A stretch of DNA of 64,000 bases. It comes from Cenococcum geophilum. Lineage: Eukaryota. The notes beneath the pieces are model-generated. The model saw only the letters and a list, made by a program, of their open reading frames with translations, ran no database searches and had not been told where the DNA came from. Shown here one piece after another: positions 1 to 64,000 of this stretch (positions are counted from its first letter, which is position 1; each line of letters opens with the position of its first letter). The stretch covers positions 558,001 to 622,000 of the forward strand of contig CP158635.1 of assembly GCA_050273025.1 (NCBI GenBank), read 5' to 3'. The position numbers and the translations under genes were made by a program.

Positions 1-1735
1 CCTTAAGCGATTCATTTCTGAAGACGCAGCGGAAATGACCGTGAACAATAAGAAGTGTTATCAAGCAACATGGGTACGTACCTCTTTGTAACGCAAGAAA
101 ATTAGCTGAAGTGTACCCCAGGGGCCACGTAGACTTACGACATCCTGGGAACACCTTTATTGGATCAAGCTACCGGGTGCACGCAATAAGAATGGCGGCT
201 TTCCTCTTTTCGGCGAACAGATCCTATATATGGATCGTGAGCGTTTGTTTCCCATGGAACATCACATTATCCCTGCCAAGAATTTGAACAAAAACTTCAT
301 TACAGTAATTCGCAAATACGACGAACGACCGTTAGCAGATCTCCGTGCGCTTATGGGCCTGGAACAATACAGCTCGACTTTGGGGCCAATCAAAATGTTG
401 TGGATTTGGCAGGAAACAAGCTACCAGATATTTGTAAAAACGCTTACTGGCAGGACGATTACACTCGAAGTCGAGGCCAGCTGCAGCATTGGTACCATTA
501 AGGCCAAAATCCAAGATAAGGAAGAAATCCCGCCCGATCAGCAACGGCTTATATTTAAGGGTAGGCAACTCGAGGACGGTATGACTCTCTTCCTATTACT
601 TGTGAAAACTAGCTAATGGTTCCTAAGAGAGATATATCATTCAATATGACATTCAAAGGGTAACTTATAATGCACTTGTTCTCACGTATAGCCTGTCCGC
701 TAAGACATATTTCTTAGGAAGCCACTCTTCACCTGGTTCTCCGTCTTAGAGGGGGACAACCTCCAGTGTCAGTGCGCCTATCCGATGGAAAGACATTTGA
801 TGTCGCTATCGGAACCAACTTCACAGTATCCTGGTTAAAAGAGGAAATTCGCGCAAAAGCTGCCATTGCTGTCGATGAACAGGTCCTCATATGGAATAAC
901 ACTATCCTTAAAGATGGCAAGAATGCACTAGTAAATTTTGACGCTCGAAGTTAACGCAGCACAGGTCGTTTACCCAAGAACATTTTCGAACATACTGTCT
1001 ACGTGGACCTTCGAGCCATCTCACCACTATCCCTTGCTGCCGGCGGAAACATCACGCAGTCCATAGCAGAAGATCACAATGACCCAAGAATGTGGGACGT
1101 TTCTTGCGCCAAGCTCCTCAACATCCAGATCATTAACGCCGCCCACTTTGAAGATGTCACCGGGTTGTTGACACCTGCTACCCCTGTGGATGCCAGAATG
1201 TACCGTGATCTAAAAATGCCTTATTTCGAGATCTATAATGAGAGTCCGTCGAGCGTGGGCGTTGGAAATACAACCTGGCGTAGCGTGACAGCCGCTCTGG
1301 GTTCTGCGCAGGATAGCAATGTGTTGACGTATGATCCTAATAATCCACCAAGGTGCTCCAAATACAACGTGGACTGCTCTAACCTAGCCGATCAATTGTA
1401 AGTTATACCCTCTGGCTTATCTTATTCCACTCTTTATAGAGTTTATTCTCTGCCTGTTATGAAAGTACCAAGCTAAGCACCTCAAATCCAGCGCCCGCCC
1501 CTGCCAACACCTTTTCTGCGACTCTTGCTGGGCAGAATACCGGAACAGACGCAACACCTCGACATGTCCGGATTGTTCGCGGCGAATTGACAGAATGATC
1601 CGGATCTTTAGTCCTGAAGTCCCGGTAAGAGCTAGTATGGATCATGATTCCGCTAAGAATCCAGTTGTGTTGTTGCAGGATTTGGGCGGGGCGGAGCTGC
1701 CGAGGTTTAGGAGTATTCAGGAGGCTAAGGAATAA
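1..1735 (+). CDS. 5'-partial spliced gene: ubiquitin-like domain + second diverged UBL + conserved uncharacterised domain + C-terminal RING-HC (C3HC4) finger
   Basis: Exons <1-73, 122-578, 628-659, 718-916, 965-1397, 1492-1735 join in frame. Splicing rebuilds [17 protein letters not shown]...[27 protein letters not shown], then [13 protein letters not shown]...LKDG/RL, then [13 protein letters not shown]...PYFEIYNE, then CSKYNVDC...[11 protein letters not shown]...CPDC; TAA at 1733-1735. Introns have GT(GC)..AG ends and branch-like motifs; normal GC, no RIP stops. Confidence 0.85.
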
Positions 1736-2397
1736 GTGGGTGGAGTAGGGCTTGGTGCTCGTGAGAGATAAGGGGTGGATTTGTATTGGAAACAATTGGG
1801 GATTTGATGGTTTAGTGAGTTGCTGAACTATATCTCGTGTTTACTATATTAGTGACCTATGTTTTATATTTCGGCAAATGACAGCTATGTCCCCTAAAAT
1901 ATTAATTCCGACCCGTATGTCATCTATATTAATTTTTAGGACCGCCATGCCACCCTAAACCTCTACGTGTTATCACATGTTACTGATGGTGACGCAACCA
2001 ACAATGTCCAACGGGAACTATCTGTCCTCTCTACGTTGGCAGGAGAAGCTTCAGAACGGCTGGGTATTATGGACAGCGTCCCCAGGAAGCCTCAGCCCGT
2101 GGTATAAACCGTAAAAGAAGCTGACTGGCTCTATTACGAAGGATCTTTTACGGCACACGCACTCCATAACGTTCTCGAAAAGACCCAAACGGAGATAGCG
2201 CAGAGGAGTGAAGAGCTAGAATACCTAGGCTTCTATAACTTGTACCCTTGCAATGTTACATTTAACATAACTAATGGCTGAAATCTGCCTTAGGCGACAT
2301 CACCGTCCTCATACGACAGAAATGGGCCATTATGAAGGAGCATATCCGGGACGTAAAGTCGTGGAAAAAACTCCTCTCTAACATGGTGGTCATAATC

Positions 2398-2657
2398 TGT
2401 CGACCTGAATCGAAGTTCCTTACTACCATCGTAATACTGTCTGACGACCTAGATCGTCTAGACGAACTATGTCTCAGTTGTCTCGTATCTTGAGCTCGTA
2501 TGTCTCATCGAACGTCTCATTACCTGTTTCTCTTAACTATGACCTACTACATGACGACGTCGTCGTTATTATATTTGGACCTACCTGATATATAAAAGAG
2601 AGCTTCTAGAGCCCTCTTTAATAAACAGAGTTCTCATTCCTGATCGTCCGTTCAACA
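2398..2657 (+). repeat. Copia 5' LTR
   Basis: TGTCGACC...TTCAACA, followed by GTTATAAGCCC PBS-like sequence; matches 7466-7725. Confidence 0.95.
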
Positions 2658-5600
2658 GTTATAAGCCCGGGCCGTTTACTGCATTATCTTTAATTCCAAA
2701 GCCTTTATTCCCATTAATTTAATTATTATCTTAATTATAGACAACTACCCACAATAACTTCTCAACAAGAAACCCCTCCCGTTATTATATCATCCGTTAT
2801 CCTTACAAGCCTAAACAACTGGGACGAATAAATTAAGGTTATTAAGTTAAAAGCAAATAACAATCGTCTCTAGAAGTATATTGACCCATTAACACCTAAG
2901 ACCGATCTGCTATAGCTTAAAGAACCTATTTATGCCTCACCCAAGGATACTAATAGCTGGGGGAAGATGAAGCTTGCGGACCTAGATAAGGAGGAGAAAA
3001 AGGAGCTCCGTATACTTAAAGCCGACTATAGGGACAATATAAAGCTATACAGAAAACAGCTGTTAGCTCTTAATATATTACGCAGCCACATCCTAAGCTC
3101 TATCTTACATACCTACCTTATCTACACGTTTAAATGTACCACCACCTATAACGTCTTAGTATTTCTTAAGAAGAGAATTACTCCAACTAACTACGCCTAA
3201 AAGCTTTAAATAGCCACTTAATATATAAGGCTTAAGAAGGCGCCTCGGAACTAGAACTTTAAGGTCTAGTTATAAGAGTAGGAGAAGGTATACACTAAGT
3301 GTAAGGAGTAAGCTCTACCTAAGGTAGATAGTAATCGTTTAGTAAAAGATTTTATATATATAGTTAAATTAATTACACTAAGCTAGTTAGAATATTGGAA
3401 GAATAAGCTTAATAAGCATAAGTAGGAGAAGAAGACGCTTTCTACCTTTTTTAAACTGGTTAAAATATACTAAAACTACCGTTGTACAAACCTTGCCTAG
3501 AAGGGCAAAACCCCATAAGGAGGATCCTTTAGAGTTACCTTTAAAGACAAGTCACCAAATTTAAAGCCTAAATTAAAACCTTAATCGTTAGCAGATAAGC
3601 AGAAGAAGGAAAGGCGACTACCGCTAGAGTGCCTATACGGAAAACGTTACTATTTTAATAAGTACTGGTATATTATGGAGTTAATTTCTTACCCATTATA
3701 GTTTAAACCAAGTAACGAAATTTAGAAGAAGGTAGATAAGAAGATTGCTAATATAATACCTAAAATTAAGGCTTATATTAAGCAAATCAAAAAGGATAAT
3801 TAAGCTAATAAGAAGGACAATCGAGCTAATAAAAAGCTAAAAGATAGCAACTAGTAGAGCTCTTAAGAGCCCTATAGAAACTTTACAGTTTATTATATAG
3901 GATCCAACAACACAGCTTCTAATTACGAGCTTCGCGATAGTATAATTCTTAACTCAGAAACTAGCCTATACGTCTTTAACGATAGAGCTAGGTTTATCAG
4001 CAATATTAAGCCTATATTAGAACGCGTCTACACAGGCTCGTATATAGAAGAAATCGTAGGCTATAGTATAGCTGCAGTTACAATTAATAACCTAAAGGGG
4101 AAGAGATAGATACAGCTCTTAGAAGCAGCCTTTATACTAGGCTTCTATACTAACTTAATATATCTTAATAAGCTTAATAATAAGGAAGTCTATTAAAACA
4201 ATAAAGAGAATACTTTCTTCTATGGCGACGATAAGACGTACACCTACTATAGCCGCCACTATGGTTAAAACACTATTAAATATAATAAGCCAAAAAGTGA
4301 CTTACCTAAGGCTTTATTTGCGACTTAATTAAAGCCAATAAAGCATTTATTAAAGCCTCTACTAAATTAGGCAGAAGGCCATATATAGCACTAGTGATTG
4401 GGCTATATAGGAAAAGACATAATTAAGTAACTACCTTAGTTAGTAACGGGCGCGATTATAAAAGGCCCAATAACGGTAAAATATAAATTATATAGAGTAA
4501 GTAAAGCTTATAAGGTAGTATCTAGAAGACCTCTAACTTAGTTACTAGTTCCTTTCTATAAAATCTACCTTAATTTAATACCCGGAATAGTCGCATTTAA
4601 TAGTAATAAGTACGCGGTATACTTCCTTAATAACGCGACACGAATAAATAAGGTAAAGACGATGGCTAAAAAGTCATCCCTTACCTAAATTGTTATTAAA
4701 TATTATAATATTATCGAACGACAATATGGCTTTAAGGTAGCCATTATCTACATAGATAAAGAGACGTCTCTTATAGGCGAATTTAAGGAATAGGCAGCTA
4801 AATGAGGAATTAGTTTTAAAAGATTAGCACCTAATACTTAATTACAAAACGGTCCAGCAGAACGATCTAGGGGGGTAATTATATAGAAGGCTTAGTGTAT
4901 AAAAATTAAGGCCTATCTACTAGAAGAGCTATATCCTAAAGTCTATAAAGCAGCTACCTATCTACTTAATTAAACGCCTAGTAGAAGACTTAGGTGGTAA
5001 ATACCTTTTAAAAGAATCCAGTTAGCTATAGGTATATTACCACTAAAGCTAAATATAGGCCACCTACGAGTCTACGGCTATAGGGCCTACCCTTTTAAAT
5101 ATAATATTCTACGCCTAAATAAGCTCGCGCTAAGGGCCCATATAGGATATCTGGTAGGGTATAATTTAATAAATATATTCCAAATCTATATTCCTAGTTA
5201 GAAAAAGGTTATTAAAACAAAAGATATAAAGTTTAATAAGCGGTTACTCTATAATAACTTATGGCTAGATCTAGCGAATATACTCCAAGTTAGAACTAAC
5301 CAAATATTAGAAATTATTAATGTCTATTAAATATAGGATCTCTAAGACGAATTAGAATCGTCGTTTAACAAAAGCAATAAGACTTAAGACGAGATTCAAG
5401 TTAATACTAAAGGGAGATAATAGGTAAAATCTAGTGGAAATAAGGAAGAGCCTAATATTAAGAGTAGTAAGCAATAAGATTTAAGCTCTAAAGATAACTT
5501 AGCTCTAAGGCTTCCTACCCTAGACGAGATACTAGAACCTAACTCACTAGAGCCTCTACCACCGTCCTTAAACACCTTAGCAAAGAAGCCGCACTATATT

Positions 5601-7465
5601 ATAGTTCCGACTAATAAAGCTAAGCTAAAAAAGAAGATTAATGGCGATATAGGAAAGTAAAACGTGGTTAAAGGAAAGAGACTTAAAGGACGATTAAAGA
5701 TCTATATAGGCTTTCTTACTAACGTTACTAACTAGAGCCTTTTAGCTTAAAGATCAGCCTTTAATATAGGGCTCACATTTTATAAAAAGCTGACCTGTAA
5801 TTAGTTCCTACCGCCGCCTAGGAATTAAAAGGAGCTTTAAAGATATTAATATAAGGAAGAGTTCGCGGCTACTGCCTAAAAGGAATATTTTAAGTCGTTA
5901 ACAAGACAATTTATACTAAAACAGTGCCTGTTATCTAGGTATTTATATATAAAACTAATATTAACAGATATATAATGAGGTTTAAAGCTCGTCTTTACGT
6001 ATAAGGTAATTTATTAAAGTTAGTATATAAGGACACCTATGCCGCAACTTTAGTAGCAAGATCGTTCAGAGCCTTAATGGCTATTATCGCAATATTTAAC
6101 CTGGACTGCTAGTAAGGCGACGCTATTAATACATTTATAAACAGTGTAATTAACAAGATTATATACGTTAAGTATCTAAATGGATTTTTAATTAAGGGTA
6201 AGTGCCTACTTCTCTAAAGAGCCCTCTATAGATTAAGGCGATTACCTTTACTATAGCACAGTGACTTAATAGCAACGCTAAAAAAGGAAGGCTTAAAGCT
6301 AGTAGCGGAGGAGCCTTGCCTATATTATAACGATTAGCTAATAATCTTCTTCTACGTTAACAATATTATAGCTACATTTAGGAAGAAAGATCTACTTAAG
6401 CTTTAAACCTTTAAGGAGCACCTTATAAGAAAGTATAAGATAAAGGACCTAGGTAACCTTACTTAGTTCTTAGGAATTTAAATTATCTATAATAGAAAGA
6501 ATAGGAAGCTCTAGCTTAGCTAGAATTCCTATATTAATAAAATTACAATAAGCTTTAAAGTTAAAGATTATCGTAAGATATATACACTAATAGGTATTAA
6601 GGAACTCAAGCCTAATCTAGAGTAAGCCTCTAAGTAGGATACCTAGGCCTATTAGAGGAAAGTCGGATCTATACTCTATATAGCCAATATTACTTATTTA
6701 GATATAGCGAGAATAGCAAGTAAGCTATTAGAATTTTTATAAAATCCGTTACTAATTTATAACGCAGCTACTATAAGGGTAATTACCTACCTTAATTAAA
6801 CCAAGACTCTTATAATTAAGTACTTAAAGGAGAATGTAATAAACCAGATCTTCGCAAAGGTAAATAATACGTTATTTAGTAATAATCTAGTAAGCAGAAA
6901 GAGTATAAAAGACTATTTATTTACCTTATTTAGGGGACTAATTAACTAGCAATCTACAAAGTAAAAGTTAGTAATAAAATTAAGCACAAAAGCAGAGCTT
7001 TTAGCCCTATCGCATGCAGCTACTAAATTAATTTAGTAGCAGCAATTCTTTAAAAAAAATTAGATTTAACCCTAATAAGAAGCAAACGATATATTGCGAC
7101 AACCTATAAACTATTTAACTACTAACTAAAAGCAACGCGGAGCTTAACACTAAGCTTTAACATATTAATATCTATTACTACTAGCTCCGCCAGGAAGTTT
7201 ATAAAGAAAGCATTAATATTAAATAGGTGCCTACTGCGGATATAATAGTAGATGGCCTAATAAAGGCTCTGCCTTATTAAAAGCATAAGGCGTTTATTTA
7301 GCAATTAAACCTCGTTAATATTAAGGATCTAATTTAATTTAATTTAAATAATATTTAGGCAAGGTAAATATATAAAGGATTTCCTTTAACTTAACACTAA
7401 ATTGCTATTATAACTTTTTAGTATTTCAACAGCAGCCTAGAAGGCTCTGTATAGTTAGGGGGGTA

Positions 7466-7725
7466 TATTAACCTAAATTAAAGTTCCTTACTACTATTGT
7501 AATACTATCTAACGACCTAGATCGTCTATATAAACTATATCTTAGTTATCTCGTATCTTAAGCTTATATATCTTATTAAACGTCTTATTACCTATTTCTC
7601 TTAACTATAACCTACTACATAACGACGTTATTATTATTATATTTAGACTTACCTAATATATAAAAGAGAGCTTCTAAAGCCCTCTTTAATAAACAGAGTT
7701 CTTATTCCTAATCGTCCATTTAATA
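7466..7725 (+). repeat. Copia 3' LTR (more heavily RIPed)
   Basis: TATTAACC...TTTAATA equals the 5' LTR with many C>T/G>A changes. Confidence 0.95.
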
Positions 7726-8529
7726 TAATCCTTAAATTAGAAACGTTTAAGAAAGAAGACTTTACTAATCGACTAGGTATATACCTTTGAATTGCAGACT
7801 TAGTTACACTGTAGTTAAACAAATTCATTATACAATAAAGGGGCAGAAGCTTAACGGATAGAGTTTTTAAAGACTAGCTCTAGCATCGCTTCTTTAGCAA
7901 TCCTGTAGTGCGCCATAGATACAGAATACATAAAGACTAATATATTTGATAGTTATATAGTTTTAATTAAAAGGCAGTTTTATAAAAAGCTTATAGCTTA
8001 TTAGGTAGGGATCTTATAACTATATATTAGCTCAACCAGTTAAGGATCTATTCGGTAACGTTATTCTTTACGCTACTACTAGGAACGTACTTTTTAGAGC
8101 CGAAAACCCAGTTTCTTTAAAGGAATACTAAAAGTAGAATATAAATAAAACATATAAATAACTAACTTTACCCACATACGGTACTGTGCAGTACTATAAC
8201 TTACGTAACTATCTATAACGTATGTTATAAGGTTTTAGCCAATACCTAGTTTTGACCAAACTAGCGTACCGCCTAGTATTGACTATCTAGCTAATCCTCG
8301 GTCAGCCGAGAAATCACGTATTTAGCTAGCCACCTAGGTTAGATTTAAGGATCTCCACAGCGCCACTAGCGCCGAGCTGTAGAGAGACGCCACCCGCTAA
8401 TTAAGCCGCTGATCGACGCCGACCATAGGGTAATTAGGGCCATTAGGGCCCTATATATATATAAAAAAGGCCCTCCCTACCTAATCCTTAATCGCGGCAG
8501 CACGTCTGCTATTATACCTACTATATAAA

Positions 8530-10830
8530 ATAGCGCTAACTAACTACGTAGAGATTAATATCGCTAATACCGAATTACGCGCTAACACGCAGTACGTCCT
8601 TGCCCTTACGCATACTACAAGGCCTAAAAACATATCTTTAACGTATAATCCAAAGCAGAAGAAGTTTAAGGTAATACCCCCCTTTTTAAAAGCATCGCGG
8701 CCTATAACTGGCGCGTTATTTGGCTTAAGGCCTTCTATAAACAAAAGTAGTACTATAATAGCGATACTATTACGGAGAATAAGCTACTTCTTTTCCTTAT
8801 TAAGGAGGTTGCAAGCCAGCCCTTAAAAGGAAAAAGCCGTAAAGTCGATATTAACGTACCCTAAGAGGAGGCGCGGCTCTTATAGCGGTTAGTTTACGGC
8901 TATATTACTACTTTAACGGACCTCTATTCGATACAGAAAGCTATAAGAATAAATAGCCACCCGTTTTTACGGAAGGATAGCGTTAAAAAGTACTTAAAGA
9001 CGCTATAGTAGAGGGACGCGCAGCGTAAGAAAGAGCAGTTCGCCAATAAGGGCAGAGATACCCTTCTTAACGGCTATACTAAGGACGAGTTCTAAAGCAT
9101 CTACCATAAGCTCTAGGCTAGGGGCGCTGCCTTATCCCTAGAGTGCTACTTTTACACACTTATTAATATTCTACTAGGCTACTATATACTTACCTACAGT
9201 GGTAATAGACACTTTACTAAGATCTTAAATCTATTTACCTTTAAGTTTAAGGGTAAAGGCCCTACACGCTATATGCCCTTAATATTTACTATCTACGTAG
9301 GTAATTAGAACTAGTATAGCCGCTTTAAGATTATTAGGGCCCTATAGAATAAAAAGCTGCCTATTTATATGCTTAGCGGGCTAGCCTTCTATCTCTTATA
9401 CTACTAAAATCTTAATATAAAGCCGTTTCCGGACTTTAGTAGGCGCTTAGTATAGTATAATATACGCCTAATTAAGAGCGGTAAGGACTGTAAGGTAGCC
9501 CTCTTATATAGCTTATAGTAAGATTAGGTTATAAAGGCCTTTTAGTATATTAGCGTCTTCTTAAAGAAGAAAACCTATATTAGGTAAGCGCTAGCGCTAA
9601 CATAGTAGAGCTAAAGGGGGTTAGTAAGGACTAGATTTAGCGCGCTAGAAGGTAAAACTAAAAGTAAATAAAAGGGTATTACTTAAACTCTCTTCTATAA
9701 GAGTTTATAAGATTAATAGTAAAACGCCCCTTATAGATAGGCTGCTTTAAAATCCGCTATATAGATATTACGCCGCCTAATATACTACTATTAATAAGAT
9801 AGCCTAAACTAGATAAATAGAAGGGCCGTTTTAGCCTATAGCTATATTAGATTAATAAACTTGCCGCTATAGGGGTTATAAACCTTCTCTTTTACCTCCA
9901 TAAGGTTATTTTTATAGGATTTAGTAACCCTTTATAAGATATTCCTAAGCTATCTAGTATAGAGCTACCCTGTTTTTTAGTATAAGGCGTATAAGGCCTT
10001 TACGTAAGATCTAAAGCCCTACCTATAGGAAGAGAAGGGGATCCTAAATTAGCTGTTAATTCTCTACTAGGCTATATTACTTCTTACTAACTAATTAAAG
10101 GCTCTATACGCTAAATATAAGCAGATAGCTAGTAAGGTTAAGGGCTTATTAGACTATTTAGATAAGTCCTAGTAGGCCTAGTCTTTATAGCTTTAATTAC
10201 TAACGTCTAAAGGCTTTACATTTCGACTAAAAGCCCCTTTAGCTATAGCTGCGGCTATAACTACGGCATAGCCTTAGGGCCGGTTTACTAACCCCCTATA
10301 TCTACCTATAAAAGCAGCCCCTCTAGCTCTATCTATTATAGAATTTAGCAAATATACGTCCGCCTAGGTAAGCGCTATAGGCTCTCCTTCCTGTATAGCT
10401 TTGCTACCGCTACTATTACTACCACTACCGCTGCCGCCGCTACCGCTATAGCCGCTACCGCAGCTATAATTAGAGCCGTAGTCCTAGCTAGAGCCTAGGT
10501 TTAGGTCTCTATTTATATACTATATAAGCCGCGCGGTAAACTCTATACAGGCTCTTTAGTATAAGTAGACTAAAGGGCTAGGAGGTAATCCTTTTATAGC
10601 AGCACTAGATTTTAAATAGGGTAGTAAATAGCGGGCCAGCTAGTAAAAGGAGGTTTAATAGTACTCTCTATAGCTTAAGGTTATTAAGGAGATTAAGCAG
10701 GTTATATAGGTCTAGAAGGTTAGCGAGGAAGTGGCTATATAGTAGGTTAATCTACAGTAGGGGCAGATATAGTGCTTACTAAATTAGCTTTATAAACGGC
10801 TTTAAGCGGGTAAAAAAGCTTTAAAATAGT
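8530..10830 (+). mobile_element. Crypton-type tyrosine-recombinase transposon ORF with C-terminal GCR1_C-like domain, RIP-inactivated
   Basis: Translation gives RPKNISLTYNPKQKKFK, an intron, DTITENKLLLFLIKEVAS, SYITTLTDLY, EQFANKGRDTLLNGY, and near 10520-10640 YISRAVNSIQAL*YK*TKGLGGNP..AALDFK*GSK*R, which de-RIP to fungal Crypton motifs. Element limits roughly 8205-11202. Confidence 0.8.
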
Positions 10831-11207
10831 TATATATATATAACTTCTAATAAGATACTAAGAGGTCCTCTATCGAAACCTTTATCTATAGCCCCCTAGG
10901 GGCTTATTTTAGTGCCGTATAAGTTTAATAAGGTGCTTTAGGGTGCTTATACGATAGTAGCGCGTAACTTAAAACGCGAATATCTTTATTAACCTATAGC
11001 TAATTCTTACCATTCTAGTATAAGTAGAAAGCGCTTAGTAGGCTTTACGTATAGCGCTTAATAGGTATTAAGAGAGCAGTATTACTAGCGATTAAAAATC
11101 GACTGTAGATATAGGGTAATATCTATAGTCGCTAAACGCACGGGCCTCCTCGCCCGCGTAATCGTGACTTAGCCGCTGATTTTGCTATATAAATGTAACT
11201 ATGGATA

Positions 11208-11930
11208 TACTATTGCTATTTTAAGTAAGCTTAGGCCCCTAAAACTCAGGAACCCCCTAAACTCGGCAACCTAGCTAAAATTTAACCACTGATTTATTAA
11301 CCTATCTTCTTTATAGCGAGTCGATAAATATGGACTAAAATAAGTAGAACTTATAAATAGCTACCGTAGATTTTAAATCTAGTGTTTATAAGTATATATA
11401 AAAAGCTATACTTATATAAGGTATCCCTTTATTAATTTAAGCAATTAATTAAAGAGTAAGCTACTAAGGCAATTTATGCACTAATATAAATAGTAAATAA
11501 ATCCTATATTAGAGGCCTTACTTATTAATTATATGCTAAGATATGGCTTATAAAGATTTATTCTCTTATATACGTAATTATAAGAAAATAGTAATATAAA
11601 TCTTTAATTAAAATAGCAATATTAGTCCCTGTAGTAAAATATATATAATTAGCTATCTTAAATATACTTTTTATATAATTTTTTTTACTTAGCTAATAGA
11701 AAGTATATAAATTAATAGGGTATAATTAAAGTAAATTTAAAACCTTATAAACTTTATAAAAGTTATATAAAGAAAGACTAATATATAGGTGGAAAATACC
11801 TAAAATATAAATAAATTTAAAGTTATAGAAAGTGTATATATAAATTTAATTATTATAGGGGATGCCTATAAAGAGAAGGCTTTTATATAGTTACTAAATA
11901 ACTATAAATAGGTATCTATTATAGAGATGA
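11208..11930 (+). mobile_element. 5' fragment of a pogo/Fot1-like (Tc1/mariner superfamily) transposon
   Basis: Degenerate HTH region and motifs that de-RIP to ENTWNMDE (~11790) and EWVSIIE (~11906); truncated at an LTR-like insertion. Confidence 0.55.
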
Positions 11931-12147
11931 TATAAGGGGACTTTGTAGATAAAGGACTATAAAAACACAATTATAGAATAGAATAGATTAGTAAGAGGGA
12001 CGAATCTTTAAAGAGGTAAGGCCTTTAGGGTTATAGAGACTATATACTATAGGTACGTGCCTTTAATACGTAACCGGTAACTATATAAAGAGTATTTAGG
12101 GGTTGTCCTAAGGGCAATTTAAGGTAACTGCAATAATATCCCTTATA
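11931..12147 (-). repeat. Probable 3' LTR of a degraded minus-strand LTR retrotransposon
   Basis: Termini TATAAGGG...CCCTTATA (RIPed TGTAAGGG...CCCTTACA) followed by TTGCCCCCCCTTTTT, a minus-strand PPT; no partner LTR found. Confidence 0.5.
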
Positions 12148-13525
12148 TTGCCCCCCCTTTTTATAGTTAGCGCCTAATCGCCATTACTTTATAGTAGAGG
12201 GAGATTATAAGGGCTTATCCCAGAAGAGGTTTAAAGAAATATTAAAGAGATATTAGTATACCACTATATATTATCTATCTATCTAACCCCTATTTTAAAC
12301 TCCTAAAAAACCTTAATAAGGAAAAAATATAAGTAGAGAAAAGTTATAAGGATTACTAGAAACCCCTTAAAAGCCTATTAAAAGCCTACTAGTAACTACT
12401 TAGGCTAACTTAAGGATTTTTATATAACTTTATATTTAAGCCTTTATACTAGTCTATAATTAATTATAAGTATTATAGGTAATATATTCTTAATATAGTT
12501 CTATAAAACCATTTAGTATATAGCTTACTATTGTCTTTAACTATTAAGTAATCTATAATCTATAATCTGTAATAGTTTTTTATAATCCTCTATATTATTC
12601 TTATATTATTCTTATATTTACCTTTAGGTTATTAAATATAATTAAGGTATTAATTAGTTAATTAAGGAGACTTATCTCCTAAGATCTAGTGTATATACTT
12701 TTAAATCTAGTAGTTCTATACTTTATATTTAGTATAGCTCTACTACCTAGTAAATAGAACGGATACTTTATAATAACGCCTATAGCTATTATACCGTTAT
12801 TAAGAACGTTTATAACGTTATTATTTTAATACTATAGTATTATTTAGGTATAATTTAACTTATACCTTGATTAACTAACGGATATAAAAACCCTAATTTA
12901 GGTTAGCGTTATTAGTAAATGACATAAAAACCTTAATTAGGTTAGCGCCTTTTATAAATAATATAAAAACCTTAATTAGTTATAGCGGTTTAAACTAGGG
13001 GGAGAATGGCACTTTATAACTAGTGTATTTAAACATTATATTAATGCTATAAGAAAAGTATTCTTACTATATATCTTTTAATACTTAAAGCAAATAAGGG
13101 CGGTTAGCTAAAAAAGCTTTATACTGTAAAAGAGAAAAGGGAAGTAGCTAATATAGCAAGTTAAGAATCTTGCCGTTAAAAACATTAGGCCTAATAGGTT
13201 AGTAGTTATACTAAATTCTAAATTTAACTAGACACTGTTTCTATCCTCTAATAAGCTAGGCCGAAGGGGGGTAAATAAATTATAGCGCCTAACTAGGAGA
13301 TTTAAGTAAAAGGCTTTAGTAATATAAGTAATAAGGAGTAGGAAGAGCGTTTAAACGTAGTTATTTACTTAAACCTTTTTTTAACTATTTAATTTTGTAA
13401 GTGGGTAGGCCGGTAAGGCCCTTTATAAGTTATTCTAATTTTAATAAATTCCTATTCCTTATTTTCTAGCGTTTCGCTTCCTTGCTTATATATTATAATT
13501 AATACTAAATTTATAAACCTATCTA

Positions 13526-16500
13526 TGGGTATATTAGTAAACCTTTTAAATCTTCTAAATAGGTCTATCTAGATTTAATTTGCTTGGCGCCTAATTTACT
13601 TAGTTTAATTTAAATTGGAGCTAGTTTAGAGGGCTCCACTAGGATTTAGTTTGCGATTTAATAAGTAATTATATATATAAAGTCTTGGCATAGTGTTATA
13701 GCCTAGGTTTAGTAGAGATTATCTAAATCTTATCCAAAAAGGTCCTAAACAGGGTCCTTTTACATACCCCTACCGCCTATATATAGATCTCGCGATATAT
13801 AAAGTCGCCAGTATAGTAGGAGAGGTAGTAGTAGAGGTTTTAGTAGAGGTTTTAGTAGAGGTTTTAGTGTAGGTTTTAAAGGTAGTTAGGAAGAATTAAG
13901 CCGTCGCCTATATATATATATTAGTGTCTTATATATTGCTTAAACGCCTCCATATCTATATACCTACTTTAGCAACTTAAATCTATAACTTTATTTATAT
14001 TCTATTACTTTAAGCATATAGCGGCTCCAATTACGTCGGCTTTAAGTCGTGCTCTATTTGGCCGCACTATATAACTAGTAGTACTAAAGACTCGTTCTAG
14101 GTTATCGCTTATTACTAGTATACTAAATAAATTAATTGCAAAGCGTAAAAGGCGTAGATATTCTAATTAGAGGCTTTACCAATACTAAATTAGATTATTA
14201 ACTTTCTTCTTACAATTTAGAAACCTCCTTATCTAAGCTTTATACTTATCTTCTACCTTAACGTCTTTTAGTTTGTCGCTAAGCCCTACTGCTTACGTCA
14301 CTACCGCTTAATGGGTAGTTTATTAGCTTCTTAATATATTATAAGGTTTTTATATAAAGCCTATACCTAGTTAACGCGCTCTTTCGCGGCATTAATCTAT
14401 ACGATATTTATAGCCCACTTCTATTTAATATACTTCCATTTATATCGCGGATATAGAATAATTAAGGCGACGTATGCAGCAGATTCGTTAGTAAGCTTAT
14501 AATACTTATTAAGCTTCTCCTAGCTAAGTTAAATACTACTATAAAAATAAGACCCGCTATTCTATTTATATTACTAAGTAAGTAAAGCTAGTTTGTTAAT
14601 TAAATACTCTATAGAGGGCAGGACCTCCTATAGAGAGCTATTCCTTCCTAAAATCCTTTTAGTTAGTAGGAAGTAGTAAATAGATTAACCAAATTAGCTT
14701 ACTATACTACGCCTTATCTTTTAGCGGCGCTAAGATCTATACATGTTCTATTAGGACCTGCTAATCCTTATTACTTAAAGCGTTGTTAATAATTAAGGGC
14801 TTCTTCTTGCCCTTTTTAGGGTAAGGCTTTATGCCGTTCCTAGTAACTTAATTATAGTAGGCCTCCTAATCTCGTGCTTCCTTTTTAATAAAGGCATTAA
14901 TTGCATTATGGAGGTAGATCGCGCGCTTAATTATTTTAAATATAGAGTTCTACCTTATATTAACGTTAAGTATAAGCTTCTAGCTTATTTACGTAGCTAT
15001 ACTATCTAAAGTAAATAGTATAGTGGTTCCGTAAAGACATTAAAACTCCTTAAATTACTACTAGAGCTATAAGGACTCTATAATATATACAATAATATTA
15101 TAAAGCTTTTTAATAGGGCCTTACTTCCTCTAAAGCTCTAATTGGCTAATCTTATCCTTTATATCTTCAACTTTTACCTCTAAAGCGTTTAGATCCTTTC
15201 TATATAGTATAGATTTAGCCACTAAGTTAAGAATATAGCTGGTATATTAAAGGCAACGCTGCTTTTAGTTAAAGCTAAGCTTCTTACTTAGGGCCTATAT
15301 ATAGGTGTTGTTGTTCAATATATTGTCTAATATAAAGTGTCTAACTTTGTTACTAATATCAAACTCAGCAAGGATTACGGCTACGCCGTTAGTAATATTA
15401 ACGCCAGTATATTAGCTAGCAAGCTTTAGTATACTAAGAAGGAAGCTTTTATACCCCCTTTATTATTAATAAAATTAATAACAATACCGTAAAGACTTAA
15501 AAGGCTATAAGACGTCTATATATCTAATAAGACGTATATTTTATTAAACGCGCTCTTAAAAAGCTTTATTACTACGCCTTTATATTACTTAAAGTCCCTA
15601 ATAATCTAATCGCGTAGTGTATTTCAAGTAGAAAGAATACTTTAGGCGTTATTATTAAGGTATAAGATAAGCTCCTAGAAGTATATACTCTTAACTTAAT
15701 TAAATACAATACTGTCTTAAATAATCTACTGGGTAAGGAGCTTTTAGAATTACATCTTATTTAAAGCTTAACGCTATAAGTTAATTACGGCCTGTTTTTC
15801 TAGAGTTCTGTTTAGTATTATAATAACTAAATTGCCTTAATCTAGAGGCTTAATTAGCCCATCTTTACCAATAAAATGTTTCCTTTAAAGGTATTCGGAA
15901 GCTCTACTAGTTAATGCATTACTCTAACAGTAATTGGTACCGTATTTTATATTATACTTTTAGTAGTAAAGCTTATATATTATATAGATCTTTTCTATTT
16001 CTATTTAGTGGACTTTATAGCAACGTTTTTAAATATGCGATTATTCGTCTCTTTTTAAGATAGGGGGTATATTAAAGCTGGGAAATGTAGCCTAAATAAG
16101 GCCTTCGTACTTATCTTTATCAAATAATATATCTTTAGTAATATCGCATTTAAAGGCGCGGCTATTAAGTTTAGCGGTATTCTAGAGCTCGGTAGGTACC
16201 TCTAATTAACTAAAAGAAATAAAAGGTTTAGTAGAAACAGAATTAGTTTCCATTTAATAAGATTAAGTAGTAGTAGTAGGATATTAAAGGCTTACGCAGA
16301 CGTATAATTCTTAAATTTTACTAGGCTTAGCAGGTAAATATAACTATATAATGCCCAAATACGGTTTAGTAAATAGGTGGAAAATGCTAGTTTTATAGGG
16401 TTCCTTACCAAAAAGGTCATAGCTAAAGCATTTGGCGAGTATACCCTAAAGTATCCTATAAGCATATCTACGAAATATCTATACTAGAATTAATTAATTC

Positions 16501-16632
16501 AAATCAATCCGCCAAAACACTAGACTTAATTGATTTAATATTTATAAAGGGTTAATTTAGTGTAGAATTAAATTGCTTTATAATTAATTTAATTTAAATT
16601 TAATTTAATAGGTTAATTTACTAATATGCCTG
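13526..16632 (-). mobile_element. Complete hAT DNA transposon (3107 bp), RIP-inactivated
   Basis: 8-bp TSD CCTATCTA at 13518-13525 and 16633-16640; 16-bp TIRs TGGGTATATTAGTAAA / TTTACTAATATGCCTG; AATTGA/TCAATT-type subterminal repeats. Confidence 0.93.
13950..16253 (-). pseudogene. hAT transposase
   Basis: ATG at 16253; BED-finger remnant, D(I)WTS, LDN..NN.T, (C)..(H)ILNLVAK, and dimerisation domain YPRLSRFAIDLFSIPAMSDDPERVFS after reversing RIP. Confidence 0.9.
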
Positions 16633-17195
16633 CCTATCTAGTCTAATATACCTCTTATTACTAAAAGTAGATATATAGATAAGCTACTACTACTAAATAT
16701 TAGATCCTTAAGTATCTATACTAAAGTCTTAACACTATTACCGCCACTAAATTAATCTACCTAGGTGCAATATCTAAGCTAGTTATAGTTAGTAACTATA
16801 TATATATAACCCTTTTAATACCTAATAATACCGCTATATTAGTAGAGAAGGATAATAAGGTAGTAGATATGGATAGAGTAGCACAACAGCAGCTAATAGC
16901 GTTAACTTACTCTCTATCTTTAGTGTATAAATATTTTTAGTTATAACTAGCTAAAAGCGCGGAGCTTACCCTATTATTAGGGAAGGAAGATAGCACTAAA
17001 AATATAGACTAGGTTAGAGAAATAGGCGATATAAGTAAAATAGTTAAGGTATTAATAAGCGGAAGCTAGTATAGAGCCTTTAATAATAATAGTAGCAATA
17101 ATAATAATAGTGGTAATAGCGATAATAGCAATTGTATATAACCTACATTACTATTATAAAAGAGTACGACCTCTCTCACGTTAGGAAAAAAGTTA

Positions 17196-17360
17196 CCAGC
17201 ATTTAATTTTACTTTTTTGCCATTTTAGCATTTTCTAGCATTTCTAGCATTTCCTAGCATTTAGCTGCCAAATGCGGCATTTAGAATTAAGTATTAGCAT
17301 TTAGCTGCCAAATACGGCATTTATAATTAAGCATTAGCATTTAGCTACTAAGTGCTAACT
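17196..17360. repeat. Left subterminal GCATTT/AAATGC motif array of the giant TIR element
   Basis: About a dozen direct and inverted GCATTT copies, including a ~40-bp tandem unit; mirrored at 50320-50362 and echoed at 17560-17600 and 22860-22900. Confidence 0.75.
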
Positions 17361-18559
17361 ATAAGATTACTAAGCGTATATAAAAGTATAATTTTTATAA
17401 TTTTAATATTTTATATACACTTTATTAATATTACTAAGTATATAAAAAAGTATATATTTTATATTTTATATATATTTTATTAATATTAGTAAGCATAGGG
17501 GGCAGGGCGGTATTATAAAAAACTTTACTAGTATCTTAAATTAGGTTTATGCTAATTAAGCAATTTTAGTATTTAGCCGTATTTAGTTATATTTTGCGGC
17601 TATATACTACACCGCTAATAATAATACTATAATTTATAGCTAAACGCTGCCTTAATAATAAAAGTGCTATAAGCTGCAGCTTAATGCTCTCTTAGAAATA
17701 ATAATACTAAAAATATTTTAGTTAACTAAGTTTACTATATACGCTACGCTACTACCTATAAGTTACTAGAAGATATATCCCTTAGCCTATATATACGCCA
17801 CTATATAATTATAATAGGTTTTGCCATATAGCGGCTATATATAGTATTTAGAATTATCTATAGTTACATTATACTCTTATAATCGTTACTAGTATTAGAT
17901 AGTCTTAGTGTCTTCCTTTTTACCTTAGCCTGCTTTTAAGCTTAAATCGGCCTTCTCCTTATATACTAACTTATGTAGTAATAATATAAATTTAGTTAAC
18001 TTTAATATCCTCTACTTAATACTTAACTTTTAATTAGCTATAATAGTATTATAGTAAACGGGCTTAGTCTATCCTTGTTAATCTATCTAAGTAAATAGTT
18101 GCTTTACCTTTAAGAGCTTATAGCTTAGCTTAACTATAATAGTATAATTTACGCGCTATAGGTTAATAGATAGCCTAATTAATATAAAGGTACAAAGTAG
18201 GATCCACTTAGAGTTATTAGTGTTAAAGGTTTACCTAGCCTTAGCCTTCTTAATATTAGATATACTAGCTATATAGCAGAGCATTTTATCTTTACTATAT
18301 TCTTTATATAGCCTATTAAACTAATAAGCTAGTATAAGAGGTAAGTAAGTAGTAATAATAATCTTACACGCTAAACTATCCGTTTATTTTTTAATATAAA
18401 CGTAATTATAGATTTTTTTTAGCTTAAAAGAACTTTATATTCTGTTAAAAATAGCGGTTAAGTATATTAGTAAACTCCTTACTAAGCGGGTTAGTAGTCC
18501 ACTTAGTAATAATTGGGTTCTTAAGTGTGCAACTTTAAGTTTTTAGGCGTTTGTTATTG

Positions 18560-21500
18560 GACTTATTAGACTTATTAGACTTAATTATAATAGGGGCATA
18601 CTAGTCCTAGTATTGGATAACCTAGGCTACGCTTACTACCGTTTTCGCGTTAGTGTATAACTTGGCTTAGGTAAGTTTTAGTATCTTAGGTTTAGTATTT
18701 AAATTACTACTATCTTTCTCTTATATAGCTGGAAGTTCCTTATATTAGCGCCTCTACTTTATCCTTACTTAGTCCTCTATGGCTGTAATTATAGCCGCCT
18801 TAGTATTATTAGGGTCGGCCTATAATATAACTAATTTAAAATAGCTGTTCTTTAGGATAAGCTTTTACTAGTTAAACTAAAGTGTTAACTCCCCTCCATA
18901 TATCTAAAACGTTAGAATAACTATACGGAAAAATGCAGCTAGTTCGCCGAATTTCCTATCTATTATTACTCTAACTAGGTTAGTCTTCGTATCCTTATAG
19001 AGATAGTTAAATTTCTTCTTCTTTAGCTAGATGTTTTTTCTTTAAGCTTAAGCAGTACTTTAAACTCCGTTCCTTTAGCTTATTAGCTTCTTTCTACTCT
19101 GGCCCTTTTAATCCTACTATAATAAACCGCATTAGTTACATTAGGTTTCCGTTATTAGGCGTACTAAATACACCCTATATATTAGGGCTGCGATTATATA
19201 TAATGCGGTACTCCTTAATTATATCCTTAATAAACAATATTAAGACTCTACCGGTCGCGTCTAAGTGGTATTCGTCCTAGAGGATACGCCTAACCTATAT
19301 TACACTTTTTAATTTCTAATATATTCTAGGGGATTGGTTATTTAGGTATTTCTATATACTAGTTTATATAGTAATAAACCCGCGTATTAGTTATGTGGTA
19401 ATACAATTTCGCGTAGTAATTAGAAGGAATTAGGTTAAGTATTTTAGCACTAATAGTTCCGTTATATTAGGGGTAGGGCTATAATTATTCTTAAACCTAG
19501 CTTTACTTTATAGGTGTAATAAAAGAGCCTTACTAACTAGATATATATCGTTATTATTTTCCCATTATTCCTTATTAGTCTACTTAAAAGCCTTACGGAT
19601 TTGCGGCTATTTATCCTTTTTTAGTTTACTAAATATTTTAACTTTATTATAGCTAGGGGCGAGAATTGTAATCTAGGGTGGGTTATGGCGCTTTATAATC
19701 GCGCCGTTTTATAATATTATACTCGCGTTTTTTAGAAATCTTAGTAGGCCCGGGGTTAGCGTAAGGACGACTAAGTAGCCTTACTATAGGTCTATAAGGT
19801 ATAGCTTCTTAAAGTTGTCTTTATAGTAGTATATAATTGGCTGCTTTGCTACTTATAGGTATTTTATATCCAGCAGATATATCTTAGGTAAGTAGTAGGT
19901 TATATTTCTAGTAGCTTAGGCCTCTTAAATATCTATTACGTTCTAATAATAAAAATAGTTTATTAGCTATTAAGTGATTATTTATATAGTCTTGCCCGCG
20001 CTAGGTTCGTCTGTATAGATACCGCCTCCTTTAATTATCCTCTTTTATTTAAATACCTAAGCTATATATACTACTTAATATAGGCTAAATTTAAAGCCTA
20101 ATATAAGGCCCTAATTAGGGAGTTCGATTAGGGCGGTCTCGGAAAGTACTTTTAATAAAATAAGTAGGAAATACTCTAGAGTGAGTAGAAAATCCACATC
20201 TATTACGTACGCTAGTATACTATCTAAGTTATCCTTCCCGGGCTTATAGAGCTGGGCTAAGAAAGTTTGCTAGTTAAGTTCTTCCTCTACGTCTATATTT
20301 TAGTTGTTATTATTAACTAAATCCTTATCTCAGTCTCTACTCTCTATATCCTTAGAGTTAGTGTAATATAGGAACTAATTATTATATCTATTAGCACGTT
20401 ACGGCAATTTACTATCCTTTATAGTAATATTTTAAGGGATATTAATGGTTAGTAATATAGTAGTAGGGTTGTTTATTATATTATTAGGCTAGTATATACC
20501 TTTAGGTTTGGTAATAGATTATAGCAATTTACTATTATTTGCGGCAATTTCTCTAATACCGCTATTACTCGCTAATATAGGCTTATAGGTAGATAGGTTA
20601 CGTCTTCCCTTTACTAATTACCTTCTACGCATAACTGGCTTATTATTGCTGTTTTTTATAAAGATGCCTACCGCTAATTCTACTTAAGGGCGTTTCCTAC
20701 TTCTATTTAGGTTGGCTTTATAACTATTTAACTTCCTAAGCGTAGCTAGCTTACTTTTATTATCCTCTGCTAGAGTACTTATTACTAATTTTAGTTAAGG
20801 CCACTTATTATATCTACCCGATTTAGTTTTATTATTATTTAATTTCTTATATCTAATAGGCTTGCCCTTACTATTTTTATTAGAGCTATATACTACTAAT
20901 CCTAAATAACTCCGCTTCTTACCTTCTCCTAGTTTACTCTTACCGCTAGCCTTATATAGCGTTAGGACTTACTAGCTATCTTTTACGCTATATCTATTAC
21001 GTTTAGGCGCTTTAGATTCGATAGCTAGCGGTATATTATTAGTGGCAGCGACTTAGGAGTTTAAGCTAGGAGGCGAGAGTAATGCTATAAATACGGCCTC
21101 CTTTGTGCTATTTCTTGCTATTTTGCTAAGAGCTATAATAAGTATGCCCTCTAACTATATTATAAGGTTTTTATATCTTTATAGCAATATATAGATATTC
21201 TTTTTAGGCAGACCGTTAATATTAAGCTCTATATAGGCTTGCAGTTCCTCCTATAGCTTACCTAGAGCTATATATAGGTTTCCGCTTATTAGATATAAGA
21301 CTTAAACTACCCTAACTATTAACTTACCTATTAAGCCTATAGATTAGATTTTAATCTTAATATCTTTTATATTAATTACGTTGCTTGCCGCTAGGGTTAC
21401 TAGCTAAGGTAAAGGGATACTATATAGTAGGGTTATAGTAACGTCTATAGGCTATATCGCATATAACAGCTAAGGTAGCGTCGTCTTATCTTATACTTTA

Positions 21501-21900
21501 GTCTTTAGAGGTAACGTATATTTATATAGAGCATACCCACTCTTAGAGGTACTTAGTGCCCTCCTTGCGCGATTAAAATAAGTACTTCCTATAATTTTTA
21601 GGATTACCTACAGTTTCTAATCTAGTAGAGTATTAGTAAATTGTGGGAGTTACTTATAAAACTCCTTAACGTGCCCTTTTTTTATTATTATAGAGTTACT
21701 GCAATATATTACGTACTTAGGCTTAACTTTAATTATAATATCTTTAATATTCTTTTTTAGTCTATTATAGTTTTTAATGCTTATTTTAAAGCCTTAAGTA
21801 ATATCCGTATCTTTAGTTAGCTTTAGGTTCGCTTTATACTACGCGTTTAGCTTTACCTATAATTGCGTTATTATTAAATCACTTATTTAGTTAGGTATGC
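18560..21900 (-). pseudogene. RIP-degenerate ORF-like region of unknown function inside the giant element
   Basis: Long minus-strand stretches whose stops are TAA/TAG compatible with RIP; no motif recognised; limits approximate. Confidence 0.3.
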
Positions 21901-22338
21901 GTAATATTACGGTATATATTAAGTAGAAGGTAACTATTAAAGTAAAAGGGCTTTATACAGTAGCTAGCTAGCACTATACTAGTATAACTCTAGTATTAGA
22001 CGTAGTTAGAGGTTAGTTATAAGAGACGAAAGGTAGGATAAGTAAAGTTAATTAAGAAGAAATAAAGAAGTAAATCTTGTAATTACCTGCACGTGCCCGC
22101 ATAAAGATAAAATTAGCTATAGTTTGCTACTACTAGTTAGGGTAAATACGGCTAAACTTAATACTATATAGTTAAATAAGGGTATAATTATATAACTTAT
22201 AGGGACTACCCTACCTAGCCTATTTAGGGCTAGGTGGCAGTTTAATACTACTAAACTCTTATAGTTTTTAATATAAGTAATTTATTAAGTGCCTATAAAG
22301 GGGTAACTAGTTATTATAGTATAATAGAATATAAGAGG

Positions 22339-22664
22339 TTATAGGCGTTACTATATTTCTTATTATTATATAGAGTCGGTATATATGCGCGCCGCTAGAG
22401 TTAAAGGGCTGGCCTATATCTATACGTATGGGCTTTATTACTGTAAAGTGTTTGCTATATAATAGGTAGTATTTTTAGTAACTAGTAATATATTACACTT
22501 ATTATAGGCGTTACTATATTTCTTATTGTTATATAAAGTTGGTAGATATACGCGCTACTAAAGTTAAAGGGCTAGCCTACATCTATATATGCGGACTCTA
22601 TCGCTATAAAGTGCTTAATATATAATAGGTAGTACTTCTAATAGACAGCAACATATTATACTTA
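22339..22664. repeat. 163-bp tandem duplication (2 copies)
   Basis: TTATAGGCGTTACTATATTTCTTATT... at 22339 and 22502, differing mostly by transitions. Confidence 0.85.
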
Positions 22665-23319
22665 CTTTATAATCGTTAGTGTTATTATTATATTATATAG
22701 TACTTAAGGGCCTACTAGATAAGTCTATCTAAAATAATAATTATTTAGTATATAGGATTTATGTCTATATATAAACATCTAGTGCTTATTTAATATATAT
22801 CTACTATAAAAGGTAGTAGGAGGTTTTATATCTTATATTATAAGTTTATATAATTAATAGCATTTTGCGGTATTTTGCGGCATTTTAGGGCATTTTAGAA
22901 TAATAGATATATTGTATATACTAGCATCTAGCTACTTAGCAATATTAACTTATCTTACTATTTATCTATTTAGTATTCTACTATAGTATTTATTATATTA
23001 AAGTCTCTTAAATTTAATATCTTTATTTTAGATCTATTTAGAACTATATATAGTTTTATAATATTCTACTTCCCGCCTAGTACTCTAGTAAGAGATTATT
23101 TAGTTAATAATACCTTTTCTCTTACTAATTAAGGGAGGAAATGACTTATACTTTCTAGTAGTAGTAGGCTATACTTATTAGTAATATTTTAAATAGATTA
23201 CGGTGTTTAAGTTTTTGTTTACCTATAACGTAATTAGCCTGCCTATAGTAAAGTGCTTTTACTTTACTACTTACTTCTCTTTTTTTTTAACCCTTTTATA
23301 CATTTATATACTCGTATTA

Positions 23320-26300
23320 TAAACTATAAGAGTTTAATAGTGCTAGACTATTGCCTAGCCTATATTAAAAGATAGGCTAGGTAAGATAGTCCCTATAACT
23401 TATACTATACCGCGTCTTCCTCTATAAGTTGGTCTTATTATTATAGATTTACCCTTATACGCGTTTAACCTATAGAGTATATAACTATATACTTTGCCAC
23501 TAAGGCCTTACTTATACAATTTTATTAGGGCGCGCCTTATTTCCTTACCTTTACTAGTTAACCTAACTTTACTAACTACCTACCCTTACTCCTACCCTAT
23601 TAGTATCTACCTTTATAACTGGTACCTTTATAGATTTATTTAAGCTATAGAGCCTTATAATATAGTAAGTTAGCTACTTTATCTTTAGCCTTAGCTATAT
23701 AATAAAGAATCTATATTTACTAATACGTTTATATAAACCACTGCTTAGTATAGCCTACTACTAAAATAGACCTACCTACTAATTATTTTATAACTTATAA
23801 TGTTAACTACATCTATAACTATAAAAAGTTTACTAAGGGCGTTATAGTTTTTAAGATTGCCTTAACTATAGTAGTTATAGGCTCTGGTGTCTTATAAGGT
23901 AATAGTAAGGGCCCTACGCTTAATAAGTCTCTTCTTCTAAAGCTTGGCAGTCTATACCTCTTAGCTAATAACGCTCTAAAATACTATCTTTATCTATTCA
24001 CCAGCTATATATACGCTAATTATTCACTTGGGAAAGCTTCTTAACTTTATTATAGCTATAATAAGGCTAGTTATCTTAAAGCTAACTACCCTAACCCTAT
24101 ATATAATAATTATAGGGAAGCCGGTTATTTTAAGAGTAACTGTCCGAGTATAATATATAACTAATATAGTGCTATAGGCTATAAAAAGCGAGACTATCCC
24201 TAGCTATTAAGTAAGAAGAAGCGGACTTGCCTAAACTATAGCTCCCTAAATTATTAAACTATCTTCTATAGTTAGGTATATAAGAACTATAGAGTTATAG
24301 GGTATAATATTAATAATTATATAAGTAGACCTACTTTAATTCGGGTAATAAATGCCGTAACCGCTCTGGGCAAGGTAGATATACTAAGTACTACCGCTTT
24401 AAGTATAGCTACTACCTCTTTATTGCCTAAACCTCTTAATATAGCCAGCTTCTATCTAGTAGTAGATAGCCTAGTAGATAATCTAGACACCTATATAGAG
24501 GATAGCAATTCTATAATAGCCAAACCTTTAGATATACTCCAGCTTCTAAATAATAACTACTTTATAGTTTAGTTTGTTATACAAATTATTAAAGAGTATA
24601 TTACAGCATATAGCATTATATTTTAGGTGTCCTATAAGACTAGTAAAATGCCTACTTATTATTTATATAAGATAGCGTCTGTCCAATTTATAGATGTTAA
24701 TATCGCCAGCGACGTTAAAGTTAATACTACTAATGCTACTTCTCTAGTTACTTAATAACTGTTATATCTAACTACGCTTAAGTATCTTACTTATATTCTC
24801 CCGTAAGATGCTATAACCCTATAACTTTACTATATTAGGTTTGTTATCGCCTCTAATAAACTTATATTAGGTACGCGCACGTTACTTAGTAAGTACTTAT
24901 TTATTAATAGGGACTTCGGCCTATTTACGCCGTAAATCTATAAAGCTTAGGATATACTATTAAATAGTCCTATAGTTATTATCTACTTCTTTACACCAGG
25001 CACTAAATAGCTTAATAGTTATATTGTAAGCCTAAACGCAAGCCTATAATAGTAGAGTGTTAATAATCCTTTAGGTCGCTAGTGGAAGAACTATAATATA
25101 AATATTTAGCTTAGTATGTAGCTCTTAGTAGAAGACTAACTATTATATAAAATCCCCGTAAGGTATTAGTTTAATAGCGTTCTTAAGTATTTTACGGTCT
25201 AGTTTTATACCGTAGTTATAAGCCTTAAGGCCGTTAATTAAAACCCCAAGGTACTTATTATTATTTATCTTATTACCTTCCTAGGTAGTGTAGACTAAGT
25301 CTACTATGCTGCTATCTAGATGGTTAATAGTCTTACCCTTTATACTAAATTTATTATTAATATCTTATTTCTAGATAAAGATGTAAATAGCTAGGCCAGC
25401 TAGAAAGGAGTTATTATTAATACTACTTCCTTCAGCTTCGGCTATAACTACTATACTTTTATCTTTTAACTATAGGTAGGTTATAAGTTTATACTAAACC
25501 CCGTATTTGCTCTAAAGTATATCCTAAGCAGCGACGACTTTATAATAGTTAGTAACCTAAGTAAGGCCCTAATTACGGTATAGGGCATTAAATATCTTAT
25601 AACTAAGCGTGTCCCTAATGTTAGAATCTCCTAAAAGATTAATACTTTACGCTACCTGTAGTAAGGAGGCAACAGTTTCTATATTAAGCGCTAAATTACG
25701 CTATCTAATAAATTTATAGATCTTCCGCGTATTAATTACTTTAACTATAATATTACTAAGTATAGGAAGAACTTGGTTAATAATGCCCTTAAGGCTGTCT
25801 TACCGCTATTTAATAAAGAGTAAATGGGTACCTGTACTACACTTAAATATATAATAGGCGGTATTTTACTAATATAATGCCCCAGTGGTGTTAGGAAATT
25901 AACCTTTTTAACTATTTTAGTATAATACTAGTATTAACTTAGGTTGCCCTAGTAGGATCCTACTAGAATCTAGGTCCTATCGCCACTTAATTACTAACTA
26001 GATATACTAGCTAAGGCGATTAATAATGCGCTTATAGAGGACTATAAGGCACTAATTACGTAAGGCCGTCCCGCTAAATTTCCTATCGTCCTTTGCCGCT
26101 ATATGCGCTTAACGGAAACCAAGGTCTATAAGCGGGATACCGTTATATAGCAAACAGCGGTAGGTATTAATACTTATCCTAAGTATTTTAAAGAATAGGA
26201 TAACTATGCTATAATTAATAAGGACGCGTTTATACTAAATATAGCATTCCTGCTCTACTATACGTTTAAGGCTAGTAATGCCACCGGCTTTAATAAGCAG

Positions 26301-27825
26301 TTATAGGTTATAGATTTATCTAAAGGTTAGTAGTTATTACGCCTTATAGGTGTCTTAGACAGCGATAGAAACCTATATCTTATTATAGACCCTAATATAA
26401 CTAAATACGCCAAATTCCGCTAATACTTATACTAATTTGCGCTTGGTAATAATATAACACAAAATAATAAAATTGGATTAATACTTGCGGTTAACGTAGT
26501 TATTATAAACCTAGCTAAGAAGGCTAATATTATTCTTATAATACCTAATATAGTCTTGCAGACTTATATATATTTTATTAGCGCTATATATATAGTTTTC
26601 TATAACAAGGCTAGGAAGGCGTCTAAGTTAGGTAGTCTTGCTAGGTTCGCTTAGAGTAAACTATATTTAATTTAGGGAGATCTATAAATCTAGGCTAGCA
26701 ACCTAGTGCCTTAAGTTCTCTTTAGTAATATATACTAACTAAAACCAATTCTTAGTCCTAATTTTAATAATCTATTCCACTATTAGAAATCTATCTCCCT
26801 TTATACGCGTCTCCTCGCGGCTAGTACGGATATGGTGTAGTTCTCACTATAATATTAATTTATTAAAGATATTGCATATCTTATAAATGCCGTTCTACCG
26901 TATAGCTAGCTTTAGATAAGCCTAATAGTTAAGGACTAAAAGCAGTTAAAGCTAGTAGTAAGCTTTTTTAAGGATATACTGCGCTGCGACTACCCTATTG
27001 CCTTCCTTGCTGTTAATAGTACTATATAGGTAAACGAGCTTAGCCAATTAACGTATAACCTGGTCTACGCTTAACGCGTATTCTAAGTAGCTATAGCGCT
27101 AATAGACTTTAGATTTAAGCTATTAGAGGTTAGCCTTACCGTTTTATATATAGTCTAACTTGCTATTTACTCCGCAGCGCTGTATACGCTTAAAGAATAG
27201 TATTATGCCTAGTAAGATAGCAGTAAGTAGCGGGAATTTGCACTAGTAGTTAGCGAGATTAAGGTCTTTACTGTTAACGGCATCTAAGGCAGCTAGGTAG
27301 AGTTATTAGTATATAATATAACAGTCGCTAGCCAGCTAAAATTTATCTAGAATATGGCGAGGAACCTTTTTATAATTACTAGACTATAAGCGGGCCTTAT
27401 TATTATTGGTAGTCCCTAAGTAGTTTATAATTATTATACCGGCGATAAAACCTTTATAAATACTGTATATTATAAAATTAAGAAGTGGTATAAGGATAAT
27501 AAGGTATTTATTAACCTTAAGAATTCTAAGCAGAAAAAGCACTTCTAGCAACTTATTGCCTCGTTTAATGTTAATAAAACTATATAGTATATTTACCGCT
27601 AGCATATAGCTAATTATACGCCCATTTTATATAGTATAAACGTTGACTTTAATATTACTATCCCTAACTTTACGGGTATAGTAAATATTAGCGGTATTAG
27701 TAATTATACTAAAGCGCAGAATAAGGCCAATAGAGAGGGCGCTAATAATAATAGCTAGGGCGGTGCCGGTAATAATAATAAGGATAATAATAGTGGAGAG
27801 GATGTTAGTGGTGTTAAAATATAAG
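23320..27825 (+). pseudogene. Five-CCHC zinc-knuckle + UPF1/DNA2-like superfamily-1 helicase gene, RIP-inactivated
   Basis: 24048-24320: five x-x2-x-x4-x-x4-x units with C/H mostly changed to Y (e.g. YNNYREAGYFKSNC). Walker A LI*CPSGVRKLT (~25870), Walker B VFYNKARKAS = DEAGKAS (~26596), GDL* (~26675), SL.TRL and L*Y*F (~26790-26860), TVNGI*GS* (~27270), RNLFIITRL*AGLIIIG (~27360-27410). Start approximate. Confidence 0.82.
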
Positions 27826-28559
27826 GAGGGTAGTAAGGATAGATATTATAGACTTTACTAGTAGCGAGACCCTTAAATAGGGATACTAGATAGAAGTTAA
27901 GAGCGGTAGTAGCTATAGGCCTTTAATATTTATAATTTTACTGCAGTACTAGGTAAAATACGGCATATTATAACATTATATATTACAGCTATATAAGATA
28001 AACTCTTAATAATTATAATCTCTAAAATAGATAAGCGTATTATAGTAAAGATAGCCTAATTTATAAAGCCTAGTGATCCTAGTTTCTATCACTTATAGGC
28101 TAGTAGTTAATTAATACTAATCCATAATCCAGATTTTAAGGGGTTATTTAGTTATAATTTATCGCTTTTAAATTTAAACTAAAAGTCTAGTAAAAAGAAC
28201 GCGTTCCTTCCCAATTTAATATACATCTATAGCTCTACGGGTTATATAGATATATGTAATTTAAAGCCTTTAGATTTAATCTAGAGTTTAAATAAGAAGC
28301 TTTAAGCTTTTGATTTAAACTAACGCTAAGACCTTAGTTTAGATTCTATATATAGTAAAGTTACTAACTTTTTAGTAACTTTTAGCATGTTTTTTAGAAC
28401 ATCAAAAATTTATAGCTAAAGTTAAGTTAAACTAGAATATAACTAAACGGTTGCCTTAGAATTAGATTAGAGCTTTAAATTAACTCTATTTTAAAGGCCT
28501 TATTTTAATCTAAATTTATAACTAAATGTTCCCTAAGTACTTAATTAGTTAGATTATAG

Positions 28560-30090
28560 TCTAGATATCTTATTAGCAACTACAACTATTATTAATTACT
28601 CTCCGTATAGTATAGGCCGCCTTTATTTTTATTAAACTATAATAACCTTAAATAGGATCTAATCCTTTTCTTACTATAGCTACTACTAAGGCAACGTAAC
28701 CTAACGCCCTCTCCTACTTATATTAGGTATGCTATTCCTAGTATTAGTATACCGTTACCATATTTTAAGAAACCTATCGCTAATACTATAGGCCCTTAAA
28801 ATAATACCTGTTTTACTATACTAGCTACTAGCTAGCAAAATATAGAATAAATATAATGTTTATATAGTTACCCTTAATAAAAGAGCCTATAGTAAAGGCA
28901 ATTCGCTATACTATATCTAGATAACCTAAAATTATATATATAGGTAATAATCTTAGGGCTTCCTAGTGTGATGGGAGGTCTTACTATAAGGCAAACTTAA
29001 TTAAAGTCACTATCTCTATATAGATTAGATTAACTATAATTAATTAATACCTTCTAGCCCGCCTAGTAAAATATATTACGCTAAAAATATGGCTAGATAA
29101 ACGTTAGTAATATATTACAATTATAACGGATACCTATATACTATCTCTATAGATAGCCGTAAATATAACCTAGCCTACCCTATAATAAACTGCCCTTAAT
29201 AAAGTAGCCCTTAAGGCCCTATTATTTCGAATAGGTATAGTCTATATAGGCGGCCTATATCCACTCCTTATTATAATCTACCCCGGCCTCTAAAAACATC
29301 TTAACTAGTAGCTAATATTTAACTATACGTAGGTCTTAAGGCGTATTAGACAGTAACATTAGACTTAAGGCTACGTCTATACTTAGAACTAAGTTTATAC
29401 CATCTAGTTTCCGCCTATAAAGTAGTATAATAAGTTATTTAAGATTATAGCCGCAGTTCTGCGTATAGTTAAGCTAGGATAAACTCTACGAGTTTACGGT
29501 AGCTGTATACCCCCTTTCCGCATCTTCTATATAGTTAATACTAGGCCGTCCTAGCACCTTTATCTTCTTATATATATTTAACTATATACAGGCTAGTATA
29601 TTCTATATAGCCTTATATACCTATAGCGCTAGTGCCTTTTCGCATTTTATTACCTAATAGATAACTTTCTAGATCGCCTGCTTGCGTAGTAAATTATTTA
29701 GTTATTTGCGAAATAAAACGTATAGGATGCCGTCCTTAATAATAACCTACTTAAAAGTCCGCTTAATAATATTAAGTCTCTCTATAGTAATGCCTAAGCC
29801 AGTAATAAGCTATATATCTTTTTATAGGTCTATAGCGCTTACAGAGTTATACTACACCGTATTTACGGCATACCGTTATTATATATTACGTCCCATTGTA
29901 AAAAAAACAGTCTAGTATCCTAAGTAGGGAATAGTAGTATTTAAAATCCTATACTTAGTATAACAGAGAGGCGGCGCGATATTAGTAATAAGTAGAGTCT
30001 CCTAGCCTAATATAACGCGATCTAGTGTAAATTAGCGTAAACTATAATGGGTTATACTATCTAGCGCGTTAATATCTACGGACATTGCTA
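28560..30090 (-). pseudogene. RIP-degenerate ORF-like region of unknown function inside the giant element
   Basis: Coding-like composition between the helicase and transposase; family not recognised; strand and limits tentative. Confidence 0.25.
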
Positions 30091-33000
30091 TGCTCTTACT
30101 ATACTCCTTCTATCTTAACTAGCTTATAATATAGTATAAGCTATAAATACTACTTTAAATATATAGTTCTACACAGATATTATTTTCGGCTCCCTTTTAA
30201 CTAAACTATAGCAAATTATAGCTTAATACGGCAATTTATAAATAAGCTCTATTTAGCGGTAATATAGAAAGTATAGGACCAAAGTAAAAAGCATAGGCAG
30301 TCTAACCTGTTATAAATAATATTGTTTAAGATAACAGAAACGGAAAAAGGGTAGATATAAGGGCGTTAATATTAAAGAGATAAATAATAATATACTCTTA
30401 CGCTATTAAAGCTTAGAGGAATATTAGATAGCCTATTATAGGGCCGAGCTAGAGTAATATAATAAGTAGTCACTTACATAATATATGGACGACGATATAC
30501 TATTATGCTATTAAACCTTAGAAGGGCATTATATAACTAATTATAAGGCCGAATTAGAGTAAGGTAATAAGTGGCCACCTATATAAGCTTTAGGCAATAA
30601 TATTATTAATAAACTAAATAATAGGGCTGCGGATATGCACTATAATAATAATTCCGTAATATTTAATAGGGTATATAACCTAGCGATAGTTAAGACCGAT
30701 TGGTAAACTTTAACTAGAATATCTATAAACGTCTTTTAGACTAAAATATTTAAAGAGGCCACTAGCCGCGCTATAGAAAAGCCTTTGGGACGGAACTAAG
30801 GAAATCCGCAAACTGTAGATAATACTGCAGTAGTATACAATATTATACCGCGTATTAAGCGTACTAGCAGTGCACTAGATAAGACACCTCCCCTATTTTA
30901 TCTATTTAGTAGTAAGGTAGAATATATATAGGTTTTATAGTAGGTAAGCTACAGGACTTCTAGCCGCGCTATTAATGAGTAGTTTAACGATATTAGGCTT
31001 TAGGGAATGTTTACTAACTATTTTTCTTACTAGAGTGCTAACAATATTAAAGCAAAACTACTTTTAAAATAGATATAATCTAAGAGTAATTAACCGTAGT
31101 AGATTAAAATAATTATAACCGTAGGGGACTAGTAGCTGCTAGTATATTACCAAAATGCTCTAAAGATTGTGTCCTTTTTTATTAGTTACGGCCCTTTTTA
31201 AGAAGATATAACTTTCTCGCTAGTAAGATAGTACTTATTAGTAGGAATAAGAATATATAATGGGCTTGATACGGCAAACTAGTGGTAAAAGACGTAAGAG
31301 TAGCTACCGCTTAGCGTAACTATAGTGCTAATTATATTAGCTAGCAATAAGACCTAACTAATACAATACGCTAGCGGCAAGAAAGTATAGCTGCTTTATA
31401 TTTTAATTAGAAATATTAAACTGCGTATTTAATAATCCGTAAATTAACTAGCCCTATTACTACTTATATACCTCCTAGTCTATATACCTAGCAACTAAAT
31501 AATATAACTAGCAGTGCAATATAAGACCCTCACGGCTATCCTTAAATGTATACTTTAGCGATAACCCTACTACTAGTATAGTTATACTAATAATGTGGGA
31601 GGGTACGACCACTCTTAGATAGGAAAGTCACAGTGCCGTCTGTCTGTCTGTCGGTCGGTCGGTCGGTCGGTCGGTCGGTCGGTCGTCAGTCGTAATCAAT
31701 TAGTAGGAAAGCAGTTAGTAAGAAGAAAGGAAAGAATGTATTCCGGTAGGTCGTGGTGGCCAAGAAGGAGGGAAGCCGAAGGCTCTATAAATACAAGAAA
31801 ATGCCAAGGTACTAGGCGTAAGCCATTTTACCCCACTATATACCTCCCCCACTAAGAACGTTGTCCCCTAACGTTCTATATAATAGAAGAATAGCCCAAA
31901 GAAAGCATAGCGAAAGCAGAATAGAAAAAGGAAAGCACATCCCTAAAAGAACGCAGATAACCTTGTCCTTAGCTCCTATAGAACTGTTCTACGGCGTCCT
32001 TCTATTATCTATAGCTAAGATCCGACCTAGTAACTAGGAGTAACTAGGACAGCAGTAAATCAGAAATAATAGCGACAGTAGCAATAGCAGTAATAGCAGT
32101 AACAACAGTAATAGTAGTAGTAGTAACGGTAATAGAAATAGCAATAAAAGCAGGTATCTAGCGCAGTAAAATAAAACAGGACGGTTAGCGGTAGAATGGT
32201 CAGTAATAAAACAGTTAGTAGAAGAACTCGGTCCGTATAGCAAGCAATAGGACATCTGGCAGTAGAACTTTTAATAAAAGAATACTTAGTAACGGCAGAC
32301 GGTCGATAGCAGTTGGTTAGTAGCAGTCGGTTAAAATAGTAGTAGTAGAATAATTGGAACAGTGGAACGGAACAGTTAAACAGCAGTAGTAGAATAGCTA
32401 GTCGGAACAGCAGTAGCAGTAACAGTAGTAGTAGAACAGTTGGTCGGCGGCGGTCGGTCGGAGTAGCGCTTAGTGGAAATAGTAGAACGGAATAGGTCGG
32501 TTAGAATAGTTAGGCGTTATAGCAGATCTAGTAGATCTAGTAGTAAAATAGATCTAGTAATAGTACAGATCTAGAACGGTAGAGACAGCAGTTGGTTAAG
32601 ATAGTAAGAATGAAATAGCTAGACGGAATAGCGGCAGCAGCGGCAGCGGTAGTAGGGCAGTTAATTAAGACGGTAGAGGCTATAACCCAACTCGATTATT
32701 CGGCTGGCTGTTTGATATTAAGACTCTGTATCTAGCTCTGTATCAATCTACATTATACACGGCTCTCAATTAAGGCTCTATCCGTGGCGTTGCATTAGGC
32801 CCTATATCGTTAAGCTTTACGTCCGTATAGCTCTGCAGCTAACTATGCGTCTAACTGTGCGTCAGTAGCTCTGTATTGCATATTCTGCGTCTATAGTTCT
32901 AAAACGTCGACTAGTAATGCTTCCGACGATCTATTAACTATATACTGTTTTCCTATATAGGCCTAGTGTCTATGTGCGTGCCTATATGCCTGCTTTAATT

Positions 33001-34229
33001 GCCGGACGAAGACTGTCTAATTGGTTAGCGACAACGTGCTGTAACTAATTGTTCGGTTATTTAATTAAAGTAGAAAGTCGGCCTAGTTAAAAGCTCTAAT
33101 TATCCTAATTTAAATGCAGAGATGGTGTTTAGCTAATCGAGATCTAACAAGACCCTGGCTTAACTTAAGGTGTCTTCTACTATGCGTATAACTGGGGCTT
33201 TACATCCGTAGATAGCTAATTAAGGCTTCTATATAGACGTCTAATTAGTTAAGGTTCCGCATCTGCCGTTTAATTAAGGCTTCGTATCTATAGGCGTCCA
33301 GTTAAGCTGCCGTACTGTTATCCAATTAAGGCTCTATACCTATATACTCTATATCTATAGACTCCGTATAAAACTCCGTGTAAAGCTCCGTATCTATATC
33401 TATAGGAAAGATCGTTCTAATATAAATCCGTAGGCGTTAAGACGTGCGGCAATTAATTAACTAAGGGGTTAAAGGGAGAGGCTCTCGCAGAGGCTCTAAG
33501 ACGTTAATTAGCCGTGTTTCTAATGTTCTATTAGCCGTATACTGGTTTCCTAATTAGGCCTACTCTACTACCTACGCTAATATCTAGTATCTTTTACTAG
33601 CGGTTAAAGATGTTTAGTTGGCTGGCGACAGGTAACTGATTTAATTTAGCTGCGACAGGGTATAATCGTCTAACGTTTAAATAGGGTATTAGGTCGGCCC
33701 GGTCGAAGACTCTAATTTAACAACTTAACTATAGAGGTAGCGTTTAACTAATTTAATTCAGTGACGGCAACGTGCTAATATTAAGGCTCTGGCTTAATTT
33801 AACTCTTTAACCAGTTATGGCTTTTATACGGTCGCTTAACTAATCAAGGCTTCTATACAGTTATTTAATTAAGACTTTACGTCTAGCTCTGCGTCTAGCT
33901 CTATATTATATAATCAGCTCTATATCCGTGTAATTAATTAAGGCTCCTAGTGCCGTTCTCATTATACAGCTAGCGCATCGTTAAATTCTAGGGGCAGTAT
34001 AGAGTTCTGCCGGCTTTACTACTAAATGGACCAATTAGGATTTTCCGTCCCTGGGATAGAAAATCGCTATTAGCTCGGCGATAGGCGGTAAGCTAAACTA
34101 ACATCTTTACGGCAGGTCGTCTTAACGCGTTATAATTAAGAAAGTAAATAAGAACGGAGCTTTAGGAAATATAGTAAATAAGTAGATAAATAGAAATCTT
34201 TTATACGGCCGTTACCTACGTCCCCTCCC

Positions 34230-36620
34230 CTACCTTAGAACTTAACTGTCCCCTAGTTAAACATTCTATACCTACTATAGAGTTTGCTTTAAGCGTCTAC
34301 CTCTAATAACCGTCTCTAATAACTGTCTCTAAGGGTTAGGTAATTCTAATAGTAGTCCTCCCTAGCTTTAGCTGCCTTCTCTATAGGCCGTAACCTAATC
34401 TATATATAGTCTTCTAGTCGTATATTACTCTTCTATGGCTTAATAGCTGTCCTAGTTGCGCGGCTGTCTTTAAGGGTTAGGCGATTTTAATAGTAGTCCC
34501 TTTAGTTTATACTTTTTTTGTTACTAATCTCTAGTACTGCTCTATCATAGAAGGCCCGTTACTGCGTCTATTCTTTTCTTAGTCTCTCTAGGTCCGTTCC
34601 CTAATACGTACAGAGCCAGTTCTTAATACCCTCTAGCCGTCCTTTATTGCCGAGCTAAGGTAGTTTAGGTCTAGGTCGGTTACGTATTCTAGCTACTAGT
34701 CTTCCTTAATTAGATAGATGTATAAGTCCTTACTAAATAAGATCCTTTAAGCCTTAATACTCGTACTTAGTAAAACGGTAACTTCCTCCGCATCTAAAAT
34801 AGGTCTATTAGCCTAGGCCAGATCGCGTGCTATCCTGCTAACCCTATACGTCCTACTACTGTCGTCTAAAGGCAGTAGAATCTTATGGATATTAAAAGTC
34901 TTACGGAGCAAAGGGAGCTTGGGTGCTATTCTGCTAGTCTTTATATCCTAGTACTAGGCTATATCCTTATACTAGGCCTTAAGCTATAGCCTGGTTTAAT
35001 AGCGTTATAAGCTTCTTTAGGTCTATTTGTATTTAATTAAGGAACGGCATTGATTGTATAGCTACTGCAGGCTCCGTCTTGCTTAGCCTTAGGCTCTTTA
35101 GCTAGCTTTCTATTTCACCAATTTCTTAATCTATAGTAGGGGGTAACTACTGCCGCGTTAGGGCTCCTCCGTATATACCTAGTCTACCTAGGTCCTAATA
35201 TCTTCCTTCCCTTTAGCGGCCGAGCTCCTTAAATTCTGGGCTCGTTTCCTGATTGGCTTAACGGGCATCGGCTGTCTTACTTGGCTGGAAGATTGTAGGT
35301 GGTTAAATAGTAGTATCTTTGCTTATGGCTGGCTGCTAATTATAGAACTGCTTAACCAGCTAACAAAGGCTCTACTTCTTAGGGTCCATTTTTAACAGAT
35401 AATCTGCGCCCTTATATAAACTAAGCCTATTCTCTACGGCTCTCTATAGCTGATAAAAGTTAAAGAATTCTCGTCTATCTGGATTAGCTCCCGTTTTAGC
35501 TATAGCATATCTTTAATACTTAAGCGAAAGTCCTTTTATAAATAAGTATCCTCGCTAACCGTTCTCTAGGTTACCTGCTTTAGTAGCCTTTTAAGAAATT
35601 AATATAAACTGTCTACAGTACTCGCGTATACTGTTTGACGGATTGTCCCTATACTGCTATATATAGGCTTTTAAGAATTCTACCGTTTCTATTTATCGAA
35701 ATTGGTTACTTCCTTAGTATTCTGCCCTAAGCTTTCTTATAAGCTCCGTCTAGCCACTAGCTATAAATTTAGGCAAGCTTTAGATCCACATCCCTATCTA
35801 GTAATTACAGTACTCTAGAAGGCCCTAGTGCTTCTCCTCACTTATTGCGTAGTATTGGACGCATAGCCGTTTATACTGCTTAATAAACTGTAATATATTC
35901 TGTCCTGCGAAGTAGGGAGTTCTAATAGTTCCTAGGGCTGGCATAGGCTAAACCATAATATAGATCTTGTCTCGAGCCGTCAACTACTGGTTATAGGATA
36001 GTGTATCTAGAGCTTCCTTAGGAGCTTGCAGGTAATCCTTACGGCTCCTATCCTTTATCTGCTAAGAGTTATTAATCCTAGGTGTTATAAGTAAACGCTA
36101 TAGTAAGTCTGCTTGCATTGCTACCTAAGGTAATAGTGTCCTAGATAGCTGTCCTGGTGTTAGTTTATACTTAGCAAAAGAAGTATAGGCTTTGGTTCCT
36201 TCTAGCTACTTCTTAACGCCTAGAGGCCGGTCTTCCTAGAAGAGTATAAAATCGCTATCTTTTACTACTACCGGGTCTTAATACGTCTATCTATTTTAGC
36301 CTACCGTTGCTCCGCACAGTAGGGTGCTGCTAAGCCTTACACTTCCACCTGTATCTACTTCTTTATAGAACGCCTTTAGAGCTGCCGTAGATATAATCTA
36401 GATAACTTAAAAGAAGATAAAGCTAAGCTAGAATAGGAAGCTTTTAAGGGCAGATCTAATCTCGTGTACTTATAACCTTAGCTAGTATTCTCTCTTCTAT
36501 TCCTAAAGGGCAGCGCTAACTTCCTCTGCCGCTAGATACCTTAGATCTCGTTTCCATCTAATTAATTAGCTCTTAGCTTATTGTCTCTATATCTTTAATA
36601 AAGCTTTAGCCATGCTCGTG
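34230..36620 (-). pseudogene. gag-like ORF, tandem unit 1
   Basis: PYFAGQN motif at ~35890-35950 and CF(G)CGGS(H)RFTK(H)E(C) knuckle at ~34757-34802; RIP stops; limits approximate. Confidence 0.7.
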
Positions 36621-39600
36621 CGCGGGTAGTAGAAATATCAGGTAATTCCAACCGGTTAAAGTCGTCTAATTAGCTCGCCTGTTCGCTAGACATCCTTACT
36701 TATAATTTCTATAACACTCTTTTACCTCCTATTGCCACTCTTTAGCCTATACATCAAGTCTAATGTCTATCTTTTCCGCTGTCTTTCTGTTTAGGGACTA
36801 CCTGGTTCCCCTTACTATCCGATACTGCCTAGTTCTCTACTTCTGCTATCTTATTAGTCTAGCTAGCGGTTCTTTTATAGCTAATTATTCTTTTACAGCT
36901 AGCGGTTCTTCTATAGCTATAATATATTCCTGCGTATCTCCTATATATATAGTTGTGTATAAAATACCAGACTTCTAATCTAAAGAGCTTGCCGTCGTCC
37001 CTATGTGGAATGCCATAAAATATATAGGAGGGTACGACCACTCTCAGATAGGAAAGTCACAGTGCCGTCTATTTGTCTGTCGGTCAGTCAGTCGGTCGGT
37101 TGGTCGGTCGTCAGTTGTAATCAATTAGTAGGAAAGCAGTCAGTAAGAAGAAAGGAAAGAATATATTCCGGTAGGTTGTGGTGGCCAAGAAGGAGGGAAG
37201 CCGAAGGCTTTATAAATATAAGAAAATGCCAAGGTACTAGGCGTGAGCCATTTTACCCCACTATATACCTCCCCTACTAAGAACGTTGTCCCCTAACGTT
37301 CTATACAATAGAAGAATAGCCTAAAGAAAGCATAGCGAAAGTAGAATAGAAAAAGGAAAGCATATCCCTAAAAGAACGCAGATAACCTCGTCCTTAGCTT
37401 CTATAGAACTGTTCTATAGCGTCCTTCTATTATCTATAGCTAAGATCTGACCTAGTAACTAGGAGTAACTAGAACAGCAGTAAATCAGAAATAATAGCGA
37501 CAGTAGCAATAGCAGTAATAGTAGTAGTAGTAACGGCAATAGAAATAGTAATAAAAGTAGGTATTTAGCGTAGTAAAATAAAACAGGACGGTTAGCGGTA
37601 GAACGGTTAGTAATAAAATAGTTAGTAGAAGAACTTGGTCTGTATAGCAAGCAATAGGATATCTAGTAGTAGAACTTTTAATAGAAGAACACTTAGTAAC
37701 GGCAGACGGTCGATAGCAGTCGGTTAGTAGCAGTTGGTTAAAATAGCAGTAGTAGAATAATTAGAACAGTGGAACGGAATAGTTAAACAGTAGCAGCAGA
37801 ATAGCTAGTCGGAACAGTAGTAGCAGTAATAGTAGTAGTAGAACAGTCGGTCGGCGGCGGTTAGTTAAAGTAGCGCTTAGTGGAAATAGTAGAACGGAAC
37901 AGGTCGGTTAGAATAGTTGGGCGTTATAGTAGATCTAGCAGATCTAGCAGTAAAATAGATCTAGTAACGGTACAGATCTAGAACGGTAGAGATAGTAGTT
38001 AATTAAGACAGCAAGAATGAAATAGCTGGACGGAATAGCGGTAGCAGCGGCAGCAGTAGTAGGGCAGTTAATTAAGACGGCAGAGGCTATAACCCGACTC
38101 GATCGTTCGGCTGGCCGTTTAATATTAAGACTCTGTATCTAGCTCTGCATCGATCTACATCGTATACAGCTCTTAATTAAGGCTCTATCCGTGGCGTTGC
38201 ATTAGGCCCTATATCGTTAAGCTTTACGTCCGCATAGCTCTGCAGCTGACTGTGCGTCTAACTATGCGTCAGTAGCTCTGTATTGCATATTCTGCGTCTA
38301 TGGTTTTAAAACATCAACTAATAATACTTCCGACGATCTACTAACTGTATACTGTTTTCCTATATAGGCCTAGTGTCTATATGCGTGCCTATATGCCTAC
38401 TTTAATTGCCGGACAAAGACTATCTAATTAGTTGGCAACAACGTACTGCAACTAATCGTTTGGTTATTTAATTAAAGTAGAAAGTCGGCCTAGTCGAAAG
38501 CTCTAATTGTCCTAATTTAAATGCGGAGACGGCGTTCAGCTAATTAAGATCCAACAAGGCCCTGGCTTAACTCAAGGTGTCTTCTACTATGCGTACAACT
38601 AAGGCTTTATATCCGTAGACAGCTAATTAAGGCTTCTGTATAGACGTCCAATTAGTTAAGGTTCCGCATCTACCGTTTAATTAAGGCTTTGCATCTATAG
38701 GCGTCCAGTTAAGCTGCCGTACTATTATCTAATTAAGGCTCTGCACTTGTATGCTCTATATCTATAAACTCCGTATAAAACTTTATATAAAGCTCCGTAT
38801 CTATATCTATAGGAAAGATCGTTCTAATATAAATCTATAGGCGTTAAGACGTGCGGCAATTAATTAACTAAGGGGTTAAAGGAAGAGGCTCTCGCAGAGG
38901 CTCTAAGACGTTAATTAGCCGTATTTCTGATGTTCTATTAGCCGTATACTAGTTTCCTAATTAGGCCTGCTCTACTACCTACGCTAATATCTAGTATCTT
39001 TTACTGGCGGTTAAAGATATTTAGTTAGCTGGCGACGGGTAACTGATTTAATTTGGCTGCGATAGTGTATAATCGTCTAACGTTTAAATAGGGTATTAGG
39101 TCGGCCCGGTCGAAGACTCTAATTTAACAACTTAACTATAGAGGCAGCGTTTGACTAATTTAATTCAGTAACGGCAACGTGCTAACATTGAGGCTCTGGC
39201 TTAATTCGACTCTTTAACTAGTTATAGCTTCTATACGGTCGCTTAACTAATTAAGGCTTCTATGCAGTTATTTAATTAAGACTTTACGTCTAGCTCTACA
39301 TCTAGCTCTATATTATACAATCGGCTCTATATCTATGCAATTAATTAAGGCTCCTAGTGCCGTTTTTATTATATAGCTGGCGCATCGTTAAATTCTAGGG
39401 GCGGTATAGAGTTCTGCCGGCTTTACTACTAAATAGACCAATTAGGATTTTCCGTCCCCGGGATAGAAAATTGCTATTAGCTCGGCAATAGGCGGTAAGC
39501 TGAACTAATATCTTTACGGCAGGTTGTCTTAACACGTCGCGATTAAGAAAGTAAATAAGAACGGAGCTTTAGGAAATATAGTAAATAAGCAGATAAATAG

Positions 39601-39636
39601 AAATCTTTTATACGGCCGTTACCTACGTCCCCTCCC

Positions 39637-42027
39637 CCACCTTAGAACTTAACTATCCCCTAGTTAAATATTCTACACCTACTATAGAGTCTACTTTAAG
39701 CGTCCGCCTCTAATGACCGTCTCTAATAACCGTCTCTAAGGGTCGGGCGATTTTGATAGTAGTCCTCCCTAGCTTTAGCTGCCTTCTCTATAGGCCGTAA
39801 CCTAATCTGCATATAGTCTTCTAGTCATATATTACTCTCCTATGGCTTAATAGCTGTCCTGGTTACGCGGCTGTCTTTAAGGGTTAGGCGATTCTAATAG
39901 TAGTCCCCCTAGTTCGTGCTTTTTTTGTTACTAATCTCTAGTACTACTCCGTTATAGAAGGCCCGTTACTATGTCTATTCTTTTCTTAGTCTCTCTAAGT
40001 CCGTTCCCTAATACATATAGAGCTAGTTCTTAATACCCTCTAGCCGTCCTTTATTGCTAAGCCAAGGTAGTTTAGGTCTAGGTCGGTTGCGTATCCCAGC
40101 TACTAGTCTTCCTTAATTAGATAGATATACAAGTCCTTACTAAATAAGATCCTTTAAGCCTTAATACTCATACTTAGTAAAACGGTAACTTCCTCCGCAT
40201 CTAAAACAGGTCTATTGGCCTGGGCTAGATCGCGTGCCATCCTGCTAACCCTATACGTCCCACTACTATCATCCAAAGGCAGTAGAATCTTGCAGATATT
40301 GAAAGTCTTACAGAGTAAAGGGAGCTCGGGTGCTGTTCTGCTAGTCTTTATATCCTAGTACTAGGCTATATCCTTATACTAGGCCTTAAGCTGCAGCCTG
40401 GTTTAATAGCGTTATAAGCTTCTTTAGGTCTATCCGTATTTAATTAAGGAACGGCATTAATCGTATAGCTACTGCAGGCTCCGTCTTACTTAGCCTTAGG
40501 CTCTTTAGCTAGCTTTCCATTTCACCAATTTCTTAATCTATGGTAGGGGGTAACCGCTACCGCGTTAGGGCTCCTCTATGTATACCTGGTCTACCTAGGT
40601 CCTAACGTCTTCCTTCCCTTTAGCGGCCGAGCTCCTTAAGTTCTGGGCCCGTTTCCTAATTGGCTTAACAGGCATCGGCTGTCTTACTTGGCTAGAAGAT
40701 CGTAGGTGGTTATATAGCAGCATCTTTGCTTATGGCTGGCTGCTAATTACAGAACTGCTTAACCAGCTAACGAAGGCTCTGCTCCTTAGGGTCCATTTTT
40801 AATAGATAATCTGCGCCCTTATATAAACTAAGCCTATTCTCTACGGCTCTCTATAGCTGATAAAAGTTAAAGAATTCTCGTCTATCTGGATCAGCTTCCG
40901 TTTTAGCCATAGCATATCTTTAATACTTAAGCGGAAGTCCTTTTATAAATAAGTATCCTCGCTAACCGTTCTCTAGGTTACCTACTTTAGTAGCCTTTTA
41001 AGAGATTAATGCGAACTGTTTATAGTACTCGCGTATGCTGTTTAACGGATTGTCCCTATACTGCTGTATATAGGCTTCTAAGAATTCTACCGTTTCCATT
41101 TGTCGAAATTGGTCACTTCCTTAGTATTCTGCCCTAAGCTTTCTTACAAGCTCCGTCCAGCCACTAGCTGTAAATTTAGGCAAGCTTTGGATCTACATCC
41201 CTATCTAGTAATTGCAGTACTCTAGAAGGCCCTGGTGCTTCTCCTTACTTATTGCGTGGTATCGGACGCATAGCCGTTTATACTACTTAATAAACTGTAA
41301 TACGTTCTGTCCTACAAAGTAGGGAGTTCCAATAGTTCCTGGGGCTGGCATAGGCTAAACCATAATATAGATCTTGTCTTAAGCCGTCGACTGCTAGTTA
41401 TAGGATAGTACATCTAGAGCTTCCTTAGGAGCTTATAGGTGATCCTTACGGCTCCTATCCTTTATCTACTAAGAGTCATTAATCCTAGGTGTTATAAGTA
41501 AACGCTATAGTAAGTCTGCTTGCATTACTACCTAAGGTAATAGTGTCCTAGATAGCTGTCCTGGTGTTGGTTTATACTCAGCAAAAGAAGTATAGGCTTC
41601 GGTTCTTTTTAGCTACTTCTTAACGCCTAGAGGCCGGTCTTCCTAGAAGAGCACAGAATCGCCATCTTTCACTACTGCTGGGTCTTAATACGTCCATCTA
41701 TTTTGGCCTGCCGTTGCTCCGCATAGTAGGGTGCTGCTAAGCCTTATACTTCCGCCTATATCTACTTCTTTATAGAACGCCTTTAGAGCTGCCGCAGATA
41801 CAATCCGGATGACTTAAAAGAAGATAAAGCTAAGCCAGAATAGGAAGCTTTTAAGGGCAGATCTAATCTCGTGTACTTATAACCTTAGCTAGTATTCTCT
41901 CTTCTGTTCCTAAAGGGCAGCGCTAACTTCCTCTACCGCTAGATACCTTAGATCTCGTTTCTATCTAATTAATTAGCTCTTAGCTTGTTGTCTCTATATC
42001 TTTAATAAAGCTCTAGCCATGCTCGTG
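39637..42027 (-). pseudogene. gag-like ORF, tandem unit 2
   Basis: Copy of 34230-36620 offset by 5407 bp with an independent set of transitions. Confidence 0.7.
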
Positions 42028-43836
42028 CGCGGGTAGTAGAAATATTGGGTAATTCCAACCGGTTGAAGTCGTCTAATTAGCTCGCCTGTTCGCTAGACGT
42101 CCTTGCTTATAATTTCCGTAACACTCTTTTGCCTCCTATTGCTACTCTTTAGCCTATGTATTGAGTCTAATGTCTATCTTTTCTGCTATCTTTCTGTTTA
42201 GGGACTACCTGGTTCCCCTCGCTGTCCGATACTGCCTAGTTCTCTACTTCTGCTGTCTCGTTGGTCTAGCTAGCGGTTCTTTTATAGCTAGTTATTCTTC
42301 TACAGCTAGCGGTTCTTCTATAGCTGTAGTATATTCCTGCGTATCTCCTATATATATAGTTGTGTGTAAAATACCAGACTTCTAATCCAAAGAGCTTGCC
42401 GTCATCCCCACGTGGAATGCCATAAAATATGTGGGAGGGTACGACCACTCTCAGATAGGAAAGTCACAGTGCCGTCTATCTGTCTGTCGGTCGGTCGGTC
42501 GGTCGGTCGGTCGGTCGTCAGTCGTAATCAATCAGTAGGAAAGCAGTCAGTAAGAAGAAAGGAAAGAATGTATTCCGGTAGGTCGTGGTGGCCAAGAAGG
42601 AGGGAAGCCGAAGGCTCTATAAATACAAGAAAATGCCAAGGTACTAGGCGTAAGCCATTTTACCCCACCACAATAATACCTACAGCATTAAAGAAAGCTA
42701 GTAAAGAAGGAGTATATCTCCTATATACGGATAGCTAGGATTAATACTACTTTTTACTTTTAGCTATATTTATAGCTGATTATAAAGTACAGGTCACGCT
42801 TATAGGTATTAAAAGTAGCTGTAAATATTTAACTTATTATATATATATAAATAAACGATATAATCTAACGACTACTATCTAGCGACTGTAGCCGTTTTAT
42901 ATATACTAATTAACAAAAGACTAAATACAAATGTAGTAGGAAGGTTGCGATACTAATAAGAAGAATAACTTAAATTATATTTAACCGTTCCGCAACTTTA
43001 TATAGGGCTATAATTTATCTAATATTTACAAGATAATGGCGCCTAAATTCCTATACTAGGTACTTAAAGGCCTTACTAGTAAATATCTTATATACTAGAT
43101 TAAGGGGCTTATATAAAGCGAAATATAGGCTAGAAAATATCGGGGCCTTAACATTCCGCGCATAAATAGTTATGGCTAAAAGATATTAAATATTAATATA
43201 CTTATTACCACCCGCTTTGAATAGGTGGAACGATTTACTAATATAATAGTATGGGATAGCTAGGTAAATATCGGCCAATAAATAGAAAAGATATATAAAT
43301 CTCTATTATAATAATTAGTCCCTACTATAGCACCCTTACTAAAATAGAATAAAGGCGCTATACTATTTATCCGGGCGTTTATAGACTTTATTATACTATT
43401 TTAATATATATTATACGATAAATCAACCATCTAGTACCTAGTAGCAGCTATTTATAGAATAGATAAGATAAAGGATATATTCCTTCCGTTTTAACTAAGT
43501 AAAATAGAACTACTACACTTTAATAATCCTAAGCTATATACTATTACCTACTATCTAAAGAGTATTTAGCAACTAAAAGTAATTAGAGGTATAAATATAG
43601 AGTATTTGGAGCAAGTATATAAGCTATAAAAGGTATTTTACCGTAGGACTAATAAACGGAACAATTATAAAGAGTAGATACTACGATATAATACTATATA
43701 TCTTAACACTATGCTTTAAAACGAACTTAAGCTATAGGTATTAACTAATATAATTAATATAGTAAACCTAATAAGTGTAATATAGACAATATAACTAGGC
43801 CCTGCAGTTAATATATACGCATATCGCTCGTATATA

Positions 43837-44171
43837 TCCCTTGCATTGATAGTGTACTTAGAGATGTGGCCCGTGCACGCGATCGAAGAACATCAACTTT
43901 CTTACGTCAAAAGGTTTCCACGAACCAAATTTGGGTATAGATTATGTCGCATACCTCTTTGCAAGACAGGGCTGTGTTAGCAGAAGCACGTAGATCGACT
44001 CAACACTAAAGAATGAAACTCTATATATAACATAGTACGAAAATTAACATGTTTATAGCGTTATCTACCGGTCTTAGTTATCTGGCAGAACGATCGACCG
44101 CCTGCGTATGTAGCTTCCTGATTGGTGCGCACGGAGCACAGCTCTAAGGACGCGTTTATCAATGCAAGGGA
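43837..44171. mobile_element. 335-bp MITE (Tc1/mariner-type)
   Basis: Perfect 15-bp TIR TCCCTTGCATTGATA / TATCAATGCAAGGGA extending imperfectly to ~55 bp; TA TSD at 43835-43836 and 44172-44173; no ORF. Confidence 0.9.
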
Positions 44172-45099
44172 TAGAACTTTGACGACTATATAACTTAGAC
44201 ACTTTAAGATTAAAGAATTAATATATCTATTTAGCGTATGGTTAAGGAGGTATAGCGCCGGATAGAGATTACTAACCTTATATTTAAACTAGCCCCCTTT
44301 ATAAGGGAATGCCGTAAGTAGATTAATAGAATTTAGTAAATAAACTAAAACGTTAACTAACTAAAGCCCGATAATAATTGGGTATTAAAAATGCCTTTAA
44401 GCATCTATTACAGCGTTATATACTATATTCGCTTTGGGAAAGACGCTACTAATACTAATAAGCTTAATAAGGTATTTACTTAATATACCCTATTATAAGC
44501 TAATACTAAAGCCCCCTACTATAATGCTATAATAGTGCGAGAATATAAGCGGGTAAATAATAGCCTCTATAGCAATAAAGTAGGGAGGCTTTATCTGCTA
44601 CTTATAATCCAGAATACTAGGCAATTAGATAGTAAGGGCAAATACTTAAAATACGCTAGTGCGTTAGTAGAGACCCTCTAAGTTTATAATAGTAGTAAAA
44701 TTAACGCAAGAACTAGAATACTTAGAGTATAAAGTATAAAGCTATTTAATAGTAGGACAAAACGTACGCTGGATGCCCTCTAGATATATAACATTAACTA
44801 TATCGTAAGGCCTATCTTACTTATACTAATAGATATTGACATTATAGACTGTTTCTTTATAAATAACTATGGCAATTAGGATATATATAATATTATATAT
44901 AATAAAGATTTTAAGTAAATAAATAGGGTATAGGTTAATATATATATAAGGAAATAGGCTTATACTAGGCGGTAAATAAATATAACTTAGCTAAAATAGT
45001 AGTAAGTTATAACTAGCAGCGCCAGATTATAATAAAGGGGTAGATTACTGTAACTATAATAAACTAAAATATAATACTATTATATATTACCCTCTACGC

Positions 45100-47263
45100 G
45101 CTAGCTACCCTTTATATCCTATATACTGTACTATCTACCTTAAGAGTAGGTAAATATCGCGAAGAATTAGGCTTCTATGCGGTATAGAAAAAATATTACG
45201 TAAAGTAGAACCCTATACTATAGCAAGGCAATTTAATTGCCCCGTTATAAAGCCTAATAAACAGTTAGGCCGCCCTCCTAACTTATTATTATAAGTTTAT
45301 TAAAGCTCCTTTTTATATACTTAGTAAAAAATACCTAATTTATATTATAAAAGTTAACTAGGTCGTTATTTAAAGTATATTAGATATAAGACTCTAGACT
45401 ATCTAGTATCTTTTAGGAAAGTAAGGTGTATGCAAAAGCTAAATAGTTTTACTAAACTAATATACTTATCCTTTACCTATCTCATAGAAAAGTAAATAAA
45501 GACGCTATAAGTTAAGTAGTAGCTCCTAAGATAATCTAGATCTTAAAGGGGATAATATTAGGCTCTATACCGTAACTATCTCTATTAAAAGGTAAGGCTG
45601 TTATTAATGTGCTATAGTACGACCTATTATTATTAATTTTAATAACGTTATCCTAACGGATAGTCCTATTCTTGTTAGACGAAAGCCTATAAACCCTAAG
45701 CAACCGCAAGATATCTAAAACCTATACTTAAAAGAAACGTATATATTACTTAAATAAACAACCGCTATAGGATGACTTTAGATAATATATAAAGTAGCTA
45801 CTTAGCCTAGTTAATATAAAGATATACGGTATCGCTTAGATATGTCTTATTATATAAGTAATAACAGGCTCTATGCCTAAAGAGCTCTATCTTTCTCCTT
45901 AGCTAGAACTAAATATAAGCGGTCTAAATATACTAATAAAGCAGATATAGAAAGAGGTAATTACTATTATAGAGTATTAAGTATGCTACTAGGGCTAGTA
46001 GTATATAAGGTTCGTAGTCCTTAAATTTAATAGTACTATACTAACCAATTTTCTAGCTATATAACTAGCTTAGCGTATTTTAGTATTATATAATAAATAT
46101 AGTACGCAATACCGTTGCTAGGAGCTATTACTGCCTTAAACTAGATACTAAGGCTATAGTAAAGGAAGTAGCGGAACTACTTAAGGATAACCGCTTTATG
46201 CTTAGTAGCCTAATTAGTACTCTGCCTTTTACTATACCTAACTAACTAAGGCTAGGATAGAGAAACAAGATTTAGGGCGCTAATTATTACACGTTATATT
46301 AAGCGCGTATTCTTTAATACTAGGCTAAGGTTACTTGCCCTTAATAAAAATAGTACTAATCTCTTCTCGCCTATTATAGCTAATATAATATAGCTTATAT
46401 ACGTAGCAATTTAATATACTTTTAAGGACTATAGAAGCGGAATATAAGTTATTTATAAGTTTAAAGCCAACGCTATAATTATAGGTAAATCTATAGGAAG
46501 CCTTTTACTATACTTACTAAAGCGTATTATATATAGTTGGGAGTAACTATAGAATACCTAGAAGAGCTACTAACTTAAGTATAATAAAAGGTTATGTAGG
46601 CTACTTCTATAATAAGTTAATAAAATACGGAATATAACTAGAGATAAGATACTATAGACTTAGTAGGCAATTAGTAATCTATTTAAGGATATTATAAAAG
46701 ATCTAGAGGAACTAGATCCTAAGTATAATAATAGGTTTACTTAATAACCGCATACTATAAGTATAAACACATAATATTATATTAATCGCATCGCAACGTT
46801 ATATCATAATACTTGCTATATACTATAGTACTTTACCACCATTTCCTCTATTATAATATTGCGCTATTTTAATTATTATATGCGGGCTAATAAAGATAAT
46901 ATAATAGGATAACGGTAGCCTAGTATATTTATTATAAAGAATAAACCCTAAAACCATATACAAGGTCTCCTTTTCGCAGTATACTAATAAGATAATTTTA
47001 ATGCTATATAACTATAATATTAACGCTATTTAAGCGCGCATTAAATAAATTTAAGGTAATAATAAACAGAAAACAGGAATTAATTACTATATCTTATAGT
47101 ATACTTTCGCCAGCGAGTTTAAGGTTATAGATATTACGGATAGTGCTATACTAGAGGATATAAAGGCCCGCCTATAAAGTAGAGATAGACTAGTAATACT
47201 AGAATTTGCTAATAAAGAGGATAAAAGTAAAGAAGGTAGCGGAATAAATAGGGAAAATAATAG
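45100..47263 (+). pseudogene. RIP-degenerate ORF-like region of unknown function near the right end of the giant element
   Basis: Coding-like plus-strand sequence ending in a low-complexity ~54-bp repeat that resumes at 49455; no motif recognised. Confidence 0.3.
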
Positions 47264-47934
47264 TGTCGGTATCACCCGGGGGGTACTGCAATTGCAATAA
47301 GTAGTTCTGGTTCTTGGTTTTTATTCGTGTCTTATTATCGTCTACCAAAAGAGAAAGAAAGGGGTAGTAAAGGTCGGGCTATCTATCGGGCCGTAGGCAG
47401 TCAGGTGACCTACGCTACGCCATGCGGTCCCTGCCGCATACGCTTTACGCATAATACGATTTACAACCTCTACTTATACAGATACTGGCGACATTTACAA
47501 AAAGGAAAGAAGGTAAGAAAGTATAAAGGAGAAGTATATAGGTCAACAGGTGCTCAGGGCAGTAATCGCGAATGTCTCGGGTATTGCGAATATTACGGAT
47601 ATTGCAGACGTTGCGGATATCGTTACGGATATTGCGGATATCGCTACGGATATTGCGGATATTGCGGATATCGTGAACATTCGGATATTGCGGGAGACAG
47701 GTAAGCGCGTGCAGGGTGTTACTGAGGTGTCCAAGTATCTAGGTTGTTCCTCCTCCTCCTGGGTCTGGTTGCTGTTGTCGGGTAAATTGCAATAGGGTAT
47801 GCTGTTGTCGGCCAGGTTGCCGAGGGTCGTACTGCTGCTGCTGGGCAGGCTGCTGAAAATTATACTGTTGCTAGGTAGGTTGCTAGGGTATAGATGCAAC
47901 AGGTGGTTAAGGCGTCACAGGGGTATTCGTAGAG

Positions 47935-48360
47935 GGAGCTATAACGTTTGTAGAGGGAACCGTAACGTTTGCAGAGGGAGCCGTAACATTTGTAGGCGGG
48001 GCCGTGACGTTTATAGGCGGAGCCGTGACGTTTATGGGCGGAGCTTGCGCGGACGGAGCTTGCGCGGACGGGGCTTGCGTAGGCGGAGCTTATGCGGACA
48101 GAGCTTGCGCGGGCGGAGCTTGTGTGGACGGAGCTTGCGCGGACGGAGCTTGTGCAGGCGGAGCTTGTGCAGGCGGAGCTTGTGCGGACGGGGCTTGCGT
48201 AGACGGAGCTTGCGCGGACGAGGCTTGTGTGGGCGGAGCTTGCGCGGACAGAGCTTGCGCGGGCGGAGCTTGTGTGGACGGAGCTTGCGCGGACGGAGCT
48301 TGTGTAGGCGGAGCTTGTGCAGGCGGAGCCGTAACGTTGGTAGGCGGAGCTATAACGTTT
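47935..48360. repeat. 15-bp (GCGGACGGAGCTTGC-like) and 21-bp minisatellites inside the small LTR element
   Basis: About 19 15-bp units flanked by 21-bp units; also (GCGGATATT)-like repeats at 47581-47692 and a ~90-bp duplication at 48942/49041. Confidence 0.9.
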
Positions 48361-48848
48361 ATAGGCAAGGGGAGCTCGGCCGTAGGAAGGTTATTTAAGA
48401 CAGCTGAAGCTGGGGTGGCAGACGACATCAGAGTTAATGGACGTAATTTAAGACGGCGGTTAATGACATATAAATTAAAAGGTCCTTCAGTACTAATGAA
48501 TAGTCTAATTTCTTCATCTGACCATTCCGTACGGTCGTCCTCGTGAGCGACGTCGTACAGTGCTTGTGGTACTGACTTGCTCTTTATATTAAAGACCCAT
48601 ACTCTATTACGTCGGAGTAGTTGTTTAAGTCCCTTAAGTTCAGACCTGTCGGCGTCTTTAAATGTCTGCACCGTAAAATTATCAAAGTCCTCTTGGTATA
48701 ATTCCCATAAGCTCTTATCCTTAAAGTTATACTTGGTATACTCTTTAATTTTAAAGTCAATATAGTTAGTGATATCTTCCGCAGTGGTCTCGTTGGTTAG
48801 GGTTATTCCGTTGGCCCAGTTTAGACGTTGGGTTCCTGTGTTGGACAT
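48090..48848 (-). CDS. gag-like N-terminus (252 aa) followed by a QAPPA/QAPSA repeat; stop probably RIP-derived
   Basis: ORF track MSNTGTQRLNWANGITL...YIDFKIKEY...LWELYQEDF resembles the N-termini of fungal Copia-like polyproteins from memory; the TAA at 48090-48092 sits where other repeat units have CAA. Confidence 0.65.
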   Translation of the reverse strand: MSNTGTQRLNWANGITLTNETTAEDITNYIDFKIKEYTKYNFKDKSLWELYQEDFDNFTVQTFKDADRSELKGLKQLLRRNRVWVFNIKSKSVPQALYDVAHEDDRTEWSDEEIRLFISTEGPFNLYVINRRLKLRPLTLMSSATPASAVLNNLPTAELPLPINVIAPPTNVTAPPAQAPPTQAPSAQAPSTQAPPAQALSAQAPPTQASSAQAPSTQAPSAQAPPAQAPPAQAPSAQAPSTQAPPAQALSA

Positions 48849-49971
48849 AACTGGTGTAGATTGTAGTAGAGGTAGGGGGTGCTGCTGACGCTGCTGGGTT
48901 GTAGGGTGTACTGGCGCTCAGTAAAGAGGTCGTACTGGGTATTAATTTGCGTAATGGACGCGAACCGGACGAAGCCTTGGTAGGAGCCAGTTCTTTAAGT
49001 TCCCAGGGCCTTGGTAGGAAGGGTTCTCCTTGTCAAGTGGTTAATTTGCGTGATGGACGCGAACCGAACGAAGCCTTGGTAGGAGTCGGTTCTTTGAGTT
49101 CCCAGGGCCTTGGTAGGAAGGGTTCTCCTTAGCAAACGCGACGTGATCGACGGGCCTTGGTAGGAGCGATCGCGTGTTGTCTCTCTTCGTAATAACACCG
49201 GATTCTGATCTGTGATATCACTGATCAGTGTGGGTATCACCCGGGGGGTACTGCAATTGCAATAAGTAGTTCTGGTTCTTGGTTTTTATTCGTGTCTTAT
49301 TGTCGTCTACCAAAAGAGAAAGAAAGGGGTAGTAAAGGTCGGGCTATCTATCGGGCCGTAGGCAGTCAGGTGACCTACGCTACGCCATGCGGTCCCTGCC
49401 GCATACGCTTTACGCGTAATACGATTTACAACCTCTACTTATACAGACAAATAGTAATAAAAAGGATAAGAGTAAAGAAGGCAGTGGGATAAATAGGGAA
49501 AATAATAGCAAAAATAAAGACAATTAGGGGTTTAATGGTGTAGTACTACTATTATAGCGGGACTTATATAAATATTAAACTTAAAATAGCAGGTTAACTA
49601 AAGGGCGTTATTAGGCGTATTAAGGTTATATTATACTACTATTAGGTTAAAATATATTCTTTATATAGTGTGTACTAGGCGCGTAGAATAAGTAAAGAAT
49701 ATTAACTGTATAGAATAAGTAAAGGGTACTAACTGCGTAGACTAAGTAAAGTATACTAATTACGCGGAATGGGTAAATACTACTAACTACGTAAACTAAG
49801 TAAATACTATTAAGTACGCGGGAAGAGCAACGCTTATCTATTATTTAAAGTAAGTCAGATATATAGAATGCGTAAGGGGGGTATTATATATTAATTATAT
49901 ATTAAGTATAGAGAGAGCTTAATAGAATAAAGGCACTACTTATTTGGGTAGCTATAAATACATAATTAGCT

Positions 49972-50277
49972 ACACCACGTTATTAGATATAGTAGTATAT
50001 TTACACCGCGTTATTAAATACGGTAGTATACTATATTATATTATTAGATATAGCAGTATGCTATACCGTATTATTAAATACGGTAGAATACTATACCGCG
50101 TTATTAGATTCGGTAGTATACTTATACCGCATTACTAGATACGGCAGTATGCTATACTACGTTATTAGATACAGCAGTATGCTATACTACGTTATTAGAT
50201 ACGGCAGTATACTATATCGCGTTATTAGATGCGGCAGTATGCTGCACCGCGTTATTAGATATGGCAGTATGCTGTAC
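49972..50277. repeat. 30-bp tandem repeat (~10 copies) in the right subterminal region of the giant element
   Basis: Consensus CTATACCGCGTTATTAGATACGGCAGTATG, head to tail; a second ~29-bp array lies at ~49673-49822. Confidence 0.9.
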
Positions 50278-53200
50278 CTAAGTCAATACTATACGCTATA
50301 TATTATAGTGCGTAGATTGCGCATTTGGCCGCTAAATGCCGCCAAATGCTGTAAAAATGCTGGTAAATTTTTTCCTGACGCAGATAGGAAGTCACGGTGT
50401 AGTTAGTTAGCTGGTAAAAAAGCAATTGGTAAGAAGAAAAGAAAAGAGTATATTAAAGGAAAACTATAGGTCTATTTTTTCCTAAGTAAGTTATTAAGGA
50501 CTTTAGGGCTTTAAACTAATCTATATAACTTATAAAAGGCCTAGGCTTACCTAAAGCTATACCTAATCTAGATATTAAATCTAGGGGGCTAAATTACACT
50601 ACTATATACCTCCCCTACCTAAGTTATTATCCCTTAACAACTTCTAAAACTCCTTACTCCTTATACTTCCCTATCTTTAAAATAACGGCGTAGTAGGTAA
50701 CCGTATACGCTCCTTACCCTTACTATAAACCTAAGATAGTAAATAAGGAGACTCTATTCTGGTTAAATGAGACCGCTCTTATCCGCCTGTTTAAGCAGTA
50801 TAAGAGGTATTAGACTAATAGTTTTTTTATATCTTTCTATCTACTTAATTCTATCCTATAACTCTTTAGGTAACTTTATATAACTTTAGCCTTCTGTAAT
50901 AATAGAGGGTACCTTACTTAGGTTTATTGTAATAGTTAAAGGATTAATTCTATTACTAATGTAGTAGAAGTATAAGCGGCTATTAAAGCGCTCTATTTTA
51001 GTTATGTATATAAGATAGAACACATCCTTATAGTTTTTAATAGCTCTAAAACGGTAGAAATATATCTATTTCCTAACTTCATTCCCATTACTATTAAAAA
51101 GGAGGTTATAATCTTAATGTTATGGACGCTTTAAGTACAATATTACAACTACTTGGAGAAGAGTCGGAAGAAGCTAGTTAGTTAATTTAGGCACGGTCTA
51201 GGATGGAGCCGATAGAGCTATGTAATAAGGAATAGTAACTAAGGTTATATAATATTGTACGTAGTGTACGCAGTATATAAAGGGAACGTATATATAATAC
51301 GTATAATACGTACCTTATATATAAAGGGGATTTCTTAGGAGTATGGTTGTGTATTTAAAGGACTATAGTCCCTACCTAGATAGTTCTCTCCTTTGTAGTA
51401 AATCTTAGAATATAATTAGAGTTAATCTGTTAGGCAACCACTCCACTAGTTATTATTACATTGTTAACTATTCTATACCTATATACCTAGCCTATTAACA
51501 AGTTCACCGTAGTACCTATTATAAGGCTTCGTTATATATTTACTACTAAGGTTATAGTAAAAGAAGTTAAATAATATGCCACTAAAAGCACTAGCTATAA
51601 TGCCGTTAACGGCAGCAACTATATTAAGATTAGGTAACGATACTAGTATAGTAGAAGACACTGACTTTTAGTTAGTTATCGTTAGATAACTATAGGAAAT
51701 AGTTAATTAATTAACGGACAATAATAAGATACTTAAAGAAAGGATTAGTGGGATCGGAGCAGCTAAGGTTAAGTTACCCTTAATTAAGCGATTTTTAGAA
51801 GAAAAGTTGAAACTTAAGGAATTCCTTACGTAAATGCACTTTAAGGTTATATAAGAAGGAGTTAAACTAGGAACGCCTATAGATTAAGTCACTTATATAG
51901 GATTATTCTTAACGGGAAGAGCACTTAAGTGGTTTAAATCTTACCTTATGGAAATACAAGAATATGGGATAATAACTACTAATTAAGAAGTCCGATATAT
52001 GTTCTTAAGTTAAAATAGGTTCGCGGAACGGTTAATATAGATATTTAGAGACCCAGAGGCAACTATAATAGTAGAAAGAAAGCTTTAAAACCTAGTATAG
52101 AGAACTTCAGCAATTGAGTATATAACGCAGTTTTAAATATTGGTAATATAGGTTAAATAAAACGATAAGGCGCTTATAGCACAGTATAAATAGGGACTTA
52201 AGGTAAAAGTCTAGGACGTAATTATTCTGATAGAAGATGCGGACACTCTTAGGAATTTAATTAATTAAGTAATTAAAATTAATAATAGGATTTACTAAAG
52301 AGAGTAGACTAAGAAGGGTTAGGATAGAGTTCTATAGTTATATAAGGTATAGGGCACATAACGATAAAGTTAAAGTTAAAAACTATAGTATAGCGTAGAG
52401 CTAATAGACCTAAGTAGTACTAAACAATCTAGAAAATGGAATAAGAAATTATGGAAACCTAGAGGATAAGGATTAAGTGATTAAAGGTCTAAGGAGTAGA
52501 GGCTAAACTAGGAATTATAATAGTAGAAGACGTTTAGGCGGACTCTATAGTAAGAAAAATGGGTTAAAGAAGGAGCTTACATAAATTGCGAAAAATAGGG
52601 TTATTACGTTAAAGACTATAAGAGTAGTTAGAATTACTACGTAGTAAAAGGAATAAGACTAGTAGACGATATATATATATAAAGGGATAATAATATGCTA
52701 TAAGGAACAAAGGAATGTTTAATTAAAAGTTTTACGTTTTGTTACAATAATGTATACTAAATTTATAAAGACGCTAAGTATAGCGTAAGCTATTAGCTAT
52801 AAAAGCCAAAAACTGTAGAATATAGAGGAACTAATAAACTAGATTATAGATCGGATTTTAAAGACGATAAACTTAATATAGGCGAAACATTTTATGATAA
52901 TAAGGTAATAAGAGTAGCTTACTAGAAGTATATAGACTTTAGAGATGTTATATAAGAGGTAAAGAATAATTCTACTATAGAATAAGGAATATTAGTTGGG
53001 ATTAAGACCTCACTAGATATGATATCTATCGCTTCGCGAGATATAGGAGAAGTAGGATAGTAAACCACTTCGGTACTTAATAAAGGTAAAAGGCCAAAGG
53101 CTTAAGATTCTTAAGATAAGATAAGGTAAGCTTAAAGACCTATAACAGACGATAACTAATAGAGTAGAGTAACGGCTTAGTTTAGTAATATATAAATAAG

Positions 53201-56200
53201 CTTAGGACAAAGTTTCTAAAGAATATAAGACTCTTAAGATAAGATAAGTGAGATTTAAGACTCTTAAAATAAGATGAAAACACTAGTAAAGCCTAGTTAG
53301 ACTAAGGCTAGAGCGAAGCTTAAGATAGAAGTAAGCTTAGGATTAAGAATCCTATAAAACTAAGATTTTTAGAAATAAATAAGGACTACTAAAGAAATTG
53401 CGAATAGAATCTAGCAATAGGATCGAAATGTTAATACTAAGATTAAGAAGTAAGAAGACTTTAAGGATCTAAGCGCGAGACGTAAACTAAAAGAAACTAT
53501 AGAAGAATTCCGGTAGAGAATTATCGCATAGCAAGAATAGAAACTAGATAAGAGATTTAGTATATTAGGACGTATAAGGGACAGAGCACTAGTATAAAGA
53601 ATTACTAATAGGCCTAGAGTAGGCATACTAAAAGCTAAGTAGCTTATTAAACTGGAAAACAAAGAGGATTTAGGGATCCCTACTAGGTTTAAAGAATAAT
53701 ATATAAAAGGCTATTATAATATAGTAATAAGAAGATACTTTCTTACGGATAAGCCGTATATACTCTAATAGCTATATTAAAAGTAGTATAGATAGCGATA
53801 CAATAATAAGTAGGAAGATTTCTATATGTAGTTGGATAAGCGAGTTATCTAGAACTACCCTATTATAGAGAAGGCCATAACTTATATTAAAGGAGCCTTA
53901 ATTATAACATTAAAGGATCTAGAGGAATAATTGGAGGATTAAAGGAGCGAAAGATGTATCTTAGTACTTGTGAATAAAGTCACAACGTTTAGATTAACAC
54001 GGTAAAGGTTTAAACTTAAAAATAAAGACGAATTAAGAGTTAACCCGAAGCACTTAGTATACTATACGCTATTATGGATTATATGCGTAGATAATATATA
54101 TAAAATATATAAGAATCTAAAAGAAAAGAATTGGAAATACCCTATAAGGATATATTGGGCGCCAGATAAGCAATAGTATAGAAATACTAAGTATATATAT
54201 AGCTGGCATCTAGTAGAAATCTAAGAAGAAGAAGATTTAATACTTTAACCAGGAAGATTTCTTACGGAAAAATGCTTAGACGGATAATAGTGGTGGGAAT
54301 ACCTAGAGAATATATGTCTATAGTATATTAAAATAAAAAGCAAACTAGGTATTAGTTAAAGGATAAGCTAAATACAGCAGGATTAAATAGCTAATAGTTA
54401 GGAAAAGTGGAGGCCTATAGAACTAGAGGGAGCTAGTAGTAGACCCTTAGACCCTTAAAGGAATTTAAGGACAATACTTAAATTTATAAGTTAAATAGTA
54501 AGATTAACAGTTTAAAGCGCTAATAGATAGTAGAGTAATAAGGAACCATATCTTACTAATAGTAGTTAAGAGAATGGGATTACTATATAAATAGAAGGTA
54601 CAACCTTACCTATTAGTTACAATTTTAGGAGATCTAATAACCTATAGAGGAGGGATTATTAATCTTAAAATAGGACCTATTTAGCTAACCATTAAAGGAA
54701 GATAAATTAAGATGTCTTTTAATATCCTACTATTAGGACGGGATAAGGCAGTATTAGGTATGCCTTAGTTATAGGAATACAATCTAAAGATTAATTAGAT
54801 TACAGGCTAAGTCGATATTAGAGAAACTTAACGCTGTAAAATGCGATAGCAAACTAAGTTAGTATAGTACTAAGTTAGTATAGTACTAAGTTGGAGCGAT
54901 ATATAAAGAGACTAAGCGAGGCTTAAGTTATATACTAAAAAGATACCATAAGTATGGCAAGAAACTATGGTTACTAAAAAGTAAAAAGCTGGTAGAATAT
55001 AGTATGGGATTATAAAATAGAGTTAGAACTAGGAATAAGTTTAAGGTTCTTTTTAACCTATAAGCTTACTTAAGAGGAGGTAAGCGCACTTAAAGAGTTT
55101 GTCTAAGAGAACTTATAAAAGGGATATATTAGACTATTATAGTCATTAGTAGGATATCTAGTACTATTTATACTAAAGAAGAACGGAAAACTTAGGCTAT
55201 GTATTAACTATAAATAGTTAAATAGCATTACTCGGAAGAATAGGTATCCTTTACCCTTAATTAGCGAAATCTAGGATTGGATAGGTAATGTGTAAATCTT
55301 TATAAAGATAGATCTGAGATAGGCGTACCATTAGATTAGAATTAAGAAAGGCGATAAATAAAAGGCAGCTTTTAGGTTAAGAGAAGGGCTATATAAACTA
55401 TTAGTTATATAATTCGGATTAATAAATACACCCGTAATATTTTAGAAAAGAATTAATAGTGTATTAGGAGAACACCTTAATGAGTTTATTATGGTATACC
55501 TTAACAATATTATTATCTACTTAATAACTAAGGAAGAATACGGGGAATATGTTAAATGGGTTTTAGGGAGACTATAGGAAGAATAGATATAAGTAGTAAT
55601 TGAGAAATACGAGTTCTTTATAAGAAAGACCGATTTTATTAGATTTATTATTAAACTAGGTTATATTAGTATAGACTTAAAGAAGATTAAAGCTATAGTG
55701 AGTTAGTAAGAACTAGAGAATGTAATATAGTTAAGGTTATTTTTAGGGTTTTGCAACTACTATAGAAGGTTTATAGTATAATAGTTAAAGAATATTAAAC
55801 CATTTACTAGGCTTATAAAGAAAGAGGAACTATAGGTATAGGGAGACGAATAAAGGAAGTTATTTAAAGAACTTAAGAAGTTGTTTACCCAGGAGCTAAT
55901 CCTTAAGATTTATTAACTAGGACTAGATATGGTTGTAAAAACGGACGTATTAGACTATATATTAGGAGTATGCTTGCTATAAAAGTATAAGGATGTATAA
56001 CACCTAGTAGTATACTATAGTAAAAAGATAACACCACTAGAGTTAAACTATAATGTCTATAATAAAGAGTTGTTAGGTATAGTTGCAGTACTAAAGGAAT
56101 AGAGAGCATTCTTATAAGGCGTAGAGAAACTATTTATAGTTAAGACGGATTATAAGAACCTAATGGGGTTCCTAATAATAAAAGAACTTAACTAAAGATA

Positions 56201-56867
56201 AGTTAGATAGGCAGAGATACTTACAGAATACTATTTTAAGATTTAGTATACTAAAGGAACTAAGAATATAAGGGTAGACGCACTTAGCAGAAAAGCTAAA
56301 CTGTAAAACAATAAGAAGCTATTAGGAGTAATGCTACGCAGAGATAAAGACGGGTTAATTAGATATAACTACCCTAAACTAGTAGCAACTTAAGAGGATA
56401 ACGAACTAGGAAGAGTCTATAAGACACTAGAGAGCTTTTAGGTATAAAGAATCTTTAAAGTATAGCTAGAGGAACAGTTGGAATATCTAGAAGAAGAGAT
56501 ACTATATAAGCATAGAGAGGTGAAGTATATCCTAAGAAGCATAGCAGAGTATTTTATAGAAAATTTCTATAAGGGAATAACTTAAGGACATAATGGAGCA
56601 ATAGGCTTAGTCTTAAGACTTTAAAAGGAATATATTATTAATAGAATCTAGAATATTGTAAGAAAAGTAATAAAAGAGTGTTTAGATTGTTAAAGGAATA
56701 AACTAATAAGGTATAAGCCGTATAAAGGGCTATAACCTATTAAAATACTAAAGAGACTATAGGAGGTTATATTATAGGACTTTATTATTAAGTTACTAAA
56801 GTTAAGAGACCCTATTACCGGATAAGATCACGATATAATCTTAGTAATAGTAGATAAGTTAACTAAG

Positions 56868-57940
56868 AGTCGTCTCCCCCTTCGCTCCTCCGTCGTCGTC
56901 GCTATGGCGCCGCTGACTATACAGCCCCTAAAGACACGTCACCGGACGCCAAATACCGGACACATCACAACCTCTACTACAACCTGTCTACAGCCATCAC
57001 GCTGCAGACGACCTCCACCATCACCTGTCTACAGCCATCGCTCTGCAGACGACCTCTACCATCACCTGTCTACAGCCATCGCGCTGCAGACGACCTCTAC
57101 CACAACCTGTCTACAGCCGTCAAGCTGCAGACGACCTCTACCACAACCTGTCTACAGCCATCGCGCTGCAGACGACCTCCACAACCTGTCTACAGCCGTC
57201 ACGCTGCAGACGACCTCTATCACTACCGCCACCACTACCACCACCACTACCGCTACAATATACCACACAACACCGCACTATAGGCGTACTGCAGATGCGC
57301 AGATAGGGTAGCTACAGCAGGGGGGGAAGAGGGCCGGCCCGTGTTACTTTAGCACGTAAAATATAAGGTGTATAGGCGAATTGGTGTTTATACCCTATAC
57401 AAGACAACCTTGTGAAAATTTTTCCTACTAGGGTGGGTTTATATAGCAAGGTTCGCCCTTATAAAATACTATTAGTAGCCTACTTTTGGGGAGAGTAGCT
57501 ATTAATTACTAATTCCCTACCTATTCTTAAGCAAGGAGAAGAAATGGGTTACATTACCGAAAAAAGTCGTATAGGAATAACTGGTAGTTATCTCCAAGCT
57601 GGCAAACTATATAAAGCCCTTTGTTTTTATATGCAAAACTATTACTAAATCTATCTTTTAGAGCGCTTTTTCTACTCTAGGAACGGCGGAATACGGCAGA
57701 AATAGATAAAAGAGCTAGGATTTCTTTATTTCCTTGGTGCAAACTAAATATTAGAGAGCAAAATACCAGGACGAAACTCCCCTAGCATTTAAAACGGGCC
57801 AGAGTGTCTACTTAGTTACTAGTACATGTTAAGCTGCCCTAAGGGATTCATGTATATAGGACTATAGCGCCATAGCCTAGAGGCTGTATGCGCAGTATTG
57901 TACGTAGTATAATACAATGGATATAAAAAAAATTAAAAAA
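56868..57940 (+). mobile_element. 1073-bp A-tailed SINE-like / non-LTR retroposed insertion in the chromovirus integrase
   Basis: 12-bp TSD AAGTTAACTAAG at 56856-56867 and 57941-57952; 3' A-rich tail; removal restores VDKLTK-WGYFIAC. Confidence 0.88.
56970..57220. repeat. 41-bp tandem repeat (~6 copies)
   Basis: Units ACCTCTACCACAACCTGTCTACAGCCATCGCGCTGCAGACG start at 56970, 57011, 57052, 57093, 57134 and 57175. Confidence 0.92.
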
Positions 57941-58863
57941 AAGTTAACTAAGTGGGGCTACTTTATAGCATGTATAGAAGAAATCTTAGTAGAGGATGTT
58001 ATTAAAATCTATATTAAAGAAGTATTTATAAGATATGGAGTACTAAGCAAAATTATATCGGATAGAGATTTAAGATTTGTAACAGTATTCTAGGAGGTAT
58101 TTTTAGCGGAGTAAAGAGTTTAAGTAGTAACTTCTACTGTATACTACCCGCAGATAGACAGTTAAATAGAAAGACTGAATTAGACGCTAGAGCAGTATTT
58201 AAGGCATTATATTAACTATATATAGAATAATTGGGTATTGTTATTACTAGTTATATAGTTTATATATAATGCAACACTATAGGAAGGAATAGGTATATTA
58301 CTATTTAAGGCAAATTATGGATATAAGTTAAGAATATTATTATCACTTTAATAAGCGAAGAAGATAAGTAGTATAGCTAAAGAAAGAATAAAGACGTTAA
58401 TAAATCTTTATATAGACCTTATAGAATTAGTAAAGAAAGTATAAAAAAGAATAAAAAAGTACTATAATGCTGAGAGATCTAAGGGACTAGATCTTAAGGA
58501 GGGAGATAAAGTATAGCTACTATATAAAAATTTTAAGAATTAACAATTAAGTAAGAAGTTGGACTACGTTAGACTAGGACCCTTTAAAATTATATAGAGG
58601 ATTTTACTAGTTACGTTTAAGTTAAACCTACTAGCTAAAATAAAGATCTACCCTATATAGTATATTATAATGCTAGAGCTAGTATATAGGAATATTAAGC
58701 TACTAGTTTACAAAGTAGATACGTATAGAGGACAAGAAGAAGATAAATGGTAAGTTTTAAAGATTATTAGTTATAAGGACATTAACGATAAAATATAGTA
58801 CGAAGTTAAGTGGATAGGCTATAATAAGACTACTTAGGAACTATTAGAGAATCTAAAGAACGC

Positions 58864-59514
58864 TATAGAAAAGGTATAGGAGTATTAGAAGAGATTAGGT
58901 TAGGCAGTATTAATAAAGAAGGATTGCTAAAGAATGAGTTACCTAAGGGGGACCTAAGAAGAGCAGTTGCCGAGCTACTTAGATCTATTTCCTTTTTGGT
59001 TAGAAGAGAATCTGTTTTTTTATTGCTAAGTTTCTATAAACCTTATTTTATAAGTTTCTACTCCTTAAAACGGACCTTTTTATAAACTTTTTTAAGACGG
59101 AGTAACTGAGCAGACGCCGCGATATAGGCCTTAAGAGCCTTCTGCTCTATATTATAAGAATATTCTAGCTTAGTAAGAGCCTAAGACAGTTTACTATTTA
59201 GCTACGTAGTAGTAGATTAAATATAAGACCCTAAGATAAATTAATTAGGGAACTAGACGACTATTAAGAGTAATAGGTTATATATATTTAGCATTAAAGA
59301 TAGAGCGAACGTTATAGGATAAACAAATATTCACTTTAGTGCACTCTAAGCAAGAGGACGGTTATCGCGAAAATAGGTTTGCTAATATAATATAAACTAA
59401 CCCTTCTTTTAAACAATAAGAATATAGAGACGGTATAATCTTACTAAGAGATAATATTGCAGTAATAGTGCGAGTATAACGTTACGCCTATAAAGAGGAA
59501 GGAGCTTTAGGTAT
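58864..59514 (-). pseudogene. Antisense accessory ORF of the chromovirus with Zn2Cys6-like cysteine spacing
   Basis: Reads IPSLYSYCLKEGLVYIILANLFSR*PSSCLECTKVNICLSYNVRS, de-RIPing to C-x2-C-x6-C-x12-C-x2-C-x8-C, then a likely intron and coiled-coil-like exon. Confidence 0.65.
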
Positions 59515-61024
59515 AATAAGCAATAATATTAACCAAATTAATTAGACGGACATTATACCTTTAGTAAATAACTTAGAGATATTTAGGATCTTTAAGGATA
59601 AAGATAAAGAGGAGGGAGATAGTGTTATAGACGCTTTAAGTATAATATTACGACTACTTAGAGAAGAGTTAGAAGAAGCTAGTTAGTTAATTTAGGTATG
59701 GTCTAGGATAGAGCCGATAGAGCTATATAATAAGGAATAGTAATTAAGGTTATATAACGTTATACGTAGTATATATAGTATATAAAGGGAATGTATATAT
59801 AATATGTATAATACGTACCTTACGTATAAAGGGGATTTCTTAGGAGTATAGTTGTGTATTTAAAGGACCATAGTCCCTACCTAGATAGTTCTCTCCTTTA
59901 TAGTGAATCTTAGAATATAATTAGAGTTAATCTGTTAGGCAACCACTCCACTAGTTGTTATTACGTTGTTAACTATTCTATACCTATATACCTAGCCTAT
60001 TAATAAGTTTACCATAGTACCTGCTACAAGGCTTTATTACACTTAAATTACCGCTAAAGAATCCTATTATCGTCTACCTAAAAGGGCGTTAGATAAGGCG
60101 CTAGCAGCTATAAGTTTAACTATAGTAGGGAAGCGGTATATGATTACGCTATAAAGATTAGTATATTTAGATAGTATATGGGGTAGCGCTTTTAAGTCTT
60201 AGTAAGCCTTTACTAGCCCTACCTAGGTTCCTCCTTCTATAACGTTAAGGTTATTATAATTGTCTTAAATACTAACAAACTATAGTAGTATTATTCGTTA
60301 GGTCCTAGTTAAAGGTCTACTTACTCTATAAGGAAAGTAAGGCATAGTTATACGTATATTTCCTTTTTTATATAGCTAAGCTACCTAGTTAGTTTATATA
60401 TTTCTCTACGTCCTTAGCAGTCTAGTTATAGTTTAAGATTTTATATACGAATCCGTCGCCCTTAGTTAATCCTTACGCTTTAAAATCTGCCTATTATAAT
60501 TTTAAGTAATAATATATACTAGGTAGAATAATTATATATTTATTCTTAGTCTTATTATTTAGAGAAACGCTCCCTTAGATTATATTAGCTCTATATTTAC
60601 TTTTTAGAAGTAAGGGAATATTAATATTAATATGGCGGAAAGCTATAGAGTCTCCTTTAATCGCGAATTTTTTATAATAAGGGTAGAAAATAAGTTGCCA
60701 CTAGCTATTAGACTAAAGAGTATAATAAAGACAATAATACTAAGGATCTTGTTTTATTAGCTGTTAGTAGAGACTATAGACAAACCTTTACCGCATATAT
60801 AACCTTACCAAAAGGTAGCGCCACACTCTAAAACTTACGCATACCCATCTTACCATTAAAAACAATCGATTTTCTAACTTTTAAGACCTAATTCCTACTA
60901 CCTAGGGAGCTAGAGGTGGATTTATTTGTCGTTTTACCCCCTTTTCCTAACAGAAAAATTTCTTTAAGGGTGGCCCTAGCTTATAAGCGAGGCACGAATA
61001 GAAATACTAAAACTACTATTACTA

Positions 61025-63455
61025 CGGAAGTCGCTAATATAGCCAATTGCACCTGCCTAATTAGGCAGTTTGGCTTACCGCTAACCAGCAAAATAACTTC
61101 TGCAGCTTTAACCCCGCTATTATACTAATAAACGCCACCAGAGCCCTATTATCTATATAAAAATAGCCTATAAGTAACTCTAAAGCTTTTAAATCCCTAT
61201 ATTAATTATGGTCTTCTACTAGCTCATAATTAGGGCGTAATCCCTAGCTATAAAGGCTATAGGAGCTATAATAGAGCATATCCAAAATATTACTTAAATT
61301 AAATGACACGCTCTTAATCGCGGCTGGAATCCTACTACAAATCCTCTTGTTCTTAACGGCTATATTATTAACGCTCCTCGGGCTAGTAGAAAGCTTAAAG
61401 TTACCTATAAATTTAAGCAGTAAATCCTTAAAAAAGTTACCTACAATTAATACGGTAGAGAAAAGTTTTACGCCTATATTACTGCTGAATATAGCTATTT
61501 AGCCTAAACCGTATAGCGAGTTCTATAACGTCATGGATATAGAAAGACAAAGCTAACTAAAAAGCCCTATCTCTTACCCGCGATAAAGGAAGCTCGTCTT
61601 TAGTTCGCTCTCCGGTATTAAAATTAGACAATTAACGATTAGAAAAACGTTATCTAGACTAATAAAATAGGCGTTATTCTACACTATAGGAAAGGTGGAT
61701 ATTAGCTCTGGCGCTTAGCTAAGGAACGTGTTAAGAAGTCGTCTATTTATCCTTAATTTATAAAGGCTACCAAATTTATATTCTAGGGCGGTTTCTTATA
61801 TAACTGGAAAGGTCTATACTATATCTGGAGGCCTAAAACAGCAAATAAGAAGAAGGCGTTAAAGCTAGAACTTAAGATAATAAATAAGGCAATAGAGCTA
61901 GAGCTTTAAGAGGCGTAGGAGCTTACCACTAGCCTATAACGACTGGGCCTTTATAATAAGCTAGGCAGGAAGCTAAGCTTCCATATAAATAAGGAGAATG
62001 GAGCCTTTAAGCGAAACTCTAAAAAGGCGGTATTAATTGGTATCGCTATCTTACTAAAATCCTCCTTCCAATCCTTATCCCATTCGCTATTAAGTACTAG
62101 ATTAATTGTCTAGATACGCTTATATAAGAAGATAAAGCTCTAGCTTACTTATTAAAGCACTAGCACATCTATTTTAACGCAGCTAGCCTTTAATAATTGC
62201 TTTAGCTAGGTAATTTACCGGATTTAAATATAATAGAACTATACTGGAACTACCTAAAGCAAGTTACTATAAAGAAGGGAGTATTTAGGAACCGAGTAGA
62301 AGCTAAGCAAGCTTAGTAGAAGGCGTAAGAGGAGCTTAAACAGTGGCGAATTTAAGCTTAGATTAAGCGAATTCCACGTTATATTTAAGAGGTTATTTGC
62401 TATAAAGGATGGAACGACTATTGCGAAGGCGCTGCTAACTGTGCACGAGATTGGAAGGCGCTTAAGAAGCTAGATCGATATCGCCGTTAAATAATTACTT
62501 ATATGTAACAGCAGGTACTTTTAAGCCTTAATTAAGTTAATAAGAATAAGCCTCTATTAAGGAAGCCCGAGCCACTAGAGCTTCTAGAGCTTATATAAAT
62601 AGGCCCTTATCTACCTTACGATTTAATTAATTTAAAACCTCTACACAACGATTAAGATCTAAAGCTTTGCCGCCGATGTCGCAATAAATGGGACCCCCTC
62701 TAGCCGCCCACTTAATCAAAAGCTTTCTCCCTTAAGCCTCCATTTAAGCCTCTACCACCTATTAAGCCTCCTCCTCTTCCTTAGCCGCGATTAATCTAGA
62801 ATTAACTAGATATAAAGGGCCGGAATATAAAAAAGGCAGCGTTTAAAATTAGCTTTGTAGAGCCTTAAATTAGGTAGCAGTAGGAGCGGCAGTAGGAATA
62901 GCAGCAGCAGGAAAAGCAGCAGAAGTAGTAGCAGGAGAAAGAATACCAGAAGGATATAAATATTAGGTAGAAGACAATTAATAATCTAAAAAGGAAGTGG
63001 GTAAGGAAGAAGGACTCTACTATATCTAATAGGGTTATAGATAAGGGCAGAGCCTCTACTAAGGCCTCTACTAGTAGGACAATTAACGTTAAATTAAGCT
63101 CTGTAGAGCCTTATATAGATCCTTCGCCAGAGGCTCTACTATACTAAGGCTCTATATAGAAGATTCTAAAGAAGGTAGGAAGGCGGCAGTGACTTAAATA
63201 TAGAGAGGGCTATATTTAACCAGTAGAGGACGTTCCTAAGCCTCTATAGGGCAGGAAGCTACGCTAGCGCAGAGCTTAATACCTTCTAATTAGCTAGCAT
63301 ATTAACTAATTAACCAAATATATATATATAGCATTTTATTTAAAGCTTTAAGAACGAATTTAATGCGTCTGGCGTTAAAATTCATATTCTGCCGGTTGGC
63401 GGTAAGCCAAACTGCCTAATTAGGCAGGTGTAATTGGCTATATTAGCGACTTCCG
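61025..63455 (+). mobile_element. Complete Tc1/mariner transposon (2431 bp), RIP-inactivated
   Basis: ~70-bp TIRs CGGAAGTCGCTAATATAGCCAATT... at 61025 and the reverse complement ending 63455; TA TSD at 61023-61024 and 63456-63457. Confidence 0.93.
61208..62480 (+). pseudogene. Tc1-like DDE transposase
   Basis: De-RIPed motifs DAPRAGR, KPTKKP.L, WKNVIWTDE, FMFWGGF, IDWYRY, QEDKAPAH, WPGNSPDLNMIE. Confidence 0.9.
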
Positions 63456-64000
63456 TACCCCTAATACCAAAACTATAAAATAGGAGCTAGTTTTGCTACT
63501 ACCTTTTAGCCTAATCTCCCTAGAAATCTTCTAGTAGGATTAGAAAGGAAAAAGGGTATAAGGATAGTAAAAACTAGGGAACTCCCCTATAAGATGCCGA
63601 AGCCTAATAGGTATAAAAAAAACAACCTCCTATAGAAATAAGTAATAATAAGTCTATATTTACTTTTTCTGCCCCTTCTCCTTCTCCTAGCCTATTTGGG
63701 ACAGGAGAAAAAAGAGGATATCCTTAGTCTTCTGCTAAAAAAGAAAACCAAAAACCTGCAAAAAAGATAATAAAACTTATAACTTTTACGGCTGGTATAC
63801 CTAGTATATCCTTCCCTTTCCTTTCTCTAGAATAACACCTATAAAAGGCCTTAGAAAGCCTAATCCAGGCCTATAAAAAGCCAGAAGAAGAAGAAGAAAA
63901 AAAAAGAATAAGTTAATAGCTAAAGGTCTATACACGTAGTCTCCTAGTAGGAAAAAAAATCCCTTTATAAAAGGAAAAGAAAAGATAAAAGAAGTCCTAA

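What the first reader, a model, noticed from the sequence alone, without database searches (positions are those of the whole stretch)
17179..50380. Giant ~19.6-kb Plavaka/CACTA-like TIR transposon carrying a multi-gene payload, with exact ends recoverable
Seen: 26-bp TIRs 33.2 kb apart, a 2-bp CA TSD and subterminal motif arrays. The empty site is verifiable inside the window, because rejoining the flanks restores an LTR homologous to the one at 42430. Removing three nested inserts leaves about 19.6 kb with a Plavaka-type transposase, a Zn-knuckle/SF1 helicase gene and about three more ORF-like regions. Known: CACTA/CMC elements have C-starting TIRs, 2-3 bp TSDs and subterminal repeats. Inference: a large cargo-bearing cut-and-paste family distinct from Starships; I do not know a described family with this layout.
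Basis: partly seen in the sequence, partly recalled or inferred. Interest (0 to 1): 0.85.

Follow-up and report, generated by a model that had tools for sequence, protein, structure and literature searches.

The report
Dead giant helicase-carrying Plavaka transposon
This is a mutation-killed copy of a very large (about 19.6 kb) cut-and-paste jumping gene of the Plavaka group that carries a helicase gene beside its transposase and belongs to a family with well over a hundred insertions in related fungal DNA.

Summary

- **Ends.** 26-bp inverted ends (24 of 26 bases pair) at 17179 and 50380 occur only as this pair in the window (0 of 100 shuffles). They are flanked by CA/CA, and rejoining the flanks restores an LTR start seen three more times in the window.
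- **Later insertions.** Three inserts, each with its own target duplication, are absent from 8 of 8 spanning copies in metagenome contigs. They are 31594-42671, 43838-44170 and 47264-49449. About 19.59 kb remains.
- **Genes.** The element encodes a Plavaka transposase (PF18759, above Pfam's cut-off). It also encodes a roughly 1300-aa protein with three CCHC knuckles and an SF1 helicase, shown through homologues (E down to 7e-101). A DUF6532 region is present too.
- **Family.** The exact end sequence occurs at 130 distinct sites in metagenome contigs. TA flanks 84 of the 130. Other copies are collinear over the whole unit, and 1.4-3.8 kb deletion derivatives exist.
- **State.** All copies carry RIP-type C-to-T decay.
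- **Unresolved.** The left 6.5 kb and a 2.6-kb spacer have no recognisable gene.
- **Novelty.** Plavaka elements with 2-bp duplications are in print, and so are giant Plavaka with accessory genes in red algae. I found no published SF1-helicase companion. This scan has already noted similar elements in other genomes.

Verdict: a new variant of a known kind.

The parts
17177..17178 (.). left copy of the 2-bp target site duplication (CA)
   Evidence: The unoccupied LTR homologues hold a single CA (TA in one copy) at this place.
17179..17204 (+). left 26-bp terminal inverted repeat, CGTTAGGAAAAAAGTTACCAGCATTT
   Evidence: The same sequence class is found at 130 distinct metagenome sites.
17205..17374 (+). 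left subterminal array of GCATTT-type motifs, including a 40-bp unit repeated 2.3 times at 17255-17346
   Evidence: 9 GCATTT in the first 200 bp against 0.5 per kb overall. Its role as a binding site is inferred.
17375..23774 (.). left 6.4 kb conserved in the family, gene content unresolved; it includes inverted arms at 22191-22304 and 23290-23404 and a 163-bp tandem at 22339-22664
   Evidence: Collinear at 84-87% identity in L007, L062, L022, L054 and L077. No Pfam hit and no homologue for one minus-strand frame. T-rich on the + strand, so any gene here may lie on the minus strand (inference).
23775..27695 (+). RIP-broken gene for a protein of about 1300 aa with a triple CCHC zinc knuckle and an SF1 (Upf1-like, AAA_11/AAA_12) helicase
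   Evidence: phmmer gave 96 hits, best 6.9e-101. Pfam of 14 hits: zf-CCHC in 11, AAA_12 in 10, AAA_11 in 9. tblastn places P0002 aa 66-1267 on 24060-27695 in one frame, E 2.5e-79.
24045..24200 (+). three CX2CX4HX4C zinc knuckles, with most Cys and His codons turned into TAT/TAC (Tyr) by TG>TA and CA>TA changes
   Evidence: Codon listing. The less decayed copy L062 keeps several of the Cys.
25878..25907 (+). decayed Walker A loop of the helicase (reads CPSGVRKLTF here)
   Evidence: The copy L007 reads GPSGVGKST at the same place.
27696..30300 (.). spacer between helicase and transposase, conserved in the family, no recognisable domain
   Evidence: Collinear in L009, L010, L056, L066, L008 and L043, with a 424-bp versus 575-bp replacement at 28154-28578 in four of them. 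No Pfam hit. The right boundary is approximate.
30301..31593 (+). Plavaka transposase, N-terminal part; the Pfam match lies at about 31136-31478 (profile positions 44-162 of 325)
   Evidence: PF18759, E 9.7e-9, 35.3 bits against a cut-off of 26.3. The same stretch in L010 gives E 3.1e-23, 82.9 bits. The start of the gene is approximate.
31594..42671 (+). nested later insertion: LTR-internal-LTR-internal-LTR array of a non-autonomous LTR element (245-bp LTRs, units of 5.4 kb), flanked by AATAA
   Evidence: Absent from 8 of 8 spanning copies. No Pfam hit in six frames of the first unit, 31593-37102.
42672..43837 (+). Plavaka transposase, continuation (second Asp region ADYK.Q and the CxxC motif)
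   Evidence: The translation reads LLLAIFIADYKVQ. In L010 the matching stretch hits PF18759 positions 195-322, E 2.9e-9.
43838..44170 (.). nested later insertion: 333-bp MITE with 14-bp inverted ends CCCTTGCATTGATA and a TA duplication
   Evidence: Absent from 8 of 8 spanning copies.
44171..47263 (+). right-arm body of the element with a DUF6532-like stretch at about 46253-46475
   Evidence: PF20149, E 0.0027, 18.1 bits, below the cut-off of 24 in the window. It scores 35.2 bits, E 1.5e-8, in copy L010. Collinear in 8 copies.
47264..49449 (.). nested later insertion: un-RIPed 2.19-kb LTR-like element (221-bp repeats 98.6% alike), TSD AATAG
   Evidence: Absent from 8 of 8 spanning copies. Both TSD copies show the RIP-derived form of the target, so it came in after RIP.
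49455..50354 (+). right subterminal region with 27-bp (49682-49818) and 30-bp (49970-50278) arrays and GCATTT-type motifs next to the TIR
   Evidence: Aligned to other copies at 78-87%.
50355..50380 (-). right 26-bp terminal inverted repeat (reverse complement CGTCAGGAAAAAATTTACCAGCATTT)
50381..50382 (.). right copy of the 2-bp target site duplication (CA)

Best explanation
**What it is.** The window holds one full-length copy of a high-copy Plavaka-lineage DNA transposon (CMC/CMCT clade, DDE transposase), killed by repeat-induced point mutation.

**Structure.** The unit is about 19.6 kb.
- Its ends are 26-bp inverted repeats, 5'-CGTCAGGAAAAAATTTACCAGCATTT.
- GCATTT motif arrays lie just inside both ends.
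- Reading left to right on one strand it carries a triple-CCHC SF1 helicase gene, the Plavaka transposase, and a DUF6532-containing region.
- About 9 kb more is family-conserved sequence of unknown content.

**How it moved.** It moved by cut and paste and duplicated 2 bp of target, usually TA. Here the target was CA, 26 bp into the LTR of a non-autonomous LTR element.

**What happened afterwards.**
- An LTR-element array landed in the transposase gene.
- A 333-bp MITE landed further on.
- After RIP, a small LTR-like element landed in the right arm.

**Deletion derivatives.** Derivatives of 1.4-3.8 kb keep both ends and were presumably moved in trans.

**Shown here:** the ends, the duplication, the empty site, family size, collinearity, the identity of the transposase and helicase, the nesting order, and the RIP decay.

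**Inferred:**
- The transposase, or a companion protein, binds the GCATTT arrays.
- The helicase is a working companion, helping DNA-end processing or countering RNA-based silencing, rather than inert baggage.
For: **Ends and empty site:**

**Family.**
- They give 130 unique ends, all with distinct 12-bp flanks.
- TA flanks 84 of the 130, against a TA frequency of 0.152 in the loci (binomial p 5e-37).

**Facing end pairs**.
- TA/TA in 5 pairs: L015, L039, L093-094, L104-105, L108-109.
- CA/CA in L063.
- Discordant in 1 pair (L026).

**Collinearity**.
- L007 matches 17179-27026 in one 83.6% alignment.
- L062 matches 17733-27653 and L022 matches 17178-24341.
- L009, L010, L056, L066, L008, L053 and L036 run from 26.8-30.5 kb to the right TIR.
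- All seven skip the three inserts.

**Genes.**
- Transposase: PF18759 at 35.3 bits in the window. In L010 it scores 82.9 and 37.0 bits. The nearest long protein is a Paxillus PF18759 protein.
- Helicase. Helicase hits occur only in same-family loci.
- DUF6532.

**RIP.** TA/AT is 1.73 and (CA+TG)/(AC+GT) is 0.34 in the left arm. There are 25 stops in 533 codons of the helicase frame.
Against: - No single other locus spans both TIRs of a long copy, because loci were capped at 10 kb from the match. The full-length unit outside the window is therefore a composite of overlapping copies.
- Pfam does not see the helicase directly in the window, L007 or L062.
- About 9 kb of the unit has no identified gene.
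- The termini (CGT..ACG) differ from those printed for PlavakaA, PlavakaB and truffle Plavaka.
- No copy seen is free of RIP, so activity and any role of the helicase are untested.
- TA/TA pairs are weak proof of duplication, because TA is palindromic and frequent. The 2-bp duplication rests mainly on the window's empty site and on L063.
Confidence: 0.85

Rival explanations
1. The helicase is not a working part of the transposon. A helicase gene, from the host or from another mobile element, was trapped once in an ancestor of this family and has been carried along passively since.
For: - The intact homologues are only 22-29% identical to the window's gene, and their genomic context could not be fetched.
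- Published fungal Plavaka families are described with a TET/JBP gene or none (PMC12730594, passages).
- Ten ends share the same TIR but have other subterminal sequence, and none of those loci gives a helicase hit.
Against: - Every copy that reaches the region has the gene in the same place: L007, L062, L022 (start only), L043, L009, L010 and L056.
- Helicase-bearing cut-and-paste lineages exist elsewhere, namely AcademH and KolobokH (PMC10799480, passages).
- Earlier notes of this scan report helicase companions of Plavaka in other genomes. These are unchecked leads.
Confidence: 0.25
2. The 33-kb interval is not one element. Two short non-autonomous copies, or two ends of different copies, happen to bracket unrelated repeats.
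For: Short derivatives of 1.4-3.8 kb are common, and self-nesting of the family occurs (L062, L043).
Against: - Identical CA on both sides and exact restoration of the LTR.
- After removal of three inserts that have their own TSDs, the interior is collinear with other copies from TIR to TIR.
Confidence: 0.03
3. The family is already catalogued end to end, for instance as an EnSpm or Plavaka entry of a repeat library for this fungus or a close relative, helicase included. Nothing would then be new.
For: - The family is abundant in public data.
- Curated libraries and the supplements of PMC12730594 could not be read.
- The scan itself has met similar elements.
Against: Full-text searches found no paper that describes an SF1 or CCHC helicase in Plavaka. 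This rests on listings and the passages read.
Confidence: 0.2

Closest known systems
Plavaka DNA transposons of fungi: PlavakaA and PlavakaB of Agaricomycotina (Kojima 2025, PMC12730594), truffle Plavaka (PMC12581995), Marasmius (PMC8290104)
   Same: - PF18759 transposase.
- 2-bp target duplication. PlavakaA makes 2 bp, PlavakaB makes 2-3 bp, and truffle Plavaka makes 2 bp.
- Terminal inverted repeats.
- Extra genes occur in some families.
   Different: - Termini are 5'-CGTCAGG..CCTGACG-3'. The printed ones are TGT..ACA, CATCA..TGATG and CATAC.
- Strong TA target preference.
- A CCHC-SF1 helicase companion instead of TET/JBP.
- Size of about 19.6 kb.
- The host shows RIP.
Giant Plavaka elements of red algae (Bostrychia, Chondrus; bioRxiv 10.1101/2025.02.11.637652, passages read)
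   Same: - 17.4-19.1 kb Plavaka units.
- A fixed set of accessory genes.
- Tandem repeat arrays.
- Very high copy number, with most copies degenerate.
   Different: - Their accessory genes are PAG1-3: an unknown gene, an N6-adenine methylase/SET protein, and a ParB-like/2OG oxygenase protein.
- None of these is a helicase.
- The kingdom is different.
AcademH and KolobokH, helicase-encoding cut-and-paste transposons (cited in PMC10799480, passages read; Kojima 2020 not read)
   Same: A DDE transposon that carries a helicase as a second enzyme.
   Different: - Those helicases are SF2 (DEAD/Helicase_C). This one is SF1 (AAA_11/AAA_12) with CCHC knuckles.
- The transposase superfamilies differ.
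- The TSD lengths differ (recalled, not checked).
ESTA, EnSpm-like transposons with TA duplications (PMC12730594, passages read)
   Same: Same CMCT clade, with a TA dinucleotide at the insertion site.
   Different: - ESTA transposases were recognised through similarity to RAG1/Transib and are set apart from Plavaka in that paper.
- Here PF18759 is matched, and non-TA duplications occur (CA/CA).
Starships
   Same: Large size for a fungal mobile element, with extra genes carried along.
   Different: - Starships use a tyrosine recombinase (recalled).
- Pfam found none in six frames over 17179-31601 and 42700-50402.
- A DDE transposase, 26-bp TIRs and a 2-bp TSD are present instead.

Membership tests
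Plavaka (autonomous elements defined by pfam18759, PMC8290104) | Transposase matching PF18759 above the gathering score | tested here: met
   Window: 35.3 bits against a cut-off of 26.3, E 9.7e-9. Copy L010: 82.9 bits (profile 43-162) and 37.0 bits (profile 195-322).
Plavaka | 2-bp (PlavakaA, truffle) or 2-3 bp (PlavakaB) target site duplication | tested here: met
   The empty site in the window shows one CA duplicated. L063 has CA/CA. Five further pairs are TA/TA and one pair is discordant.
Plavaka | Printed termini: 5'-TGT..ACA-3' (PlavakaA), 5'-CATCA..TGATG-3' (PlavakaB), 5'-CATAC (truffle) | tested here: not met
   All 130 ends start 5'-CGT(C/T)AGG. The first base differs from PlavakaA.
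Plavaka / CMCT clade | [quoted passage not shown] | tested here: inconclusive
   L010 reads ...MADYKEQ...KCLICY.... A CxxC is therefore present, but the His motif could not be placed in the decayed sequence.
Plavaka | Phylogenetic placement of the DDE domain within PlavakaA or PlavakaB | not tested
   The reference sequences are in supplements that are closed. Only a Paxillus PF18759 protein was retrieved, and it aligns over about 90-110 residues.
CACTA/EnSpm in the strict sense | Termini CACTA or CAC..GTG and a 3-bp TSD | tested here: not met
   Termini are CGT..ACG and the TSD is 2 bp. No other transposase family appeared at E<=0.01.
ESTA | TA target duplication | tested here: inconclusive
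   TA flanks 84 of 130 ends, but CA/CA duplications occur in the window and in L063.
ESTA | Transposase recognised by similarity to RAG1/Transib rather than to Plavaka | not tested
   No profile-profile search against RAG1 was run. PF18759 is matched instead.
Starship | Tyrosine recombinase 'captain' gene at one end (recalled) | tested here: not met
   Six-frame Pfam scans of 17179-31601 and 42700-50402 returned only Plavaka and a weak DUF6532 match.
SF1 Upf1-like helicases with CCHC knuckles | AAA_11 and AAA_12 helicase core plus zf-CCHC | tested here: met
   Met through homologues. Of 14 phmmer hits scanned, 11 have zf-CCHC, 10 have AAA_12 and 9 have AAA_11. Three decayed knuckles and a Walker A are read in the DNA. 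Direct Pfam on the window finds nothing.
AcademH / KolobokH | SF2 helicase (DEAD, Helicase_C) beside an Academ or Kolobok transposase | tested here: not met
   The helicase homologues carry SF1 domains only, and the transposase is PF18759.

The most novel reading that the evidence does not exclude
The CCHC-SF1 helicase is an obligate second enzyme of a distinct and old helicase-bearing branch of Plavaka. This 'Plavaka-H' would be the CMC counterpart of AcademH and KolobokH. It would be spread through ascomycetes and perhaps beyond, which would explain the many orphan CCHC-AAA_11/AAA_12 genes in fungal (and possibly nematode) genomes. The helicase would act either in processing the transposon ends or in blunting RNA-based silencing of these very large elements.
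Probability: 0.3. Interest if true: 0.7.

Novelty: new variant of a known kind. Interest (0 to 1): 0.5.

Why it matters
- **Size.** Cut-and-paste transposons of fungi are usually a few kilobases. A 19.6-kb DDE element with a fixed multi-gene set and well over a hundred insertions shows that large gene-carrying mobile DNA in ascomycetes is not limited to Starships.
- **Exact boundaries.** The clean ends, the in-window empty site and the nesting order give boundaries that repeat annotators can use. One paper reports Plavaka consensus sequences mislabelled as LTR/Pao by automatic annotation (PMC12581995, passage read).
- **The helicase.** If the helicase proves to be a working companion, it adds a third, independent case of a DDE transposon recruiting a helicase. 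It would also give a handle on how very long elements are excised.

Tried and rejected
**Data that could not be reached**
- No whole genome is held for the window.
Copy depth and empty alleles in the sequencing runs were therefore not examined.
- The look-up of sequencing runs listed 20 rows from 11 studies holding at most 0.48 of the words.
- The genome search cannot read the metagenome records. The far ends of the long copies L007, L054 and L077 could not be fetched.
- The search for related loci with a 7-sequence helicase alignment failed for lack of a conserved stretch.

**Searches that found nothing**
- Direct Pfam scans with stops read as X found no helicase domain in the window, L007 or L062. 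The same method does detect RT, RNase H and integrase in the equally decayed neighbour at 50383-60100.
- One minus-strand frame of the left region found no homologue among proteins of 281-896 aa.
- P0002 in the word-indexed search found only itself.
- P0098 aligns only about 90-110 residues with six family copies in the loci and gives no hit in the window.
- The search of earlier findings by place and by sequence gave nothing.

**Methods that did not discriminate**
- Stop-codon density per frame does not mark coding frames here.
- A C/G-favouring consensus of six left-arm copies, kept inside the script, reached only 43% GC and restored no long frame.

**Leads only**
- The protein atlas listed CCHC/AAA_11/AAA_12 clusters, commonest in Ascomycota and Nematoda.

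**Considered and rejected**
- A Gag-type origin of the knuckles. The knuckles are in frame with the helicase in P0002 and in the window.

Full report
**Setting.** The interval lies in an AT-rich block of 26-33% GC, with two richer islands at 31-43 kb and 47-49 kb. The left arm has TA/AT = 1.73 and (CA+TG)/(AC+GT) = 0.34. This is the signature of repeat-induced point mutation (RIP), a fungal defence known from Pezizomycotina (named so in PMC5751038, passage read). Open frames are almost absent. Only six stop-to-stop frames of 70 aa or more overlap 17179-31600.

**The ends.** The left end reads CGTTAGGAAAAAAGTTACCAGCATTT at 17179-17204. The reverse complement of 50355-50380 reads CGTCAGGAAAAAATTTACCAGCATTT. 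They agree at 24 of 26 bases, and one of the two differences is a C-to-T at CpA.
- A search allowing three mismatches finds these two sites only. None of 100 shuffles gave a match.
- CA precedes the left end and follows the right end.
- The flanks joined with a single CA read GAGTACGACCTCTCTCAGATAGGAAGTCACGGTG. This is a RIP-worn version of the LTR start found at 31594, 37023 and 42430, GGGTACGACCACTCT(C/T)AGATAGGAAAGTCACAGTG.
- The insertion therefore went 26 bp into an LTR and duplicated 2 bp.
- GCATTT-type motifs are packed inside both ends: 9 and 3 in the terminal 200 bp, against 0.5 per kb overall. Tandem arrays of 40, 27 and 30 bp follow them.

- These give 130 unique ends, and every one has a different 12-bp outer flank.
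- The inner sequence sorts them into 36 'left' ends, 84 'right' ends and 10 with other subterminal sequence.
- The two bases outside the end are TA in 84 of 130. The rest are AA 11, TT 10, CA 5, AT 4, TG 4 and eight others. TA has a frequency of 0.152 in the loci, giving p of about 5e-37.
- Seven facing left-right pairs lie 1.4-3.8 kb apart. Five have TA/TA, one (L063) has CA/CA and one (L026) has AA against TA.
- TA/TA is weak proof of duplication, because TA is palindromic and common. The 2-bp duplication rests on the window's empty site and on L063.

**Collinear copies and the three inserts.** BLAST of the window against the loci gives the following.
- L007 matches 17179-27026 in a single 10-kb alignment at 83.6%.
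- L062 matches 17733-27653, L022 matches 17178-24341, L054 runs to 22691 and L077 runs to 19896.
- From the other side, L009, L010, L056, L066, L008, L053 and L036 run from 26.8-30.5 kb to 31595. They then continue directly at 42672-43837, 44171-4726x and 4945x-50380.
- L043 does the same for the first two joints and L005 for the third.
- Each of the three intervals is therefore missing from 8 of 8 copies that span it.

The junctions show a separate target duplication for each insert.
- **31594-42671, TSD AATAA.** This is an LTR-internal-LTR-internal-LTR array with 245-bp LTRs. No Pfam domain was found in six frames of its first unit, 31593-37102.
- **43838-44170, TA TSD.** This is a 333-bp MITE with 14-bp inverted ends.
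- **47264-49449, TSD AATAG.** This is a 2.19-kb LTR-like element whose 221-bp repeats are 98.6% alike. Both of its AATAG copies carry the RIP-derived form of a target that reads AACGG in copy L009 (AACAG in L010), and the element itself has about 52% GC. It arrived after RIP.

Removing the three inserts and their duplications leaves about 19.59 kb.

No single outside locus holds both ends of a long copy, because loci stop 10 kb from the match. However, left-arm and right-arm copies overlap at 25.6-27.7 kb. One contig (L121 and L043) also has a right end followed by transposase and helicase sequence down to 25574. Among ends with at least 2.5 kb of interior, 4 of 10 left ends and 8 of 23 right ends belong to the long form.

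**Transposase.**
- With stops read as X, the + strand at about 31136-31478 matches PF18759 (Plavaka), positions 44-162 of 325. The score is E 9.7e-9, 35.3 bits, against a cut-off of 26.3.
- Right after the nested array the frame reads ...LLLAIFIADYKVQ....
- In the less decayed copy L010 the two halves score 82.9 bits (positions 43-162) and 37.0 bits (positions 195-322). They lie in two different frames, about 130 bp apart. An intron or a family-wide frameshift lies where the window's copy took the LTR array.
- L010 shows ILASDKT, MADYKEQ and a CxxC.
- The only long protein retrieved with this part is a Paxillus protein with PF18759 and PF20722.
- A DUF6532 match about 2.8 kb downstream is below the cut-off in the window (18.1 bits). 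It is above the cut-off in L010 (35.2 bits against 24).

**Helicase.**
- Pfam sees nothing at 23.3-28.4 kb even at E<=10.
- The codons at 24045-24200 nevertheless spell three CX2CX4HX4C knuckles. Their Cys and His codons have become TAT/TAC, as TG>TA and CA>TA changes predict.
- A phmmer search of 24000-27599 (stops as X) against 1.84 billion representatives gave 96 proteins at E<=1e-3, 57 at E<=1e-10 and 12 at E<=1e-30. The best are 6.9e-101 (P0001, 1554 aa) and 5.4e-93 (P0002, aligned over query residues 190-1200).
- Fourteen hits were scanned with Pfam. Eleven have zf-CCHC, ten have AAA_12 and nine have AAA_11.
- tblastn lays P0002 residues 66-1267 on 24060-27695 in one frame, E 2.5e-79.
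- Copy L007 keeps a Walker A GPSGVGKST where the window reads CPSGVRKLT.
- Many of the 96 hits are short pieces at 60-87% identity, which are likely gene calls on other decayed copies.
- P0001 is a hypothetical protein of a Kalmusia species. Several others come from metagenome contigs of 18-30 kb.
- In the fetched loci, helicase matches occur only in copies of this family.

**What stays unknown.** Two family-conserved stretches have no Pfam match in any copy scanned: 17375-23774 and about 27696-30300. One likely minus-strand frame found no homologue. The same method detects RVT_1 (4e-15), RT_RNaseH (3e-19) and an integrase zinc domain in the equally decayed Ty3/Gypsy element next door. A common domain in the left arm would therefore probably have shown.

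**Mechanism.**
- *Shown:* a DDE Plavaka element with 26-bp TIRs, a 2-bp duplication with TA preference, many independent insertions, internal-deletion derivatives, and death by RIP.
- *Inferred:* the GCATTT arrays are protein-binding sites, as subterminal repeats are in CACTA elements (recalled). The helicase is a working companion.
- The helicase's constancy in every copy that reaches the region favours a working role, but nothing here tests it.

**Comparison with print.**
- Kojima 2025 (PMC12730594; abstract, outline, twelve passages and section 3.3 read) describes PlavakaA with 2-bp TSDs and termini TGT..ACA. It describes PlavakaB with 2-3 bp TSDs and termini CATCA..TGATG, and ESTA with TA TSDs. 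It places all of them in a CMCT clade that makes 2-5 bp duplications. The families were reconstructed from Agaricomycotina, with TET/JBP as the only extra gene mentioned in what I read.
- The truffle paper (PMC12581995, one passage) reports Plavaka with 2-bp TSDs and CATAC ends in an ascomycete.
- PMC8290104 (passages) defines autonomous Plavaka by pfam18759.
- The Bostrychia preprint (passages) describes 17.4-19.1 kb Plavaka with three accessory genes in red algae.
- PMC10799480 (passages) names AcademH and KolobokH as helicase-bearing DNA transposons with DEAD/Helicase_C domains.
- Five full-text searches were run: 9 papers; 20 papers. In their listings and in the passages read I found no description of an SF1 or CCHC helicase inside Plavaka.
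- Supplements, which may list the proteins of each family, were closed. Repbase and Dfam could not be consulted.
- Iyer et al. 2014 and Kojima 2020 are cited from reference lists only.

**Earlier notes of this scan.** They report giant Plavaka copies with helicase-type companions in other fungal genomes. They are unchecked, I did not test them, and no look-alike of this window's helicase DNA was on record.

**Verdict.** The element is a new variant of a known kind. It is a Plavaka lineage with its own termini, a TA preference, unusual size and an SF1 helicase companion, and it is preserved here as a RIP-killed but fully delimitable copy.

Noticed in passing
window 47264-49449: An un-RIPed (about 52% GC) 2.19-kb LTR-like element sits inside the RIPed transposon. 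It holds an intact 275-aa minus-strand frame (48090-48917) whose C-terminal half is a Pro/Ala/Gln-rich 15-bp tandem repeat. The only Pfam match is a weak Extensin_1 hit far below the cut-off. A 75-86% relative lies in locus L037.
   Followed up: partly
window 43838-44170: A 333-bp GC-rich MITE with 14-bp inverted ends CCCTTGCATTGATA and a TA duplication, without obvious RIP-type decay (by eye).
   Followed up: partly
window 31594-42671 and 17153-17178 with 50383 to about 51114: The nested array and the host of the transposon belong to the same LTR family (245-bp LTRs). The nested copy is a tandem LTR-int-LTR-int-LTR, and the six-frame scan of its first unit (31593-37102) found no recognisable protein domain.
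   Followed up: partly
window 51115-60034: A RIPed Ty3/Gypsy retrotransposon on the + strand with RVT_1, RT_RNaseH, Integrase_H2C2 and SH3_Tf2-1, bounded by 415-bp repeats 91.6% alike. Between 12 and 27 of the TIR-selected metagenome loci also hold this family across most of 51-60 kb. Whether that reflects sheer abundance or a target preference was not examined.
   Followed up: partly
window 61023-61095 and 63385-63457: 73-nt inverted repeats, 95% complementary and 2.3 kb apart, suggest another small TIR element.
   Followed up: no
window 2403-2655 and 7471-7723: 253-bp direct repeats, 86% alike and 5.1 kb apart, are possibly the LTRs of a further retroelement.
   Followed up: no
loci L062 and L043: The family nests in itself. 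An end of one copy interrupts the left arm of another, at window-equivalent 17733 in L062 and 25574 in L043. L043 also has solo LTRs of the window's LTR family at other places in the element.
   Followed up: partly
loci L012, L083, L102; L032, L055, L059, L106; L013, L030, L118: Ten ends share the identical 26-bp TIR but have different subterminal sequence. Several subfamilies, or unrelated internal sequences, therefore use the same ends. No helicase match was found in any of these loci.
   Followed up: partly
locus L010 4824-4952, equal to window 31478-31593 with 42672-42690: The two halves of the Plavaka domain lie in different frames in an uninterrupted copy. This points to an intron or an old frameshift exactly where the window's copy took the LTR array.
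   Followed up: no
window 22191-23404: Inverted arms of about 114 bp (75% alike) enclose a 163-bp tandem repeat. The structure is present in the other long copies too, so it is part of the family and not a private insert.
   Followed up: partly

Follow-up and report, generated by a model that had tools for sequence, protein, structure and literature searches.

A RIP-inactivated gene for a zinc-knuckle UPF1-like helicase and its probable SNF2-like neighbour in a likely Plavaka element of Cenococcum geophilum

Cut-and-paste transposons rarely carry large enzymes besides the transposase. A decayed locus of Cenococcum geophilum raises the question of whether a helicase gene travelled with such an element and, if it did, what it could have done there. 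The window, that is, the whole 64,000-nt stretch of DNA analysed here (contig CP158635.1, positions 558,001 to 622,000), contains a dead, RIP-mutated gene for a knuckle helicase and a divergent, probable SNF2-like gene. In our preferred reading, to which we assign a probability of roughly 0.6, both are flanked by the left end of a Plavaka (CACTA/EnSpm-like) element of about 33 kb on one side and by its transposase gene on the other. The features are listed in the table.

Table. Features of the putative Plavaka element and of the genes and repeats inside it (window coordinates)
Feature	Position	Strand	Evidence
Left TIR and subterminal AGCATTT repeats	17170..17350	+	motif pairs, tandem arrays
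Probable SNF2-like (SF2) ATPase pseudogene, head-to-head with the helicase gene	~18100..21900	-	few stops, motif I block
1.2-kb intergenic unit (SNF2-like/helicase) with ~100-nt inverted repeats	22180..23415	.	inverted-repeat match E 1e-8
RIP-inactivated gene for a 6xCCHC, UPF1-like SF1B helicase	23766..27851	+	homologue alignments, frame, stop counts
Six CCHC zinc knuckles, Cys/His now mostly Tyr	23982..24320	+	pattern count, alignment to homologue knuckles
Helicase core	25878..27413	+	alignment to homologues
Motif I	25887-25904	+	reads GVRKLT
Motif Ia	~25974-26003	+	homologue alignment
Motif II	26601-26624	+	YNKARKAS in place of HDEAGKxx
Motif III	26724-26747	+	homologue alignment
Motif IV	26850-26861	+	homologue alignment
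Motif V	27270-27293	+	homologue alignment
Motif VI	27378-27413	+	homologue alignment
Plavaka transposase domain, part 1 (profile 44-162 of 325)	31136..31478	+	PF18759 E 5.1e-8, 33 bits
Tandem R-Y-R-Y-R insertion splitting the transposase gene	31593..42691	+	two 5.4-kb units and a 244-263-nt third start
Plavaka transposase domain, part 2 (profile 190-321 of 325)	42673..43090	+	PF18759 E 1.2e-3, 18.6 bits
Right subterminal ~30-nt tandem array (49969-50313) and right TIR (50313-50389)	49969..50389	-	motif pairs

The helicase gene is recognisable through its relatives. When its translation, with stops read through, was compared by phmmer with 1.84e9 proteins, 112 matches were obtained at E≤1e-3, of which 62 reached 1e-10 or better and 16 reached 1e-30 or better; the top two had E-values of 5.8e-109 and 1.6e-103. 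Searches of the window by tblastn with intact relatives covered 23766-27830, residues 237-1312 of one of them (P0002) aligning as one segment. The reading frame (codons at 23001+3n, plus strand) is single and runs without a frameshift over 4.06 kb; its start codon at present is ATA, and the original stop lies within 27831-27851. An earlier note on this DNA had placed the start at 23320, which falls in one arm of the unrelated 1.2-kb inverted-repeat unit, and the gene begins at 23766 instead. Judged by its sequence, it is a RIP-killed gene for a zf-CCHC, UPF1-like SF1 (SF1B) helicase. Intact relatives are present in Pleosporales and metagenomes, with annotated homologues in Kalmusia sp. (KAJ4286924.1), Parastagonospora nodorum (KAH5708163.1 and KAH6510772.1) and Curvularia clavata (USP80398.1), and a relative annotated in P. 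nodorum is P0018. A homologue search with the family alignment returned the query itself as its sole result.

The decay of this gene bears the mark of RIP. It holds 84 stops in 1355 codons (45 TAG, 39 TAA and 0 TGA), and, since these are all of RIP type and no frameshift interrupts the 4.06 kb, the duplication most likely involved a gene that was still intact. Among the 277 columns at which at least four of five close homologues agree, the residue is kept in 125 and differs by C>T or G>A only in 129, so that 254 are identical or RIP-revertible and 23 differ in other ways. For codons drawn at random from the frame, the corresponding values were 13.6 kept and 35.5 RIP-type columns. The window beyond about 2 kb is RIP-type DNA throughout, with a GC content of 0.28-0.45, TA/AT of 1.46-2.0 and (CA+TG)/(AC+GT) of 0.27-0.72. 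A RIP-aware scan covering the window in all six frames gave 1096 at the helicase gene, no more than 60 elsewhere and at most 47 for the reversed query; it found no second helicase copy in the window.

Pfam assigned 0 families to the window's own helicase translation with X at stops, and the domain calls rest on the homologues. Of 12 homologues scanned, nine carry zf-CCHC, nine AAA_12 and seven AAA_11, four of these seven at Pfam's cut-off. Compared with the PDB, the family profile matched UPF1 best (1.1e-28), then NAM7 (1e-23), Aquarius (~2e-21) and IGHMBP2 (4e-17), followed by SEN1 (8e-16), ZNFX1 (5e-15) and DNA2 (1e-11); these alignments cover the helicase core alone, and none of the 43 PDB matches at E≤1e-3 is to a chain named Pif1. 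The N-terminal knuckles gave matches to Air2 and to retroviral nucleocapsids. In the helicase frame, the masked pattern [CY]x2[CY]x4[HY]x4[CY] occurs six times within the tabulated segment, compared with 0 and 1 occurrences in the other two plus-strand frames of 23001-28200 and a background of 39 among 127,996 residues when the window is translated in all six frames. The phmmer matches, the Pfam calls on homologues and the family profile agree with the UPF1-like SF1 helicase with CCHC knuckles proposed in the earlier note, whose count of five knuckles has to be raised to six. Its reading of the SF1 motifs as lying in order is also borne out, motifs I, Ia, II, III, IV, V and VI following one another in one frame once RIP changes are allowed for.

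Besides the knuckles and the core, the protein has an accessory region that appears to be non-catalytic. Its structural model (pLDDT 83.6) gave PH-like and 1B-barrel matches only (Z≤6.6), both marginal: the barrel aligns with the 1B domains of Upf1 and SETX (Z 5.3-5.9), and the PH-like module reaches Z of about 6. No HUH or Rep-like fold was among these weak fold matches. Foldseek yielded no match to this region at E≤1e-3 (VIA-wide best Z 6.6), and the scores of an ESM Atlas search remained under 0.9.

Upstream of the helicase and in head-to-head orientation, a second gene, overlooked in the earlier note, probably encodes a SNF2-like ATPase. Its minus-strand frame contains few stops and reads L.[HY][Q*]..[W*] followed by GGGIYTDEPSAGKTI at ~20030-19988, with DE.H at ~19280. 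The comparison was made with L001, an intact metagenome contig of ~10 kb that carries a helicase and, head-to-head with it as in the window, a SNF2-like gene that is more clearly recognisable. A RIP-aware alignment of the motif I block to the L001 gene scored 52 against 37-45 for reversed controls, and four weak matches between the two genes are collinear; in the window, two other parts of the L001 gene, its motif II and C-terminal blocks, did not rise above noise. It is mainly the motif I block that makes the call in the window probable. A PDB search with the window translation gave no match, and Pfam found nothing meaningful on 10 of the 20 fragments of the upstream gene. The L001 gene itself reaches Pfam SNF2-rel_dom at only E 0.043, shows a C-terminal ..RGYRIGQ.. 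spotted by eye and, as a lead only, has ten best family-bearing ESM Atlas matches that all belong to one family or clan (SNF2-rel_dom/ResIII types, ~0.94). A homologue search with it, restricted to 990-3150 aa, returned none, a length range that probably excluded prokaryote-style ORF calls.

L001 was the one helicase locus retrieved in the metagenome scan, a scan of viral contigs retrieving none, and it is the sole homologue locus with genomic context. It ends 0.6 kb past the helicase. Scans of 1-5400 in the minus frames, of 9400-10113 in the plus frames and of seven ORFs, the helicase among them, found no Plavaka match on it.

Both ATPase genes were multicopy, as indicated by the RIP-scrambled variants of each in public protein sets. 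Thirteen distinct RIP-type fragment variants overlap 24495-24539 of the helicase gene, as the earlier note's claim of a repeated gene would have it, and 14 overlap 20953-20804 of the SNF2-like gene; these fragments are metagenome-derived, and some may be strains rather than paralogues. The differences among the helicase variants are mostly transitions, in both directions. In sequencing runs, 20 of the 24 listed contained 0.19-0.48 of the sampled words, and none contained half.

The evidence for an enclosing element comes from its termini and a transposase domain. A 26-nt terminal motif at 17179-17204(+) recurs once only, inverted, at 50355-50380(-) (0 recurrences expected by chance), and a second motif, of 20 nt, has two plus-strand copies (17257 and 17297) and a minus-strand copy at 50320, with 0.01 expected by chance. 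The two motif pairs are collinear and in inverted orientation, and they delimit an element of about 33 kb between TIRs at ~17175 and ~50385. Tandem arrays are subterminal at both ends, AGCATTT occurring in seven copies at 17198-17336. Judged by its blastn score only, the TIR pair is of marginal strength, its 41.0 bits just exceeding the highest value reached in 12 shuffles (39.4). The element's ends read ..CTCTCACGTTAGG and ..CCTGACGCAGATAGG, the last ~10 nt being blurred by RIP transitions. The ends described for Plavaka in the accessible part of PMC12730594 (TGT..ACA or CATCA..TGATG, with target-site duplications of 2-3 bp) were not recognisable at these blurred termini, and no target-site duplication was readable there.

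The transposase domain lies on the same strand as the helicase, its first part ~3.3 kb downstream. This part scores above the PF18759 cut-off of 26.3 bits, while the second part, below it, is on the same strand and covers a complementary range of the profile. Pfam's blank on the RIP-decayed helicase frames shows that searching with X at stops is insensitive elsewhere in the window, and the approach still detected Plavaka. The inverted termini and the 33-bit domain within the same TIR-bounded unit support the earlier placing of the helicase between TIRs and, at this locus, its description as Plavaka-borne. This locus is the only one that ties the helicase family to Plavaka and, because the 33 kb contains several nested elements, the termini may belong to another element.

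One of these inserts splits the transposase gene. The units of this ~11-kb tandem insertion are 92.3% identical over 5424 nt, and its first 244 nt recur at 42429 with 96.7% identity; Pfam identified no family on it. A gag-like CFRCGG knuckle was observed on its minus strand. The 1.2-kb unit between the two ATPase genes, probably a small insert of foldback or MITE-like type nested there, contains a 163-nt tandem duplication (22339-22664), and its arms are unlike the element's termini. Across the window, the Pfam matches of the 51 stop-free ORFs of at least 75 aa were confined to ubiquitin and RING domains at 110-1732 and a low-complexity, Extensin-like match. A DUF6532 match at 46253-46474 (E 0.0028, below the cut-off) and a second, weak Extensin-like match were set aside.

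Other histories of the two genes have to be weighed. CACTA elements capture host genes in plants, and the SNF2-like/CCHC-helicase pair could likewise be a host gene block captured once by this Plavaka lineage, in which case L001 and the annotated homologues would be ordinary host loci and the helicase would work for the host, in the surveillance of RNA or DNA, and not for the element. We consider this unlikely, even though the intact homologues carry ordinary gene annotations, sit on long contigs (e.g. a 661-kb contig in Kalmusia) and are mutually only 30-35% identical, as in an old gene family, and even though the L001 helicase has the same kind of neighbour and no transposase in view. L001, however, is too short to show that a transposase is absent, a capture would still make the gene transposon-borne at the present locus, and the many RIP-type variants of both genes show amplification. 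A hint of recurrent multicopy behaviour comes from the 9.4-kb multicopy repeat X3 of P. nodorum with its SNF2-like helicase, likened here by its description in the accessible part of PMC3017866.

That repeat also suggests a reading in which the two helicase genes form a block that moves or duplicates on its own, like X3 or X3X3R8, lies beside or nested in a Plavaka relic and was amplified without the Plavaka transposase. This we judge quite improbable. The X3 and X3X3R8 helicase repeats lack a transposase as far as their available description goes (PMC3017866), P0018 comes from P. nodorum, and L001 is about the size of an X3-like unit. The block, however, starts about 0.9 kb inside the left TIR, and no recombinase, Rep or nuclease domain was found in the helicase accessory region by fold or in either gene by Pfam. 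Nor were separate termini, which would speak against the transposon-borne gene of the earlier note, found around the helicase gene or the two-gene block. No inverted repeat joins the helicase's own ends (23200-23800 against 27600-28600), and the inverted and direct repeats between 14500-18600 and 27800-31700 (33.1 and 36.3 bits) stay below the null maxima of 41.0 and 39.4, within chance. A 58%-identical direct repeat (16578-16949 and 28152-28524) was not significant on shuffling. That the helicase is no passenger at all, and belongs to a segmentally duplicated or subtelomeric family lying by chance among decayed elements, seems to us very improbable: RIP-hit subtelomeric helicase families are described in fungi (in the available text of 10.1101/721753 and PMC3017866), but here the termini and the transposase domain flank the helicase in the expected order, and no telomere repeats were noticed in passing.

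Under the preferred reading of a Plavaka element bearing both genes, the two ATPase genes would have been carried and amplified by cut-and-paste transposition; this amplification would have made them targets of RIP, which would then have killed every gene in this copy. The helicase would have combined six N-terminal CCHC knuckles, the accessory region and a UPF1-type SF1B core. In live copies, the gene pair may have served the element, a weaker suggestion drawn from the TET/JBP genes of Plavaka/KDZ elements, a cargo believed to oppose silencing by the host. The knuckles could grip single-stranded nucleic acid during 5'-to-3' translocation by the helicase, chromatin or DNA could be the substrate of the SNF2-like motor, and either ATPase could aid excision or integration or blunt host silencing.

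A load of two ATPases is an unusual cargo for a cut-and-paste transposon, and our literature search found no paper on a Plavaka/EnSpm element with UPF1-like or SNF2-like cargo. A Plavaka element with a UPF1-type knuckle helicase and a SNF2-like motor would add two new accessory enzyme classes, would suggest that fungal transposons and their hosts contend over RNA surveillance or chromatin remodelling, and might explain the multicopy 'helicase gene cluster' repeats of Pleosporales pathogens. We tentatively raise the broader possibility that a Dothideomycete Plavaka lineage has the SNF2-like motor and the six-knuckle UPF1-like helicase, conserved head-to-head, as standing equipment rather than as a one-off capture, a counterpart of the TET/JBP genes of basidiomycete Plavaka/KDZ elements, with the X3-type repeats of P. 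nodorum as relics. If so, the pair would be part of the transposition machinery or would counter RNA- or chromatin-based silencing, and the long-unexplained X3-type repeats would be remnants of this kind of element.

Among known helicases, the window gene resembles UPF1/NAM7, Aquarius, IGHMBP2, SEN1/SETX, ZNFX1 and DNA2 in its helicase core, as seen in the PDB profile matches and in the AAA_11/AAA_12 domains of its homologues, whereas identity to these UPF1-like helicases is low and the gene sits inside a transposon. UPF1 proper binds UPF2 through an N-terminal CH zinc domain. The family described here lacks that domain and has five to six retroviral-type CCHC knuckles and a marginal PH-like module.

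Among known elements, the Plavaka/EnSpm-like (CMCT) transposons that carry TET/JBP dioxygenase genes, proposed to help them escape silencing (PMC12730594), share with this locus the transposase domain, TIRs with subterminal repeats and, next to the transposase, an accessory gene encoding an enzyme that acts on nucleic acids; their cargo differs, that of the window being two ATPase genes and no TET/JBP. In the accessible part of the same paper, described Plavaka families belong to Agaricomycotina, the TET-bearing 'PE' type occurring also in Pezizomycetes, whereas the closest relatives of the helicase studied here are in Pleosporales ascomycetes. The X3 repeat of P. nodorum (Hane and Oliver 2010; 9364 bp, 213 copies or fragments) carries a SNF2-like helicase, and X3X3R8 carries three helicase genes and, in its available description, no transposase (PMC3017866). 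Like the window block, these repeats are RIP-degraded and multicopy and combine a SNF2-like helicase with further helicase genes; they differ in being regarded as an endogenous gene cluster with a ubiquitin-conjugating enzyme gene and no transposase, and the comparison, made by description, is a lead only. Finally, Helitron (Rep and Pif1), AcademH and KolobokH are, like the element proposed here, DNA transposons with a helicase gene, but their helicases, as far as the available account describes them (PMC10799480), are of the Pif1-type SF1 or DEAD/Helicase_C SF2 kinds and are tied to other transposases, whereas that of the window is UPF1-like.

Across the region that the earlier note had described as a RIP-masked UPF1/DNA2-like SF1 helicase gene, the plus-strand frame with codons at 23001+3n contains far fewer stops than the other frames. 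A Pfam search of this frame, with stops as X, returned no family. We translated TAA/TAG as Q and TGA as W for a phmmer search of 1.84 billion representative proteins, which retrieved 112 proteins at E<=1e-3, including 62 at <=1e-10 and 16 at <=1e-30. The top matches were long intact proteins, such as a 1554-aa Kalmusia sp. protein annotated as hypothetical (E 5.8e-109) and a 1317-aa protein (E 1.6e-103) aligning in a single stretch to query residues 188-1200; a relative is also annotated in P. nodorum. Among 12 homologues scanned with Pfam, zf-CCHC and AAA_12 were each found in nine and AAA_11 in seven, four of which reached the Pfam cut-off.

The gene occupies one frame in tblastn and has no frameshift; its start codon is now ATA, and 84 of its 1355 codons are stops (45 TAG, 39 TAA and no TGA). 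In a MAFFT alignment, six Y/C-x2-Y/C-x4-Y-x4-Y/C units face the Cx2Cx4Hx4C knuckles of the homologues, one more than the five previously claimed. All six lie in a 340-nt stretch of the gene, compared with 39 instances of the masked pattern in 127,996 residues across all six frames. Helicase motifs I to VI can be read in order in the same alignment (Table). At the 277 columns where at least four of five close homologues agree, the window residue is kept in 125, differs only by C>T/G>A in 129 and shows another kind of difference in 23; codons drawn at random from that frame gave 13.6 and 35.5. Together with the ordered motifs, the 254 of 277 columns kept or changed only by C>T/G>A confirm the earlier observation. 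A RIP-aware aligner, using codon-level log-odds that model C>T and G>A decay, scored the gene at 529, versus 302 with plain BLOSUM scoring and 30-40 for the null.

The UPF1-like assignment was also supported. A profile of five intact homologues matched, in order, the solved structures of UPF1 (1.1e-28), NAM7, Aquarius, IGHMBP2, SEN1/SETX, ZNFX1 and DNA2, and a single-sequence query gave a similar picture. No chain named Pif1 was present among the 43 solved-structure matches of the profile at E<=1e-3. For the knuckles, the matches are Air2 and retroviral nucleocapsids. To model the ~470 residues between knuckles and core, we used the intact relative carried by L001, a metagenome contig (29 aligned sequences, mean pLDDT 83.6). 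Foldseek returned no match to this model at E<=1e-3, its C-terminal part retrieving Upf1 and Sen1 at high probability without reaching that threshold. A representative-wide fold search gave marginal matches to PH-like folds (residues ~29-204, Z 5-6.6) and to domain 1B of Upf1/SETX, aligned to a barrel (residues ~265-388, Z 5.3-5.9); no nuclease, Rep or recombinase fold was among the results. For the same region, the ESM Atlas gave nothing beyond leads scoring below 0.9, which point to accessory domains of UPF1-like helicases.

The 112 matches include 59 proteins of <=140 aa. Most share 51-87% identity with the translated window frame, whereas a few are more distant (31-37%), and those whose source was examined come from short metagenome contigs. 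Aligned to the window, these short proteins tile the helicase gene. Their differences from the window, and among themselves, are mostly D/N, T/I, V/I, H/Y, A/T, E/K and G/S exchanges running both ways, with Q, W or R facing the window stops. Thirteen distinct fragments overlap 24495-24539; they are versions of one gene scrambled independently by RIP, which bears out the claim that it had been repeated. Because they are metagenome-derived, some may represent different strains instead of paralogues.

A second low-stop frame runs head-to-head with the helicase on the minus strand. It reads ..FSLY*VVYIA*.. and then GGGIYTDEPSAGKTI*, which looks like the Q-motif and Walker A region of an SF2/SNF2 protein, followed ~230 codons on by DEYH. 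L001 (10,113 nt), the only metagenome locus obtained together with flanking sequence, has an intact five-knuckle helicase (5470-9510, plus strand) head-to-head with a long minus-strand gene containing LADLMGLGKTVQ and ..ADEIHS.., with a C-terminal ..RGYRIGQ.. in another frame. In Pfam, the latter matched only SNF2-rel_dom, weakly (E 0.043); in the ESM Atlas, the ten best family-bearing matches all shared a family or clan with the top one, of SNF2-rel_dom/ResIII types (~0.94), a lead only. Compared with the window by the RIP-aware aligner, its motif I block scored 52 (reversed-sequence controls, 37-45); three further weak blocks were collinear with it and one lay elsewhere, while the C-terminal and motif II blocks were at noise level. 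On the basis of the motif I and collinear blocks, the upstream gene is a probable, though not certain, SNF2-like ATPase arranged as on L001. A short-protein search with its translation gave 20 fragments (68-87% identity), 14 of which overlap 20953-20804, indicating that it was likewise multicopy.

On L001 itself, the SNF2-like gene (586-4539, minus strand) has two in-frame stops and the C-terminal frame change, which suggests introns, and its middle has long acidic and 21-nt-repeat low-complexity stretches. A 147-nt tandem duplication (5142-5448) just upstream of the helicase start recalls the 163-nt one that precedes the window helicase. An array of 11 or more copies of a 22-nt unit (9832-10113) begins ~320 nt past the helicase stop, and the contig ends inside it.

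Both window genes lie within a transposon relic. Frames translated with X at stops matched the Plavaka transposase in two parts, between which a tandem array sits, so an R-Y-R-Y-R insertion splits the transposase gene. No Pfam family was found in the insertion. Each R has a (GTCG)n microsatellite, and a gag-like CFRCGG knuckle is present on the minus strand of the array, which may represent two non-autonomous retroelements with a repeat in common. An inverted-repeat search of 2000-18600 against 43000-58000 gave two adjacent matches: a 26-nt motif present only at the two ends (24/26 identical, 0 expected by chance) and a 20-nt motif (0.01 expected). On their inner sides, the left end has seven AGCATTT repeats and short tandem arrays, and the right end a ~30-nt tandem array. 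This layout is that of a CACTA/EnSpm-like element of ~33.2 kb, ordered as left TIR, SNF2-like gene, helicase, split transposase, a further ~7 kb of decayed sequence that contains nested inserts, and right TIR. The exact ends and any target-site duplication are unreadable, since transitions account for all differences between the outermost bases, and no match to the Plavaka termini in the accessible part of PMC12730594 was recognised.

Features of the window (asterisks in motifs are stops)
Feature	Position	Strand	Detail
Ubiquitin-family and RING-finger ORFs	110-1732		GC 0.44-0.48
26-nt motif, left	17179-17204	+
20-nt motif, left	17257, 17297	+
SNF2-like gene (probable)	~21900-~18100	-
1.2-kb unit	22180-23415		~100-nt inverted arms 22180-22279/23309-23415; 163-nt tandem duplication 22339-22664
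Helicase gene	23766-27830	+
Motif I		+	GVRKLT; homologues GTGKT / GVGKS
Motif Ia		+	SPLNY*LD
Motif II		+	YNKARK; homologues HDEAGK
Motif III		+	SNIY*LKP; homologues GDxxQxxP
Motif IV		+	*Y*F; homologues QHRF
Motif V		+	TVNGI*GS
Motif VI		+	TRL*AGLIIIGS
Plavaka transposase PF18759, first part	~31136-31478	+	profile 44-162, E 5.1e-8, 33 bits, cut-off 26.3
R-Y-R-Y-R insertion	31593-42691
Tandem units	31593-37021, 37022-42428		92.3% identity across 5424 nt; third start at 42429 repeats the first 244 nt
Plavaka transposase PF18759, second part	~42673-43090	+	profile 190-321, E 1.2e-3, 18.6 bits, below cut-off
DUF6532 match, weak	46253-46474	+	E 0.0028, 18 bits, below cut-off
GC-rich island	47262-49447		GC up to 0.52; 221-nt direct repeats 47262-47482/49227-49447, 98.6% identical
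~30-nt tandem array	49969-50313
20-nt motif, right	50320	-
26-nt motif, right	50355-50380	-
415-nt direct repeat	51115-51529, 59620-60034		91.6% identical

Beyond its first ~2 kb, the window is AT-rich with a RIP signature (GC 0.28-0.45, TA/AT 1.46-2.0, (CA+TG)/(AC+GT) 0.27-0.72). The sole non-RIP part holds the ubiquitin-family and RING-finger ORFs, ordinary host gene(s) bordering the AT-rich block. The GC-rich island, which contains repeats of ~90-150 nt and low-complexity ORFs rich in proline, appears much less affected by RIP than the sequence around it and is thus probably a younger insert. Downstream of the Plavaka domain, the DUF6532 match is possibly a further element-encoded protein, and another repeat family lies beyond the right end of the element. 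Between the divergent genes, the 1.2-kb unit resembles a small insert of foldback or MITE-like type, with arms unrelated to the element termini; the start earlier noted for the helicase falls in one arm.

On the best reading of this arrangement, the Plavaka-type element at this locus carried the helicase and its SNF2-like partner as passengers. Both would have been amplified along with the element, and RIP would then have destroyed them. The earlier interpretation is thus supported in part: with the transposase match and the terminal motifs around it, the helicase is transposon-borne at this locus. The pair may be standing cargo of the Plavaka lineage or may be a host gene block captured once by the element; L001, the sole other locus with flanking context, is too short to show a transposase.

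The two genes may also form an independent repeat sitting in the element. The accessible part of Hane and Oliver (PMC3017866) describes X3, a 9.4-kb multicopy P. nodorum repeat with an SNF2-like helicase, which may be the same kind of unit; the composite X3X3R8, with three helicase genes, is interpreted there as an endogenous gene cluster. As to separate termini, 23200-23800 and 27600-28600 share no inverted repeat, the two-gene block is not bracketed beyond chance by repeats in either orientation, and no second helicase copy was found within the 64-kb window.

If the genes are passengers of the element, they may serve it, by analogy with other element-carried genes. The literature searched contained no description of Plavaka/EnSpm elements carrying UPF1-like or SNF2-like genes. 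According to the accessible part of Kojima 2025 (PMC12730594), TET/JBP genes on Plavaka and other elements are proposed to help escape silencing; those Plavaka likewise carry genes, whereas the cargo here would be two ATPases.
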